DNA of 63,951 bases, counting the filler, from Reclinomonas americana ATCC 50394 (Eukaryota): NCBI GenBank assembly GCA_048213135.1. It is 43 parts of 43 records of this genome, joined end to end, with 100 filler letters (N's around TTAATTAATTAA, not from the genome) between each part and the next. Parts side by side here need not be neighbours in the genome. Positions count along the whole stretch, not along the records: positions 1,502 to 2,902 come from AFZH01025679.1; positions 3,003 to 4,402 come from AFZH01025680.1; positions 4,503 to 5,901 come from AFZH01025681.1; positions 6,002 to 7,401 come from AFZH01025682.1; positions 7,502 to 8,901 come from AFZH01025683.1; positions 9,002 to 10,401 come from AFZH01025684.1; positions 10,502 to 11,901 come from AFZH01025685.1; positions 12,002 to 13,397 come from AFZH01025686.1; 35 more parts are not named here. One strand, written 5' to 3'. A model generated the notes under the pieces. It made no database searches, was not told the origin of the DNA, and worked only from the letters and a program-made list of their open reading frames with translations. The position numbers and the translations under genes were made by a program. Below, in pieces: positions 1 through 63,951 of this stretch. Position 1 is the first letter of the stretch, and each line of letters begins with the position of its first letter.

Positions 1-458
1 GCGTGTGGTCGCTGGAGAGTGGCGCGCTGGTGCGGCAAGTCTGTGCGCATAGGCATAACGTGATGGGCGTTGCGTGCGCGCGCGACAGCGTGCATGTGGT
101 GAGCGCGGGCGCCGATTGCACGGTGCGCGTGCTGTCGATTGCCAGTGGCGAGGAGGTGCAGGTATTGGAGGGCCACACGGATGCTGTCAAGTCGGTGGCG
201 GTCACCGCCGACGGGCAGCACATTGTCAGCTGCGGCCTCGACATGACCGCGCGGGTGTGGAGCACGGCGTACGGACTGGCCGGCCTTGAGGTGGACACGG
301 CGCGCCTGGCCATGAGCGCCGTTCAGGAGATGCAGGATGAGGCGGCGGCGGTGGTGGATTCGCGCTGCCTGCCTGAGATGGTGCTGCGGTGCTTTCTGGT
401 GGAGGAGGCGGAGGTGGTGGCGCGGCGGTGCGCTGCCGAGCCGACGATGCGGTGGTGA
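1..458 (+). CDS. WD40-repeat protein, 3' part; member of the expanded intronless WD40 family with conserved C-terminal tail
   Basis: GHTDAVKSVAVTADGQHIVSCGLDMTARVWS repeat; tail ...DSRCLPEMVLRCFLVEEAEVV shared with 11192..11901 and 27140..28213. Confidence 0.9.
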   Translation, partial: VWSLESGALVRQVCAHRHNVMGVACARDSVHVVSAGADCTVRVLSIASGEEVQVLEGHTDAVKSVAVTADGQHIVSCGLDMTARVWSTAYGLAGLEVDTARLAMSAVQEMQDEAAAVVDSRCLPEMVLRCFLVEEAEVVARRCAAEPTMRW

Positions 459-726
459 GCGGTGAAAGAAATGCTCTTTTTTCTTTTCTCGTTTTTTTCT
501 CGAGATGTGGTGCTTGTCTGAACTCGTTGTCTCCTGTGCGCACCTGGTATATGATAGTTACTGTTTAGTATACTGAGGTTTCTGGAAGAGAAGAACGGAG
601 CAGTCACAATCGTAATCCAATTGTATCTGTCCGTTCTTCTCTTGTTTGTATTCACAAAGAGCAGAAGTTTCTCAAGCAATTTTTTCGTTCTCTCCACGCC
701 CCAAACCCAACCTCCCTCGTCAACTC

Positions 727-1271
727 ATGTCTTCGCAAGACGGCGCAGCCAGCAACACTGGTGCCAAGGGTGCCGGTGATCGTCTCCGTGACGATTTGCC
801 CGCGAGCATGCGCGACATGGCGGTCTCCGCCGTGTCGAGCAACAAGCGTTCCATGCGCTCTCAGTCTGTTGCCTCGCAGCGTTCTTACGCGTCTGCGCCT
901 GTCGTGCAGGGTGAGCGTGAGTCGCTCATGGCGGACTTGGATTCGACCGAGGAGGGGGAGGGCGGGCGTGATCAGGAGACCACCAGTCGCATGGAGGTCT
1001 CTGTCACTTCAAGCTCCCGCCGCGTCGTCGAGTTGCAGGGGCAACTCGAGGAGGTGCAGCGTCAGCTGAAGGCGGCGCAGCAGGCGCAGCATGCGCAGTC
1101 GCCCCCGCTTGTCCCCGTGACGCGAGCGGAGATGCGCCTGCCCCATGGCCAGCAGCAGCCGCTGGCCGACCGCGCTAGCGCTCTCGATGTGCTCCAGCAG
1201 CAGTTCCGGGAGCACCAGCATGCGGTGCAGCAGCTGGTGGAGAAGCAGGAGTCAATCTTGCAGTACCTCGG

Positions 1272-1326
<55 letters not shown>

Positions 1327-1401
1327 CTTCCGCAGCAGCAGCCACTGATGCGCGCCGCGCCGCTCCTGCAGCGACCGCACCCGTCGGCGCAGCCCATGGC
1401 A
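727..1401 (+). CDS. Hypothetical coiled-coil/polyglutamine protein, 5' part
   Basis: Open from ATG 727 to the contig end, GC3-rich codons, coiled-coil segment and Q tract. Confidence 0.55.
1273..1326 (+). repeat. (CAG)n polyglutamine tract
   Basis: About 16 contiguous CAG followed by CAACAG. Confidence 0.95.
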
Positions 1402-1501
1402 NNNNNNNNNNNNNNNNNNNNNNNNNNNNNNNNNNNNNNNNNNNNTTAATTAATTAANNNNNNNNNNNNNNNNNNNNNNNNNNNNNNNNNNNNNNNNNNN
1501 N
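1402..1501. other. Artificial contig spacer (N44-TTAATTAATTAA-N44); first of 42, the last at 62476..62575
   Basis: The same 12-mer with stops in all six frames, flanked by Ns, recurs about every 1.5 kb; sequence character changes abruptly across spacers. Confidence 0.99.
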
Positions 1502-1653
1502 AGCACAGACGGAAATTTCAAGCAGTGGCGCGGGACGACAGACAGAGGCGGCGGGTTTCTGTGAGAGCAGTGCTGCTGCAGCTGCACTCCTCTTGTGTTG
1601 CTGTGTTTGCTGCTGCGGGCAAGCAAGTGAGTGAGTGAGTGCGTGTTGTTGAC

Positions 1654-2902
1654 ATGGCCGACGAGGCTCCGCCTGCGTCTGCAAGTGAGGCGCCGCAGCC
1701 GTCGCCGACTGCATCGAGTGGCAGCAGTGCTGCGGCTCCTGTGGCCAGCGCGGCCGGCTTCCCCACACTGAGTGTGGACGAGTGTCGCGGCAAGTGGGAT
1801 ACCCCCGAAGTGGCTCTCATTGATCGATTTGCGCAAAAGTGCAGAGAACACGAGCAGCGCGTCTCGTCGCCGCACTGTTGCGCGACACTGCATGCGTGCC
1901 TGAAAAGCACAACAGCAGCCGTCTCATTGGTGTGTGTGTGTGTGTGTTTTGCAGTTGATGATTTCGCCGATGATTTGTCAATGTTGTATGCGGTGGTGGC
2001 GCTGTTGATGCCGCCAATGGACGGGCGGGGAGAGGGTGAGGTGCCGCCGCCGCTGCCGCCTGTGATTGATGCGGAGGCGGTGAATGTTGCACCGGCGACG
2101 CACTTGGGTGCCGTGCATCGTGCGCACTTGATGAAGAGCCTGGTGCCACGCACGGTGCAGAACCTGCTGCTGCGCCGGTATGCATGCACTCGACAGCTCA
2201 TGCTCTCCGTCGCTGTCTCTCCTGTGCTGATGTTGGTGTGTGTGTGTGCAGCACCAAAGCCGACGATGTGACGGCGGTGGAGGCCTTCATTCGCTTGGCG
2301 TTGCGCTTTGCGCAGGCGTGTACGGTGGAGTTCCTCCGACTTGCGCACGAGCCGCCGGCCACTCCTCTTGTTCACGGTGGGCGTACTCTTTTTGTGCAGC
2401 AGCAGCAGCAGCAAGTTTTGGCTTCCCTTGCACTCACCTCGCTTCGTGCAGCGGATGTGCGAGACATGGGTGTGAATGTCAGCTACCTGCTGGATGTGTT
2501 GGAGTACATTGGATCGCACCAGTCGGCGTTCTACTACCGCCAGCATGGTGTGTACGCGCACAATGCACGTCTGCTGCAGGCGCACGCCAAGGAGTACACG
2601 GTGGCGGTCGACGAGATTCAGGAGGGCTTCGGATCGTGGTCGCTCGACAAGTTCTTTGTGCCGACCTTCAAGTACGCCGTGGTGCGCGACACCAAGCCGT
2701 TCCTGCGCAACACCTCTGGCTACTTTATCGACACGCTGAACTACATTGGGCGTCTCGGCCTGTATCACCTGGTGGGCCGACTGTGCTTCTGCCCGCATTT
2801 CGCTCTCGACGTGGTGCTCCGTCTGCTGTTGATTGTCGGCCGCATGTGCGAGTACTTCCACGACCCGTTCACACAGTGGTACCTCGAGGCGCTCATGGAG
2901 CG
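1654..2902 (+). CDS. USP9/USP24-like ubiquitin carboxyl-terminal hydrolase, N-terminal part, spliced (introns 1877..1954 and about 2178..2251)
   Basis: GYFIDTLNYIGRLGLYHLVGRLCFCPHFALDVVLRLLLIVGRMCEYF resembles the USP9X/USP24 N-terminal helical region (GWLVDLxNKFGxLNGF...FGQCYEFL). Confidence 0.55.
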
Positions 2903-3002
2903 NNNNNNNNNNNNNNNNNNNNNNNNNNNNNNNNNNNNNNNNNNNNTTAATTAATTAANNNNNNNNNNNNNNNNNNNNNNNNNNNNNNNNNNNNNNNNNN
3001 NN

Positions 3003-4163
3003 CCCATTCCGCGAGACGAGGTGTCGCAGGGGTCCAGAGTGGGCCAGCGCTTGTGGCCGAGGCGTCTCGGCAGTCGACGATAGTGGTGGACGGCGGGCTC
3101 GCGGTGACGGAATGTGCCGGAGAGACTCGACCGGCGCCGTCTCCGGATCCGCACCACCACCACCACTAGACGTAGCTGGTGGCGGCGCTGGCGGCGGCAG
3201 TAGAGGATTGCGGCGAGACACAAGCGTGGGCGGTGGTGGCAGAGTCGTCGTCGTCGTTGTTGTCGTCGTCGTCACCGCAGCATTGTCGTGGTGCGGTGAG
3301 GCGGCCGTCGGTGTCGGCGCCGTGCTGTTGCTGAACCGCCGAGCCATGGCCGACACAGGCTGCCGCATCGTCGACGAATCCGCCCGCAACACACCCGCCG
3401 CCGCCGTCGCCGCCGTGGTCGGTGACACGGCATCACGCGGCGACTGCCGCCGCGCATGATGCAACGGCGACAAGTGCAGCACCGGCAGCCTCATCGTCGG
3501 CGTCGCCGTCGCACTGACCGCCATGGACGACGCCGCCGACATTACAGTCATCATCATTGTCGCGTCGTGGCCCTCCGACGACGGAACAATACCAGCCGCA
3601 TCTCCATCCGCCACACTCGGCAACACCGCCGCCGACGTCGACAACGACATGCGCCGCCTCTCCCATGCTGCTACTGGCTGCGGCGGAGGCGGAGGCGGTG
3701 GTGGCGGCGCCTGCACTGGTGGTGGCGACGGAGACGGATCTGTCTGATGCTGCACATGTGCATGCTGCATCACAACTTGCTGATGCAACTGCGACAGCAG
3801 CGTGTGCGGCTGCGGCTGCTGCTGCTGCTGCTGCTGCTGCTGTGGCTGACGATGCCCAGGGAAGCGAAACGAGGCCAGTTGTTGAGTGGACACTGGAGTC
3901 GGTGAGGCCGTCGACAAACGTCTCTGATATGAGAAATACGGATGATGATGGTGTTGTTGCTGTTGCTGTTGTTGATAGTGAAGTAGTAATGAGGCGGCGG
4001 TGGCTGTCGACTGTGCGCGGAGGCGGGAAGAAGAGGTGGGTGTGATGATCGTTGGTGAAATGCAACAAGAGACACACAAATTTAACAAACGCACGTGCTC
4101 GGCACCGGCTGTTGCAGCTGTTGGTCCAGGCAGTGTGCGCACTCGCCACGACAGTGGCTCCAT
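3003..4163 (-). CDS. Low-complexity Q/P/T-rich protein, 5' part (probable intron 4011..4094); allele or paralog of 9002..10177
   Basis: ATG at 4163; indels against the second copy are in-frame (polyQ/polyT length changes). Confidence 0.6.
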
Positions 4164-4502
4164 GGTGAGCGCGCGCGCGCGTCTGTCACACACACACACG
4201 CCCTGCGCGCTGGCACACAAGCACACACACGCACACACACGCAACCAGACACGTGCGCGACCACACCACACCTATGCGATAATAAACACACAATTTCGCA
4301 AATTGTTCGACGTTGCGCTTGTGTGTGTGCTAAGTCAAGACCGCTTTTGTCTCGCCACCCGCGACCACTTGCGGTTCTTTCTGCTATTCGCCTCTGTGGT
4401 GCNNNNNNNNNNNNNNNNNNNNNNNNNNNNNNNNNNNNNNNNNNNNTTAATTAATTAANNNNNNNNNNNNNNNNNNNNNNNNNNNNNNNNNNNNNNNNNN
4501 NN

Positions 4503-4749
4503 GTTCCAGTACGTCGTCGAGACCGAGCGTCGGTTCTATCTGGCCAATGAGGTCAACGTCGTACGCCGCGACACCGAGCACGACTTCTACTTCGAGATCT
4601 CGATGACCGACGTGTGGGTGTGGGACATCTACCGCGCCGACCGCTTCGTCAAGGCCGTGCGGGTGCTCACCTTCAAGGACGTCAATGTCGAGGAGCTCCA
4701 GCGGCGGGAGTTCGAGCTGCCGCAGGAGCTCTCGCTCGACGGCGAGTGA
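4503..4749 (+). CDS. DUF2469 family protein (actinobacterial), 3' part
   Basis: FQYVVETERRFYLAN...DVWVWDIYRADRFVKAVRVLTFKDVNVEEL; usual position upstream of yraN. Confidence 0.9.
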
Positions 4750-4853
4750 CGCCCTCTCTCCACAAGTCTCCGATCGGGGAGTTTCTCCCGAGGCGCCGGG
4801 ACCTTCTCTGATCCTCGCCGCCTCGTGCCGAGACCAGGCGCGAAGCTGTCGGC

Positions 4854-5216
4854 ATGGCAGCGAAGGACGAACTCGGAAGAGCCGGTGAAGAGCGCGCGGC
4901 GCAGCACCTGATCCGGCATGGCTACACCGTGCTGGACCGGAACTGGCGGTGCACGCAGGGCGAGATCGACATCGTCGCGTCGCACGGCGTGCATCTGGCC
5001 GTGGTCGAGGTGAAGACGCGGCGCTCTGCGGCCTTCGGGCACCCGTTCGAGGCGATCGACGATCGGAAGAGGCGGCGTCTCTGGGGTCTCGCCTTCGCCT
5101 GGCGAGCTGAGCACCCCGAACTCGCGCGCGGACTCGATCTGCGCATCGAGGCGATCGGCATCATCGGGGCCGACCCGTCCATCGGTGCGCTCGAGCATCT
5201 CGTGGACATCGCATGA
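4854..5216 (+). CDS. yraN: YraN family (UPF0102) nuclease
   Basis: LGRAGEERAAQHL..GYTVLDRNWRCTQGEIDIVA...VEVKTR motif. Confidence 0.95.
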   Translation: MAAKDELGRAGEERAAQHLIRHGYTVLDRNWRCTQGEIDIVASHGVHLAVVEVKTRRSAAFGHPFEAIDDRKRRRLWGLAFAWRAEHPELARGLDLRIEAIGIIGADPSIGALEHLVDIA

Positions 5217-5901
5217 GCACCGCGCGGACCTGGGCGGTCGCCCTCACCGGCGTCGACGGCCACATGGTCGAGGTCGAGGCCGATCTCTCGAATCAGACTC
5301 CGGAGTTCAAGATCATCGGTCTTCCCGACAAGTCGCTCGGCGAAGCGGTCCAGCGCGTGCACAACGCCTGCAAGAACGCGGGTCTCGACCTCCCGCGGCG
5401 CCGACTCACGGTGAACCTCTCGCCGGCGAGCCTTCCGAAGCACGGCGCGGGGTTCGATCTCGGCATCGCGGTCTCGACGCTGGCCGCCGGCGGCGCGCTC
5501 GAACGCCGTTCGATCGCCGACACCGTCCACATCGGCGAGTTGGGACTCGACGGACGCATCCGGCCGGTCCCCGGCGTCCTGCCCGCGGTGTTCGCGGCGG
5601 CCAGGGCGGGCTTCGAGCGCATCATCGTGCCGAGAGGGAACGAGGCCGAGGCGCGGCTGGTGCCTGGCGTCGAGGTGCGGGCCGCCGGGTCGCTCGCCGA
5701 GGTCGCGGTGTGGCACGGCGCCGACGTCGAGGTGCCCGACATCGATGCCGTCGCGGTGGGCCGTACGGGGCCGACACCGGACCCTGCCCTCGATCTTGCG
5801 GATGTCGTCGGGCAGGATGAGGCTGTCGAAGCACTGATCGTGGCGGCGGCGGGCGGCCATCATCTCCTCCTGAGCGGACCGCCGGGAGCGGGGAAGACGA
5901 T
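5213..5901 (+). CDS. comM: YifB/ComM family Mg-chelatase-like AAA+ ATPase, 5' part
   Basis: IIGLPDKSLGEA, TVNLSPASLPKHGAGFDL, IGELGLDGRIRPVPGVLP, Walker A GPPGAGKT; ATGA overlap with yraN. Confidence 0.93.
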
Positions 5902-6413
5902 NNNNNNNNNNNNNNNNNNNNNNNNNNNNNNNNNNNNNNNNNNNNTTAATTAATTAANNNNNNNNNNNNNNNNNNNNNNNNNNNNNNNNNNNNNNNNNNN
6001 NAGAGAGTGTGTGTGTATGTACCTCCTCGCACACGGTCGGCGTTGGTGTGCAGGAACTCGTGCAGCTCAATGGCCTGCGTCCACACGTCTTCGAGGGCCT
6101 GTGGGGTGAACCCACCGGGTTTCCACACCATGAGCGGTGTTCTTTTCTGGTGCGTGCCTGTGGAGGAGGCCGCCCTTTGCGTGCACGAAGCGTGTCTTGT
6201 ATCACGATGAAAATATTGTCTTGTTGTTTCATTTTAGTCGTCACTCCGCATGTACGTTCACGTTCGAACGCACTGCTGCATGCTTCTGCGACTTCTTCGT
6301 CGCAAGCGAGTGAGCTGGAGTCGAGCCGCTGTTGCGGCCTGCTTGCACTCTGGTGGACGGTGCTGCTGCTGTTGCTGCTGGGCAGACGTCGACATTGCCG
6401 CGCACAGATTGCA

Positions 6414-7401
6414 TTAGCGCACGCCGTCGGGCGACTCGCGACGTCTCCTCTTGCGCTCACGCTCCCGCGATCCACTGCGGCTGCGCGAGTTGCGGCTCCG
6501 ACTGCGTCGTCGTCTCGATCGCTCGTCATCTGCGCAGCAGCAGCAGCAATGTCATGAGAAAATCAGGCGACACTGATACAAGAATGCAGGCAGAGGAGAC
6601 GAGAGAAAGGAGGGTGTGTGGAAATCCAATCTTCCCCGGGTGAAATGCTGCGCGCTCAGCAATACCATCACGCGTGGCTAGGAATCGGGGTTGTGGCATG
6701 GCCAAGAGAAGAAGAATAAAGAAGAAGGAAAAAAGGAGAGGAGAAAATGTGCAGCAACGCACCTCCTCCACCGCTGCCGACTCCGTATTTTGCCTCCACC
6801 TCGTGGATTGCGTCTTCCAGTCGACGCATCAGCCCCGGGTCCTTCTTTGGTGGCGGCTTCACGACCGGGTTCTTCGACGGGTTGACCCTGTACGCCGAAT
6901 GGTGAGCAACACGAAACAAATCATCACTGGTGATCGCGACAAGCGTGCGCAACTTCATCGGGCGGTCGTGGAGCGTGCGTCCCGACAGACTCAATGCCGC
7001 CATGGCACCCTCTTGCATGAGGTACTCGACAAAGGCGTAGCGCGTGTTCTGCGTCAGATCGCCCGTCAGCTTGATAAACTCGACCGGACCGGCTGTGGTG
7101 AAAATGTCAATCAGCTCCTTCTCCGTCACATCCTGCGGCAGATTGCCCACATAAATAGTGCGCGCCACCTGCACGACGAGCAGCACGTGAGCATGCGAAG
7201 GGCAAGAAGAGAGAGAGGAGAGAATGGCCGACAAACCTGGTCACGACGAGGAGCAGCCGCCGGCGTCATAATGGAGGACGACGCCAAGGCTGCAGCCGCC
7301 AACGCCTGCTGCTGTTGCAGGAGGATCGCGGCCTGATGCTGTTGCTGCTGCACGAGCATCGCCATGGGGTTCATGGCGCCACCGGCACCCATCAGGCTCA
7401 C
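6414..7401 (-). CDS. SREK1/SRSF11-like RRM + RS-domain splicing factor, spliced, 3' part
   Basis: RTIYVGNL...VEFIKLTGDLTQNTRYAFVEY...DRPMKVNPSKNPVVKPP; last exon encodes RSRRRRSRSRNSRSRSGSRERERKRRRRESP, stop at 6414. Confidence 0.8.
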
Positions 7402-7501
7402 NNNNNNNNNNNNNNNNNNNNNNNNNNNNNNNNNNNNNNNNNNNNTTAATTAATTAANNNNNNNNNNNNNNNNNNNNNNNNNNNNNNNNNNNNNNNNNNN
7501 N

Positions 7502-7924
7502 GGATGCCGCCCAGGGGACGATGACGGCCATGCGGACGATCTGCCGTCCGGGGAACGCCTTGTTCAGGATCTGCGCGAGCCCGAGGGAGATCACCACTGT
7601 GACCGCGACGGTGACGACGACCCAGACGATCGTCCGAAAGAAGATCGGCCAGAACTCCGCGAACGCGAACACGGCGAAGAAATTGTCCAACCCGACCGAC
7701 CCCTTGTCGAGACCCGAGAGCGAGATGTCGCGGGTGGAGTTGAAGAACATCACTCCCGCGGGGAACAGGACGACACCGATGATCAGCAGCAGCGCAGGCC
7801 CGATCCAGGGCAATGCCTGGAGGAGATCCTTGGCTCCGGCGCTTCGGCGCTGACCGGCGTCGGAAGTGCGGGGGCGACCGGTGGCCGCCTCCACGGGGTT
7901 CGAGGACTCTGTTGTCTGGTTCAT
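7502..7924 (-). CDS. Carbohydrate ABC transporter permease (bacterial), 5' part
   Basis: WIGPALLLI..VLFP, VGLDNF, RTIVWVVVTVAVTVVISLGLAQILNKAFPGRQIVRMAVIVPWA. Confidence 0.92.
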
Positions 7925-8086
7925 CGGGATTCCTGAACCTCTCCGTTCAGCGGGCTCTGCCCGCGTCGAGTATCGAGCCCCCGGCGCTGGGACGCCGAGG
8001 GCTCGGAGGGGCCGAATGGGGGATTCGACGTTGGTACGACCGCGCCACGAGGGAACCCGTCTCTCGACGTTCGTGGCGCGGCCGGG

Positions 8087-8901
8087 TCAGTTCTCGATCT
8101 GGAAATCGTCCGGGACGGGGACGTCGGAGTGACGCGCGGTACGAGCGTCACGTTCCAGACCGGAGCGCTGGGTGAGCACACCGTAGAGCTCGGGGCGGCG
8201 GCCGAGCAGCCATCGCCGACCGGTCGACAGCGGAAGGAGATCCATGTCGAGGTCAGCGGTCACCACCGACTGGTCCGCGACGGGCGTCTCGGCCACGATC
8301 CGCCCATAGGGATCGATGATCATCGCGTTTCCGGTGCGGATCTCGTCGTCGTCGGGGCCGATGCCGTTGCTGAAGAGGAGGAAGATGCCGTTGTCGTGCG
8401 CGCGTGCGGGGAGCCAGCGCATGAGCCATCCTCGACCGTACGGCCCGTTGACCGCTTCCTCCAGGGCCTCAGGGTTCTCGAACCGGTCGTGCCACAGCGC
8501 TGACGGGATCACCTTCATGCCATGCGGGCTGCGCGAACTCGTGCCACCGGTCTGGTGCGGAGCGATGAGGACCTTCGCTCCGAGGAGAGTCACGGCTCGC
8601 ACGTTCTCGACGAGGTTGTTGTCCCAGCAGATGAGGATCGCCATTCGCACACCCCAGGGCGTGTCGAACACGGTGTAGTCGTTGCCGCTCGAGATCGCCT
8701 CGTGCTCGAAAGCATGGAGCTTGCGGTGGATGTGCACGGTCCCGTCGGGGAAGCACACGGCGTAGGAGTTGAACAACTCGTCGCCGTCGGATTCGAGGAA
8801 ACCCGCACCGATGCCCACGCCGACGTCTGCCGCGATCTCCTTGAGAGCCTGCACCAGCGGCCCATCGGCCGGCTCCGCGAGTTCGCGGAGGCGCTCCGTG
8901 G
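8087..8901 (-). CDS. Nitrilase/carbon-nitrogen hydrolase family protein (bacterial), 5'-truncated
   Basis: HRKLH (catalytic Lys), ILICWDN (catalytic Cys), ARAHDNG, GNAMIIDPYG, terminal RRPELY. Confidence 0.93.
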
Positions 8902-9001
8902 NNNNNNNNNNNNNNNNNNNNNNNNNNNNNNNNNNNNNNNNNNNNTTAATTAATTAANNNNNNNNNNNNNNNNNNNNNNNNNNNNNNNNNNNNNNNNNNN
9001 N

Positions 9002-9242
9002 CCCATTCCGCGAGACGAGGTGTCGCAGGGGTCCCGAGTGGGCCAGCGCTTGTGGCCGAGGCGTCTCGGCAGTCGACGATAGTGGTGGACGGCGGGCTCG
9101 CGGCGACGGAATGTGCCGGAGAGACTCGACCGGCGCCGTCTCCGGATCCGCACCGCCACCACCACTAGACGTAGCTGGTGGCGGCGCTGGCGGCGGCAGT
9201 AGAGGATTGCGGCGAGACACGAGCGTGGGCGGTGGTGGCAGA

Positions 9243-9280
<38 letters not shown>

Positions 9281-9809
9281 CGCAGCATTGTCGTGGTGCG
9301 GTGAGGCGGCCGTCGGCGTCGGCGCCGTGCTATTGCTGAACCGCCGAGCCATGGCCGACACAGGCTGCCGCATCGTCGACGAATCCGCCCGCAACACACC
9401 CGCCGCCGCTGTCGCCGCCGTGGTCGGTGACACGGCATCACGCGGCGACTGCCGCCGCGCATGATGCAACGGCGACAAGTGCAGCACCGGCAGCCTCATC
9501 GTCGGCGTCGCCGTCGCACTGACCGCCATGGACGACGCCGCCGACATTACAGTCATCATCATTGTCGCGTCGTGGCCCTCCGACGACGGAACAATACCAG
9601 CCGCATCTCCATCTGCCACACTCGGCAGCACCGCCGCCGACGTCGACAACGACATGCGCCGCCTCTCCCATGCTGCTACTGGCTGCGGCGGAGGCGGAGG
9701 CGGTGGTGGCGGCGCCTGCACTGGTGGTGGCGACGGAGACGGATCTGTCTGATGCTGCTGTGCATGCTGCATCACAACTTGCTGATGCAACTGCGACAGC
9801 AGCGTGTGC

Positions 9810-9845
<36 letters not shown>

Positions 9846-10177
9846 GGTTGACGATGCCCAGGGAAGCGAAACGAGGCCAGTTGTTGAGTGGACACTGGAG
9901 TCGGTGAGGCCGTCGACAAACGTCTCTGATATGAGAAATACGGATGATGATGGTGTTGTTGTTGCTGTTGCTGCTGTTGCTGTTGTTGATAGTGAAGTAG
10001 TAATGAGGCGGCGGTGGCTGTCGACTGTGCGCGGAGGCGGAAAGAAGAGGTGAGTGTGATGATCGTTGGTGAAATGCAACAAGAGACACACAAATTTAAC
10101 AAACGCACGTGCTCGGCACCGGCTGTTGCAGCTGTTGGTCCAGGCAGTGTGCGCACTCGCCACGACAGTGGCTCCAT
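9002..10177 (-). CDS. Low-complexity Q/P/T-rich protein, second copy (probable allele of 3003..4163)
   Basis: Near-identical to contig 3003..4402 along its whole length. Confidence 0.6.
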
Positions 10178-10501
10178 GGTGAGCGCGCGCGCGCGTCTGT
10201 CACACACACACACGCCCTGCGCGCTGGCACACAAGCACACACGCACACACACGCAACCAGACACGTGCGCGCTATGTGATAATAAAACACACAATTTCAC
10301 AAATTGTTCGACGTTGCGCTTGTGTGTGTGCTAAGTCAAGATCGCTTGTCTCGCCACCCGCGACCACCTGCGGTTCTTTCTGCTATTCGCCTCTGTTGTG
10401 CNNNNNNNNNNNNNNNNNNNNNNNNNNNNNNNNNNNNNNNNNNNNTTAATTAATTAANNNNNNNNNNNNNNNNNNNNNNNNNNNNNNNNNNNNNNNNNNN
10501 N

Positions 10502-10979
10502 CATGCTGACCGTCGGGAGTGACGGCGACACTGAGCACCCAGGCAGTGTGCCCCTCCAACCGTCGCACCTCTTGGCCACTCGCCAGTGACCACACGCGCA
10601 CGGTTCGGTCATAACTCCCACTCAGAATGTGCTGACTGTTGGGAGTAAAGGCAACACACTTCACAAAGTCAGTGTGCCCCTCCAACCGTCGCACCTCTTC
10701 GCTACTCGCCAGTGACCACACGCGCACAGTGTAGTCACCACTACCAATGACACTGTGCTGACTGTCGGGAGAGACAACAACGAAGCCCATTATACTAGAG
10801 TGCCCCACCAACCGTCGCACCTCCTGTCCGGTCGCCAGTGACCACACTCGAAGTATATCGTCGAGACCACCACTCACGACGTGCTGACCATCGGGAGTGA
10901 CAGCAACAGAGTACACCGCGGTAGTGTGTCCAACGAAACGCCTGCAGCGGAAGATGGTGCGTTGCGGGGTGAGTGACAT
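10502..10979 (-). CDS. WD40-repeat family protein, 5' part (downstream member of a tandem pair)
   Basis: ATG 10979 MSLTPQRTIFRCRRFVGHTTAVYSVAVTPDGQHVVSGG; 42-aa repeats, no introns. Confidence 0.9.
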
Positions 10980-10984
10980 GAAGC

Positions 10985-11021
<37 letters not shown>

Positions 11022-11191
11022 ACAGTGTTCCGTGTTCGAGGATGGGGGGACACGATGCAAAGGACGTGCTGCACACCGTCGACGATTGACAACTGCACCA
11101 TCCCTTATGGCGACCCGCCTGAGTTCAACAGAGTAAACTTCACTCGAAAAGGTACAAAACAAAAGGCAGAGAGGCAATGCAATTCAACGAA

Positions 11192-11901
11192 TTATAAGCA
11201 CGAGTCGGGATCTTCGCTGCGACGATGCAGCACGACCGCGGCATCCTCGACAATGAAACAGCGCAGCACCATCTCCGGCAGGCAGCGGGAGTCCGGTTCC
11301 CCGTCTTCGCCGACAACAGCAGCTGTTCGTTGCATCTTCTGCACGGCCAGTAGGGCCGAACGCGCGCCGTCGAGCTCCAACCGAGCGAGACCACATGGAG
11401 TGGACCACACTCGCACAATGCTGTCGTCGCCTCCACTCACAATGTGCTGCCCATCGGGAGAGACAACGACAGAAATTACTTCGTGAGCGCGTTCCTCCAA
11501 CCGCTGCACTTCCTCTCCACTCGCCAGCGACCACACTCGCACGGTGCCGTCGGCGCACCCGCTGACAATAAACTGGCCATTGGGGGTGACAGCGACACTG
11601 CGCACCCATCTCGTGTGCCCCATCAACCGTCGCACTTCCTCACCAGTCGCCAGTGACCACACTCGCACAGTCTGGTCCCAACTCCCACTCACAACGAACT
11701 GTCCGTCAGGAGTGACGGCGACTGAAACCACTGCATCATCATGTCCCTCTAGACGATGGACTTCGTCGCCTCTCGCCAGTGACCACACAAGCACAGTGCC
11801 GTCGGAACCCCCACTCACAATGTGCTGACCATCGGGAGTGACGACGACAGAGAACACCGGGCATCCGTGCCCCTGGAACAGTCGCACCTCCTTGCCACTC
11901 A
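11192..11901 (-). CDS. WD40-repeat family protein, 3' part with conserved C-terminal tail
   Basis: Four GH..V.SVxVTPDGQ..VSG..D.TVRVWSLA repeats, then STPCGLARLELDGARSAL...RCLPEMVLRCFIVED. Confidence 0.93.
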
Positions 11902-12001
11902 NNNNNNNNNNNNNNNNNNNNNNNNNNNNNNNNNNNNNNNNNNNNTTAATTAATTAANNNNNNNNNNNNNNNNNNNNNNNNNNNNNNNNNNNNNNNNNNN
12001 N

Positions 12002-13328
12002 GTGGCCTTGAAGCGAGCCTCAGCGGCGTCGGACTCGGCGCGGTTCTGCTCCGACGACTCCTTCAGCTTCTGAATCTGAGCCTCGAGCTCGACCGTCTGC
12101 AAGTACTTTTGCTGCATCGGCTCGCGGAACTTGTTCAGGCTGTCGCGGATGGCGCGCTGCGACGACTTGAGGTCCTTCAGCGCCACGCTCTGCTCCTCCA
12201 CAAAGCTGCAAGAGGAGAGCGAGAGCGAGAGAGAGATCAGCATGCAGTTGTCACATCGGAGAAACCAAAAAAGGCGACTTAACTGCACATCCTCGCGGGC
12301 GTCCTTCAGGCGGCGCAGCTTCTTGATGGCCTGCTGCTCGGCAGCCGGGCTGGCCATCTCACCAGCGTTCATCATGGCCTCCAGCTCAGCAATAGTGCTC
12401 TCCAGGTGCTGCGACGACTTGAACTCGGTGCTCTTCTTGATCGAGGTGACGCGGTTGGTGATCTGCTTCTCCTTGGCCTCGAGCTCGTCGAGGGCGCCGC
12501 GCAGCTCATCGCGCTCCGCCTTGTGCGCCTTCAGCTGGTCGCGCAGCTCCTTGATCTGCTTGTTCAGCGGCTCAATGCGCTCGCGCACCTCGGCCGGCAG
12601 ACCCTTGCCGCCCTTGGAGGCCGGGCGAGACTTCATCCAGTTCTCGCGCACCGACTTGAGCTCCGCAATCAGCTGCTCGCGGCGGGCATCGCACTCCTTG
12701 CTGCGCGCCTCCAGGGCCTCGCGGTCTGGGCGCGCGTAGCTGCAACGAGGAAGAAGAGGGGGCGGGAGGTGTGTGTGAGTTCACACATGTCCATGGCGGG
12801 AAACCACCCGCACAAACCGAAACCTCGCTCTCTTCTCTTCACGTGTGTGCATGCAGCTTCGTTGCGAGTGCGTGCGTGTGACGCGCGCGACGACGGACAA
12901 GAGAAGCAAAGAGAGAGGCAAAAGAGTGCGGCAGAACCTCGTTTGTTTTCCCCGAGACGCGTGCCTGACGACATGCGGACATGTGCAAACCCCCCCGCAC
13001 ACACACACACACATAAACTCTCTCCCTCTCTTCCACTCACTCACCGCTTGGGCGCTGGCGGCTCGATCAGCGGATCGGGGAAGACAAAGTTTGCGCGCGG
13101 CGGGCGTGGCTGGCGAGGGCCACGGCCTGCGGCGGGCGCGGCGGCCGAGCCCGAAGCACCCGAGCCCGACGCACCGCCTTCCTCGGCGTCACCCGCCTCA
13201 GCCGCCACCGCGTCGGCGTCCTCCTCCTCGTCGTCGTCGACGCGCTCGTGCTCACGAGGGTCGTCGCCGAGCAGGTCGCTGGCGTCCAACTCCTCCTCGT
13301 GCACAATGGGGTCTTCTGAGCCCGACAT
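12002..13328 (-). CDS. Coiled-coil protein, Bfr1/proton-pump-interactor-like, spliced, 5' part
   Basis: ATG 13328; exon 2 RPDREALEARSKECDARREQLIAELK; FKSSQHLESTIAELEAMMNAGEMASPAAEQQAIKKLRRLK. Confidence 0.55.
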
Positions 13329-13841
13329 GGTGTGTATGTGTGGTGGTGGTGGGGGTGGTGGCGGGTTAACCGACGGGGGATAACGGGGTGTGTGTGTNNN
13401 NNNNNNNNNNNNNNNNNNNNNNNNNNNNNNNNNNNNNNNNNTTAATTAATTAANNNNNNNNNNNNNNNNNNNNNNNNNNNNNNNNNNNNNNNNNNNNGAG
13501 AGAATGGGGGAGAGAAGGGGGAAGAAAACGGGAGACAAGGGGGAGAAGGGGGAAGAGAGGGGGGGAGTGAAGGGGGGAGAAGGGGAAGAGAAGGGGGAAG
13601 AGCAAGGGGGAAGTGAAGGGGAAGTGAAGACATGGAGAGAGAGAGGCGGCTTATAGGGAAGAGAGGGGAAAGAGAAGTGAATGACATGGCGGAAGGGAAG
13701 GAAAAAAGGGCGAGAGAGGAGAAAAAGGAAAGGAGACGGGAAAGAAAGGAGTGGCGAGAAAGAGAGACAATGAAAGGGAGACGGACAACGACAACAGAGG
13801 CCTTTGATTGACTGGCGCGTGTCCCAAAGAGGTCGACAAAC

Positions 13842-14589
13842 CTGTGACGGCAGGAATGTTGCAATGACATTCTGGCTCTGCAGCGGCAACAGCACGCCCT
13901 TGAACGGCCGCGCGGAAAAGTGTGCAATCTTGCCGAACTCATAGTCGACATTGAGCTCGTCGCTGTCGTTCTTGATGGTGAACATTATGTCGACGCGCTG
14001 ATTCGACGACGACTCGCCAAAGCGGAACGAGTTTTGCGAGAGGCTCAGTTTTGGTCGGTGGGCCTGAATCGAGCATGCAATGTGTGAGAGGCACGAATAC
14101 GGAAGGACACTCCCGCCAGGTCACAAACCTTGCCACTGGCCTTCACCACCAGCTGCTGGTCGGTCTCCAACACCGAGAATGTGAGGCTGGTGTTGAAATC
14201 CTCCACGTCGCTGCCGGTGGTCTGGCTCTTCCAGCCGGTGCGGTTCGACGGCTTGACGGGCGGACAGAAGTGGATCTGCACCGGGATCTGACCGTAGGCG
14301 GGAATGTTGCCCTCGTTTCTGTGCCGCATGGAGAGAGAAAGAGAGTGAGCTCCTCCTCCTTCTCCTCCTGCAGCACCCTGCAACATGCGACGCAACGGTT
14401 CGACAACATAAATGGGTTGCGGGTCTCCAGCCGAGGCACCTGGTTCCGAGCCGCCAGTGTCGATCTCGCCAGACATCAATTCGTCGGAAGAGGAGGTGAC
14501 AGCAAACGACGCGGCCGTGGGTGAGTTGTTGGCCAGGATGGCGGAAATGGTGCGGCTCTGTCCGTAGAATGCCGACGGGAAGTACAGGG
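13842..14589 (-). CDS. CFAP47: Cilia- and flagella-associated protein 47-like (ASH/Ig-like domains), internal exons
   Basis: IKNDSDELNVDYEFGKIAHFSARPFKGVLLPLQSQNVIATFLPSQ resembles CFAP47 (KNQCELLPVTYHFKKTANFEIDPEKGKI...FVPHQ); upstream FYGQSR..ILANNSP. Confidence 0.7.
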
Positions 14590-14856
14590 CTGCATCAATA
14601 AAGGAAAAGAGAACGCGTGAGTATGGTAAACTCTCAGTGTGTGAAAGAGAAACACGGTGGGCAGGAATGGACGCAAAGAGTGGAAGAGAAAGGCAATCTC
14701 TTGCGTCTTCCGCGCTCTCGCTCCCTCTCCCAGTCTCTTACACGCACAATCTCACAGTCTTGCATGTCCTTCTTACAGCTCTTTTGTGTCTCTCAGTTCT
14801 CGCACACACAGTAACTTATCCACTTGCTCGTGCCTCTCATTCCTTCCATGCTACCA

Positions 14857-14898
<42 letters not shown>

Positions 14899-14998
14899 NN
14901 NNNNNNNNNNNNNNNNNNNNNNNNNNNNNNNNNNNNNNNNNNTTAATTAATTAANNNNNNNNNNNNNNNNNNNNNNNNNNNNNNNNNNNNNNNNNNNN

Positions 14999-15604
14999 AC
15001 GCCGATGCAGCGCGGTTCCAACCGAGACGTGCTGGAGGCGCAGCTCTGCGAGTTGTGCGTGCAGTGCGACGGCAGCACTGCGCTGTGGGACGCTGTGGCG
15101 GCGGGCGTTGACATTGCGAAGCAGAAGCACGGGCGAGACGTGCTCAAGGCGCGGCAGACACGCCAGGAGATGAAGGAGCGCTCCTACTTGCTGCTGGTGC
15201 TGACGGACGGCAGCGACAACAGCTCATCTCGCAAGGCGGCCGAGGTGAAGGAGTTGCTGGCGCACTCCGGCGTGCCGCACTTCCGTTGCTGCTTCATGAG
15301 CATCGACCTGGGCGCCTACGAGCGCCGTGCCTTGGAAGACGTCACACAAGACCTGCATCACGTGTTCCACCAGGAGGTGGGGGCGGGCGGCGACGACGCG
15401 CAGCTCGACTTCAACATCCGATCGACGGTGATGCAGACGATTCGCGTGGCGCGCCGGGTGCTGGTCGAGGTGGAGACCGTCCGGCGTGAGCGCGAGCTCC
15501 CGACGGTCTGCACCACGACCACCACCTCCACCGCCGCTGCTGGCCGACGGCCTGCCGGGCCCGGGTCTCTCGGTGGCCGTGTCCGCGATCGCTCCGGATC
15601 GTAG
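14999..15604 (+). CDS. von Willebrand factor A domain protein, 3' part
   Basis: GSTALWDAV...YLLLVLTDGSDNSS vWA MIDAS T and D elements. Confidence 0.8.
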   Translation, partial: TPMQRGSNRDVLEAQLCELCVQCDGSTALWDAVAAGVDIAKQKHGRDVLKARQTRQEMKERSYLLLVLTDGSDNSSSRKAAEVKELLAHSGVPHFRCCFMSIDLGAYERRALEDVTQDLHHVFHQEVGAGGDDAQLDFNIRSTVMQTIRVARRVLVEVETVRRERELPTVCTTTTTSTAAAGRRPAGPGSLGGRVRDRSGS

Positions 15605-15897
15605 GAGCAACCGCGCAGTGCCTGCTCCTCGTGTTTGTTCCCCCCTTTTGTACATTCATCCATAGATAGCAGCAGACCCACTCTCCGGAGACTGCTGCGA
15701 CCATAACAATGATAGAAAAACTGTAAAACAGGAATGCATAATGATGATCCACGCTGCAAGAATACAGCCCCCAGGGAAACAGCGTGTAAACGACGAGGAG
15801 AGAGAGCGTCGAACGCCGGAGGGGACTGCAATTTCGTTCATCCATCATCACCAAGCAGCGCGCACACACCACCGCCTCTTTTTCTCATCGCGCCACG

Positions 15898-16330
15898 ATG
15901 ACAACGGGTGCGTGCACACCTACAGATACATACATGCATGCTTCCGCCCTCTCACGATCTCTCACTCCTCCGCTTTGCACACTGCTGCTGCTGCTGCAGT
16001 GGTCGTCAGCAGCGACGGCGACTTTGTGCGTCTCTCCAGCGACGCCTCGCTCTCCGTGGCACCGAGGCTCACAGAGGATGAGCAGCTGCTGGTGAGTGAC
16101 TGCGTGCACGACAACTGACTTCGGCAACTCTCACACTCTCGCGCGCTCAGGTGATTCACCAAATGCGCCTGTATCAACCCTCAGTGTGGCGACGCATTCT
16201 GTTCACGCTGGTGCTGCTGTGCACCGGTGGCCTCTTTTACATCCTCGTGCACTGGTACGCTCGATTGCGCGTGGTGATGACGCATCGACGATGCCGAACC
16301 GTGCACGAAGCCACCGGAGTTCTCGCGCTT
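15898..16330 (+). CDS. P5B-type ATPase (ATP13A-like), N-terminal exons
   Basis: Spliced MTTVVV...EDEQLLVIHQMRLYQPSVWRRILFTLVLLCTGGLFYILVHWYARLRVVMTHRRCRTVHEATGVL matches the P5-ATPase N-terminal hairpin. Confidence 0.75.
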
Positions 16331-16495
16331 GTTGCGTGACTCCCTCCTCCCCTCACGCACACCCTTCCTTCTTTTCTGACGGCACGGCATGGTGTNNNNN
16401 NNNNNNNNNNNNNNNNNNNNNNNNNNNNNNNNNNNNNNNTTAATTAATTAANNNNNNNNNNNNNNNNNNNNNNNNNNNNNNNNNNNNNNNNNNNN

Positions 16496-17750
16496 TCGGA
16501 GCCACATTGGTGATGGTGGTGAAGGATACGGTGGCGCCATTGATGGTGCTGGGGGTGGAGGTTACACCGACGGCGCGATAGTAGTACGTCCAGTTGCTCA
16601 CCAATCCAGTCAGTGAGGTGGTGACTGAAGTGACCAGAGAGCCGGTGGCGGTGAGAGCGGGGAATGTGGCCGACAACGTCTGCGACGCCAGCGAGAGACG
16701 TCGGATGATGTGCGTGGTGTAATCGGCAACCAGCACCGATGCCGTCGATGCATCAAATGCAACAAATTGCGGCGAGTTGAAGCGCGCCACGGTCAGTGCG
16801 CTACCGGCGGCTGAGCCAGTCACGCCCGCTGCGCCGCCGATCGTTGTCACCGCCGAGTCTGACAGTCGGAGTTGCCGAATGGTGTTGTTGGCAGACTACA
16901 GTCGCACGTCAGACAGAATCATGAAAAGAATGACGGCTCCGCATGGGGGGAGTGGGGGGAGATACACAACATCGGCGATATAGATGACGTTGTTTCCAGG
17001 TTCGTATGCCAGTCCGATTGGCGTGCTGAAGCGGGCAGCCGTTCCTGGTGTGCATCGATCAGTATGTATACAAACAATCACACTGAGTAGCCCATGGTGC
17101 ACTCACCGGTGGCATCTGTGGATCCAGACGCGCCGCTCGTTGAACCTGCCACCGTCGTCACCGTCATCGCCACCGTGTCAATGGTGCGGATGGAGTTGTT
17201 ATTGCGATCGACTGCACTCAAGCACACGAAAACGGAGATGAGAACGGGATGAACGGCATCTCTCTGCCTCCTCTCACACAGAGTGCTCACCAACATACAG
17301 CTTGGATCCGACGAGCAGCACGCCATTGGGACCACCGAATCGCGCCGTTCCCACACACGCGCCATCGGCAGTGCCACTCATGCCAGCAGTGCCGCAGAAG
17401 GTCGTCACCGCACCAGCGTAGGTCACTTGTCGAATGGTGTTGTTGAGCCAGTCGCCCACATACACCACTTGGTTCGTGGCATCCACCGCCACACCCGCAG
17501 GCTGACTGAACGAGGCTGCTGCGCCAGAGCCGTTGGCACTCCCCGACGCGCCGTTTCCCGCCAGCGTGGTGACAACGGCCGCCGCGGTGACGGCGCGTAC
17601 AGCGTGGTTCGTCAACTATGGGAGAGAGACGAAGAGTGCCAGAGTCAGCAAAATGCGTCAAGCTTTGATCATGCATGCCAGTATGCACACTCACATCGGC
17701 GACATACATCGTTCCCGTGGTTTGGTCAATGGCGAGGCCGGCAACACTGC
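16496..17750 (-). CDS. NHL-repeat beta-propeller protein followed by an FN3-like domain, spliced, internal
   Basis: TTLAGNGASGSANGSGAAASFSQPAGVAVD, ARFGGPNGV, ARFSTPIGLAY, ARFNSPQFVAFD; LTGLVSNWTYYYRAVG. Confidence 0.85.
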
Positions 17751-17777
17751 GTGTGCGTGAGCGAAGGGAGGGAGGGC

Positions 17778-17779
<2 letters not shown>

Positions 17780-17847
<68 letters not shown>
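17780..17847. repeat. (GA)n microsatellite; similar (GA/CT)n tracts end many contigs (e.g. 14861, 20808, 23972, 31181, 49268, 59644)
   Basis: Direct reading. Confidence 0.97.
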
Positions 17848-17851
<4 letters not shown>

Positions 17852-17991
17852 GAGGAGGAGGAGGAGGACGTACGTACGTTACGTACGTACGNNNNNNNNN
17901 NNNNNNNNNNNNNNNNNNNNNNNNNNNNNNNNNNNTTAATTAATTAANNNNNNNNNNNNNNNNNNNNNNNNNNNNNNNNNNNNNNNNNNNN

Positions 17992-19201
17992 TCGCTCCGT
18001 CCTCGCCGAAACCCTCCATGTGGTGACCAAACAGACTGCGATCGCCGTATTCGTGTCGAATGAATGCCTCAAAAGACAGGATCACGTCACGCCCGTGCTC
18101 CTCTACGCAGCACGTGAGTGAGTGGCCAACAACAAAGTGACAGCACGAAACGGTAGTAGTGAGGCAACGCACCAGTGCACGCCAACTGCTTGGCCAGCAG
18201 ATTCATCAGCTGCGTCAAATACGTCATGGGCTCGGTCTTGCGAGCATCCGCCACTCCGTACGACATCATCAAAGATGTCAGGTCATTCCCGCTGGCATCC
18301 TCCTCCTCCATGGCCTCGGCCTCTTCCACCTGCTCGACATGTCCCTCTCCATCATCGGCATCTCCCTCCGCTTCCTCCTCGCTCTCGCCCTCTTCTTCTT
18401 CCTTCTCTTCCTCCTCATCGTCGTCGTCATCGTCATCATCCTTGCCGTCTTTGGCATTCTTCTTATCCGCTCGCTTGGTCAGAGCTGCACAGTGTCACGT
18501 GATGAGCAGGCCGCCACACGGCGGATTGTTCTTCTGCAGCTGCACGTAACTGAGGCGAATCATGTCGTCGACGCGCGGCCACACGGCGCTCCAGTACATT
18601 TCACCGTCAAAGTTGCAAATGTTGGAGAGTGTACCAATCACAGATGACCACACCATCGACAACTTGGTGTGCAACGCTCCTACAAGCACCAAGAAAACAC
18701 AAACGATACCAATTCAGCGCACGCGCAATAGAGGCGAGTTGTTGGCGTCATGCTGCGCGCACTCACCAAGGAGGAATTGTACACACGCGATGCACAAGGG
18801 CCGCGGCACAAAGCCGCTAAGCACCAGCGCACATGCACGCTCCATTGTCGTCGACTTGTGGCGGTACGTCTCGAATGTGGGCTCCACTGTCTCCGCCTCC
18901 AGGCAGAGCAAAAGCACGGGGCAGGCGCCGGTGAGATTCGACGGCGCTTCGCACTCAAGTGTGGCTGTCACAGCGGCGTCGTCTATCGCCTTGGGCAGCA
19001 GGAACGGCAGCTGGTCGAAGAGCGAGACGATTCGCAGCGACACCAGTCGCACTTGATGCGAGCCGGCGCTAAAGTTGGTGGACATGACCGGCGACGAAGG
19101 ATCGGCGGCCGCATACATCGGGTCGATCTTTGGCGTACAGAAGAGTTCCAGGAGTCGCTCCAGCGCCTCGGTGGTGAACAGCCTGTCGTTCTTCTTACGC
19201 C
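17992..19201 (-). CDS. UTP20: U3 snoRNA-associated protein 20 (small-subunit processome), internal exons
   Basis: NFSAGSHQVRLVSLRIV; CLEAETVEPTFETYRHK; QFLLG|ALHTKLSMVWSSVIGTLS...YWSAVW resembles UTP20 (YLLGMLYINFSALWDPVIELIS...FWKVYY). Confidence 0.72.
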
Positions 19202-19277
19202 TGGGGGAGAAAAGAGAAATGAGGAAGAGAGAAGAAAGTGTGCGACACAGAATCAGGGAAAGAGAGAGAGAGAGAGA

Positions 19278-19387
<110 letters not shown>

Positions 19388-19859
19388 NNNNNNNNNNNNN
19401 NNNNNNNNNNNNNNNNNNNNNNNNNNNNNNNTTAATTAATTAANNNNNNNNNNNNNNNNNNNNNNNNNNNNNNNNNNNNNNNNNNNNGGAGGAGAAGGGA
19501 CGAGGAAGGGGAAGAGGAAGGGGAGAAGAAAAAGAGGAAGAGGAGGAGGAGGAGGAGGAGGAGGAAGGAAGAAGAGGCAGAAGAAGAGGTGACTTTGGAC
19601 GACGAGAAGAAAGGCAGCGACCGTGTTGGGAAAATAAGAGAAAGAAGAAGAAGAAAGAAGATAGTACAGAAGGAGGAGAAAGAGAGAGAGAGAAGAAGAA
19701 GAAGAAGAAGAGGAAGAAGAAAGCCAACTTCTGAAGAAGTAAAGGAAGAAGAAGAAGAAGAAGAAGAAGAAACTGACGAAGTGAAGGAGAGAGGAAAAAG
19801 CAGAAAAGCAGCAGCAATAGCGACTGAGTAGAACACGATAGAGGATGATGATGCGTCAC

Positions 19860-20564
19860 CTGCAAGTGCATGGCAAATGGCTGCTTCCCATGTCGCGACG
19901 ACTGCGTCAGGAACTGCACCGTCGTGCGTCCCTTGTACCCCGCCTGGTTCTGCTGCAGAGTGAAGAACGCGCAGTCCACTGCCTCCTTAACTCTGCACCA
20001 CCATCATCAACGAGTTAGACTCTCACGATGGAGACAAGTCCGTCATGTGTGCACGCAACTGGTGCCCGCCCACAGTTATGACAATGTCGACGCGCAGCTG
20101 TTGCGGCAACGCGAAGAGACGCCACGTCGCCGGTGTGAAGTCGAGTTGCACGTCGTACTTGTAGGGCGCCTGAGAGAGAGAAAGAGAGGTGAGTGCGTGG
20201 ACACATGATGTGTGCGTCGGGCAGCTAAGCGTACCGAGCACATGAAGCCCTCCTCGCCGAGTGGCAGCTGCGGCCGGAAGCACTTGTCCGAACTCTTCGC
20301 TGGCTTCCACAGCAGCTGCAGCACATCGCTGCCGAAGGGTGGCGGAGGAGGAGGAGGAGGCGATGCAGCAGAAGACAATGCCGAGGACACGACAGGCAGC
20401 GGCGGTGGTAGCGGAGGCAATGCTGCAGCTGGCAGCGGTGGTGGTGGCGGCATCAGCAAAACCTCCGGAAGTCCACCCAGCAGGAGAGGGTGAGGGAGCG
20501 GTGACGGCATCTCGTCAAAGCCAAACGAGCAAACATCCGGCCAAAGATCAGCGCTCCACGCCAT
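19860..20564 (-). CDS. Hypothetical protein with Pro-rich N-terminus and a beta-rich domain, possibly an Ig-fold DNA-binding domain; spliced
   Basis: ATG 20564 MAWSADLWPD; exons APYKYDVQLDF... and GRTTVQFLTQSSRHGKQPFAMHLQ bounded by GT/AG. Confidence 0.5.
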
Positions 20565-20804
20565 GGTGAGAAACAGAAAGTGTGTCGGGAATGGTGGCGG
20601 CAGGTTTTTTGATATCGGGCGTGACAACTAGTGGTGGGTTTGTTGGATCTGCCCGACGTAACCCAATGTGGATCTGCCCCATGAGGCCAGTCGTCAAAAG
20701 GTGTGCACGGTGCGTGTTTGGAATGAGGGGAGGGAGGGAGGGAGGAGGAGAGAAAGAGAAAGAAAGAAAGAAGAACGGGAGAGGGAGACAGAAAGAAAAA
20801 AAAA

Positions 20805-20878
<74 letters not shown>

Positions 20879-20986
20879 AGGAAAGGNNNNNNNNNNNNNN
20901 NNNNNNNNNNNNNNNNNNNNNNNNNNNNNNTTAATTAATTAANNNNNNNNNNNNNNNNNNNNNNNNNNNNNNNNNNNNNNNNNNNN

Positions 20987-22183
20987 ACAATGGGGTGGGA
21001 CACTCTCTTGCCTTGTGCCCTCTCCCTCCACAGTTGAAACACACCGCCTCTTTCTTCTCTTCTCCGCTTTCTCCTCCTCTCTCCTCTTTCTCTTTCTCTG
21101 CTTTACCTCCCTTTCTTCCCTTCCACTCCCTTCTCCCATTCCCATCCCTTCTCTCTTCTCTCTTCTTCGGATTTTTGTCTAGATACATAGCTGTTTCCAT
21201 ACCCTCTCCCAGGGACTTGTTGGTGTAATTGTTGGGGTGCATATCCAGTGATACCTCCACTTGCCACTTGTTGATCATAAATTCCTTGACAAATTGGTAG
21301 TGGTGGGTGAGGTCTGGCTTGAGAACTGTTGCCTCCAGCACCATCTTCTTCCACTTCTCATCTAACCTCTTCAGCAGCATGGATGTCTTCTCCTTGTCCT
21401 CAAAAACCACTCCATACTCTCTCGCCGTCCTCTCCAACTTCTCTAACTTCTCAAATTGGGGGATGGGGTTTTTAGAACTGTCAAAGGCTAGCTGGGCATA
21501 ACGCTCTCTGTGGTTGAGCTGGGCAACATCACCTGTAAAGATGTATCTACTCCTCACCTCTTCTATCACGTCCGCAACATAGTTACACTCCTGGACAAAA
21601 TCCTTCAATCCCACTGGCACACACTCTACTAGCGCTCCACACACTCTCCTATTCATACTCTCCCACTCCACTACTGTTGGTCTCTCATCCCTCCTAACTC
21701 TCTTTCTCCTTGGCTTCCTCTCCCTCTCTATCACCTCCTTCCTAATTCTCTCCTTCTCCTCATACTCATCTCTCTTCTGTATCCACTCATTTAACCCATC
21801 CAAATAAATGTTCTTCGCTTCTGCATACTTGCTCTTGGCCAACATGTAGTTGTCATAGTAGATGGCCTTCTGTCTGGCCTCTGACTCCCTGAGTTCAGTG
21901 TCCGTGGGGATAGGCCTGTAAACAAAAGGTTGGGGGGGGCAGGTTTATTTGGTTTCCTGGGGGAAGGGGCGTCAAATGGGGTGTAGGTGTAGATGGGTAT
22001 AGGGGGGTCACCCTCATCAGGGCTGTAGTTGTCTTCCACTCTCTCCATCTCCTCTCTAGTGTTCAGCACAAAATCCACTCCCTCTGCCTTCAACAAGGCT
22101 CGGAGGCTCTTGATCCAAATATCCACATTTGCACTCTCTCCAAATGGTAAAAGTTTCTTGTTGAATTTGCCTAACTTGACCAT
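20987..22183 (-). mobile_element. LTR retrotransposon gag (Ty1/copia-like) with CCHC zinc knuckle; 1-nt frameshift at the homopolymer 21932..21939
   Basis: N-terminal FGESANVDIWIKSLRALL; UBN2-like DKEKTSMLLKRLDEKWK; CFNCGGRGHKARECP; intronless, purine-rich coding strand. Confidence 0.82.
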
Positions 22184-22486
22184 GTTGGTGGTTATGTGTT
22201 ATTGGGGTTAGCTTGATGATTTTGGGGTTAATTGGGGTTAGGGCTGCAGGTTCCAAACCAAAGTGAGATGGGTACCAACAACCAAATGCAAGATGGGTAC
22301 TGGCTGGAAGAGGAAAAAATTTGGGGGGGGGTGAGAGAGGATTAGGTAAGATTTGATGGATTTGACAGCTGTCNNNNNNNNNNNNNNNNNNNNNNNNNNN
22401 NNNNNNNNNNNNNNNNNTTAATTAATTAANNNNNNNNNNNNNNNNNNNNNNNNNNNNNNNNNNNNNNNNNNNNTCGCTCTCTCTCG

Positions 22487-22528
<42 letters not shown>

Positions 22529-22680
22529 CTCCCTTCGCTTCTTTCTCTTTCGCTTCCCTCATTCACTTCCTTCCTTCCCTTCTCACCTCCCTCACCCTCT
22601 CCCTCCCCTTCCCCTCCTTCTCCCCTCTCCCTCCCCCTTCCCCCCCTCTACCCCCCTCCCTCACTCCTACCTCCCCACAG

Positions 22681-23869
22681 CTCACCGGCAAAACCTACAC
22701 CGTATTCGGCCGCGGTGGCGATCAACCGCAGCCCGGCATGGCCCAACGCGTGCTCAGTGCCGTCTTCAAGGCACTCAAAGTTGTGCCCTATGTCCCCCAT
22801 ATCCCCCTTTCGACCCTTCTCCCTGACTTCACCCACGCAGGAACGCAACGCCGCATCGCAGGCCCCCGCCGACATTCGCGTCTCCTTTGTGGCCATCAAT
22901 CCCGACTCGATGGAGGACCTGCTGACGCGCTCCTCACACGATCGACGCCCCTCGTCGGCCGCCATCTCGCCACTGAGTTCCGCCAGCACCACCTCGAGTG
23001 TCAGCGGTGGCGGGCGTCCGCGTTCCAGCTCACAGTCGCGCGATCGTTCGCCGTCGCTGAGCGGCGCTGCGCCTCCCGCGATGCTGCCGGGGTTGATTAG
23101 TGGTGCCGGTGCCGCATCATCCACACCCACGTCGTCGTCGACTCCTTCAGCGGCCGCCACCGCCGCCGCCGCCGCTGGTGGCAGCAGCAGTCAGCCGCTG
23201 CGCATTCGTGGCTCCACCGCACTCGGCTTCCACGTCGACGGCCTGACGCGCAAGGTTGTGCGCAATCCGAATCACGGCGTCGAGTTGCGTGCCTTTTCTC
23301 CTTCCTCTCATGTTTTTGCAGTTTTTGCTCAACACGTCGCCTCCCGCAGCCTCATCGCCAACTCACTGCACCGCGTAATGGAACGCGCACGGCGGCGACG
23401 CACGGGCGACGGCACGACACGACAGACGCACTACGTGTTCTCTGTGCACCTGCGGCAGTCGATTCCTCGCAGCAGCCACAACCTCCTCAGCACCTTCCAC
23501 CTGGTGGACTTGGCCGGCACCGGGCAGACCAAGGACAACAAGGACATTTTGACGCTCTCGCGCATCATTCTGTCGCTGAGCCAGGGCGGGACCATCAACC
23601 GCGCCGCCGTGCCCTTCCGAGAATCGAAGCTGACGTCGTACCTGCACAACGCATTTGGCGGAAACAGTCGGACGCTGATGATTGCGCACGTCGCACCGTC
23701 GACGGAGACTGGTAAGGAGACGCAGAACACGCTGCGGTATGCCGAGCAGGCGCGCCAGATTGTCAACTACCCACAAATCAACGAGTGCGAAGAGGAGATT
23801 GACGAGGGTCGAGTGCGTGCTCTGGAGAAGCGCATCGAGGACCTGGAATCGACACTAGACGACTACGAT
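22681..23869 (+). CDS. Divergent kinesin motor domain protein, spliced (introns 22780..22840, 23284..23349)
   Basis: P-loop TGKTYT, LVDLAG, VPFRESKLT, FGGNSRTLMIAHVAP, ETQNTLRYA. Confidence 0.92.
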
Positions 23870-23969
23870 NNNNNNNNNNNNNNNNNNNNNNNNNNNNNNN
23901 NNNNNNNNNNNNNTTAATTAATTAANNNNNNNNNNNNNNNNNNNNNNNNNNNNNNNNNNNNNNNNNNNN

Positions 23970-24076
<107 letters not shown>

Positions 24077-24185
24077 TTCTCTCTCTCTCTCTCCCACTCT
24101 CTCATTCTCTCGCCTCTCTATCTCTTGTCTATCTGTCTATCTCTTCTCTCTCTGTCTATCTCATTTCTCTCATGCACACACGAAC

Positions 24186-24407
24186 CTCCTTACTCCAACC
24201 ACCTGGCGGAGGCGTCGGCTTCACTCCAGCGTCACGACACAGCGCGCCATACACCGCCCGCACTGGTCTCTCAAACACGCCTGCGTAGTCGATCTTCCAC
24301 CGCACGCGTTCGCCTGCTTCCTTGATTGCGACGGCCTTGCGAAGCAGGTCGTTGAGGATGTCCGACGGCGGCAACGCAGGTGCGGATGACGATGATGAGG
24401 ACGCCAT
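24186..24407 (-). CDS. Hypothetical protein, first exon
   Basis: ATG 24407 MASSSSSSAPALPPSDILNDLLRK..., ending at an AG|GTTCGT donor. Confidence 0.45.
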
Positions 24408-24654
24408 ACAATTGCTCTCGCAACGACGGGAAGAGAGGTAAATGGATTTTCAGAGCTGCGGACACATTTACTTGGGAGCGAGGAGCGGGCTCGCTCGCTG
24501 TGAGGCGAGAGGAGCTTGTGGAAAGGCAGAAAGAGGTAATTATGCCGCTGAGCCCAGAAAATCGTATGTGTCGCAGAAGTGTTTTCGAACCCGGACTGTC
24601 TATCAGAGGCATCAATCGCCGAGACGATGAACAAAGCGTTTACGATCTTGAGTC

Positions 24655-25188
24655 TCACTCTGCATCGCCCTCATCACTCTCCATACTCTCTGCATCATCC
24701 TCATCACTCTCCTCACCCAAACTCGGCATCTCAACATACAGCACAATCTGCATCCACAAGTCGGCCGGCAACACCACGCCCGTGCTGGCCTGCAACTTGT
24801 CGGCCAACAGCACATGGTAGATTTCGAACAGCAGCACCCGATGCAGCGTCGCGCGGGCAAGGCTGCGCATGACGCCGCCCGGAGCCAGCAACCTGACAAA
24901 CGGCGACATGGGATCGGCGGAACGTCGGCGGTGGTTGTTGCGGTACATGCCATGGGCATCTCCCACAATGAGACTGTCGATCAGGCGGCGCAGCACGTCA
25001 CACGACGGCGCCGAATTGTCCAGAGGCGGTGCAATGGCGCAGCTGAGTTTCACCAGCGGGAAGGGCACCGACATATCCAGCACCGGCTGGAGCTCGGGGG
25101 AGGCGAGGGCACACTTGCACTGGTCGATCCACTCTTTCACAATGTACTCCGCTGCTGTCATGTAGAACCGATCTCGCTCGTCCGGCAA
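24655..25188 (-). CDS. Hypothetical protein, last exon, with a C-terminal F-box-like motif and acidic tail
   Basis: Acceptor ctgcag upstream; ...VVLPADLWMQIVLYV...EESDEDDAESMESDE*. Confidence 0.6.
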   Translation of the reverse strand: MPDERDRFYMTAAEYIVKEWIDQCKCALASPELQPVLDMSVPFPLVKLSCAIAPPLDNSAPSCDVLRRLIDSLIVGDAHGMYRNNHRRRSADPMSPFVRLLAPGGVMRSLARATLHRVLLFEIYHVLLADKLQASTGVVLPADLWMQIVLYVEMPSLGEESDEDDAESMESDEGDAE

Positions 25189-25465
25189 CTGCAGAGAGCG
25201 TCGTCAGTGATAATCAAGAGAGCGAGAGAGGGCACAGACAGAAAGAGAGGCGGCGAGACAAGGGAGATAGATAGAGGTGGTGAGGAGAGAAGAGACAGAT
25301 GTGAGAGATAAAGCAAATGCTAGTATCCTTGTCATCCGAGTCTCTCTCTCTCTCTCTCTCTGTACNNNNNNNNNNNNNNNNNNNNNNNNNNNNNNNNNNN
25401 NNNNNNNNNTTAATTAATTAANNNNNNNNNNNNNNNNNNNNNNNNNNNNNNNNNNNNNNNNNNNN

Positions 25466-26087
25466 AGCATGAGTGAAACGGCTCGGAACTACGCAACTGC
25501 GATGCAGTAACGAAACCTTATTCACAGGGTCGACCAAGCCCTCAAGCAGAGCACTGAGGGTGGGATATGCTGCCGGCAGTCCAATAGCTGTGAATAACAT
25601 GACGCAGTTGTCAGCGCGCCAGCACCACAGTGTGTGAGGGGAAGCGCGCAAACACCTCCGAGAGCGCATGCTGCTTCTTCGCGAACAAGAGGCTCCGAGT
25701 CTCGCAACGCATTCAACAATGCAAATACGGTGTCGCTTGTAGGTTGCAAGTAGCTGTGAAGCGATTTGGCGGTAAGATAAACACACATGAGAGTGCACAA
25801 AGAGTAAGATATTGACTGCACCGTGTTCCATGCTCCCCCGATATCGACTTGTCCTGGTGTGCAAGCGAGAAATCCGAAGCCACTGGCTGTCATTCTCCCC
25901 AACGAGTGAGCGAGCCACGAATGACAGTCATCGCTGAGCGCGCACATTCGACGCACCTCTGCGTACTCGCCGTCGAGTAGACCACGCCGAACCGCAGAAA
26001 TGAGTTCTCGCGCATCGAACGCCAGTCGTTGTGTCTCTAGTTATTGTGTTTTCGTTGGCGCAAATAAATCGAGTTGATGAGCAGCTG

Positions 26088-26136
<49 letters not shown>

Positions 26137-26772
26137 CAAAGAACTAAACATACCTGATGCTCCATCTCGTGACCTGAAAAACACAAGCTGTGGAGGAGAG
26201 GAAAACGGCGCAGCAACATCGGCCGACACGAAGACCTATTAAATCACAAAGAATTATGAGCATGCGCGCTTTCCTCATGTGCACAGTATCTTCTACCTCC
26301 AGAAATGGGGGATTGAGGAAACGCGGAAGCCCAAGTCCAAACGCGGCAGCGGCCCGCACGCGAGCACTAGCATTAGTGTGGATTAGCTGGACCAGAACCT
26401 TTTCACCTGCAAGAACCGACTGATATGAGGCTGCGAGAAAGCAATTTTGTGTGAACCGAGAAGAAATGGCGAGCACCTTCGACGCCGCAGTTGCGAATGG
26501 TTTGCACAACAACCTTGCGCTCGACGTTGCCCGTCACCAATAAATCGAGTAGTACTGGTACCTGAAAAGTGTGTGTGAGTGGAGAAACAGGACAGCGTGC
26601 TGTGGGAGTCCCATGTGCCACGCACAGCTGGTGTGGCAAGCTGGTGTAGTTGACCAATGGCACGAACTGCGTCGACTTTGCGATTAAAGTCACCCTGTCG
26701 ACATTCTCGCACGAGTGCCGGCAGGACGACCAGGCCCTGGACCAGGGGATGGTTGGCAAGATGCGTTCTGCC
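25466..26772 (-). CDS. HEAT/PBS-lyase-like repeat protein, spliced, internal
   Basis: RKVDAVRAIGQL; VRAAAAFGLG; LLNALRDSEPLVREEAACALG. Confidence 0.75.
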
Positions 26773-27139
26773 AGGGACACGCGATGTGAGGAAAAAGGGA
26801 CTGTCGCAGCAAATGGCATGAATCACGAAGTTGCTCATCTCAAAGCTTCTCACTCGCTGANNNNNNNNNNNNNNNNNNNNNNNNNNNNNNNNNNNNNNNN
26901 NNNNTTAATTAATTAANNNNNNNNNNNNNNNNNNNNNNNNNNNNNNNNNNNNNNNNNNNNTACTCTCTCTCTCTCTCTCTCTCCTCCTCTCTCCTCCTCT
27001 CTCTCTCTCTCCTCCTCTCTCTCTCTCTCTCTCATCGTGAGTAAATGCCAGCGACGAACGTCGTCGGTCGTTCTCAGGACATGCACAATCCACACCTCGA
27101 GCTCGCACCCACACACCTTCCACCTTCTTCTTGCACGCC

Positions 27140-28213
27140 ATGTCGACCTTCACGAGCAGGTGCTTCCGTGCCAAGAGTGCGGTGAACTCTGTTGCCATCA
27201 CTCCAGACGGCCAACGTATTGTCACTGGCTGTGACGATAAGACTGTGCGAGTGTGGTCACTGGCCAGTGGAGAGGAAGTGCAGCGACTGGAGGGGCACCA
27301 CGGATGGGTGCACTGTGTCGCCGTCACTCCCGACGGGCAGCACGTTGTGAGCGGGAGTCGTGATGCGACAGTGCGGGTGTGGTCACTGGCGAGTGGGGAG
27401 GAAGTGCGTCGGATTGACGGACACACTGAGCCAGTGCTGTCCGTTGCCGTTACTCCCGATAGTCAGCATGCTGTGAGTGGGAGTCACGACATGACTGTGC
27501 GCGTGTGGTCGCTTGCCACTGGAGAGGAAGTGTGGCGACTGGATGGGCACACGGGGTCGGTGTTCTCCGTGGCCGTCACTCCCGACGGTCAGCATGTCGT
27601 GAGCGGGAGTGGGGACACGACGATGCGTGTGTGGTCACTGGTGAGTGGCGAGGAGGTGCAAAAGATGATGGGGCACGCTGGTGCGCTGTTCTCTGTCGCT
27701 GTTACTCTCGACGGTCAGCACGTGGTGAGCGGCAGTGACGACAACTCGGTGCGAGTGTGGTCGCTGGCGAGTAGCGAAGAGCTGCGACGGATGGATGGGC
27801 ACACCAAATGTGTGTGGTGTGTTGCCGTAGCTCCCGACGGTCGGCACGTTGTGAGTGCTGGCGGCTATGACAAGACAGCGCACGTGTGGTCACTGGCGAG
27901 TGGAGAAGAAGTGCACCGGTTGGAGGGCCACCCGAAAAATGTGTGGTCTGTTGCCGTCGCACCCGACGGTCAGCATATCGTGAGTGGGTGTGGCGATGGC
28001 CATGGCACCGTACAAGTGTGGAGTACGCCGTTTGGCCTCGCCCCGAAGGAGCTCGATTGTGCGCGGTCGGCCCTGCGCGCTGTGCAGGAGATGCAGGAAG
28101 ACGAAAGCGAGAATCCGCGCTGCCTGGTGGAGATCGTGCTACGCTGTTTCCTGGTCGAAGAGGCAGAGGTCGTGTTGTATCGCAGCTCTGTCGACGTCGA
28201 TCTCCGACAGTGA
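27140..28213 (+). CDS. Complete intronless 7-blade WD40 protein (357 aa) with conserved C-terminal tail
   Basis: Seven 42-aa (126-bp) repeats GHxxxVxSVAVTPDGQHVVSGSxDxTVRVWSLASGEEV; tail STPFGLAPKELDCARSAL...RCLVEIVLRCFLVEEAEVV. Confidence 0.95.
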   Translation: MSTFTSRCFRAKSAVNSVAITPDGQRIVTGCDDKTVRVWSLASGEEVQRLEGHHGWVHCVAVTPDGQHVVSGSRDATVRVWSLASGEEVRRIDGHTEPVLSVAVTPDSQHAVSGSHDMTVRVWSLATGEEVWRLDGHTGSVFSVAVTPDGQHVVSGSGDTTMRVWSLVSGEEVQKMMGHAGALFSVAVTLDGQHVVSGSDDNSVRVWSLASSEELRRMDGHTKCVWCVAVAPDGRHVVSAGGYDKTAHVWSLASGEEVHRLEGHPKNVWSVAVAPDGQHIVSGCGDGHGTVQVWSTPFGLAPKELDCARSALRAVQEMQEDESENPRCLVEIVLRCFLVEEAEVVLYRSSVDVDLRQ

Positions 28214-28261
28214 TTCATCGTTGTTTTTTCAGTGGTTTCCTTCGTCCCCTTGCACAAGATC

Positions 28262-28304
<43 letters not shown>

Positions 28305-28449
28305 GTCGTACGTCTACGTACGTACGACGTACGTACGACGTACGACGTANNNNNNNNNNNNNNNNNNNNNNNNNNNNNNNNNNNNNNNNNNNNTTAATTA
28401 ATTAANNNNNNNNNNNNNNNNNNNNNNNNNNNNNNNNNNNNNNNNNNNN

Positions 28450-29540
28450 ACTGGCGGTGGCTGTGGTGTCGGTCTATACAGCAGGTGAGGAATGCGGAGT
28501 ACGAGGCACAGAGGAGGAGGCTAGAGCACGAAACTGTGTGACCGCACTGGGTGCTGCTGGAGGTTGGGGTGGTGCTGCTGCTACAGCAGCTGGTGGTGCT
28601 GCGGCAGGTGGCGGTGGCGGCGGCGACGGTCGGTGCGGTGGTGGCGGCGGAGCAGCAATCTGGTGTGTTGGCGGACGCGGTGCGGCAGGTGCGGCAGATA
28701 CTGCAGCGTGCGCAAGCGGTCGCACGCCATCGTCGTCCAAAAACTCCTCTTCGTCGTCGCTGAGAATCATTTGTTGCGCTGCGAGTAGCAGGCAGTGAGA
28801 TACAAGAAGTGAGGGAAACCCCACTTTTTCTCTCTCACCGGTCATTGGCCGCTGCGTTCTCGACACCCCTGCAACAGGGACCGGCGCAGCGACGGGAGCG
28901 GGGGCAATGGGTGCAGTGCGCGCGGCCACGACTGTTGAATTCAACCCTGGCAGTTGGATCTGCTGCCGTGGTGGAGCTTGAATGGTGGGTCGAGCCGGCA
29001 ATTCCTCGTCCTCATCTTCCGAAAGCAGAGGCGTGTCGCCAGACGGCGTACGGCTCGGCTGCATCGACTGCATCATCGCTCTCTTCAGAGCTGGCCAACA
29101 ACCGAAGTGCGACAAACTTCGCGACATGCAACTCACCTGCAAGGGGATCGGTGCGGGGGTGGGTGTGCCGCCGGCCACCGGTCGTGCACCGCCGCGCATC
29201 GGTCGAGGTGGTTCGCGCAACATGGATCCGTCGGCGGCCACAGCCGGTGGCTGCGCGTGAAGTGCAGGCGACGCCTCGCCGCTTGCGCTGCCCGCCGTGG
29301 CGCTCTTGGTTTCTGCAGCGCATGTGAGGGACGGAATGGAAACCAAAAAAGGGCACGATTTTTGTTTCGCACGAAACTCTTGCGTCGAGTGGCATCGGTG
29401 GAGTCTCCGGCATCGCTCTTCTTTTTCTTCTTGACGGGAGTGGAGGCGTCACCGGTGCCGGCGGTCGCAGCGGTGGAAGCAGCAGTTTTCGCCTTTTTCC
29501 GTTGGGGCTCGCCGGGGCGTGAGGAGCTGTCGTCCACGGC
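28450..29540 (-). CDS. Disordered Pro/Ala-rich protein with NLS-like basic clusters, spliced, internal
   Basis: PQRKKAKT, KKKKKS; GT-AG-bounded exons. Confidence 0.5.
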
Positions 29541-29627
29541 TGCAGGGGGGAAGGGTGTATGAGGGAAGAGGGGGAGGGGGAAGGAAAAGGGTGAATGAGA
29601 AGGGGGAAGGGAAGGGCGAATGAGAGA

Positions 29628-29727
29628 AGGGGAGAGGAGAAGGGGAGAGGAGAAGGGGAGAGGAGAAGGGGAGAGGAGAAGGGGAGAGGAGAAGGGGAGA
29701 GGAGAAGGGGAGAGGAGAAGGGGAGAG
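29628..29727. repeat. Purine-rich 13-bp minisatellite (GGGGAGAGGAGAA)n
   Basis: About seven tandem copies read directly. Confidence 0.8.
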
Positions 29728-29940
29728 GAGCGGAAGGAGAAGGGGAAGACGAAGGGGAAGACGAAGGGGAAGATGGAAGGGGAAGATGGAAGGGAAAAGA
29801 TGGAAGGGGAAGAGTGAGGGAAAGGGGAAAGACGTAGGGANNNNNNNNNNNNNNNNNNNNNNNNNNNNNNNNNNNNNNNNNNNNTTAATTAATTAANNNN
29901 NNNNNNNNNNNNNNNNNNNNNNNNNNNNNNNNNNNNNNNN

Positions 29941-29971
<31 letters not shown>

Positions 29972-30031
29972 CCTCCTCCCTCCTCCCTCCTCCCTCCTCC
30001 CTCCTCCCTCCCTCCCTCCTCCTTTTCTCAC

Positions 30032-31086
30032 CTCGCTCCCACAGGCGCACCAGCCCATCTACACCACCGGTCACCACGCGCCCATCCAACAGCACCGCCA
30101 CGCCAAACACGGGACCCTCGTGGCCCTCCAGCATCGCCACTGGCCGATTGTTATCCGTGTCTTGCAAATGCCACACCGTGACACGCCCATCTGTGCAACA
30201 GGCAAAGAGTCAGCAGCGAAAAAAGCATCATCGCCACAAGCCGCCATCACCCACCTCGCCCACTGGTCACCAACAGCGAGCAATCCCGCGACACCGCCAC
30301 CGCATCCACCGTCCTCGCATGCGCCTTGAGCACCGCACGCAGACCGCCACTCGCCAACGACCACAGCGCCACCAACCCCTTACCATGCCCCGTCACCACC
30401 AGTTCCCCACCCTCACACGCCACCATTGACCGCACCGAGCGACCCACCCCCGGCACCAGCACATTCACCACCGAACCCGTCTCCAACGTCCACACCACCA
30501 CTCTCCGATCCCTCCGGCCTCCACTGACCACCCACCGCTCATCCGGCGTCACCGCCACCGCGCCTACACCACCAACATGCGCCGCACGCACCACCCACTC
30601 ACCCACACAACTCAACACCCCATCTCCTCCTGCACCAACCACCACACACCGTCCCGACGCCACCACCGCCATGACCGTCACCTCCTCACAATGCAAATAC
30701 TCCAACGACCGGCTCCACTCCGGCACCTCCACGCGTCTCTGCCGCACCACCATCGGCCACAGATCCCACAACTGCACAGTGGAGTCGCCGCCCAACAACA
30801 CCACCAGTCGCGTGGCATCAGTCGGCACAAAGGCGCACGCCTTGATCGGTGCCTGCATGAACACCTCGCCCAGCTGCTCACATGCACTGCTGCTCACGTG
30901 CCATATGTAGAGGAGAGTGCCGGAGGAGGCGGCGATGGCGAGCAGTTGCGTGTTGGCGGAGGGTGTGGGCGGGAGAGCGGGCGAGGTGGTGAGTGTGGTG
31001 ATGGGCGCGTCGCGGTGGTGGAGGAGTGTGTGGGTGATGTGCATGCGGGGAGGCGCGGGTGGGGCGATCGAGGCGCCGCAGCCCAT
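30032..31086 (-). CDS. WD40-repeat protein with N-terminal MGCGAS acylation motif, 5' part, spliced
   Basis: MGCGAS; AHVGGVGAVAVTPDERWVVSGGRRD; GHEGPVFGVAVLLDGRVVTGGVDGLVRLW. Confidence 0.82.
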
Positions 31087-31178
31087 TGGATACGTAGGAA
31101 TGTCCGTCGGTGTGGGACTTGTCGCGCAGATATTGTGTGTGTGAGAAGCATGGAGGCGCCGGTGAGTGTGTGAGGAAT

Positions 31179-31261
<83 letters not shown>

Positions 31262-31428
31262 GACGTACGACGTACGTACGTACGTACGTACGTACGTACG
31301 TACGTACGGTACGGTACGGTACGGTACGNNNNNNNNNNNNNNNNNNNNNNNNNNNNNNNNNNNNNNNNNNNNTTAATTAATTAANNNNNNNNNNNNNNNN
31401 NNNNNNNNNNNNNNNNNNNNNNNNNNNN

Positions 31429-31860
31429 CTGCCGCCAATCACAGCGTTGCCCGCCGCACTCACATTGCCGGCTGTCGTAAAGCTGCCACCAGTCACAAGA
31501 CCAGTCACCGTCTCGCTACCGCCAATCACAGCGTTGCCCGCCGCACTCACATTGCCGGCCGTCGTAAAGCTGCCACCAGTCACAAGACCAGTCACCGTCT
31601 CGCTGCCGCCAATCACAGCGTTGCCCGCCGCACTCAAATTGCCGGCTGTCGTAAAGCTGCCGCCAGTCACAAGACCAGTTACCGTCTCGCTGCCGCCAAT
31701 CACAGAGTTGCCCGCCGCGCTCAGGTTACCGGCCGTCGTCAGACTGCCGCCAGTCACAAGACCAGTCACCGTTGCAGTGCCGCCGACAACTGCATTGCCT
31801 GCCACGCTCAAGTTGCCAGCCGAAGTCAGACTACCGCCGCTAATCAAGCCAGACGTGCTC
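31429..31860 (-). repeat. 87-bp coding tandem repeat, about 5 copies, truncated by the contig end
   Basis: Near-identical units containing ccgccaatcacagcgttgcccgccgcactc. Confidence 0.92.
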
Positions 31861-32820
31861 ACGCTGCCTGCTTGCATGCTGCCGACGGTCGTCAAACTAC
31901 CATTTGACACGACACCACTGACAGTCAGAGACCCTGTGATCGTCGTATTGCCTGTGATGGCAGTCGCACCAGCAACGGCCACTGTGGTTCCACGCAGGTT
32001 AATCGTCGCACCATCAACGTTGATGGTGGTGGTCGGAGTTGTCGAGTTGCCGAGTTGTATAGTGGTACTCGCATCAGCTGTCGTCGTCGTTGCACGAGCA
32101 GCAGTCGCACCGGGAAGGCCGATAGTAATCGTTGGTGCAGAGATGTCCGCTCGGGTAGAAAAGTCCGACCGGAGAGTGGCTGCAGCCACAGTAAGCGTGG
32201 CAGATGCTTGCACATTGGCGTTGGTGGCCCCGACATGCACGGTAACGCCGTCGATATTGATGTTGGTAGTCGGAGTCATTGAGTTGCCGAGTTGAAGAGT
32301 ATCTCGTGCATCGACAAGAGTGGTGGCTGAGCGCACGTTGCCGGTCGAATCCACGCCGACTTGCACACTGGTGGTACTGACAGTGAACAACCCAGTGCCA
32401 GTCAACCGCATTTGCCCATTCTGCCAAGAGATGCCGTCGGAAAAATCGAGCAGAGGATTGACCTCAAGCAGAGTTCCCCCAGCTACGTCGAGCGCGACAC
32501 CTGCGTTCTGCCCGGACTGGAACTTGAGCAATCCGCTAATAGTGAAGTCGCCGAGCAGTGCAAATGAGCCGACGTTGAGCGTCTGTCCGGATACGCTGAG
32601 GTTGCCCGTAATGGATACTGGTTGAGTTGCGTCCGATGGAATAACAAGTCGATTTGATCCATCAATAACAAGTTTGAGGGTGCTACCGTCCGAGTCATTG
32701 CCTGCTCGTCGTTATCCAATCAGAACATGGTTCAACACAACAAAAATCAAACAAAAATCGGCCTCTTGACTATATGCGCTTACCGCCAGTTGCAAATAGG
32801 CCAGTGTCATTGTCGGTGCC
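31429..32820 (-). CDS. Phage/giant-virus fibre-like Gly/Thr/Val-rich repeat protein, with intron 32702..32783, internal
   Basis: Splicing G|GTAAGC...GAGCAG|GC removes a TAA and gives GTDNDTGLFATGGNDSDGSTLKLVIDGSNRLVI; 29-aa repeats GLVTGGSxTTAGNxSAAGNAVIGGSETVT. Confidence 0.7.
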
Positions 32821-32920
32821 NNNNNNNNNNNNNNNNNNNNNNNNNNNNNNNNNNNNNNNNNNNNTTAATTAATTAANNNNNNNNNNNNNNNNNNNNNNNN
32901 NNNNNNNNNNNNNNNNNNNN

Positions 32921-34290
32921 GGGTCGCGAAGAAACAAGTGGTGGCGGGGAAGGGGCGGCGGCAGAGTATGTTGTGCGCGGACTGCTTCCGTTCGTGGTCA
33001 GCACTTGCCACGCAGGTGGCGACACCACGCCTGCGCCGTGTGTGTACGTGGGTGGTGGGGACGCAAAGAGTGGCCCGTTGGGCAGTTGTTGTTCGCGAGC
33101 GCCAAATGACTTGGCGGTGCCGAGCGGAACAGTGGTGGAGTGAGGTGGAGGCGCACTCGGACGGCGTGGTGGTGACTTGCCGGGTCGCGAGGCATTCCAT
33201 GAATCTGCGTGTACACACCCACCCATTCAGCAGCCCATCATGCATTCGTTTCCACCCCGCTCACACGTACCGTATGTGGACAAAATGTCGCGGTGTGCTG
33301 CGCGACTGGTCTCGCCGTCGCCCGACACGACCACACCACGCAACGACGACGACGACGACGACGACGAGCCGTCGGTGAGTGTCAGCGGCGATCGCGGGGA
33401 CGAGAACAGTGGACCACCCCGGGACTGTGGAGGTGTTCCGGCACCGGCTGTGCGCGCATGCGAGAAGGGGGATCAGGCACAGTAGCGACGATCATATCAC
33501 GGACAAAGACAACGCAACTGGCCAGCAGCGCGTCCTGCAGAATGTTCTTGATACGCGAGGCCGACTCCTCCGGTGAGAGGTTGCGCTGGCCGGGGTTGGC
33601 GAGCTCGACCGACAGTGCACTCAGCGTCTGCTTCAGGTGCTCCAGCTGCTGGTTGGTGGCAGCGGGCGATGGCGACGACGCAGGCGGAATGGCGGGGCCT
33701 GGCGACAGTGGCGACATGTGCCCAGGTCGAGTGACTGTCGACGATAATCGACCTCCACTGCGCTCCAAATTGAACGTGGTGGAGTCGGCGACGCCGGCGG
33801 GCAGCGCCGAAAACGTGACCACCGTCGACGATCGCGCTTCCGGTCGGCTGCTCAACCCGTTCGACTCACTGGCGGCAGACGATTGCGGCGACTGACGCTG
33901 CCGCGAAGGGGCGCGCAGTCGCTGCACAGTCGAGTGCGGCAGTGGTGGGGGCGAGAGGCTGTGCGAGAGTCAGCAAACACGAGTCAAGGAGGCACACCAC
34001 GCACGTGCGTGCGCGCAACTGAATCGGCGGTCCTCCACTGGCAATATCGCGCAGGCGCGCAGCACGGTCACGCTCCTCCACCAACTCTTTGCGCAAAATG
34101 TCTAGCTCGCGCTTGTTGTTCTCCAGACCGCGCTGCAGACGCATAATGGTCTCCGACGAGTCCGCCAGCGTCGGCAAGAATCCGCTGTCGCGATACGTGA
34201 GCGGGTCTGGCACTGACTCGCGCCTCCCACCGCGAGGCATCGACCACGAGTCGTCGTAGTCGGTGGCCAAGTCACCGAGCGACATTGGTC
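32921..34290 (-). CDS. Disordered protein with short coiled coils, spliced, internal; allele of 46306..47667
   Basis: IMRLQRGLENNKRELDILRKELVEER; SNPs against the second copy include synonymous changes in the predicted frame, and an 8-nt indel lies in an intron. Confidence 0.6.
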
Positions 34291-34453
34291 CTGCACGATA
34301 CAACACAAGGGNNNNNNNNNNNNNNNNNNNNNNNNNNNNNNNNNNNNNNNNNNNNTTAATTAATTAANNNNNNNNNNNNNNNNNNNNNNNNNNNNNNNNN
34401 NNNNNNNNNNNGCGTCACCACCATCATCTCCGGAACCGTGGGTTCCATCCATC

Positions 34454-47667: not shown

Positions 47668-48009
47668 CTGCACGATACAAGACACGGGNNNNNNNNNNNN
47701 NNNNNNNNNNNNNNNNNNNNNNNNNNNNNNNNTTAATTAATTAANNNNNNNNNNNNNNNNNNNNNNNNNNNNNNNNNNNNNNNNNNNNCTCCCTCTCTCG
47801 CTTACTCTCTCTCTCTCGTTGCTCCCCCTCTCGCTGCTCCCCCTCTCGCTGCTCCCCCTCGCTGCTCTCGCTGCTCCCCCTCTGACCTCCTTCCATTTGT
47901 CTCACTTCCCTCACCCCTCTCTTCTCCTTACTGCTCCCCCTCTGACCTCCTTCCATTTTTCTCCCATCCCTCACCCCTTTCCTCACCTCTCCTTCTCTCT
48001 CCGCTACAG

Positions 48010-48944
48010 GCCGCACCCCACTCTACTGGGCCGTGTACGATCAAGATATGATCATGGTCAACATGCTCATTTCACAACGAGTTACATCCACCTCCTTCCC
48101 TCCCCTTGCCCCTCATCAGCCTTTTCACTCACATCCGTCGCAGATCGTCCTCAACTCCCGCGACAAGAACAACCACACACCACTGTATTGGGCCATTGAG
48201 AAGCAGAATCTGGCGATCACCGGTCGCTTGCTGGAGGCCGGCTGCTCCGCCAACTGGAGTGATTTGCAAGGCCGTTCGCCCCTGCACTGGGCCGCCGCAT
48301 TCGGTCATGTTGCGTGCCTTGAGCGCACCTGCACATTCCTTCCTTTTACCTCATTCTTCTCCTTGACAGCCGGACATGTGTCGCCTCCTCCTCGGCCAGC
48401 ACGGTGACGTGAACGCCACCGACAACGAAGGCAGTACGCCACTGCACTTTGCCTGCTTGAAAGGACACACGGAAGTGGTGCGAGTGCTGCTGCAAGCTGG
48501 TGCCATGTCGGAAAGACGTGACGCTCAAGGCCGCTCACCATTCCTCAACGCCTGCTACGGCGGTCACATTCGAATCGTCGAGCTGCTGTTGCACACTGAT
48601 GCGCAGGTTTCGTCGTCGATTTAACGGCTCATTTCCTTGTTGCGGTGCCTTGTTCATTCCTGCTTCTGCGCAGCCGCATGCACAAGACAATGCTGGCCGC
48701 ACTGGTCTCTGCTGGGCCGCTGTGGGAGGCCATTTGACGCTCGCCAAGAATCTACTCACCATCGGCGCCAACATTGAGCATCGAGACAATGACGGTGCTG
48801 TGCTTCTGTTACCAGCTCGTTCTTCATACTTGGTTCTAATGTGGTGTTTGCGCAGGACGTTCGCCGCTCTATTACGCCATTCTGAGTGGTAACATTGAAT
48901 GCGTGCGCCTGTTTGTGGAAAAGCACGCGGAAATCAACATGGAG
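48010..48944 (+). CDS. Ankyrin-repeat protein, spliced, internal
   Basis: TPLYWA, GRSPLHWAAAFGH|PDMCRLLL, GSTPLHFACLKGHTEVVRVLLQAGA. Confidence 0.95.
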
Positions 48945-48965
48945 GTTTGACAGACAATCAGACCG

Positions 48966-49053
<88 letters not shown>

Positions 49054-49267
49054 CGACGACGACGACGACGACAAGTAGTAGTAGGTAGGTAGGAGGAACG
49101 GTACGTAGGTTGGTTGGTTGGTTGGTTGGTTTGGTTTGGTTGGTTGGTTGGTAGGTACGTACAACGTNNNNNNNNNNNNNNNNNNNNNNNNNNNNNNNNN
49201 NNNNNNNNNNNTTAATTAATTAANNNNNNNNNNNNNNNNNNNNNNNNNNNNNNNNNNNNNNNNNNNN

Positions 49268-49384
<117 letters not shown>

Positions 49385-49732
49385 GAGAGAGAAGCCATCA
49401 CAATGAAGGGCAATACGCACCACATATCACTCTTCACACAGTGCTCCTCAGTTGCCATTCTGTGTTTATGTCTCTTCTCCTCTCTTCTCTCTCTCTCGCA
49501 CACACGGAGGCTGTCACAGTGAACCATAATACACACAAGCAGCCACACAAAAAGGTCTCACTCTCATCTCTCGCAGCTTCTCCATTCGTAAGCTGCTCGC
49601 CTCCTGTATCTTTCTTGCTCTGCCCTCCTCACCCTCCTCACCCTCACCCCTTTTTTTGTTGTACTGGCTCATCAACTCTCTCCCTCCCTTCCCTCTCGCT
49701 CACCTTTCCTTTCCTCCTCCTCCCCTCGACAG

Positions 49733-50234
49733 GCCCCCACCCTTAGCAAAACAGCAGAGGAGATCCAAGCGGACCACTTCCGACACAAGCAGGAGCAGAA
49801 GGAGGTCGAGTTTCAGCGCGAGTTTGATCGCGCCAAGAAGGAACGCGAGGTGCGTTGTCCCCTCTGCACTCCTCCTTCTCCACTATTCCCTCGTCTCACG
49901 ACTCTTGCACAGCGACGAATTCACGACGTGCTGCGAAGGAGAGACGAGGAGGGCGAGCGACTGCTGGAGACCCTCAAGTTTGAGCAGGAGTCGTTCGTGC
50001 AGCAGGTGGAGCAATTCGTGCAACTCGACGAGCACAGTCGGCAGGTCAAGCGGGAGCAGCTGTATGCCGAGTGGTCGGAGAAGGGTGTGTGCTGTGGGTG
50101 AAGGAGTGGGCCGAGAGGAGTTGGTGGTGGAGTGCTCACCGCTCGGCGTGCACACGCGCAGTGTTCAATCCGATTCAGGAGAGCATTCAGGGGGCGCTGG
50201 AGAAGGTGTCGGCCAAGACCATTGAACGACGCAG
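49733..50234 (+). CDS. FAM228-like coiled-coil protein, internal exons
   Basis: EQESFVQQVEQFVQLDEHSRQVKREQLYAEWSEK|VFNPIQESI resembles FAM228 (RKExLHKxWxExVxxPLQxxI). Confidence 0.62.
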
Positions 50235-50783
50235 GTGCGTGTGTTTGCGAGTGGGTGTCTCGCTCGCTATCTCTATGTGTGTCTGCGGCCTCTGTCTGTA
50301 TCCCTCTGCTTCTTTCCCTGTGTATTTACGCATGTGCTTCTATTGCTAGTGGCTGTACTCATTTTCTCTGTGTCGCTCTCCGTGTGTGCACCTGCTTGCA
50401 TCTCTCTGTGCGTTTGTGGGCCTGAGTAACCGTTGTACGTATTCCTCGCCTCTCTCGGCGTCTTGTGTTGCTGCGTACTTCGTGTGCTCGTCTGTTGTTA
50501 TCTCTTCTCTCCGTGTGTGCTTGTATGTGGTTCTATTGGCGTGCCTGCGCAACTGTTTTGTCGCCGCCTCAGTCGTTATCTTCTTGTGCGCCTGAGAAAT
50601 CGTTGTACGTGTTCCTCGCCCCTTTCCTCTCTCTCTCTCTCTCTCCTNNNNNNNNNNNNNNNNNNNNNNNNNNNNNNNNNNNNNNNNNNNNTTAATTAAT
50701 TAANNNNNNNNNNNNNNNNNNNNNNNNNNNNNNNNNNNNNNNNNNNNAACATCCTCCGCCACACCCTGCTGCCTTTCCTCGGC

Positions 50784-51434
50784 ATGGACATTGGCAAGCG
50801 CGGTCTCTGGCGCGTCTCCACCTCTTTCTGTCGCCTGTGGGAGTCAAGCTCGATTCCCTCACCGGTCGCGTGCGCCGATTGTGGCCAGCAAGCGGGCAAA
50901 TCGCTGGGCGACTTGGTGGAGGGCGCATCGACTGGTTGCCCCGGTCACTCGCGATCACCTGACGGAACCGGAGGACACCCGTGCTGCAACCTGCGCGTGT
51001 GTCGCCAGTGCAGAGAGCAGCGCCCGCAGAGCGACGGTGAACTTGCTGGTCGTCTGCTGGCCAGCGGGGAGCTGAAGGAGTGCTCTCTGTGTCATGAGCG
51101 TCGCTGCTGCGCCAAGCATTGCGAGGTGAGCTGGACCGAGTGTGCCGGCTGTGAGGAGTGGCGCTGCGACGACATGTGCACGGAGGGGATGGCGGAGTGT
51201 CAAGTGTGCGGCAATCGATACTGTGATGAGGACTGCGCGCAAGGCAGCATCGTTGGTCAGTGCCACAGGTGCGGGCGATTCGCGTGCGAGGATTGCTGCA
51301 CAGAGCTGAAGCGCTGGAAGCTGGAGTGTGCGATATGCGGGGGGTGGAGCCGGCGCCGGTCCGCGTACGACGAGGAGGAGGATGGGGAAGAGGATGAGGA
51401 GGAAGAAGAGGAAGAAGAGGAGGATGAGTACTGA
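50784..51434 (+). CDS. Cysteine-rich multi-CxxC protein with acidic tail
   Basis: Repeated CxxC/CxxHC pairs, then EEEDGEEDEEEEEEEEEDEY*. Confidence 0.65.
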   Translation: MDIGKRGLWRVSTSFCRLWESSSIPSPVACADCGQQAGKSLGDLVEGASTGCPGHSRSPDGTGGHPCCNLRVCRQCREQRPQSDGELAGRLLASGELKECSLCHERRCCAKHCEVSWTECAGCEEWRCDDMCTEGMAECQVCGNRYCDEDCAQGSIVGQCHRCGRFACEDCCTELKRWKLECAICGGWSRRRSAYDEEEDGEEDEEEEEEEEEDEY

Positions 51435-52232
51435 GGTCTGGCCAGCGTAAACAGAGTGGCCATGGTGTGTTGCGTGTTATGAGCAGCGCAGCGTTGTTGC
51501 TTGTTTGTTCGCTGGTGAGTGAAGGAAGGTACGAGTTGAGTTGCAAAACTCGAGAAACCAACCCACACCGCTTGAAACGCACGATGTCGCGTGCGGTGCT
51601 CAGCAAGTGGATCAGACGATCAGCTGGTGCATATCCATGAAGCGCTCACATCGTCCTCTGACCTCATATCCATGTTCTGCATCGTGTCGCCACACGCACA
51701 GGCAGTGGAGGTGAGCGACACGGAAAAATGTGTGCTTGTTAGTGTGGGGAGGAATGTGAAAAAGTGTACCCACGTGTCGTTAATAACGTTGCACGCTCGC
51801 TGCGCTGCGCGATGCTTTCCACCGCAGAGAAAGACGCCAAACAAATCCACAGCTGTACACTTCCGATCTCATGTCGAAGGGAACGACCTGAGTATGGTCT
51901 CCTCTGTCACCCTGCCGGCCTTGAACGACATCTCCACCGTATTCATCAGCAGGTGTTCCATCAGCATCAGGAACTCCTCGTACTGCACACACACTCGGGT
52001 AAGAAGAAGAAGAAGAAACAAGAAAATGAACACACAGCATCGACAACGCAACGTCCACACGCGTGTCGCGATCCTTGTCCACCGCTGCCAGAGTACACGC
52101 AAAAAGCGATCAGACACGATGCATGTGTGNNNNNNNNNNNNNNNNNNNNNNNNNNNNNNNNNNNNNNNNNNNNTTAATTAATTAANNNNNNNNNNNNNNN
52201 NNNNNNNNNNNNNNNNNNNNNNNNNNNNNCGT

Positions 52233-52263
<31 letters not shown>

Positions 52264-52335
52264 GCATTGGCAAACACGACACAAAAGATTCGCATCAAAA
52301 CTCTCCTTCCGCTACTTTTCCCCACGTCCACTCAC

Positions 52336-53610
52336 CTGCAGCAGCGTGGTGATGTATGCCGAGAAGATCTCGGTCACCTGCGGCTCAAAGTGCACCAGCA
52401 GGCCCTGCACGAACTCGAACGCATTGCGACGGCGAGTGTCGGCATCGCTGCCCTCCAAGTCCTTGCGAATGTACTCCACAGGACTGTCCTCGAACAGCTC
52501 AATGTCGTCATCCTGCGCGGCGAGCATTTGAGGCAACTGAAGACACAAAGGGGATGAACGCGTGCATTCACTGCACACCTGCAGGCGGAGGTTGGGAATG
52601 ACCACCAGTTCGCAGATACTTCTCAGCGTGTCAGCATCCGCGAAGAGCGTGTGGTGGATGCTCTTGGCCACCGTGTTGAGGAAGCGAACCGAGAGTGCCA
52701 CCAACTGCACATGAAGCGGCGTGAAGAGTGAGCAGTCAATAACAGTCGTGAGCTCCTCCCCCACGACAAACCTTATTGTACTTGGACTGCATGCCGGCAG
52801 ACGAGAGCAGGCCCCACACGTCGCCGACAAACTCAGGGAGTGCCTCCTCAAAGTCCTCTGCGTACTTGTCGTACAGCAGGTTGATGTTGTCGAGCACGGA
52901 GCACTTGACCTCTTCCACCAGGCCGGGCACGTCGTCGTCCTGCAAAGAACGAGGAGAGGATAAGGAGGAGGCTGAAGAAGAAAAAGAAGAATGAGAGAGC
53001 AGTGGACTGTCGTACCTGTGTGTCCATCAGCGGGTTGGCGTACTTCAAGAACTTGAGGAACTCGGCGAGGTACTCCTTGATGTGCTCCTCGAAACACAGG
53101 TCCTGGTGGGTGGACAGGGCTGAGAATAAGGGGTGCGGGTTGTGGTGAGAGCAGTGGAGAGGCTCGTCACGCACCTGCCAGTTCAGCGAGAACCAAATGC
53201 GCATGAGCAGTCGATAGCAGCGCAGGAGAATGTCGAGAGCGGCCGGGTTCTGTGCCTGCTCATCGATAAACTTGGAGACACCCTGCATACAAGAGGTGAG
53301 TCGACGGAGTGTGCAACAGTCCACCTTTTGAGAATCGCGCACACACCTGGACCATCATCAGCATCGGCTCCTGCCACTGATCTACAATCCACTTGAGATC
53401 CGTGTGCAGCTCCTCGCTCTCGAAGGCATGGCGGAATCTGCGGCGCGCACGAGGTCAGTTCCAACGGGTCCACTGCGGGGAAACAGAGGCGACACTCACC
53501 GCTTGAACACTGCGTTCGCCGTGACGAGCACGCCCCAAATGACGTGGAAGTCCTGCGAGTCGCACTTGGAGAGCAGTTCCTGCACCGAGCGGAGAGTTGG
53601 TGACACACAA
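52336..53610 (-). CDS. CSE1: Exportin-2 (Cse1/CAS), internal exons
   Basis: RIWFSLNWQDL.FEEH; NINLLYDKYAEDF; ICELVVIPNLRL|DDDIELFEDSPVEYIRKDLEGSDADTRRR. Confidence 0.95.
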
Positions 53611-55194
53611 NNNNNNNNNNNNNNNNNNNNNNNNNNNNNNNNNNNNNNNNNNNNTTAATTAATTAANNNNNNNNNNNNNNNNNNNNNNNNNNNNNNNNNN
53701 NNNNNNNNNNGTATCCACAAATAAAAGTCAATCACAGTGCGCCGTACCTTAGCAATCCAGTTCTCTTTCTCTCAGATCCACCACTGCCGAGACAGACATC
53801 ATACACCATCAATGTTGAAGGCGCACATTTGTTGAGCACCGTGACGACTGATGATACAGAACACCTCCTCAGCGTCCGCACCACTCACAAAACAAGAGAA
53901 CAACTCACGAATACACCGCCATGTGGAGACCTGCATTCACCCACAGAGAATCACAACTGCCAACCGTCAGCCACGAGTCACAGCCCATGTCGCCAGACAC
54001 TGCATCACAGCTCCACTCGACACAATTAACAGAGGCAAGCTTGCCAGCGGGTGAGCGGATCGACGTGAGTGGCAGTGAGCGACACCGTGACTTGCGAGAG
54101 CTTGACACAAGTCCATCAACACACACAGCCGCCAAGACATGCAAAGCGAGGCCATCGCTGGCAAACAGAACGAGGGTGCGGAGAGCGTCAACAGCTGCAG
54201 AAGCACGGCACCGGCAGCGGGCGTGAGAACTGCAACAACGAGTGCGTCTACGAGTCGAACACAGGAGCCGCAGTTCACGGACAGCGGACTCGTGCAGATG
54301 AGAAGAAGAATGACCGTCACACAGTGAACGCACAGCCAGGAGGACGCAGAAAGTCACAATCGCACTCCAACTCTGCATGGGCCCTTCAGTGTCACTGTGG
54401 GCGTGAGAGAGAGAGAGAGTGAGTGAGTGAGTGAGAGAGAGAGAGAGAGAGAGATTGAGAGAGACACACACAGACAGAGAGAGGACCTCGGCGTGTCGCG
54501 CAGAAGAGGACGTACGGGAAGAGCACCCAAACACACACGCACCATCTCAGAAGGGACACCAACGCGCAAGTTACCACACTATGCGACTTAGCGCTTGAAA
54601 TCTGTGCAGACGCACACATGCTGGTGGGAGCACACACAACAACAACACTTTTCACACTCATCAACCACAAAAACTCCTCGAGCTCACAGCATTGATCAAC
54701 ACGGGCACACTGCCAGACACGCGCGCGCATCAAACGACACGTTGAGGGACAACTGTGGTGTGTGTCTCACTCGTGAAGCACCACGCACAGCAACGCACGC
54801 AGTCTTGCTTTGCACACGTGAGTGCTCCTTGTCATCGGAGGTGCCCACGAAACAAAGACGAATATTCGGAGAACCTTCACAGGCCAGGCTCCGATCTGCG
54901 AATTGGCTTGCTTGTTAGTTTGTTGTGATTGTGCGAGAAGAGAGATGCTGCCGACGGTGTTCATCAGTCACTTGGCACCAGTGTTGCTCATGTTGGAGGG
55001 ACATGCGGCGTTGGAGACGTGGCGCAATCTGTGGGCCTCTGTGCAGCGAGTGGTTGAGGAGCGAGGAGGTCAGTGGGAGAGAGAGAGAGNNNNNNNNNNN
55101 NNNNNNNNNNNNNNNNNNNNNNNNNNNNNNNNNTTAATTAATTAANNNNNNNNNNNNNNNNNNNNNNNNNNNNNNNNNNNNNNNNNNNNTTCGA

Positions 55195-56567
55195 TCACTG
55201 CGGCGCTGTCGACTGCTTGCCAGACACATCCTTCAGCAGCGGCATTACGAGCACAACGTACTCGTAGAAGTGGTCCACACTGCCACCGTTGTTGCCGGTG
55301 TCGAAGGCACAGCTCTGCTGGAACTCGACATTGCTGTAGCCGATCGTGAGGTACGAGTCGTCGATGCACGTCACGACCAAGTCCACGTCTAAGCCAGACG
55401 AAACGGTGTCATAGACACCGTCGTCGTCCTCGTCGTCCTCTTCGTCGAACTCATCACGCGCGGCACGCAGGCCAGCCTGCACTATGTAGTGCTGCTGTGC
55501 CTGCGGCAAGTGCGAGACGAATTCCTCAAGCATATACTGCCGCTCGAGATTGCTTTGCGGGCCGCCGCAGTACGCGGCGGCAGTTAGCGCTTGCAGAGGA
55601 AGCGTCACTTTGCGACAAATGCGCACATCGCCAGCTCGCGCAGTGGTGCTCGATCGCGAGCTCTGCAGCTGCAGCGTCTGCATCGCCAAGAACATCAGGC
55701 CGTCGTTGCCCTTGAGCTGCTCCGGTGCAGGCAACGGCCCGCCTGCCTGGCCACCAATGCCGTACAAGTGCTGGCAGTAATATACCAGCCACTCCCGGCC
55801 ATGGCCCTCGAACTCGAGCTCGTGACACAACTGCCGCAGCAGTTCCACCAAGCCGGCGGACTGAGACGTCGACGTCTCCACCGCGGCACGTTGCACGGCG
55901 CTGGCGGCCGCACTGCTGCCAACGTTTGCAGACGTCCCTGATCCGGATCCGGCCGTGTATTCGGCTTCAAATACCGCGGCTTTACCATCGATATCCATAT
56001 CGGCCGACGCCGATCGCGCGCGCGTGCGCGACGACACGTGCTGTGAGGAGGGCACGCTCGCCGCCACCGTCGCCGCCACCGCCGACGCCGGCGTCTCCTC
56101 CTTGTTCTTCCGGGAGGGCCGCCTGTCGTACAGCCGATAGGTGAGAGTGAGGCGGCGTCCACTCGTCACCGACGCAATTTCGTGCTCGGTGTCGCCATAG
56201 AATGCCGTCCACTGTACCAGCCCGGCAGTGGTCGACTGTGGCGCCCAGTCGACCACCATGGTGCCAGTGGCCGCACGCAGCCGCAACTCACCGCCGGTGA
56301 AGGCCGACGGCAGGCACACCACCAGCGATCCAAACATGTCTTCCGAGTCCGGTGTGTCGCGATGGGCGCTGAAAAAGTCGCCTTCGCCATACACGTTCAG
56401 GCGATACAGCTCGGCCGAGATGGTGTAGGGGGCCGCCTGTGGGCGCAGCAAGGTTGCCACCGTGTTCATCATCTGCTGCGGCGGCTGACTGGCGAGGTTG
56501 AAGTTGGTGATGAATTCGGTGTTGGCGTCCATTGCCCCGGCGCGGCGCACGGTGGGGTCGAACACCG
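55195..56567 (-). CDS. 2OG-Fe(II) oxygenase superfamily protein, 3' part, intronless
   Basis: LYRLNVYGEGDFFSAHRDT (HxD), FGSLVVCLPSAFTGGEL, AFYGDTEHEI (His), GRRLTLTY (Arg). Confidence 0.9.
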
Positions 56568-56667
56568 NNNNNNNNNNNNNNNNNNNNNNNNNNNNNNNNN
56601 NNNNNNNNNNNTTAATTAATTAANNNNNNNNNNNNNNNNNNNNNNNNNNNNNNNNNNNNNNNNNNNN

Positions 56668-57655
56668 TCGCCGTCAACGGGATGGCGTTGTTGGCGCCGG
56701 CCAGATTCGTCTCCACGTTCGTGTACGTCAGGCCGGTCGGGGCCTCGTTGACTGTGCGTCAACAACCCGTAAGTCCTTCTCAACCGGGATGCACACGTTC
56801 ATCACCCACGCGCAGCGTGCGTGCACGCAACTCTCGGTCAGCGTGAACGTCTGATCAAAGAACAACAAAGAGTAGCTGGAGTCGGCGGCGCGAATCGTCA
56901 CCGACACGTTGCCGCTGATGCTGGCGGCCGAGCCGCGCACCAAAAAGTAGGTGCTACCGACCTTGGAGACGGTGAATGCGTTGGCCACGGACTGCGAGTT
57001 TACCGTCGGTACGTTGATTTTGAGGGCGGCGGACGAGTCGGGATCTGCGGCGGTGGGGTGGAGTAAGGGAGAGAGGGACGAAGAGAAGAGAGAAGGGAGG
57101 GGGAGAAGAAAGGGGGAGAAGGGAGGGAGTAAACACGCACACATATACACACATGCGCCGCACCAGTGATGGTGATGGTGGCCACGGATGCACCCGAAGC
57201 CGATGTGCGGCTGTAGGTGGTGGTGGAGAGCGTGATTGCCGAGGGTGGATTATTCAGCAAGATCGTTGTCGTGAGAGTAGAGCTCGTCAGCGCCGGTGTG
57301 CTGCGGAAGTGCGAGAGGTAAGCCGTGCGATACATGCACACGTGCCGGCAACACTCGACGAGAGACGCAACCCGCTGTCTTGTGCATAGGTCTTGACAAC
57401 GAGGCTGCCCACGACAGGCCCAAGCAGCGTGTCGGAGGGGTACAGTCCGGTGCCGCTGATGGCAAAGAGGAAATTGTTGCCTTGCCCATCGGCCAGCACG
57501 TATGTAATCGTCTGCGTCGTATTCGCGTCGGTGGCCGAGTAGGTGCCAAGGAGAGTCGAGCTGGGGACGCCGCCGGTCACCAACGGCAGGAACCCGCTGT
57601 CCTTCAGTGGCTGGAACACGGCCGTGAATGCCAGGCCGGTGGGCGCGATATTATC
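56668..57655 (-). CDS. Cadherin-like repeat surface protein, spliced, internal
   Basis: DNIAPT...LGTYSATDAN..TITYVL..NNFLFAISG; NNPPSAI; DPD; VTIRAADS; INEAPT linkers. Confidence 0.75.
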
Positions 57656-57834
57656 TGCAGCGGCAAGGGAAAAAATCAGCACAGCACAACTGTGCCGCTC
57701 TCGCTCTCTCGCTTCTCCAAGGATGCTGTGAAGACAGCTTGCAAGAGGGTACGCTCTTTCTGATCCTGCCTTTCTTCGTCATCTTGATGGAAATGTCAAA
57801 CTTCCGAGTGTGCAAGTGCCCCGACTCCCACCGT

Positions 57835-57868
<34 letters not shown>

Positions 57869-57995
57869 AAGGCACACGCTGTCAAACTGCAGGAGACAGT
57901 GAGGTTCTGCTTGTATGCAAGTGCGCTCCTCCTGATCCTCCCTCACTTCGTCACGTTTTAACCTTCCGAGTGCAAGTGCCCCGAATCCCACTGTG

Positions 57996-58045
<50 letters not shown>

Positions 58046-58197
58046 NNNNNNNNNNNNNNNNNNNNNNNNNNNNNNNNNNNNNNNNNNNNTTAATTAATTA
58101 ANNNNNNNNNNNNNNNNNNNNNNNNNNNNNNNNNNNNNNNNNNNNCCTCCTCTCCCTTCTCCTTCACCCACCTCTCCTTGTGGGAATTCCTCCGCAG

Positions 58198-59252
58198 CCC
58201 CTGGTCACTGGGTCGAGCTCCGAGGCCTCGGTGGACGAGGAGAAGCGGTTGCATGCACTCGACGATGAGAACCACGAGGTGATTGTGGCTATGTGTGTGG
58301 AGTTGGCGCGGCAGGCGCGTGAGGAAGCCGAGCGCAAGCTGCGTGAACGACGACGCAAGATGATCAAATGCGACGGGTGTGGCGCGCTGCTCGACGGTCA
58401 GTGTCGGACCGCTCACCTCGAGTTTGGTGATGTGCTGAATGCTTTTTGTGCGTGTGTGTACAGATGGCGATGCATTCCAGATGCACTGCGGCGAGGTTGA
58501 GCACAGCGACGATTTCATGTACACGTGCTCGGAGGTGGAGATTGTGGAGGCTGGCGACGATGCGCCACCCGAGGATCGACTTGACTTGACGTCACCGAAT
58601 GTGTTTCCTTTCTGTTGCGTCCCTCTCTTCTTCATCTTCTTCTGTGTAGATCTGCTGCTCACGAGTGTGTGCGCGACACAGACAACACCTACTCACAGGT
58701 CAGTCGCACAGCAGCGCATTCACGTCGATCCCAGTCCCCTCACATCCCTTTAACTGCAGCCATTTTCGAACTTTTTCGCCTCGCCAGTCACGATCGATGG
58801 ACTCGAGTTCCCCACGGTCGAGCACTTTTGGTGCGTGTGCACTCGCTCTGCACTCTCTTGTATCTTACCACACATCATCACTCCTCCCCTCCGAATGCAG
58901 GCAATGGAGCAAGTACGCCGCCGGCAACGCGGCGATCGCAGAGAGCATCCGCACCGCAAAATCGGTGGACGACGCTCACCAACTCGGCGGCGCGCCCAAC
59001 GAGGGTCTGCGGGAGGACTGGGACGACGTCAAACGCGACATTGCTCTCACGGGTCTGCGCGCCAAGTTCACGCAGCATGCTGAGCTGGCGGCGCAGCTGT
59101 TGGAGACGGGCGACAAGCAGCTCGTGCTCCTCGATACCAATCTCTGGGCGGGTATCAACGCCGGCAGTGGCATTCCCGTCGGCAAGAACACCATTGGTCA
59201 GCTGCTGGAGATTGTGCGCGGTGAACTGCGTGCCGCCGTTGCTGCTCCGTGA
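58198..59252 (+). CDS. OTU1/YOD1-like C-terminal region + C2H2 zinc finger fused to a NADAR (YbiA-like) domain; exons 58198-58396, 58464-58613, 58682-58698, 58760-58830, 58901-59252
   Basis: Spliced frame PLV...CVELARQAREE...IKCDGCGALLDDGDAFQMHCGEVEH (C-x2-C-x12-H-x5-H), then FYNTYSQPFSNFFASPVTIDG..FPTVEHFWQWSKY...REDWDDVK...AKFTQH..L...LLETG...GKNTIGQLL. Confidence 0.82.
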
Positions 59253-59641
59253 GCACGCACACACACATATACACAGAGGCACATGAACAGTGAAATGCTC
59301 GTCATTCCTTCTTTTCTTCACTGGCATACAACAACATCAATCCCGAGTCGTCGTCGTCGTCGTCGTCTATCGAGGCGACTGATGGGATGGCATGCGACCA
59401 CCGAGTGGTGCACCTGGGGCCGACGAGGGCGGCGGAGCCCCGGTAGCTGCCGGACGGAAGGAGCCAAAGCTGCCAAAGCCATCAAGCAGACTGCCACCAC
59501 CAGCGGCAGACGAGGCCGACGTNNNNNNNNNNNNNNNNNNNNNNNNNNNNNNNNNNNNNNNNNNNNTTAATTAATTAANNNNNNNNNNNNNNNNNNNNNN
59601 NNNNNNNNNNNNNNNNNNNNNNTCGTCGTCGTCGTCGTCTC

Positions 59642-59765
<124 letters not shown>

Positions 59766-60634
59766 ATCCCTCCCCCCTCACATTATGCGAAAATCACACT
59801 CACCAGTGGCATTCCTCTCACTCTCCGATCTCTCCACCACAGGCGACTCCTCCACTGCCACTGCATCAGTGCTCATCATCATCATGCGCAGCGGAGCAGT
59901 CAGCATTCCTGCACAAAGTGAGAGAGAGTGCAAGTGTGTGTCAGTGATGTCCATGCACATGCACAACTACACAAAGAGCAACTCGGAGAGTGAGACTGGA
60001 GAAGACGCAACTTGCAGTCAGCGTGGTCGACGAGGCGACAAAGCGGTTCACACGTGCGGCAAGCATTGCTCTTGGGCGAAGTGTGTGTGTGTTGTGTGTG
60101 AGAGAGGGACAATCAGTGAGCACAAGGGACAATGCAACTTTGCGCTGCGAAAGCTTGTGTTGCAGCTGGCGATGTGTGTGAGTGCGGTGTGCACGTGCAT
60201 CCAGCAAGTGTGTTCCTCTTCCCGACGGCGTTCTTGCGAGAAGGACAATTGGGCGGACAGCGCGCGCGCTTTGCACGCTCTTGTATCTGCTGTGCGTGGA
60301 GCAGCTTGCTGTCTGTGCGAAGGACGAGGCGCACGCGAGAATGCAGCTCACACACGCAAAAAGCTGGCCACGTGCGTCATCGGGACAATCACACAGACAT
60401 GCATGCACGTTTTCATCTCTCGCTGCTTGCAGCAGGCGCTGGTGGAACACCACCTGCTGCTGATGATGGATCGTTGGTGATTGCTTCGATGGCTGATGAT
60501 GGATCATGGTCATGACAATGTTCGATTACAATATATTGTTGCTGGTGCAACACAAAACATCAGTGTACAACATGGGCAACGGGTTACAAGTGCGGACCTG
60601 CGCTGCAGCGGCAGCTGAGGTATCGTGCATGTGA

Positions 60635-60947
60635 TTACACGAATGCAATTCCAGGCAACTCGGGAATGACCGTCTGCTTGGGTGCTGGATTGCAATTTAA
60701 CCCATAGCAGGGGAAACGCCCCTCTGTGGCCACCTGCAGGCAGCAACGGCAGAACCCCGCGCGACAGCCTTTGCAGCTGTAAATGAACTGCGCATACGAG
60801 GTATCTGAGCCTAGTTGCATGCGCAGGTTGAGAAGGAAATTGTGAGAGTCAAACCTTGCATCCCTCCTTCGTCTCCACGATGAGGCCGCAGTTTGGGCAA
60901 GCGCGAATTGTGGGAACGAGGGTCTCTGCGGGCAGGCCGATGACGCT
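60635..60947 (-). CDS. RBR-type E3 ubiquitin ligase RING2/Rcat domain, last exons (intron 60788..60854)
   Basis: Spliced IRACPNCGLIVETKEGCK|FIYSCKGCRAGFCRCCL...C...C.PAPKQT. Confidence 0.75.
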
Positions 60948-61192
60948 CTGTGGATGAAAGTCTGAGTCCTAATCGCTGCATCTCTCTCTCTCTCTCTCNN
61001 NNNNNNNNNNNNNNNNNNNNNNNNNNNNNNNNNNNNNNNNNNTTAATTAATTAANNNNNNNNNNNNNNNNNNNNNNNNNNNNNNNNNNNNNNNNNNNNAC
61101 CTATGCAAAGGAGAGATGATCGCAAGATGAGCGCGAGTGAATCTACTCGCGCGCGCGCGCGCGTGTGTGTGTGTGAGGAGAGACAACTCGCC

Positions 61193-61267
61193 AGTGGTGA
61201 GCATCGTGGAGATGACGGTGAAGGGTATCTTGTACTGCTCGTACAGCGTGCTCAAACGGTTCCACAT
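61193..61267 (-). CDS. Hypothetical protein, first exon
   Basis: MWNRLSTLYEQYKIPFTVISTMLTT, followed by GCGAGT (possible GC-type donor) and a (CA)n intron-like tract. Confidence 0.35.
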
Positions 61268-61363
61268 CGTCGCAGCGATGGGCGCACAACCACGAACTGG
61301 CAAAGGACGAAATGCAACGAGAGGACTCCGCTCTTTATGACTGCATGCTTCTCTTCCTCCTTC

Positions 61364-62220
61364 TCACGGCCATCCCGGGATGCCACTCCACACACGCGCA
61401 CGATACGCCGCATGCTCGGCGCCAAAGAACTTGCCCAGCATCTCCTCCTCGTCCCTGTCGCAAGCAGACAAGTGAGAAGCTTCGATATCTCTCTCCCACA
61501 CCTGCTGCTGAGCGCACAACGCAACTCGAGACGATCGGTGAAGAACCTCCACAGCACGTAGGCAAAGCCGAGTGTCGACACCACATTGTGCAGCATCACT
61601 TGCAGGCCGACGGCGAAGAGCAGGAAGCCGAGGTAGCCCGGATGCCGCACGAATCTGCATGCAATCACGGGGCATGAGACAGGACGGCGGCAGTGAGAGG
61701 GCGCGCACGCAGTGCAAGAGAGAGAGAAAGAGACCTGTAGATGCCCCAGGTGACGAGTCGATGCTTCTGGCGCTTCTCGTATTGCACCTGCCTCGGCGAT
61801 GAGCACAACAACAACAACAACAACGATCACGTGGATGCGCGCGCGCGCTCACTCACCAGGTGCGTAAAGTTGTGCTTGGCCGTGACCATGCCGACCTTGC
61901 GCAGCAGCTCGCCGACCACCGCCATTGTCAATCCCAAGTAGAAAATGGCATCGACGTGCTTCAGCGACGGCCACATCCACTCGGTCGCCACAAACTCGCT
62001 CACACCACACGACACCGCAAACGTGTACGGCCACGTGATCAGCGTCGCTGTGCATGTGTGTGATTGATTGAGAAGGGCATGCACACACACTCTCTTTCAT
62101 GCACATGACGCAACAGTCCCAGCTCAGCTGCTCTGGGTTGTAGGCCCACACCAGCAGCACCTCTCCCGCGTGGAAGAACACGAGAATCGCAAAGAACAGC
62201 CACAACACCGACAAGTCCAT
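61364..62220 (-). CDS. ICMT: Protein-S-isoprenylcysteine O-methyltransferase (Ste14/ICMT), complete, 5 exons
   Basis: GELLRKVGMVTAKHNFTHL|VQYEKRQKHRLVTWGIYR|FVRHPGYLGF...WRFFTDRL|EDEEEMLGKFFG.EH..YRARVWSGIP. Confidence 0.95.
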
Positions 62221-62244
62221 CTAAAAAAAGCAGTGTGGTATGAG

Positions 62245-62475
62245 TCATCTGTACACTCTTCTCATGCGCGCCACCGGCAGCCTCTCCTCACTGCCGCTCA
62301 TCGCCAGCTCATATCTCTCCACCACCTCAAAGCCATGCGCTGCGTAGAGCGGCTCGCCAGTTCGCGTGGCCACCAACTCGGCGACGCGGAACCCCGCCTC
62401 CTGCAACGCACGCTCGCACGTGTGCAGCAGGTGGCGACCGCAGCCGCGTCGCGCCCACTGCGGATGCACAAAGAA
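62245..62475 (-). CDS. GNAT family N-acetyltransferase, 3' part, bacterial-like
   Basis: FFVHPQWARRGCGRHLL (motif A) ...ELVATRTGEPLYAAHGF (motif B). Confidence 0.88.
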   Translation of the reverse strand, partial: FFVHPQWARRGCGRHLLHTCERALQEAGFRVAELVATRTGEPLYAAHGFEVVERYELAMSGSEERLPVARMRRVYR

Positions 62476-62575
62476 NNNNNNNNNNNNNNNNNNNNNNNNN
62501 NNNNNNNNNNNNNNNNNNNTTAATTAATTAANNNNNNNNNNNNNNNNNNNNNNNNNNNNNNNNNNNNNNNNNNNN

Positions 62576-63439
62576 CGTCGTGATGCAACGCCTGCGCCGG
62601 TCCACCCAACGAGTCCGATCGCTGGCGATTCATGATGGCCGACGACGGCAGCGCACCAGCTGGTGGCGTGGTGGAGGTGGAGCGCGGCGACATGGACGGC
62701 GTCGTGGCGGCATCGCCGTACTGCAACAGCATTGGCGGCGGCGGGTACTGCTGGTACTGATAATGGTGGTGCTGATGGTGGTAGGGTGACGGTCGTCCCA
62801 CGGCAGCCGTGGCCGAGGCTCGTCGCTGCGGCGGGGTGCGCGACAAACTGCGCGACACGGCACGGCCTAGAACACCACGCGCGCTCGGGCCAGGAGACTG
62901 GCGTGACGATGCCGATGTCGACGACAAGTTTCCGCCCTCGGTGGCATCCGCAGCCGCACGGGTGCGCCGATCCATGTAGTAGTCGCGCGTGGCCTCAATG
63001 CGCGCCAGCAGCTTTTCGTGCGCTTGTTGCTGCACGAGGTTGATGAAAAAAAGGCTTCAACACTCCTCTCCCTTTCTCCCACACCACTCACCCACGTGCT
63101 CGGCTCCAACTCCAACTCCTCCACGGGTCCCCACGGCATGTCCGGCAGCGGATCCGCCAAACCAAAGTCCACGGCCACATAACCGGAGATCCACGGATGC
63201 CGCCGCATGTCGTCCAGCGACAGGCGACGCTCGACATCGGGGGTGAGAATGCCCGACATGAAATCGACGCAAATGTCGGTCACCAGGCCGACGGGGTACT
63301 TGACTTGGCACTGCTTGATGGCGCGATGCGTCAGGTGCTCCGTCTTGCCCACAAACGGGCACCGGCCGAACAGCATGACAAAGAGGCTGACGCCCATTGC
63401 CCAAATGTCGGCCTTGACGGTGGAGTAGGGTTGGCCGCC
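62576..63439 (-). CDS. Ser/Thr protein kinase (CAMK/AMPK-like), C-lobe plus disordered tail, spliced
   Basis: KADIWAMGVSLFVMLFGRCPF...ILTPDVERRLSLDDMRRHPWI. Confidence 0.9.
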
Positions 63440-63897
63440 TGCCCACAAGGGAAAGGGAAATTAGCAAAGGAAAGGAGAAAGGGGGATAAGAGGGAAGGGG
63501 AAAGGGGAAAGGGGAAGGGAGAAAGGGGAAGGAGAAGGGGGAAGGAGAAGGGGGAAGGAGAAGGGGAAGAGCGAGGAGGAAGACTCAAGGGGGAAGAGAA
63601 GGGGGAAGAGAAGGGGGGAGGGAAGGGGAAGAGAAGGGGGAAGCAAAGGTGAGGCAAAGAGGGAAGCAAAGAGGGGAAGGGGCAGATGGTTGGAAGACGA
63701 CGGTTCGAGGCGAATTAACACGAGAGAAATCCGAGGTCCGAAAACTAAGCATGCGAAAACATATGGCAGACAAAGTCTTTGCTTCCTCTTTTGCGAAATT
63801 CTGCCGCTCACGCCGTTTCGTAGTAACCACCTCAATGGAAGCAAGAACAACAAGTCAACTGATCACAAACAGCGCGATAAACCCGAAAGAACGCATC

Positions 63898-63946
<49 letters not shown>

Positions 63947-63951
63947 TCTTC

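Follow-up and report, generated by a model that had tools for sequence, protein, structure and literature searches.

Short introns that open with GTTGCGT and follow an exon base other than G form a second donor class in gene fragments of Reclinomonas americana

Do the short introns of the protist Reclinomonas americana that seem to begin with GTTGCGT form a donor class of their own, and, if so, where are they cut and how might their starts be recognized? This question was addressed using the window, i.e., the whole stretch of 63,951 nucleotides that was analyzed, which consists of 43 unrelated contigs of 1376–1401 bp each with N44-TTAATTAATTAA-N44 linkers between them, and thus represents several loci, not one. 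Three of the 43 contigs are of bacterial origin. The presence of GTT-class donors in these gene fragments was confirmed: approximately half of the short introns open with GTTGCGT, preceded by an exon base other than G, as against the usual G/GTRNGT (a slash marks the exon–intron or exon–exon junction). All 16 donor strings listed in an earlier first-pass annotation were recovered, each at its position and on its strand.

The motif is both enriched and oriented. GTTGCGT occurs 30 times in the window, as compared with 11.5 times (SD 3.4, maximum 19) in 100 dinucleotide shuffles. Where the coding strand of a contig is clear, GTTGCG is found 28 times in sense and 13 times in antisense; such a strand bias is absent for GTTGAG (6 sense, 6 antisense). 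In an initial gene parse, which was given GT, AG, and codon usage alone and no donor model, GTTGCG was found at 7 of the 27 short YAG-ending introns (binomial p = 3e-9, the background being its occurrence at 0.88% of all GT sites). A donor-aware parse, whose learned donor matrix could inflate the number of GTTGCG sites and cannot encode a dependence between positions −1 and +3, gave 43 introns, of which 12 were left out and two duplicates were counted once before the classes were compared. The curated sets, which are small and partly made by hand, contain 20 GTT[GA] donors (class II) and 21 other donors (class I). The donors do fall into two discrete classes comparable in size, (A>T>C)/GTTGCGT and G/GT[GAT]NGT. 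The individual introns are given in Table 1.

Table 1 Introns and associated features in the window (positions along the whole stretch; FPA, first-pass annotation)
Position	Strand	Class	Length (nt)	Gene or product	Junction sequence	Basis and remarks
1877..1954	+	II	78		CACT/GTTGCGCGAC	Initial parse without donor model
6888..6953	−	II	66, in frame	Directly 3′ of RRM domain	TGAA/GTTGCGCACG	Low interior coding score; not forced by frame
12206..12283	−	II	78, in frame		TGCA/GTTAAGTCGC	Donor string; U1 duplex; not forced by frame
14319..14396	−	II	78		AACC/GTTGCGTCGC	Initial parse without donor model; absent from FPA
16896..16970	−	II	75		CGAT/GTTGTGTATC...CTGTAG	Frame needs intron; weak flanking coding scores
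18485..18550	−	II	66		CTCA/GTTACGTGCA	Gene parse; absent from FPA
19993..20059	−	II	67		ACCA/GTTGCGTGCA	Gene parse; absent from FPA
22780..22840	+	II	61	Kinesin	CAAA/GTTGTGCCCT	Gene parses; in-frame GT 12 nt downstream (22792) is an alternative
23284..23349	+	II	66, in frame	Kinesin	TCGA/GTTGCGTGCC	Gene parse; not forced by frame
33448..33518	−	II	71		GCCA/GTTGCGTTGT	Frame needs intron; motif in both near-identical contigs (copy on contig 32, 46825–46895)
33959..34019	−	II	61		TTCA/GTTGCGCGCA	Called by both gene parses; frame needs intron; copy 47336–47396; absent from FPA
40580..40746	+	II	74 or 167		ACCA/GTTGCGTGAA	Gene parses; acceptor uncertain
45178..45246	+	I	69	Glycogen branching enzyme (HPEWL/DFPR)	TTG/GTGAGTGACT	Exons align to adjacent 4bzy_A residues 549/550
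45403..45469	+	II	67, phase 0	Glycogen branching enzyme (SHH/TYVSRKH)	CAC/GTTGCGTGTG...CACAG/A	GBE profile and 4bzy_A collinearity
48081..48143	+	II	63, phase 0	Ankyrin	CGA/GTTACATCC	Removal gives 33-residue spacing; retention adds 21 non-repeat residues
48309..48369	+	II	61, phase 0	Ankyrin (GH/PDMCRLLL)	CAT/GTTGCGTGCC	Repeat spacing
48607..48673	+	I-like	67	Ankyrin	GCAG/GTTTCGTCGT	+3 T, −1 G; spacing of 33 retained
51983..52052	−	II	70, phase 0		GGAC/GTTGCGTTGT...GTGCAG/T	EF-hand-type loop; absent from FPA
52705..52771	−	I-like	67	Cse1	TAAG/GTTTGTCGTG	+3 T, −1 G; KYNK/LVALS alignment to 1wa5_C
56752..56831	−	II	80, phase 1	Cadherin-like repeat (FTLTE/INEAPT)	GAGA/GTTGCGTGCA	Frame needs intron; repeat profile
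57301..57371	−	II	71, phase 2		GCGG/GTTGCGTCTC	−1 G; frame needs intron; repeat profile (weak); absent from FPA
58614..58681	+	II	68	NADAR	TTCT/GTTGCGTCCC...ACACAG/A	Spliced product
58682–58698	+		17	NADAR		Micro-exon
58699–58759	+			NADAR	GTCAGT	Intron following the micro-exon
61455..61525	−	II	71, phase 2	ICMT (RLE/DEEE)	TCTCGA/GTTGCGTTGT...GACAG/G	Exact P0121; sole alternative is a 1-nt slide giving the same mRNA
61655..61734	−	I	80	ICMT	CAG/GTCTCTTTCT	P0121 reproduced; one GT-AG among 6 equivalent slides
61788..61856	−	I	69	ICMT	CTG/GTGAGTGAGC	P0121 reproduced; one GT-AG among 5 equivalent slides
62048..62114	−	II	67, phase 1	ICMT	GGGACT/GTTGCGTCAT...CACAG/C	Sole donor/acceptor pair within ±15 nt yielding P0121

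The position of cleavage can be read from several proteins. Splicing of the ICMT gene (contig 42) reproduces the EST-derived protein P0121 in full (189 of 189 residues), with its stop codon; this match fixes the donors T/GTTGCGT at 62114 and A/GTTGCGT at 61525, and at 62114 cleavage before the G of GTT is proved at the protein level. In the glycogen branching enzyme (GBE) gene, a profile of 69 full-length homologues gives 252.2 bits, free of gaps, for the donor at 45403, versus 247.2 bits for the GC donor and 245.0 bits for the downstream GT, and this junction is collinear with residues 596–604 of the human GBE1 chain 4bzy_A. All six repeat spacings in the spliced ankyrin product are exactly 33 residues. 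The first-pass annotation had regarded junctions in these genes, and one in the NADAR gene, as fixed by protein conservation. In the NADAR gene, splicing yields NVFPF-YNTYSQ-PFSNFFASPVTIDGLEFPTVEHFW, and a Pfam NADAR match lies downstream of the intron at 58614. For the class I-like intron of the Cse1 gene, an alignment, as we read it, places KYNK/LVALS against KYDI-LVSKS of the yeast Cse1p chain 1wa5_C (residues 304–312); exon 4 alone gave no PDB match. The RRM_1 profile match stops at the 6953 donor. Splicing at 52052 joins DKDRDTRVD/YEE into a 12-residue EF-hand-type loop, whose spacing supports this additional donor. The GC donor 3 nt downstream was excluded or lower-scoring at every site tested.

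A rival explanation is that the junctions are misplaced (the true donor being the GC in GTT/GCGT, or another GT), or that a T was over-called during sequencing of GTGCGT. The GC alternative does preserve the frame at all sites; the margins of the repeat profiles are small at 57371 (33.5 versus 31.5 bits, 2.0 bits) and at 56831 (18.1 bits versus 16.8 for the GC alternative, 1.3 bits, from homologues only); and the reading frame is compatible without splicing in five class II introns, which are in frame, have no internal stop, and are thus not demanded by the frame. However, the GC donor adds residues absent from P0121 at both ICMT junctions, is 5 bits worse in GBE, and disrupts the ankyrin period, one spacing becoming 34. 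As for an over-call, the GTT motif is present in both members of two independently assembled contig pairs that are 98% identical, and no link to the −1 base would be expected from such an error. The donor at 46895 had been called an allele of that at 33518; the near-identity (98%) holds, and the two copies lie on separate contigs. This explanation is already contradicted at 62114, 61525, 45403, and 48309, and for the class as a whole it is barely credible.

A clear contrast is seen between the two classes at the last exon base. Among the 20 curated GTT[GA] donors, −1 is A in 12, T in 4, C in 3, and G in 1; G thus stands there in 1 of 20, but in every one of the 21 other donors (Fisher p = 8e-11; 1/22 versus 23/26, p = 4e-9, with the doubtful dropped rows restored). 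The earlier claim that ordinary donors here mostly have G at −1 agrees with these counts, and its counterpart, that class II never has it, is nearly true: G is absent from −1 throughout the 16 listed sites, and 57371(−), which lies outside that list and is weakly supported, is a probable exception, the single GTTGCGT donor following G. Four +3-T donors after G are of a different type (GTTTGT at 7236, 52771, and 14128; GTTTCGT at 48607). These sites behave like ordinary donors, and the duplex predicted at 48607 is in the canonical U1 register via the exon CAG. Farther into the exon, class II has C9 A6 G5 at −2 before its A12 at −1 (n = 20), and class I has C8 at −3, A11 at −2, and G21 at −1 (n = 21). 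The top exon dinucleotide is CA in both registers, with six sites in each class; the full CA before G is found at 6/20 class II sites, and T, C, or G at −1 in 8/20.

On the intron side, +5 is C in 17/20 class II donors and in 5/21 at the matching class I position (p = 1.3e-4), and class II has G at +6 in 19/20 and T at +7 in 16/20. GTGCGT occurs once among the 21 ordinary donors, whereas GTTGCGT dominates class II. These counts, together with the unbiased GTTGAG, speak against the earlier description of class II as ordinary donors with one extra T. Beyond the donor, the classes are alike: the median intron length is 71 nt in class II and 67 nt in class I, the composition and a CTCAC/CTGAC-like branch motif are common to both, and the 3′ end is CAG in 19/20 and 20/21, respectively. 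Class II introns are shown to be U2-type GT-AG introns of the ordinary short kind; cleavage falls exactly in front of the first G in GUUGCGU, and only the 5′ signal sets them apart.

Such a shared start might also reflect common descent, class II introns being copies of a single mobile "introner"-type element or products of a single recent intron-gain burst, and not a class with its own recognition. Two differences found post hoc would fit this, namely, phase 0 (5/19 class II versus 14/21 class I, p = 0.014) and an ACAG 3′ end (10/20 versus 2/21, p = 0.006). Nevertheless, the similarity of class II introns ends after the first 8 nt, and their sizes are just 61–80 nt. An all-against-all blastn of 41 intron interiors gave 12 rows, i.e., six distinct pairs, every one between class II and class I and over merely 12–17 nt, e.g., (GT)n or (CT)n. 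Complementarity between an intron's own ends shows no excess over that with other introns' ends (means −7.39 and −7.28 kcal/mol). Common descent is thus very improbable, and conservation of a heptamer in an otherwise randomized intron would imply selection by the splicing machinery.

Pairing with U1 was examined by ViennaRNA duplexes against AUACUUACCUG as the U1 5′ end, a standard sequence that is assumed and may not be the host's. Class I donors give −4.3 to −11.5 kcal/mol, all 21 of 21 in the canonical register; of the 23 GTT[GA] sites, 21 fall between +0.7 and −2.5 kcal/mol, and the remaining two are at −5.1 and −5.6; class II pairing is predicted to be very weak in every register. In the minimum-energy duplexes of the 23 class II sites, G+1 lies on C9 in 6, on C4 in 9, and is unpaired in 7. 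Since G+1 is on C9 in only 6/23, energetics alone do not select a shifted register; a strong fit to standard U1 in the shifted register is seen at one site alone, CA/GTTAAGT at 12283 (−5.6 kcal/mol). An Rfam search of the window gave no U1, U6, or U5 gene at the gathering score or E ≤ 1.

The class II signal may be viewed as the usual CAG/GU.. consensus moved one base into the intron (CA/G-UUGCGU). From this displacement, we propose that the first recognition step would occur in a +1-shifted register, perhaps through a U1 that has co-evolved, a reading toward which we lean with modest confidence. G+1 would then lie opposite U1 C9, A−1 and C−2 opposite U10 and G11, U+3 opposite A7, and G+6 and U+7 opposite C4 and A3, and the cleavage bond would be set later, by U6/U5 at GU. 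The shifted U1 register had been put forward in the first-pass annotation, with a variant U1/U6 snRNA for a second intron class as its alternative; the displaced exon preference agrees with the shifted register, whereas the fit to standard U1 is poor. Because G+4 and C+5, both invariant, are a poor match to standard U1, as is the mismatched U+2, and because C+5, G+6, and T+7 are kept despite near-zero duplexes, the version with a variant U1 is slightly favored within the shifted-register explanation: a co-evolved copy (5′ arm complement ACGCAAC) might exist beside a standard U1 for the G/GURNGU class.

The motif can also be written as GU + U + GCGU, and standard U1 might accommodate it with G+1 on C8, U+2 on A7, and the extra U (+3 or +2) bulged, so that GCGU pairs as in GUGCGU and the same bulge stays opposite the U6 ACAGA box, where G+6/U+7 would pair only with one nucleotide looped out. 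Both shifted registers and bulges at +3 (or +2) are reported as proven at human 5′ splice sites in PMC4856993, whose Table 3 predicts 68 sites with bulge +2/+3 and 51 with bulge +3 among 201,541. Here, however, the −1 base would face C9, and G would be expected as in class I but is found in 1/20; the one-base move of the exon preference is exactly what the shifted register predicts and the bulged one does not. In addition, the presumed parent motif GTGCGT is rare, GTTGAG is unbiased by strand, and none of the 23 minimum-energy duplexes folds in this way. We therefore regard a bulge as quite unlikely.

The near-zero duplexes at most class II sites would also suit recognition independent of U1 pairing, with UUGCGU read directly by a protein or by U6/U5. 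We know of no protein that reads UUGCGU, which counts against this. The lack of G at −1 would then reflect a general trade-off between intron-side and exon-side signal strength: the intron side is more invariant in class II, and the −1 G is invariant in class I. A trade-off of this kind would predict relaxed exon bases, not a consensus moved by one position (CA before G), and ordinary sites would pair with ACAGA at least as well as GUUGCGU, unless the latter is shifted by one base. U6 ACAGA pairing versus U5 loop 1 pairing is offered as the explanation of the 5′ splice-site trade-off in PMC11732430. Recognition of this sort is unlikely.

For the shifted-register and variant-U1 explanation, U1 RNAs of other protists are counted as precedent. 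In bioRxiv 10.1101/2022.06.08.495308, GUUUGU(U) donors of Entamoeba are described as pairing with the U1 sequence AACAAAC; the U1 of Mastigamoeba has ACGUAC, and Physarum carries both standard and modified U1 candidates. The interpretation given in the first-pass annotation is partly supported, and the GTTGCGT class points to an unusual mode of intron-start recognition in this protist.

Based on their donor sequences, the introns of the window can be separated into two classes: 20 introns starting with GTT[GA], mostly as GTTGCGT after a non-G base (class II), and 21 introns with donors of the G/GTRNGT type (class I; the slash marks an exon-intron boundary). These 41 introns, collected from 64 kb, form the curated set. 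The starting set was a donor-aware parse of 43 introns, in which two allelic duplicates were counted once. From this, 12 doubtful introns were dropped, among them those at 44843 (a donor name is the window position of the first intron base), contradicted by homology, and at 62274, contradicted by a cDNA-derived protein; 12 introns were added, four of them from the first-pass annotation. All 16 GTT donor strings listed in that annotation were found at their positions.

Base composition of the two donor classes in the curated set
Position	Class II (n = 20)	Class I (n = 21)
−3		C 8
−2	C 9, A 6, G 5	A 11
−1	A 12, T 4, C 3, G 1	G 21
+3	T 20 (by definition)	G 12, T 4, A 3, C 2
+4	G 17	T 8, A 7, C 5, G 1
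+5	C 17	G 17
+6	G 19	T 14
+7	T 16

A clear association is seen between the class and G at position −1 (p = 8e-11), and it persists when the dropped introns are restored (1/22 versus 23/26, p = 4e-9). The earlier statement that the GTT donors always follow a non-G base thus holds for 19 of the 20 class II introns, the donor at 57371 being one probable exception. Four donors with T at +3 do follow G: three GTTTGT and one GTTTCGT. They were assigned to class I because they keep G at +5 and T at +6, or a full exon CAG, and fold in the canonical register; the one at 52771 is collinear with yeast Cse1p, and that at 48607 fits the ankyrin period.

Apart from the donor, the two classes are similar. 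The median length is 71 nt in class II and 67 nt in class I, and the composition, the CAG ending and the branch-like motif are alike. All 41 introns end with YAG (19 CAG and one TAG in class II; 20 CAG and one TAG in class I), and a YTVAY branch-like motif, located mostly 8–40 nt from the 3′ end, occurs in 18 of the 20 class II and all 21 class I introns. The branch-like motif and the pyrimidine-rich region before YAG are those of U2-type introns. The ICMT, GBE (glycogen branching enzyme) and ankyrin genes each carry both classes. In U12-type introns, the donor motif is /RTATCCTT and a branch site TCCTTRAY is located near the 3′ end; like class II, they stand beside the main class, vary less in the 5′ motif and do not require G at −1. 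However, assignment of class II to the U12 type was rejected: the 5′ end is GTTGCGT, the 3′ regions resemble those of class I introns, and the class is far too abundant. When the 41 intron interiors were compared by blastn, 12 rows (six distinct pairs) were obtained, all between a class II and a class I intron and 12–17 nt long; the whole-intron similarity among copies that marks introner-like elements was absent, and this origin was rejected. Euglenid-like pairing between the intron ends was also rejected, as it showed no excess over the control level. Two small differences were seen post hoc, both with small n: the 3′ end is ACAG in 10 of 20 class II and 2 of 21 class I introns (p = 0.006), and phase 0 occurs in 5 of 19 and 14 of 21, respectively (p = 0.014).

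The position of the cut can be fixed by proteins. A search with the ICMT exon gave a single match, P0121, an EST-derived 189-residue ORF in EukProt, and contig 42 spliced at four introns yields P0121 in full, with all 189 residues and the stop codon identical. At 62114, GGGACT/GTTGCGTCAT...CACAG/C is the sole donor-acceptor pair within ±15 nt that works; at 61525, TCTCGA/GTTGCGTTGT...GACAG/G works, either as GT-AG or with a 1-nt slide that leaves the mRNA identical. At both of these P0121 junctions, the cut is made at GU, as would be expected of shifted-register sites, in which the frame set by U1 begins one base further downstream. The two further ICMT introns are ordinary (CTG/GTGAGT and CAG/GTCTCT). 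A GC donor located 3 nt downstream (GTT/GCGT) was considered as an alternative wherever possible, since it always keeps the reading frame. In ICMT, it would add residues that P0121 does not have. For GBE, the profile built from 69 full-length homologues gave 252.2 bits without gaps for the GT donor at 45403, against 247.2 bits for the GC site and 245.0 bits for the next GT; the junction is collinear with human GBE1. The closest GBE relatives show 54–59% identity. In the ankyrin gene, removal of the introns at 48081, 48309, 48607 and 48795 results in six repeat spacings of exactly 33 residues each, and the GC alternative changes one of them to 34. The scores for the contig 39 gene, taken from a homologue-only realignment of the repeat profile, favor the GT donors weakly: 33.5 versus 31.5 bits at 57371, and 18.1 versus 16.8 bits at 56831. 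This realignment replaced query-anchored repeat profiles because of their seed bias, in which seed a favored model a (181.0 versus 173.8) and seed b favored model b (182.4 versus 178.9).

It was also found that removal of the GTTGCGT intron at 52052 creates DKDRDTRVD/YEE, a 12-residue loop which we take, from its general pattern, to be of the EF-hand type. The ICMT, GBE, ankyrin and Cse1 junctions have the GT and AG ends and the restored frame or protein of U2-type GT-AG introns, and those of GBE, ankyrin and Cse1 are collinear with homologues or with the repeat spacing. A metagenome scan for P0121 relatives gave 81 pattern matches, none of which was confirmed. An alignment of six unrelated window exons gave no match at E ≤ 10 among 745 word-sharing candidates, a result that does not imply absence of further EST-derived proteins, as the alignment was gappy.

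The heptamer GTTGCGT itself is overrepresented: it occurs 30 times in the window against 11.5 ± 3.4 (maximum 19) in shuffles, while the values for GTGCGT are 72 and 58.3 ± 6.8. Overrepresentation of 7-mers in the window is, in general, dominated by microsatellites. In the first pass of a dynamic-programming gene parser, whose input was limited to codon usage, GT, AG and intron length, 7 of 27 short YAG-ending introns started with GTTGCG (binomial p = 3e-9); this hexamer is found at 64 of the 7240 GT sites window-wide (0.88%). Enumeration of intron candidates by coding score alone gave 4045 candidates. Half of the GTTGCGT heptamers (15 of 30) are at accepted donors, five are in coding or antisense sequence, six outside the curated set are followed by pyrimidine-rich, intron-like sequence, and the other four are ambiguous. 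Some of the further sites run off a contig end or precede a start codon, and these may be UTR introns. The heptamers at 4245 and 10257 are preceded by G.

The window of 63,951 bases does not represent a single locus: its 43 contigs (1376–1401 bp, in descending size) are joined by linkers, so that gene adjacency across them has no meaning. Pfam was queried with 263 stop-free ORFs from the six-frame translation. The genes on contigs 4, 6 and 26 are of bacterial type and intron-free; these contigs probably represent contamination of the assembly or bacteria associated with the organism, and were excluded from the intron analysis. The remaining contigs carry fragments of eukaryotic genes (WD40, RRM, kinesin, NHL, TMEM43, CFAP96, CFAP65-like, glycogen branching enzyme, ankyrin, Cse1, NADAR, ICMT, protein kinase and copia gag), which indicate a GC-rich flagellate with short introns. 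Two contig pairs, with 95–99% identity, are uncollapsed haplotypes or recent duplicates. Both GTTGCG donors are retained in each copy of the pair 23/32; the donor previously called an allele is on one of these contigs. Microsatellites of the (CT)n and (GT)n types abound (TCTCTCT, 499 versus 96 expected), often at contig ends, and probably account for the high fragmentation of the assembly. The contig 39 protein shows up to 30 matched stretches per relative; its exon has 325 representative relatives at E ≤ 1e-3, all at most 46% identical, and no Pfam match. A protein atlas search returned generic 2OG-Fe(II) clusters alone. The in-frame, stop-free intron of the Cse1 gene is visible only through the alignment with yeast Cse1p on either side (349/350), and introns of this kind are missed by ORF-based reading. 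No snRNA gene was found in the window with Rfam, either at the gathering score or at E ≤ 1.

Coordinates of features in the window
Feature	Position (strand)	Remark
Linkers (examples)	1402–1501, 2903–3002	N44-TTAATTAATTAA-N44
Contig 4	4503–5901	DUF2469, UPF0102, ChlI
Contig 6	7502–8901	CN_hydrolase
Contig 26	37388–38775	POTRA and Peptidase_M50
Contigs 3/7	3003–4402, 9002–10401	Near-identical pair
Contigs 23/32	32921–34311, 46306–47688	Near-identical pair
Contig 15	20987–22373 (−)	GC 0.48, more AT-rich; copia-type gag with CCHC zinc knuckle
Microsatellites (examples)	18717–19385, 49268–49400, 59623–59700	
Contig 39 gene	56669–57778 (−)	Cadherin-like repeat protein
NADAR micro-exon	58682–58698 (+)	17 nt; YNTYSQ with split codons; between 68-nt GTTGCGT and 61-nt GTCAGT introns
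Cse1 in-frame intron	~52513–52578 (−)	66 nt; CAG/GTGTGC...CAG/GAC
Introns dropped	2320, 17882, 18151, 19859, 22486, 41853, 44557, 44843, 47818, 57163, 58379, 62274	
Introns added, first-pass annotation	6953, 12283, 16970, 48081	
Introns added, other	52052, 45178, 61856, 61734, 44372, 17290, 58699, 14128	
GTTTGT after G	7236, 52771, 14128	Class I
GTTTCGT after G	48607	Class I
GTTGCGT, coding or antisense	69, 22849, 30945, 33344, 46721	
GTTGCGT, further candidates	36163 (+), 60011 (−), 16331 (+), 25497 (−), 4245 and 10257 (−)	

The donors were folded with the standard U1 5′ end, AUACUUACCUG (standard 5′ sequence, ACUUACCUG), from which the organism's own U1 may differ. Each of the 21 class I donors pairs canonically, with energies between −4.3 and −11.5 kcal/mol. 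The GTT[GA] sites give only +0.7 to −2.5 kcal/mol in 21 of 23 cases, with no consistent register; the outliers are CA/GTTAAGT (−5.6 kcal/mol, shifted) and 57371 (−5.1, exon side). The minimum-energy partner of G+1 at the 23 sites is C4 in nine, C9 in six and C8 in one, and G+1 is unpaired in seven. The idea that these sites are ordinary donors with one extra T is not supported by their composition: C follows the [GA] in 17 of 20 class II donors against 5 of 21 in class I (p = 1.3e-4), GTGCGT occurs once among the ordinary donors, and GTTGAG has no strand bias. On the exon side, the commonest dinucleotide is CA both before G+1 in class II and before G−1 in class I (six each), and CA/GUUGCGU would correspond to CAG/G.. 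with the frame displaced by one base. The exon consensus moves with the motif, in agreement with the shifted register that has been described for rare sites in humans (PMC4856993). A bulge at +2/+3, in which G at −1 pairs with C9 and G+1 with C8 and one U is looped out, would also accommodate the additional U. However, this register is disfavored because it would still favor G at −1 (PMC4856993, in the part available), and G is present there in one of 20 introns; such a duplex was found at none of the 23 sites. The earlier interpretation is partly supported: a shifted frame is the best fit to the exon statistics, but an ordinary donor plus T that is read by the ordinary U1 agrees with neither composition nor energetics. 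A near-invariant heptamer that the standard U1 hardly binds suggests a dedicated partner; a U1 arm of ACGCAAC(UG), for example, would pair over its full length with (CA)GUUGCGU.

Shifted-register 5′ splice sites in mammals (Roca and Krainer 2009, cited in PMC4856993) share two features with class II: they are GU-type sites cut at GU, and the exon often ends with CA. Their best U1 complementarity lies one base downstream of the canonical frame, with G+1 in place of G−1, and class II may follow them in this. CA/GTTAAGT at 12283 is the textbook form of such a site. In humans, however, these sites are rare and atypical, all validated noncanonical registers together making up 1.5% of 5′ splice sites (PMC4856993), whereas class II nearly equals the ordinary class in size (20 versus 21 curated); moreover, GUUGCGU pairs poorly with the standard U1 even when shifted. 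The sites using the bulge +2/+3 register (Roca et al. 2012, cited in PMC4856993) also consist of GU with an additional U followed by a pairing block, but their position −1, opposite C9, would favor G, as opposed to one G in 20 here. Among Archamoebae, Entamoeba pairs GUUUGU(U) with a U1 of AACAAAC, Mastigamoeba has ACGUAC in U1, and for Physarum both standard and modified U1 candidates are reported (Roy and Bowser, bioRxiv 10.1101/2022.06.08.495308). As here, these are +3-U donors departing from GUAAGU; there, a changed U1 arm matches them. According to the available part of that source, 88–90% of the Entamoeba introns use one motif in the normal register in an intron-poor genome; in contrast, two classes occur here at about 1:1 in the same genes, the second being offset by one base. 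The exon-side and intron-side classes of PMC11732430 resemble the present ones in that a strong G at −1 and a strong intron side are anti-correlated at about 1:1, and this anti-correlation possibly adds to the loss of G at −1 here. Those classes share a register and overlap, whereas class II differs by an inserted base, a heptamer that is almost invariant and an exon consensus that is shifted, with no intermediates observed. The diplonemid donors, given as (G)/GTATG in the accessible part of PMC12621601, are unlike GTTGCGT.

The observation of the first-pass annotation is thus confirmed and extended, with more sites, transcript-level proof for two of them and a refined class definition, and it is of high interest to splicing specialists. 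A search for the GTTGCGT donor class found no description, with figure-only logos and supplements invisible to it; among the matches listed, the string elsewhere was a primer or unrelated. The U1 5′ arm usually has the standard sequence in the species examined, and the human 5′ splice sites tested use mainly one register. To our knowledge, reports of a co-evolved U1 are limited to intron-poor genomes dominated by a single motif. In the available part of PMC4856993, shifted and bulged registers are rare exceptions, described for mammals only. A tentative proposal, which we consider doubtful rather than probable, is that the major spliceosome of this organism contains two parallel recognition systems: the standard U1 would serve G/GURNGU, and a putative second U1 or U1-like RNA, whose 5′ arm would pair with (CA)GUUGCGU in a frame one base off the cleavage site, would serve an equally large class, both being interleaved within genes. 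Gene finders that use a single GT-position matrix would miss or misplace roughly every second donor of this genome. A free-living, intron-rich protist with about half of its introns on an offset, near-invariant GUUGCGU would offer a natural experiment for asking how the choice of the cleavage bond is made independent of U1 pairing, and whether two U1 specificities can exist side by side.

What the first reader, a model, noticed from the sequence alone, without database searches (positions are those of the whole stretch)
27140..28213. Expanded intronless WD40 family with homogenised repeats and hypervariable surface positions: candidate diversifying recognition receptors
Seen: four members in 43 contigs (1..458, 10502..10979, 11192..11901, 27140..28213), all intronless in an intron-rich genome. 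The 126-bp repeats are very similar within and between genes (the 1..458 copy is more diverged), but residues after GH and around S-x-D-x change in almost every blade (HGW.H/RDA, TEP.L/HDM, TGS.F/GDT, AGA.F/DDN, TKC.W/YDK, PKN.W; DDA.V/WDQ, TRW.R/ADG, TDF.K/YDR). Known: these top-face propeller positions are the ones diversified in the concertedly evolving WD repeats of Podospora HNWD (HET-E/HET-D) non-self receptors. Here the complete gene has no NACHT or effector domain, only a propeller and a ~60-aa tail. Inference: a stand-alone, repeat-shuffling recognition family, possibly for bacteria or viruses.
Basis: partly seen in the sequence, partly recalled or inferred. Interest (0 to 1): 0.72.

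Follow-up and report, generated by a model that had tools for sequence, protein, structure and literature searches.

The report
Thousand-copy variable WD40 propeller family
A free-living flagellate-like protist carries about a thousand copies of one small propeller-shaped protein gene whose gripping face differs from copy to copy while a short, previously undescribed tail stays fixed, which looks like a large library of binders, possibly for defence, though what they bind is unknown.

Summary
The ORF is real: 357 aa, seven WD40 blades plus a two-helix tail. The variable residues are exactly the four Podospora HNWD top-face sites. They change 5-8 times faster than the scaffold, but dN/dS is 1.9 against gene-wide and 1.0 against local silent rates: diversifying selection is likely but shown only in one of two young subfamilies. 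Repeats are not homogenised within genes (2 of 1,515 pairs at least 85% identical); instead close paralogues are blade mosaics (11 of 29 pairs). The same genome holds at least 134 intronless NACHT-pentapeptide-WD40 genes with a sister repeat that is clearly selected at these sites. The tail is strongly conserved and nearly orphan; nearest named relative a Reclinomonas americana EST. Best reading: an NLR-type sensor propeller uncoupled from NACHT and fixed to a shared docking tail. Not an HNWD member. The scan noted this family before on other DNA of this genome. Ligand and partner untested.

The parts
27140..28213 (+). Complete intronless gene, 357 aa: seven-blade WD40 propeller plus C-terminal helical tail
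   Evidence: Open frame ATG..TGA; PF00400 7 stretches, E 2e-72; model pLDDT 91, pTM 0.86
27152..28021 (+). WD40 propeller (residues about 5-294): a closing N-terminal strand, a partial first repeat and six 126-bp units from 27257
   Evidence: 28 strands in the model; best fold match PkwA WD40 5yzv, TM 0.97 on target, 42% identity
27305..27367 (+). Example of the four hypervariable codons in one blade (residues 56, 58, 74, 76 = unit positions 17, 19, 35, 37); the same four recur every 126 bp
   Evidence: Entropy; secondary structure places them in the d-a loop/start of strand a and the b-c loop; spacing as in Paoletti 2007
28022..28210 (+). Family-specific tail, about 60 aa: helix - acidic loop - helix, with a near-invariant LRCF..E core
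   Evidence: Helices 297-321 and 328-351 (alone); five positions 100% conserved in 164 genes; dN/dS 0.24, second helix 0.13; no family or fold assigned
3..458 (+). Paralogue, 3' part (two more diverged blades + tail), cut by the contig start
   Evidence: (tail profile E 6e-29)
10502..10979 (-). Paralogue, 5' part (ATG at 10979, three blades), cut by the contig end
11192..11901 (-). Paralogue, 3' part (blades + tail), upstream head-to-tail neighbour of the 10502..10979 copy
   Evidence: (tail profile E 8e-29)

Best explanation
A very large, tandemly amplified family of cytosolic binding adaptors in a probable jakobid. Each protein is one seven-blade WD40 propeller whose top face is unique to the copy, joined to a constant two-helix tail. 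Shown: the architecture, the size of the family, purifying selection on scaffold and tail, fast change of the four top-face residues, and in-register recombination between paralogues that recombines blades into new faces. Inferred: all blades descend from one bacterial-type repeat unit related to that of the genome's NACHT-WD40 (NLR-like) genes; the propeller binds a variable, probably foreign, protein; the tail docks every member on one shared host partner, so that binding is converted into one common outcome. The likeliest outcome, by analogy with the nematode F-box expansions, is delivery to a ubiquitin ligase or other removal pathway; relay to the NLR-like proteins is the alternative.
For: 1,029 tail matches, control 0; pattern finds 121 of 164 intact genes, so the true count is probably higher. 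164 intact of 192 assessable among 238 sampled tails. 92 of 95 neighbour pairs co-oriented, median spacing 1,390 bp. Scaffold dN/dS 0.24-0.26, tail 0.24. 561 distinct four-residue combinations in 614 blades. Four sites: dN/dS 1.94 vs gene-wide dS in 164 genes, 1.46 with multi-base changes allowed; 39 close pairs 1.27 (95% 1.13-1.43); one young subfamily of 14 genes 2.07 with local dS, p 0.001. Trp, a one-codon residue, is 23% and 14% at sites 17 and 19. 11 of 29 close pairs are blade mosaics at p<0.01; silent divergence beside loops with multi-base changes is 1.49x the pair mean, 0.57x beside unchanged loops. Position-specific silent codons are shared by all six blades, 0.56-0.57 vs 0.42 at saturation. 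At least 134 NACHT genes with the same repeat consensus and same variable sites, selected there (4.9 gene-wide, 1.82 local, p 4e-5). An EST-derived member exists in Reclinomonas americana, 80% identical to the best sampled copies.
Against: With site-specific silent rates the family-wide dN/dS at the four sites is 0.90-1.00 (1.12, p 0.1, with multi-base changes); close pairs 0.88 (0.75-1.01); the 5 allele-like pairs give 0.47 (0.11-1.2); a second young subfamily gives 1.04 and three random subsets no significant excess; a per-codon mixture flags no propeller codon at posterior >0.9. Recombination, shown here, can inflate dN/dS. The tail matches no F-box, SOCS-box or other Pfam family in 27 members and is modelled as a plain hairpin. 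Only 3 Skp1/Elongin C-type matches among 9 candidates: no visible expansion of these partners. No exchange with the NACHT repeats in the sample (maximum 84% identity). No ligand, partner, localisation or induction data.
Confidence: 0.5

Rival explanations
1. A birth-and-death family under relaxed constraint: the fold and tail are kept, but the top-face residues drift at about the neutral rate and are scrambled by recombination; the proteins act redundantly (dosage, scaffolding or weak multivalent binding) with no arms race.
For: Local dN/dS about 1 at the four sites; allele-like pairs below 1; changes come in tracts with silent changes; Hu et al. 2017 report diverse hotspot sites in highly repetitive WD40 proteins generally (section read).
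Against: About a thousand mostly intact copies with scaffold dN/dS 0.25 need a reason to be kept; dN exceeds gene-wide dS in every analysis except the allele-like pairs; significant local excess in one subfamily and at site 17; only five of 42 positions are free although many more are surface-exposed.
Confidence: 0.27
2. Detached sensors, decoys or regulators of the genome's NACHT-WD40 receptors: the propellers capture the same class of ligands and either pass the signal to, or buffer, the NLR-like proteins through the tail.
For: Same repeat consensus and variable sites in both families; 65 of 221 NACHT units have their nearest neighbour among stand-alone units; both families share several contigs.
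Against: The two repeat pools are mostly separate on the tree (65 label changes vs 195 shuffled) and silent codon preferences do not agree more than by chance (20 of 36 vs 17.5, p 0.15); the tail is absent from the four NACHT C-termini tested and the fifth complete one ends in the same other motif; propeller-plus-tail proteins with unrelated, non-repetitive blades exist in other organisms, so the tail predates this repeat.
Confidence: 0.13
3. The size and mosaicism are largely artefacts of a fragmented assembly (uncollapsed haplotypes, chimeric joins of repeats).
For: 16,441 contigs; allele-like pairs at 97-98% on different contigs; two other contig pairs in the window are 96% and 98% identical; repeats of 126 bp are hard to assemble (passage).
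Against: 129 of 164 sampled genes have no sampled relative above 85% and only 10 have one at 95% or more; mosaic blades are mostly 94-99%, not 100%, identical; halving the count still leaves about 500 loci.
Confidence: 0.1

Closest known systems
Podospora anserina HNWD/NWD NLRs (HET-D, HET-E, HET-R); Paoletti et al. 2007 PMC1805685, Ament-Velasquez et al. 2025 PMC12222747 (passages read)
   Same: 126-bp WD40 units; the same four top-face codons vary; repeats are exchanged between genes; many residue combinations.
   Different: No HET or NACHT domain; one propeller of fixed seven blades; within-gene identity about 68% not 80-100%; exchange mostly in register between paralogues; selection weaker; about 1,000 genes against 10; novel tail.
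Moderately repetitive WD40 proteins of prokaryotes, fungi and protists (Hu et al. 2017 PMC5587647, abstract and sections 9 and 11 read); PkwA WD40 domain, PDB 5yzv
   Same: Internal identity median 0.62; (S/T)PDG-type repeat; best outside hits, up to 56% identity, carry bacterial names where named (Nostoc, Anaerolineae, Microcoleus); best fold match 5yzv.
   Different: Those are single or few genes, usually fused to kinases, TIR or NTPases; none of the 120 listed hits showed the tail in the profile search; no thousand-copy stand-alone family is described in the sections read.
Nematode F-box gene expansions (PMC8665587, passages read) and WD40-SOCS-box adaptors WSB1/2 (recalled)
   Same: Hundreds to over a thousand tandem paralogues; constant small helical module under purifying selection plus a fast-changing binding domain; proposed to catch foreign proteins. 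WSB has the same order, propeller then box.
   Different: The tail is not recognised as F-box or SOCS box and does not fit the recalled BC-box spacing; binding to Skp1 or Elongin C is untested; no comparable Skp1 expansion seen.
The genome's own HEPN-like/NACHT/pentapeptide/WD40 genes
   Same: Intronless, same repeat consensus, same variable sites.
   Different: About 1,400 aa, 11-14 repeats, more internal homogeneity (148 of 773 within-gene pairs at least 80% vs 19 of 1,515), stronger selection, different C-terminus.

Membership tests
Fungal HNWD/NWD NLRs | Central NACHT domain | tested here: not met
   357-aa gene is propeller + tail; longer open frames in other copies are non-coding upstream sequence or gaps
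Fungal HNWD/NWD NLRs | N-terminal HET or other effector domain | tested here: not met
   Start codon lies within about 20 residues of blade 1 in most of 67 genes listed
Fungal HNWD/NWD NLRs | High internal conservation, 80-100% between repeats of a gene | tested here: not met
   19 of 1,515 within-gene pairs at least 80%, 2 at least 85%, mean 68.5%
Fungal HNWD/NWD NLRs | Repeat exchange within and between genes | tested here: inconclusive
   Between genes in register: 11 of 29 close pairs mosaic. Across positions: 8 of 177 units with a neighbour at 85% or more, one pair at 94%. No clustering by gene
Fungal HNWD/NWD NLRs | Variable residues at the four top-face codons | tested here: met
   Positions 17, 19, 35, 37 match the 7/9 and 25/27 pairs
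Fungal HNWD/NWD NLRs | Strong positive selection at these codons | tested here: inconclusive
   1.94 vs gene-wide dS, 1.00 vs local dS; significant in one of two subfamilies
Fungal HNWD/NWD NLRs | Non-self recognition leading to cell death | not testable with these tools
   Needs genetics or biochemistry
Moderately repetitive WD40 proteins (Hu et al. 2017) | Internal identity 0.4-0.7 | tested here: met
   Median 0.62, range 0.43-0.75 over 105 genes, by mean pairwise identity of blades 2-7, which may differ from the paper's measure
Cullin-RING substrate adaptors (F-box, SOCS/VHL box) | Constant small helical box plus variable binding domain in an expanded family | tested here: met
   Tail dN/dS 0.24 (second helix 0.13), top face about 1-2
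Cullin-RING substrate adaptors (F-box, SOCS/VHL box) | Recognisable F-box or BC-box/cullin-box sequence or fold | tested here: inconclusive
   No hit in 27 tails, PDB profile or fold searches, which return generic hairpins at Z up to 9
Cullin-RING substrate adaptors (F-box, SOCS/VHL box) | Binding to Skp1, Elongin C or a cullin | not tested

The most novel reading that the evidence does not exclude
An early-branching free-living protist has a two-tier intracellular recognition system built on one bacterial-type WD40 repeat: over a hundred NLR-like HEPN-NACHT-WD40 receptors plus about a thousand NACHT-free propellers, diversified by in-register recombination and selection, that carry a new kind of adaptor box coupling recognition of foreign proteins to one shared effector such as a ubiquitin ligase.
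Probability: 0.25. Interest if true: 0.85.

Novelty: new variant of a known kind. Interest (0 to 1): 0.6.

Why it matters
How free-living protists recognise intracellular bacteria, viruses or kin is almost unknown. A repertoire of this size (about 1% of the assembly), with four well-defined variable residues per blade and one constant tail, makes the question testable: one pull-down with the tail should name the shared partner, and the propellers can be screened for ligands. It also shows HNWD-like diversification outside fungi and uncoupled from a NACHT switch, and offers about a thousand natural variants of one symmetric propeller scaffold.

Tried and rejected
Tail identity: no Pfam family in 27 members at useful E, no PDB sequence match, no Foldseek match at E<=0.001, only generic hairpins by VIA-align, no usable ESM Atlas hit for two tails; these blanks do not show a new fold. 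By-eye comparison with recalled F-box, BC-box, cullin-box, H-box and UIM consensus gave only a loose hydrophobic-Pro-xx-hydrophobic-xxx-hydrophobic fit in the second helix; not used as evidence. The fourth profile hit (P0004, E 8e-4) is a short-repeat protein and was dropped. Fusion to other domains: six copies with long open frames were fetched; the extra length is non-coding or gaps. Ongoing exchange with NACHT repeats: not found. RNA runs: no RNA holder listed. Complex prediction of tail with the Elongin C-like protein: tool not available, no result. Unit-tree selection tests on random subsets are saturated and one of three did not converge. Literature: ten searches (terms combining WD40 with HNWD, Reclinomonas, jakobid, protist expansion, NACHT/pentapeptide, protist immunity, Reticulomyxa, massive expansion) listed no paper on this family; for papers other than the four named I saw only listings and abstract starts; subscription journals and supplements were not seen and could hold a description in a jakobid genome paper.

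Full report
Observation. The window is 43 small contigs joined by linkers. 27140..28213 (+) is one open frame of 357 aa with seven WD40 repeats and about 60 further residues. AlphaFold on a 45-member alignment gives a seven-blade propeller followed by two helices, mean pLDDT 91; the best solved match is the bacterial PkwA WD40 domain 5yzv. The three other window members are real fragments cut by contig ends, two of them head-to-tail on one contig.

Size and layout. A 23-base degenerate pattern for the tail core matches 1,029 times in the 108-Mb genome, reversed control 0; it finds 121 of 164 intact genes in my sample, so the assembly may hold about 1,400 copies, while uncollapsed alleles could cut the number of loci by up to half (allele-like pairs). 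A pattern for the repeat matches 2,621 times. I fetched a non-random sample (hits to the query, pattern hits on large contigs, hits to two outside relatives): 238 distinct tails, of which 164 have seven intact blades in frame, 28 fewer (broken, short or diverged), 32 touch gaps and 14 locus edges. Neighbours are co-oriented in 92 of 95 pairs, median spacing 1,390 bp. One subfamily appears to begin with a tiny exon and a short intron; otherwise the genes are intronless, whereas the Skp1 and Elongin C-like genes inspected have introns. No copy examined carries another domain.

Variable sites. Entropy peaks at unit positions 16, 17, 19, 35 and 37. The pairs 17/19 and 35/37 have the spacing of codons 7/9 and 25/27 that Paoletti et al. 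2007 found selected in Podospora and placed on the d-a and b-c loops of the top face (passages); the model's strands put them in the same loops. I therefore took these four as sites fixed in advance. 561 different combinations occur in 614 blades.

Selection. My own codon model (MG94-type, fixed tree) on 105 genes gave dN/dS 0.26 for the scaffold, 0.24 for the tail (0.13 for its second helix) and, for the four sites, 1.72 against gene-wide dS but 0.90 with their own dS; a per-codon mixture flagged no propeller codon. On 164 genes: 1.94 and 1.00; allowing multi-base changes 1.46 and 1.12 (p 0.1), site 17 alone 1.59 (p 0.004), and the multi-base rate at these sites is 1.5 against 0.23 elsewhere. 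Counting in 39 independent close pairs gave 1.27 (1.13-1.43) and 0.88 (0.75-1.01); the 5 allele-like pairs 0.47. On repeat-unit trees one young subfamily (14 genes) gave 2.07 with local dS (p 0.001), another (15 genes) 1.04, three random subsets no significant excess. So the sites change at or somewhat above the neutral rate; diversifying selection is probable but not shown family-wide.

Shuffling. Units do not cluster by gene (566 label changes vs 574 shuffled) and only 2 of 1,515 within-gene pairs reach 85%, so there is no HNWD-type homogenisation. Mean identity is the same for matching and non-matching blade positions (0.67-0.70), and all blades share position-specific silent codons (0.56-0.57 vs 0.42 at saturation; neighbouring-base effects may contribute): the propeller was built from one repeat unit before the family radiated. 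Recent relationships are in register: of 177 units with a neighbour at 85% or more, 169 pair with the same blade of another gene, 4 with another position (one pair 94%), 4 within the gene. 11 of 29 close pairs are mosaics, for example 85% in blades 2-3 and 99-100% in blades 5-7, and silent divergence rises beside loops with multi-base changes (1.49x vs 0.57x). Crossing-over or conversion between paralogues therefore recombines faces; assembly chimeras cannot be excluded for single cases.

A sister family. The DNA search also returned an intronless 1,424-codon frame: N-terminal region, NACHT (PF05729 over cut-off), pentapeptide repeats, 14 WD40. 100 of 100 scored relatives are 84-100% identical in the NACHT region (244 candidates) and a P-loop pattern matches 134 times. 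28 of 30 N-termini hold an R-x4-H motif as in HEPN RNases (Pfam only E 0.08). Their repeats share consensus and variable sites with the stand-alone family, are more homogeneous, and are clearly selected (4.9 gene-wide, 1.82 local, p 4e-5; sites 17, 19, 35 each significant). The two pools are related but mostly separate (65 changes vs 195 shuffled, maximum 84%; codon agreement p 0.15). They do not carry the tail.

The tail. A profile search of 1.84 billion representatives gave 4 hits: an EST-derived member from the jakobid Reclinomonas americana, 80% identical to the best sampled copies, which suggests the genome is a jakobid and that members are transcribed there; two unnamed proteins with diverged, non-repetitive propellers and a clear tail that have no close copy in this genome; and one spurious hit. 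The propeller-plus-tail design is thus older than the repetitive propeller. The propeller's best outside hits are repetitive WD40 proteins, bacterial where named, up to 56% identity. The tail has five invariant residues in 164 genes, folds as a hairpin and matches nothing specific.

Mechanism. Shown: constant scaffold and tail, variable top face, tandem amplification, in-register recombination. Inferred: each propeller binds a different partner and the tail links all to one shared component. The pattern is that of nematode F-box expansions (PMC8665587, passages), which makes ubiquitin-mediated removal of foreign proteins the likeliest outcome, but the tail is not a recognisable box, Skp1/Elongin C genes do not look expanded (3 matches of 9 candidates), and binding could not be tested. 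Rivals: relaxed drift in a redundant family (0.27), decoys or helpers of the NACHT receptors (0.13), assembly artefact (0.10).

Standing. It works like the HNWD sensor domain but is not a member of that family; it fits the moderately repetitive WD40 class of Hu et al. 2017. Ten literature searches listed no description of the family. Earlier reports of this scan describe single arrays of it in the same genome and disagree on selection; this report adds the genome-wide count, the mosaic test that explains the disagreement between gene-wide and local dN/dS, and the comparison with the NACHT family. Verdict: real, new variant of a known kind, interest 0.6.

Noticed in passing
L031:69-4343 (-) and L071-L100, L152-L155: At least 134 intronless NACHT-pentapeptide-WD40 genes, 84-92% identical in the NACHT region, with an N-terminal R-x4-H (HEPN-like) motif in 28 of 30, present in two versions, and positively selected WD40 top faces.
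   Followed up: partly
L121:1498-1872 (+): Diverged Elongin C-like gene (34% to an animal Elongin C in BLASTP) with a 66-nt intron that is in frame and stop-free.
   Followed up: partly
L051, L052, L056-L058, L060, L061: Subfamily with wider spacing (3-6 kb), a probable four-codon first exon plus short intron, long conserved flanks and the clearest positive selection.
   Followed up: partly
L062:3457-4957 (+): Three tail motifs at about 350-bp spacing with little or no propeller in frame: duplicated 3' fragments.
   Followed up: no
L018, L019, L063:3441-5030: Members whose later blades have diverged strongly from the repeat consensus while the tail is intact.
   Followed up: no
window 3003-4402 vs 9002-10401; 32922-34311 vs 46307-47688: Two pairs of contigs 96% and 98% identical: uncollapsed alleles or a repeated element; long frames without Pfam hit in the first pair.
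   Followed up: no
window 4503-5901: Contig of 69% GC with an unbroken ChlI/Lon_C/Mg-chelatase-type frame at 5111-5899, bacterial in style: contaminant or transfer.
   Followed up: no
window 20988-21944 (-): Copia-type gag with zinc knuckle on a 48% GC contig.
   Followed up: no
window 30250-31326 (-): A further, ordinary diverged WD40 frame, not of this family (no tail hit).
   Followed up: no
window 616-1401 (+): Frame with coiled-coil-like and poly-Q stretches directly downstream of the 3..458 member; no Pfam hit.
   Followed up: no
window 31429-31838: Tandem repeat of about 87 bp inside long open frames on both strands, no Pfam hit.
   Followed up: no
window 58650-59249 (+): NADAR-like domain, E 2e-14.
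   Followed up: no
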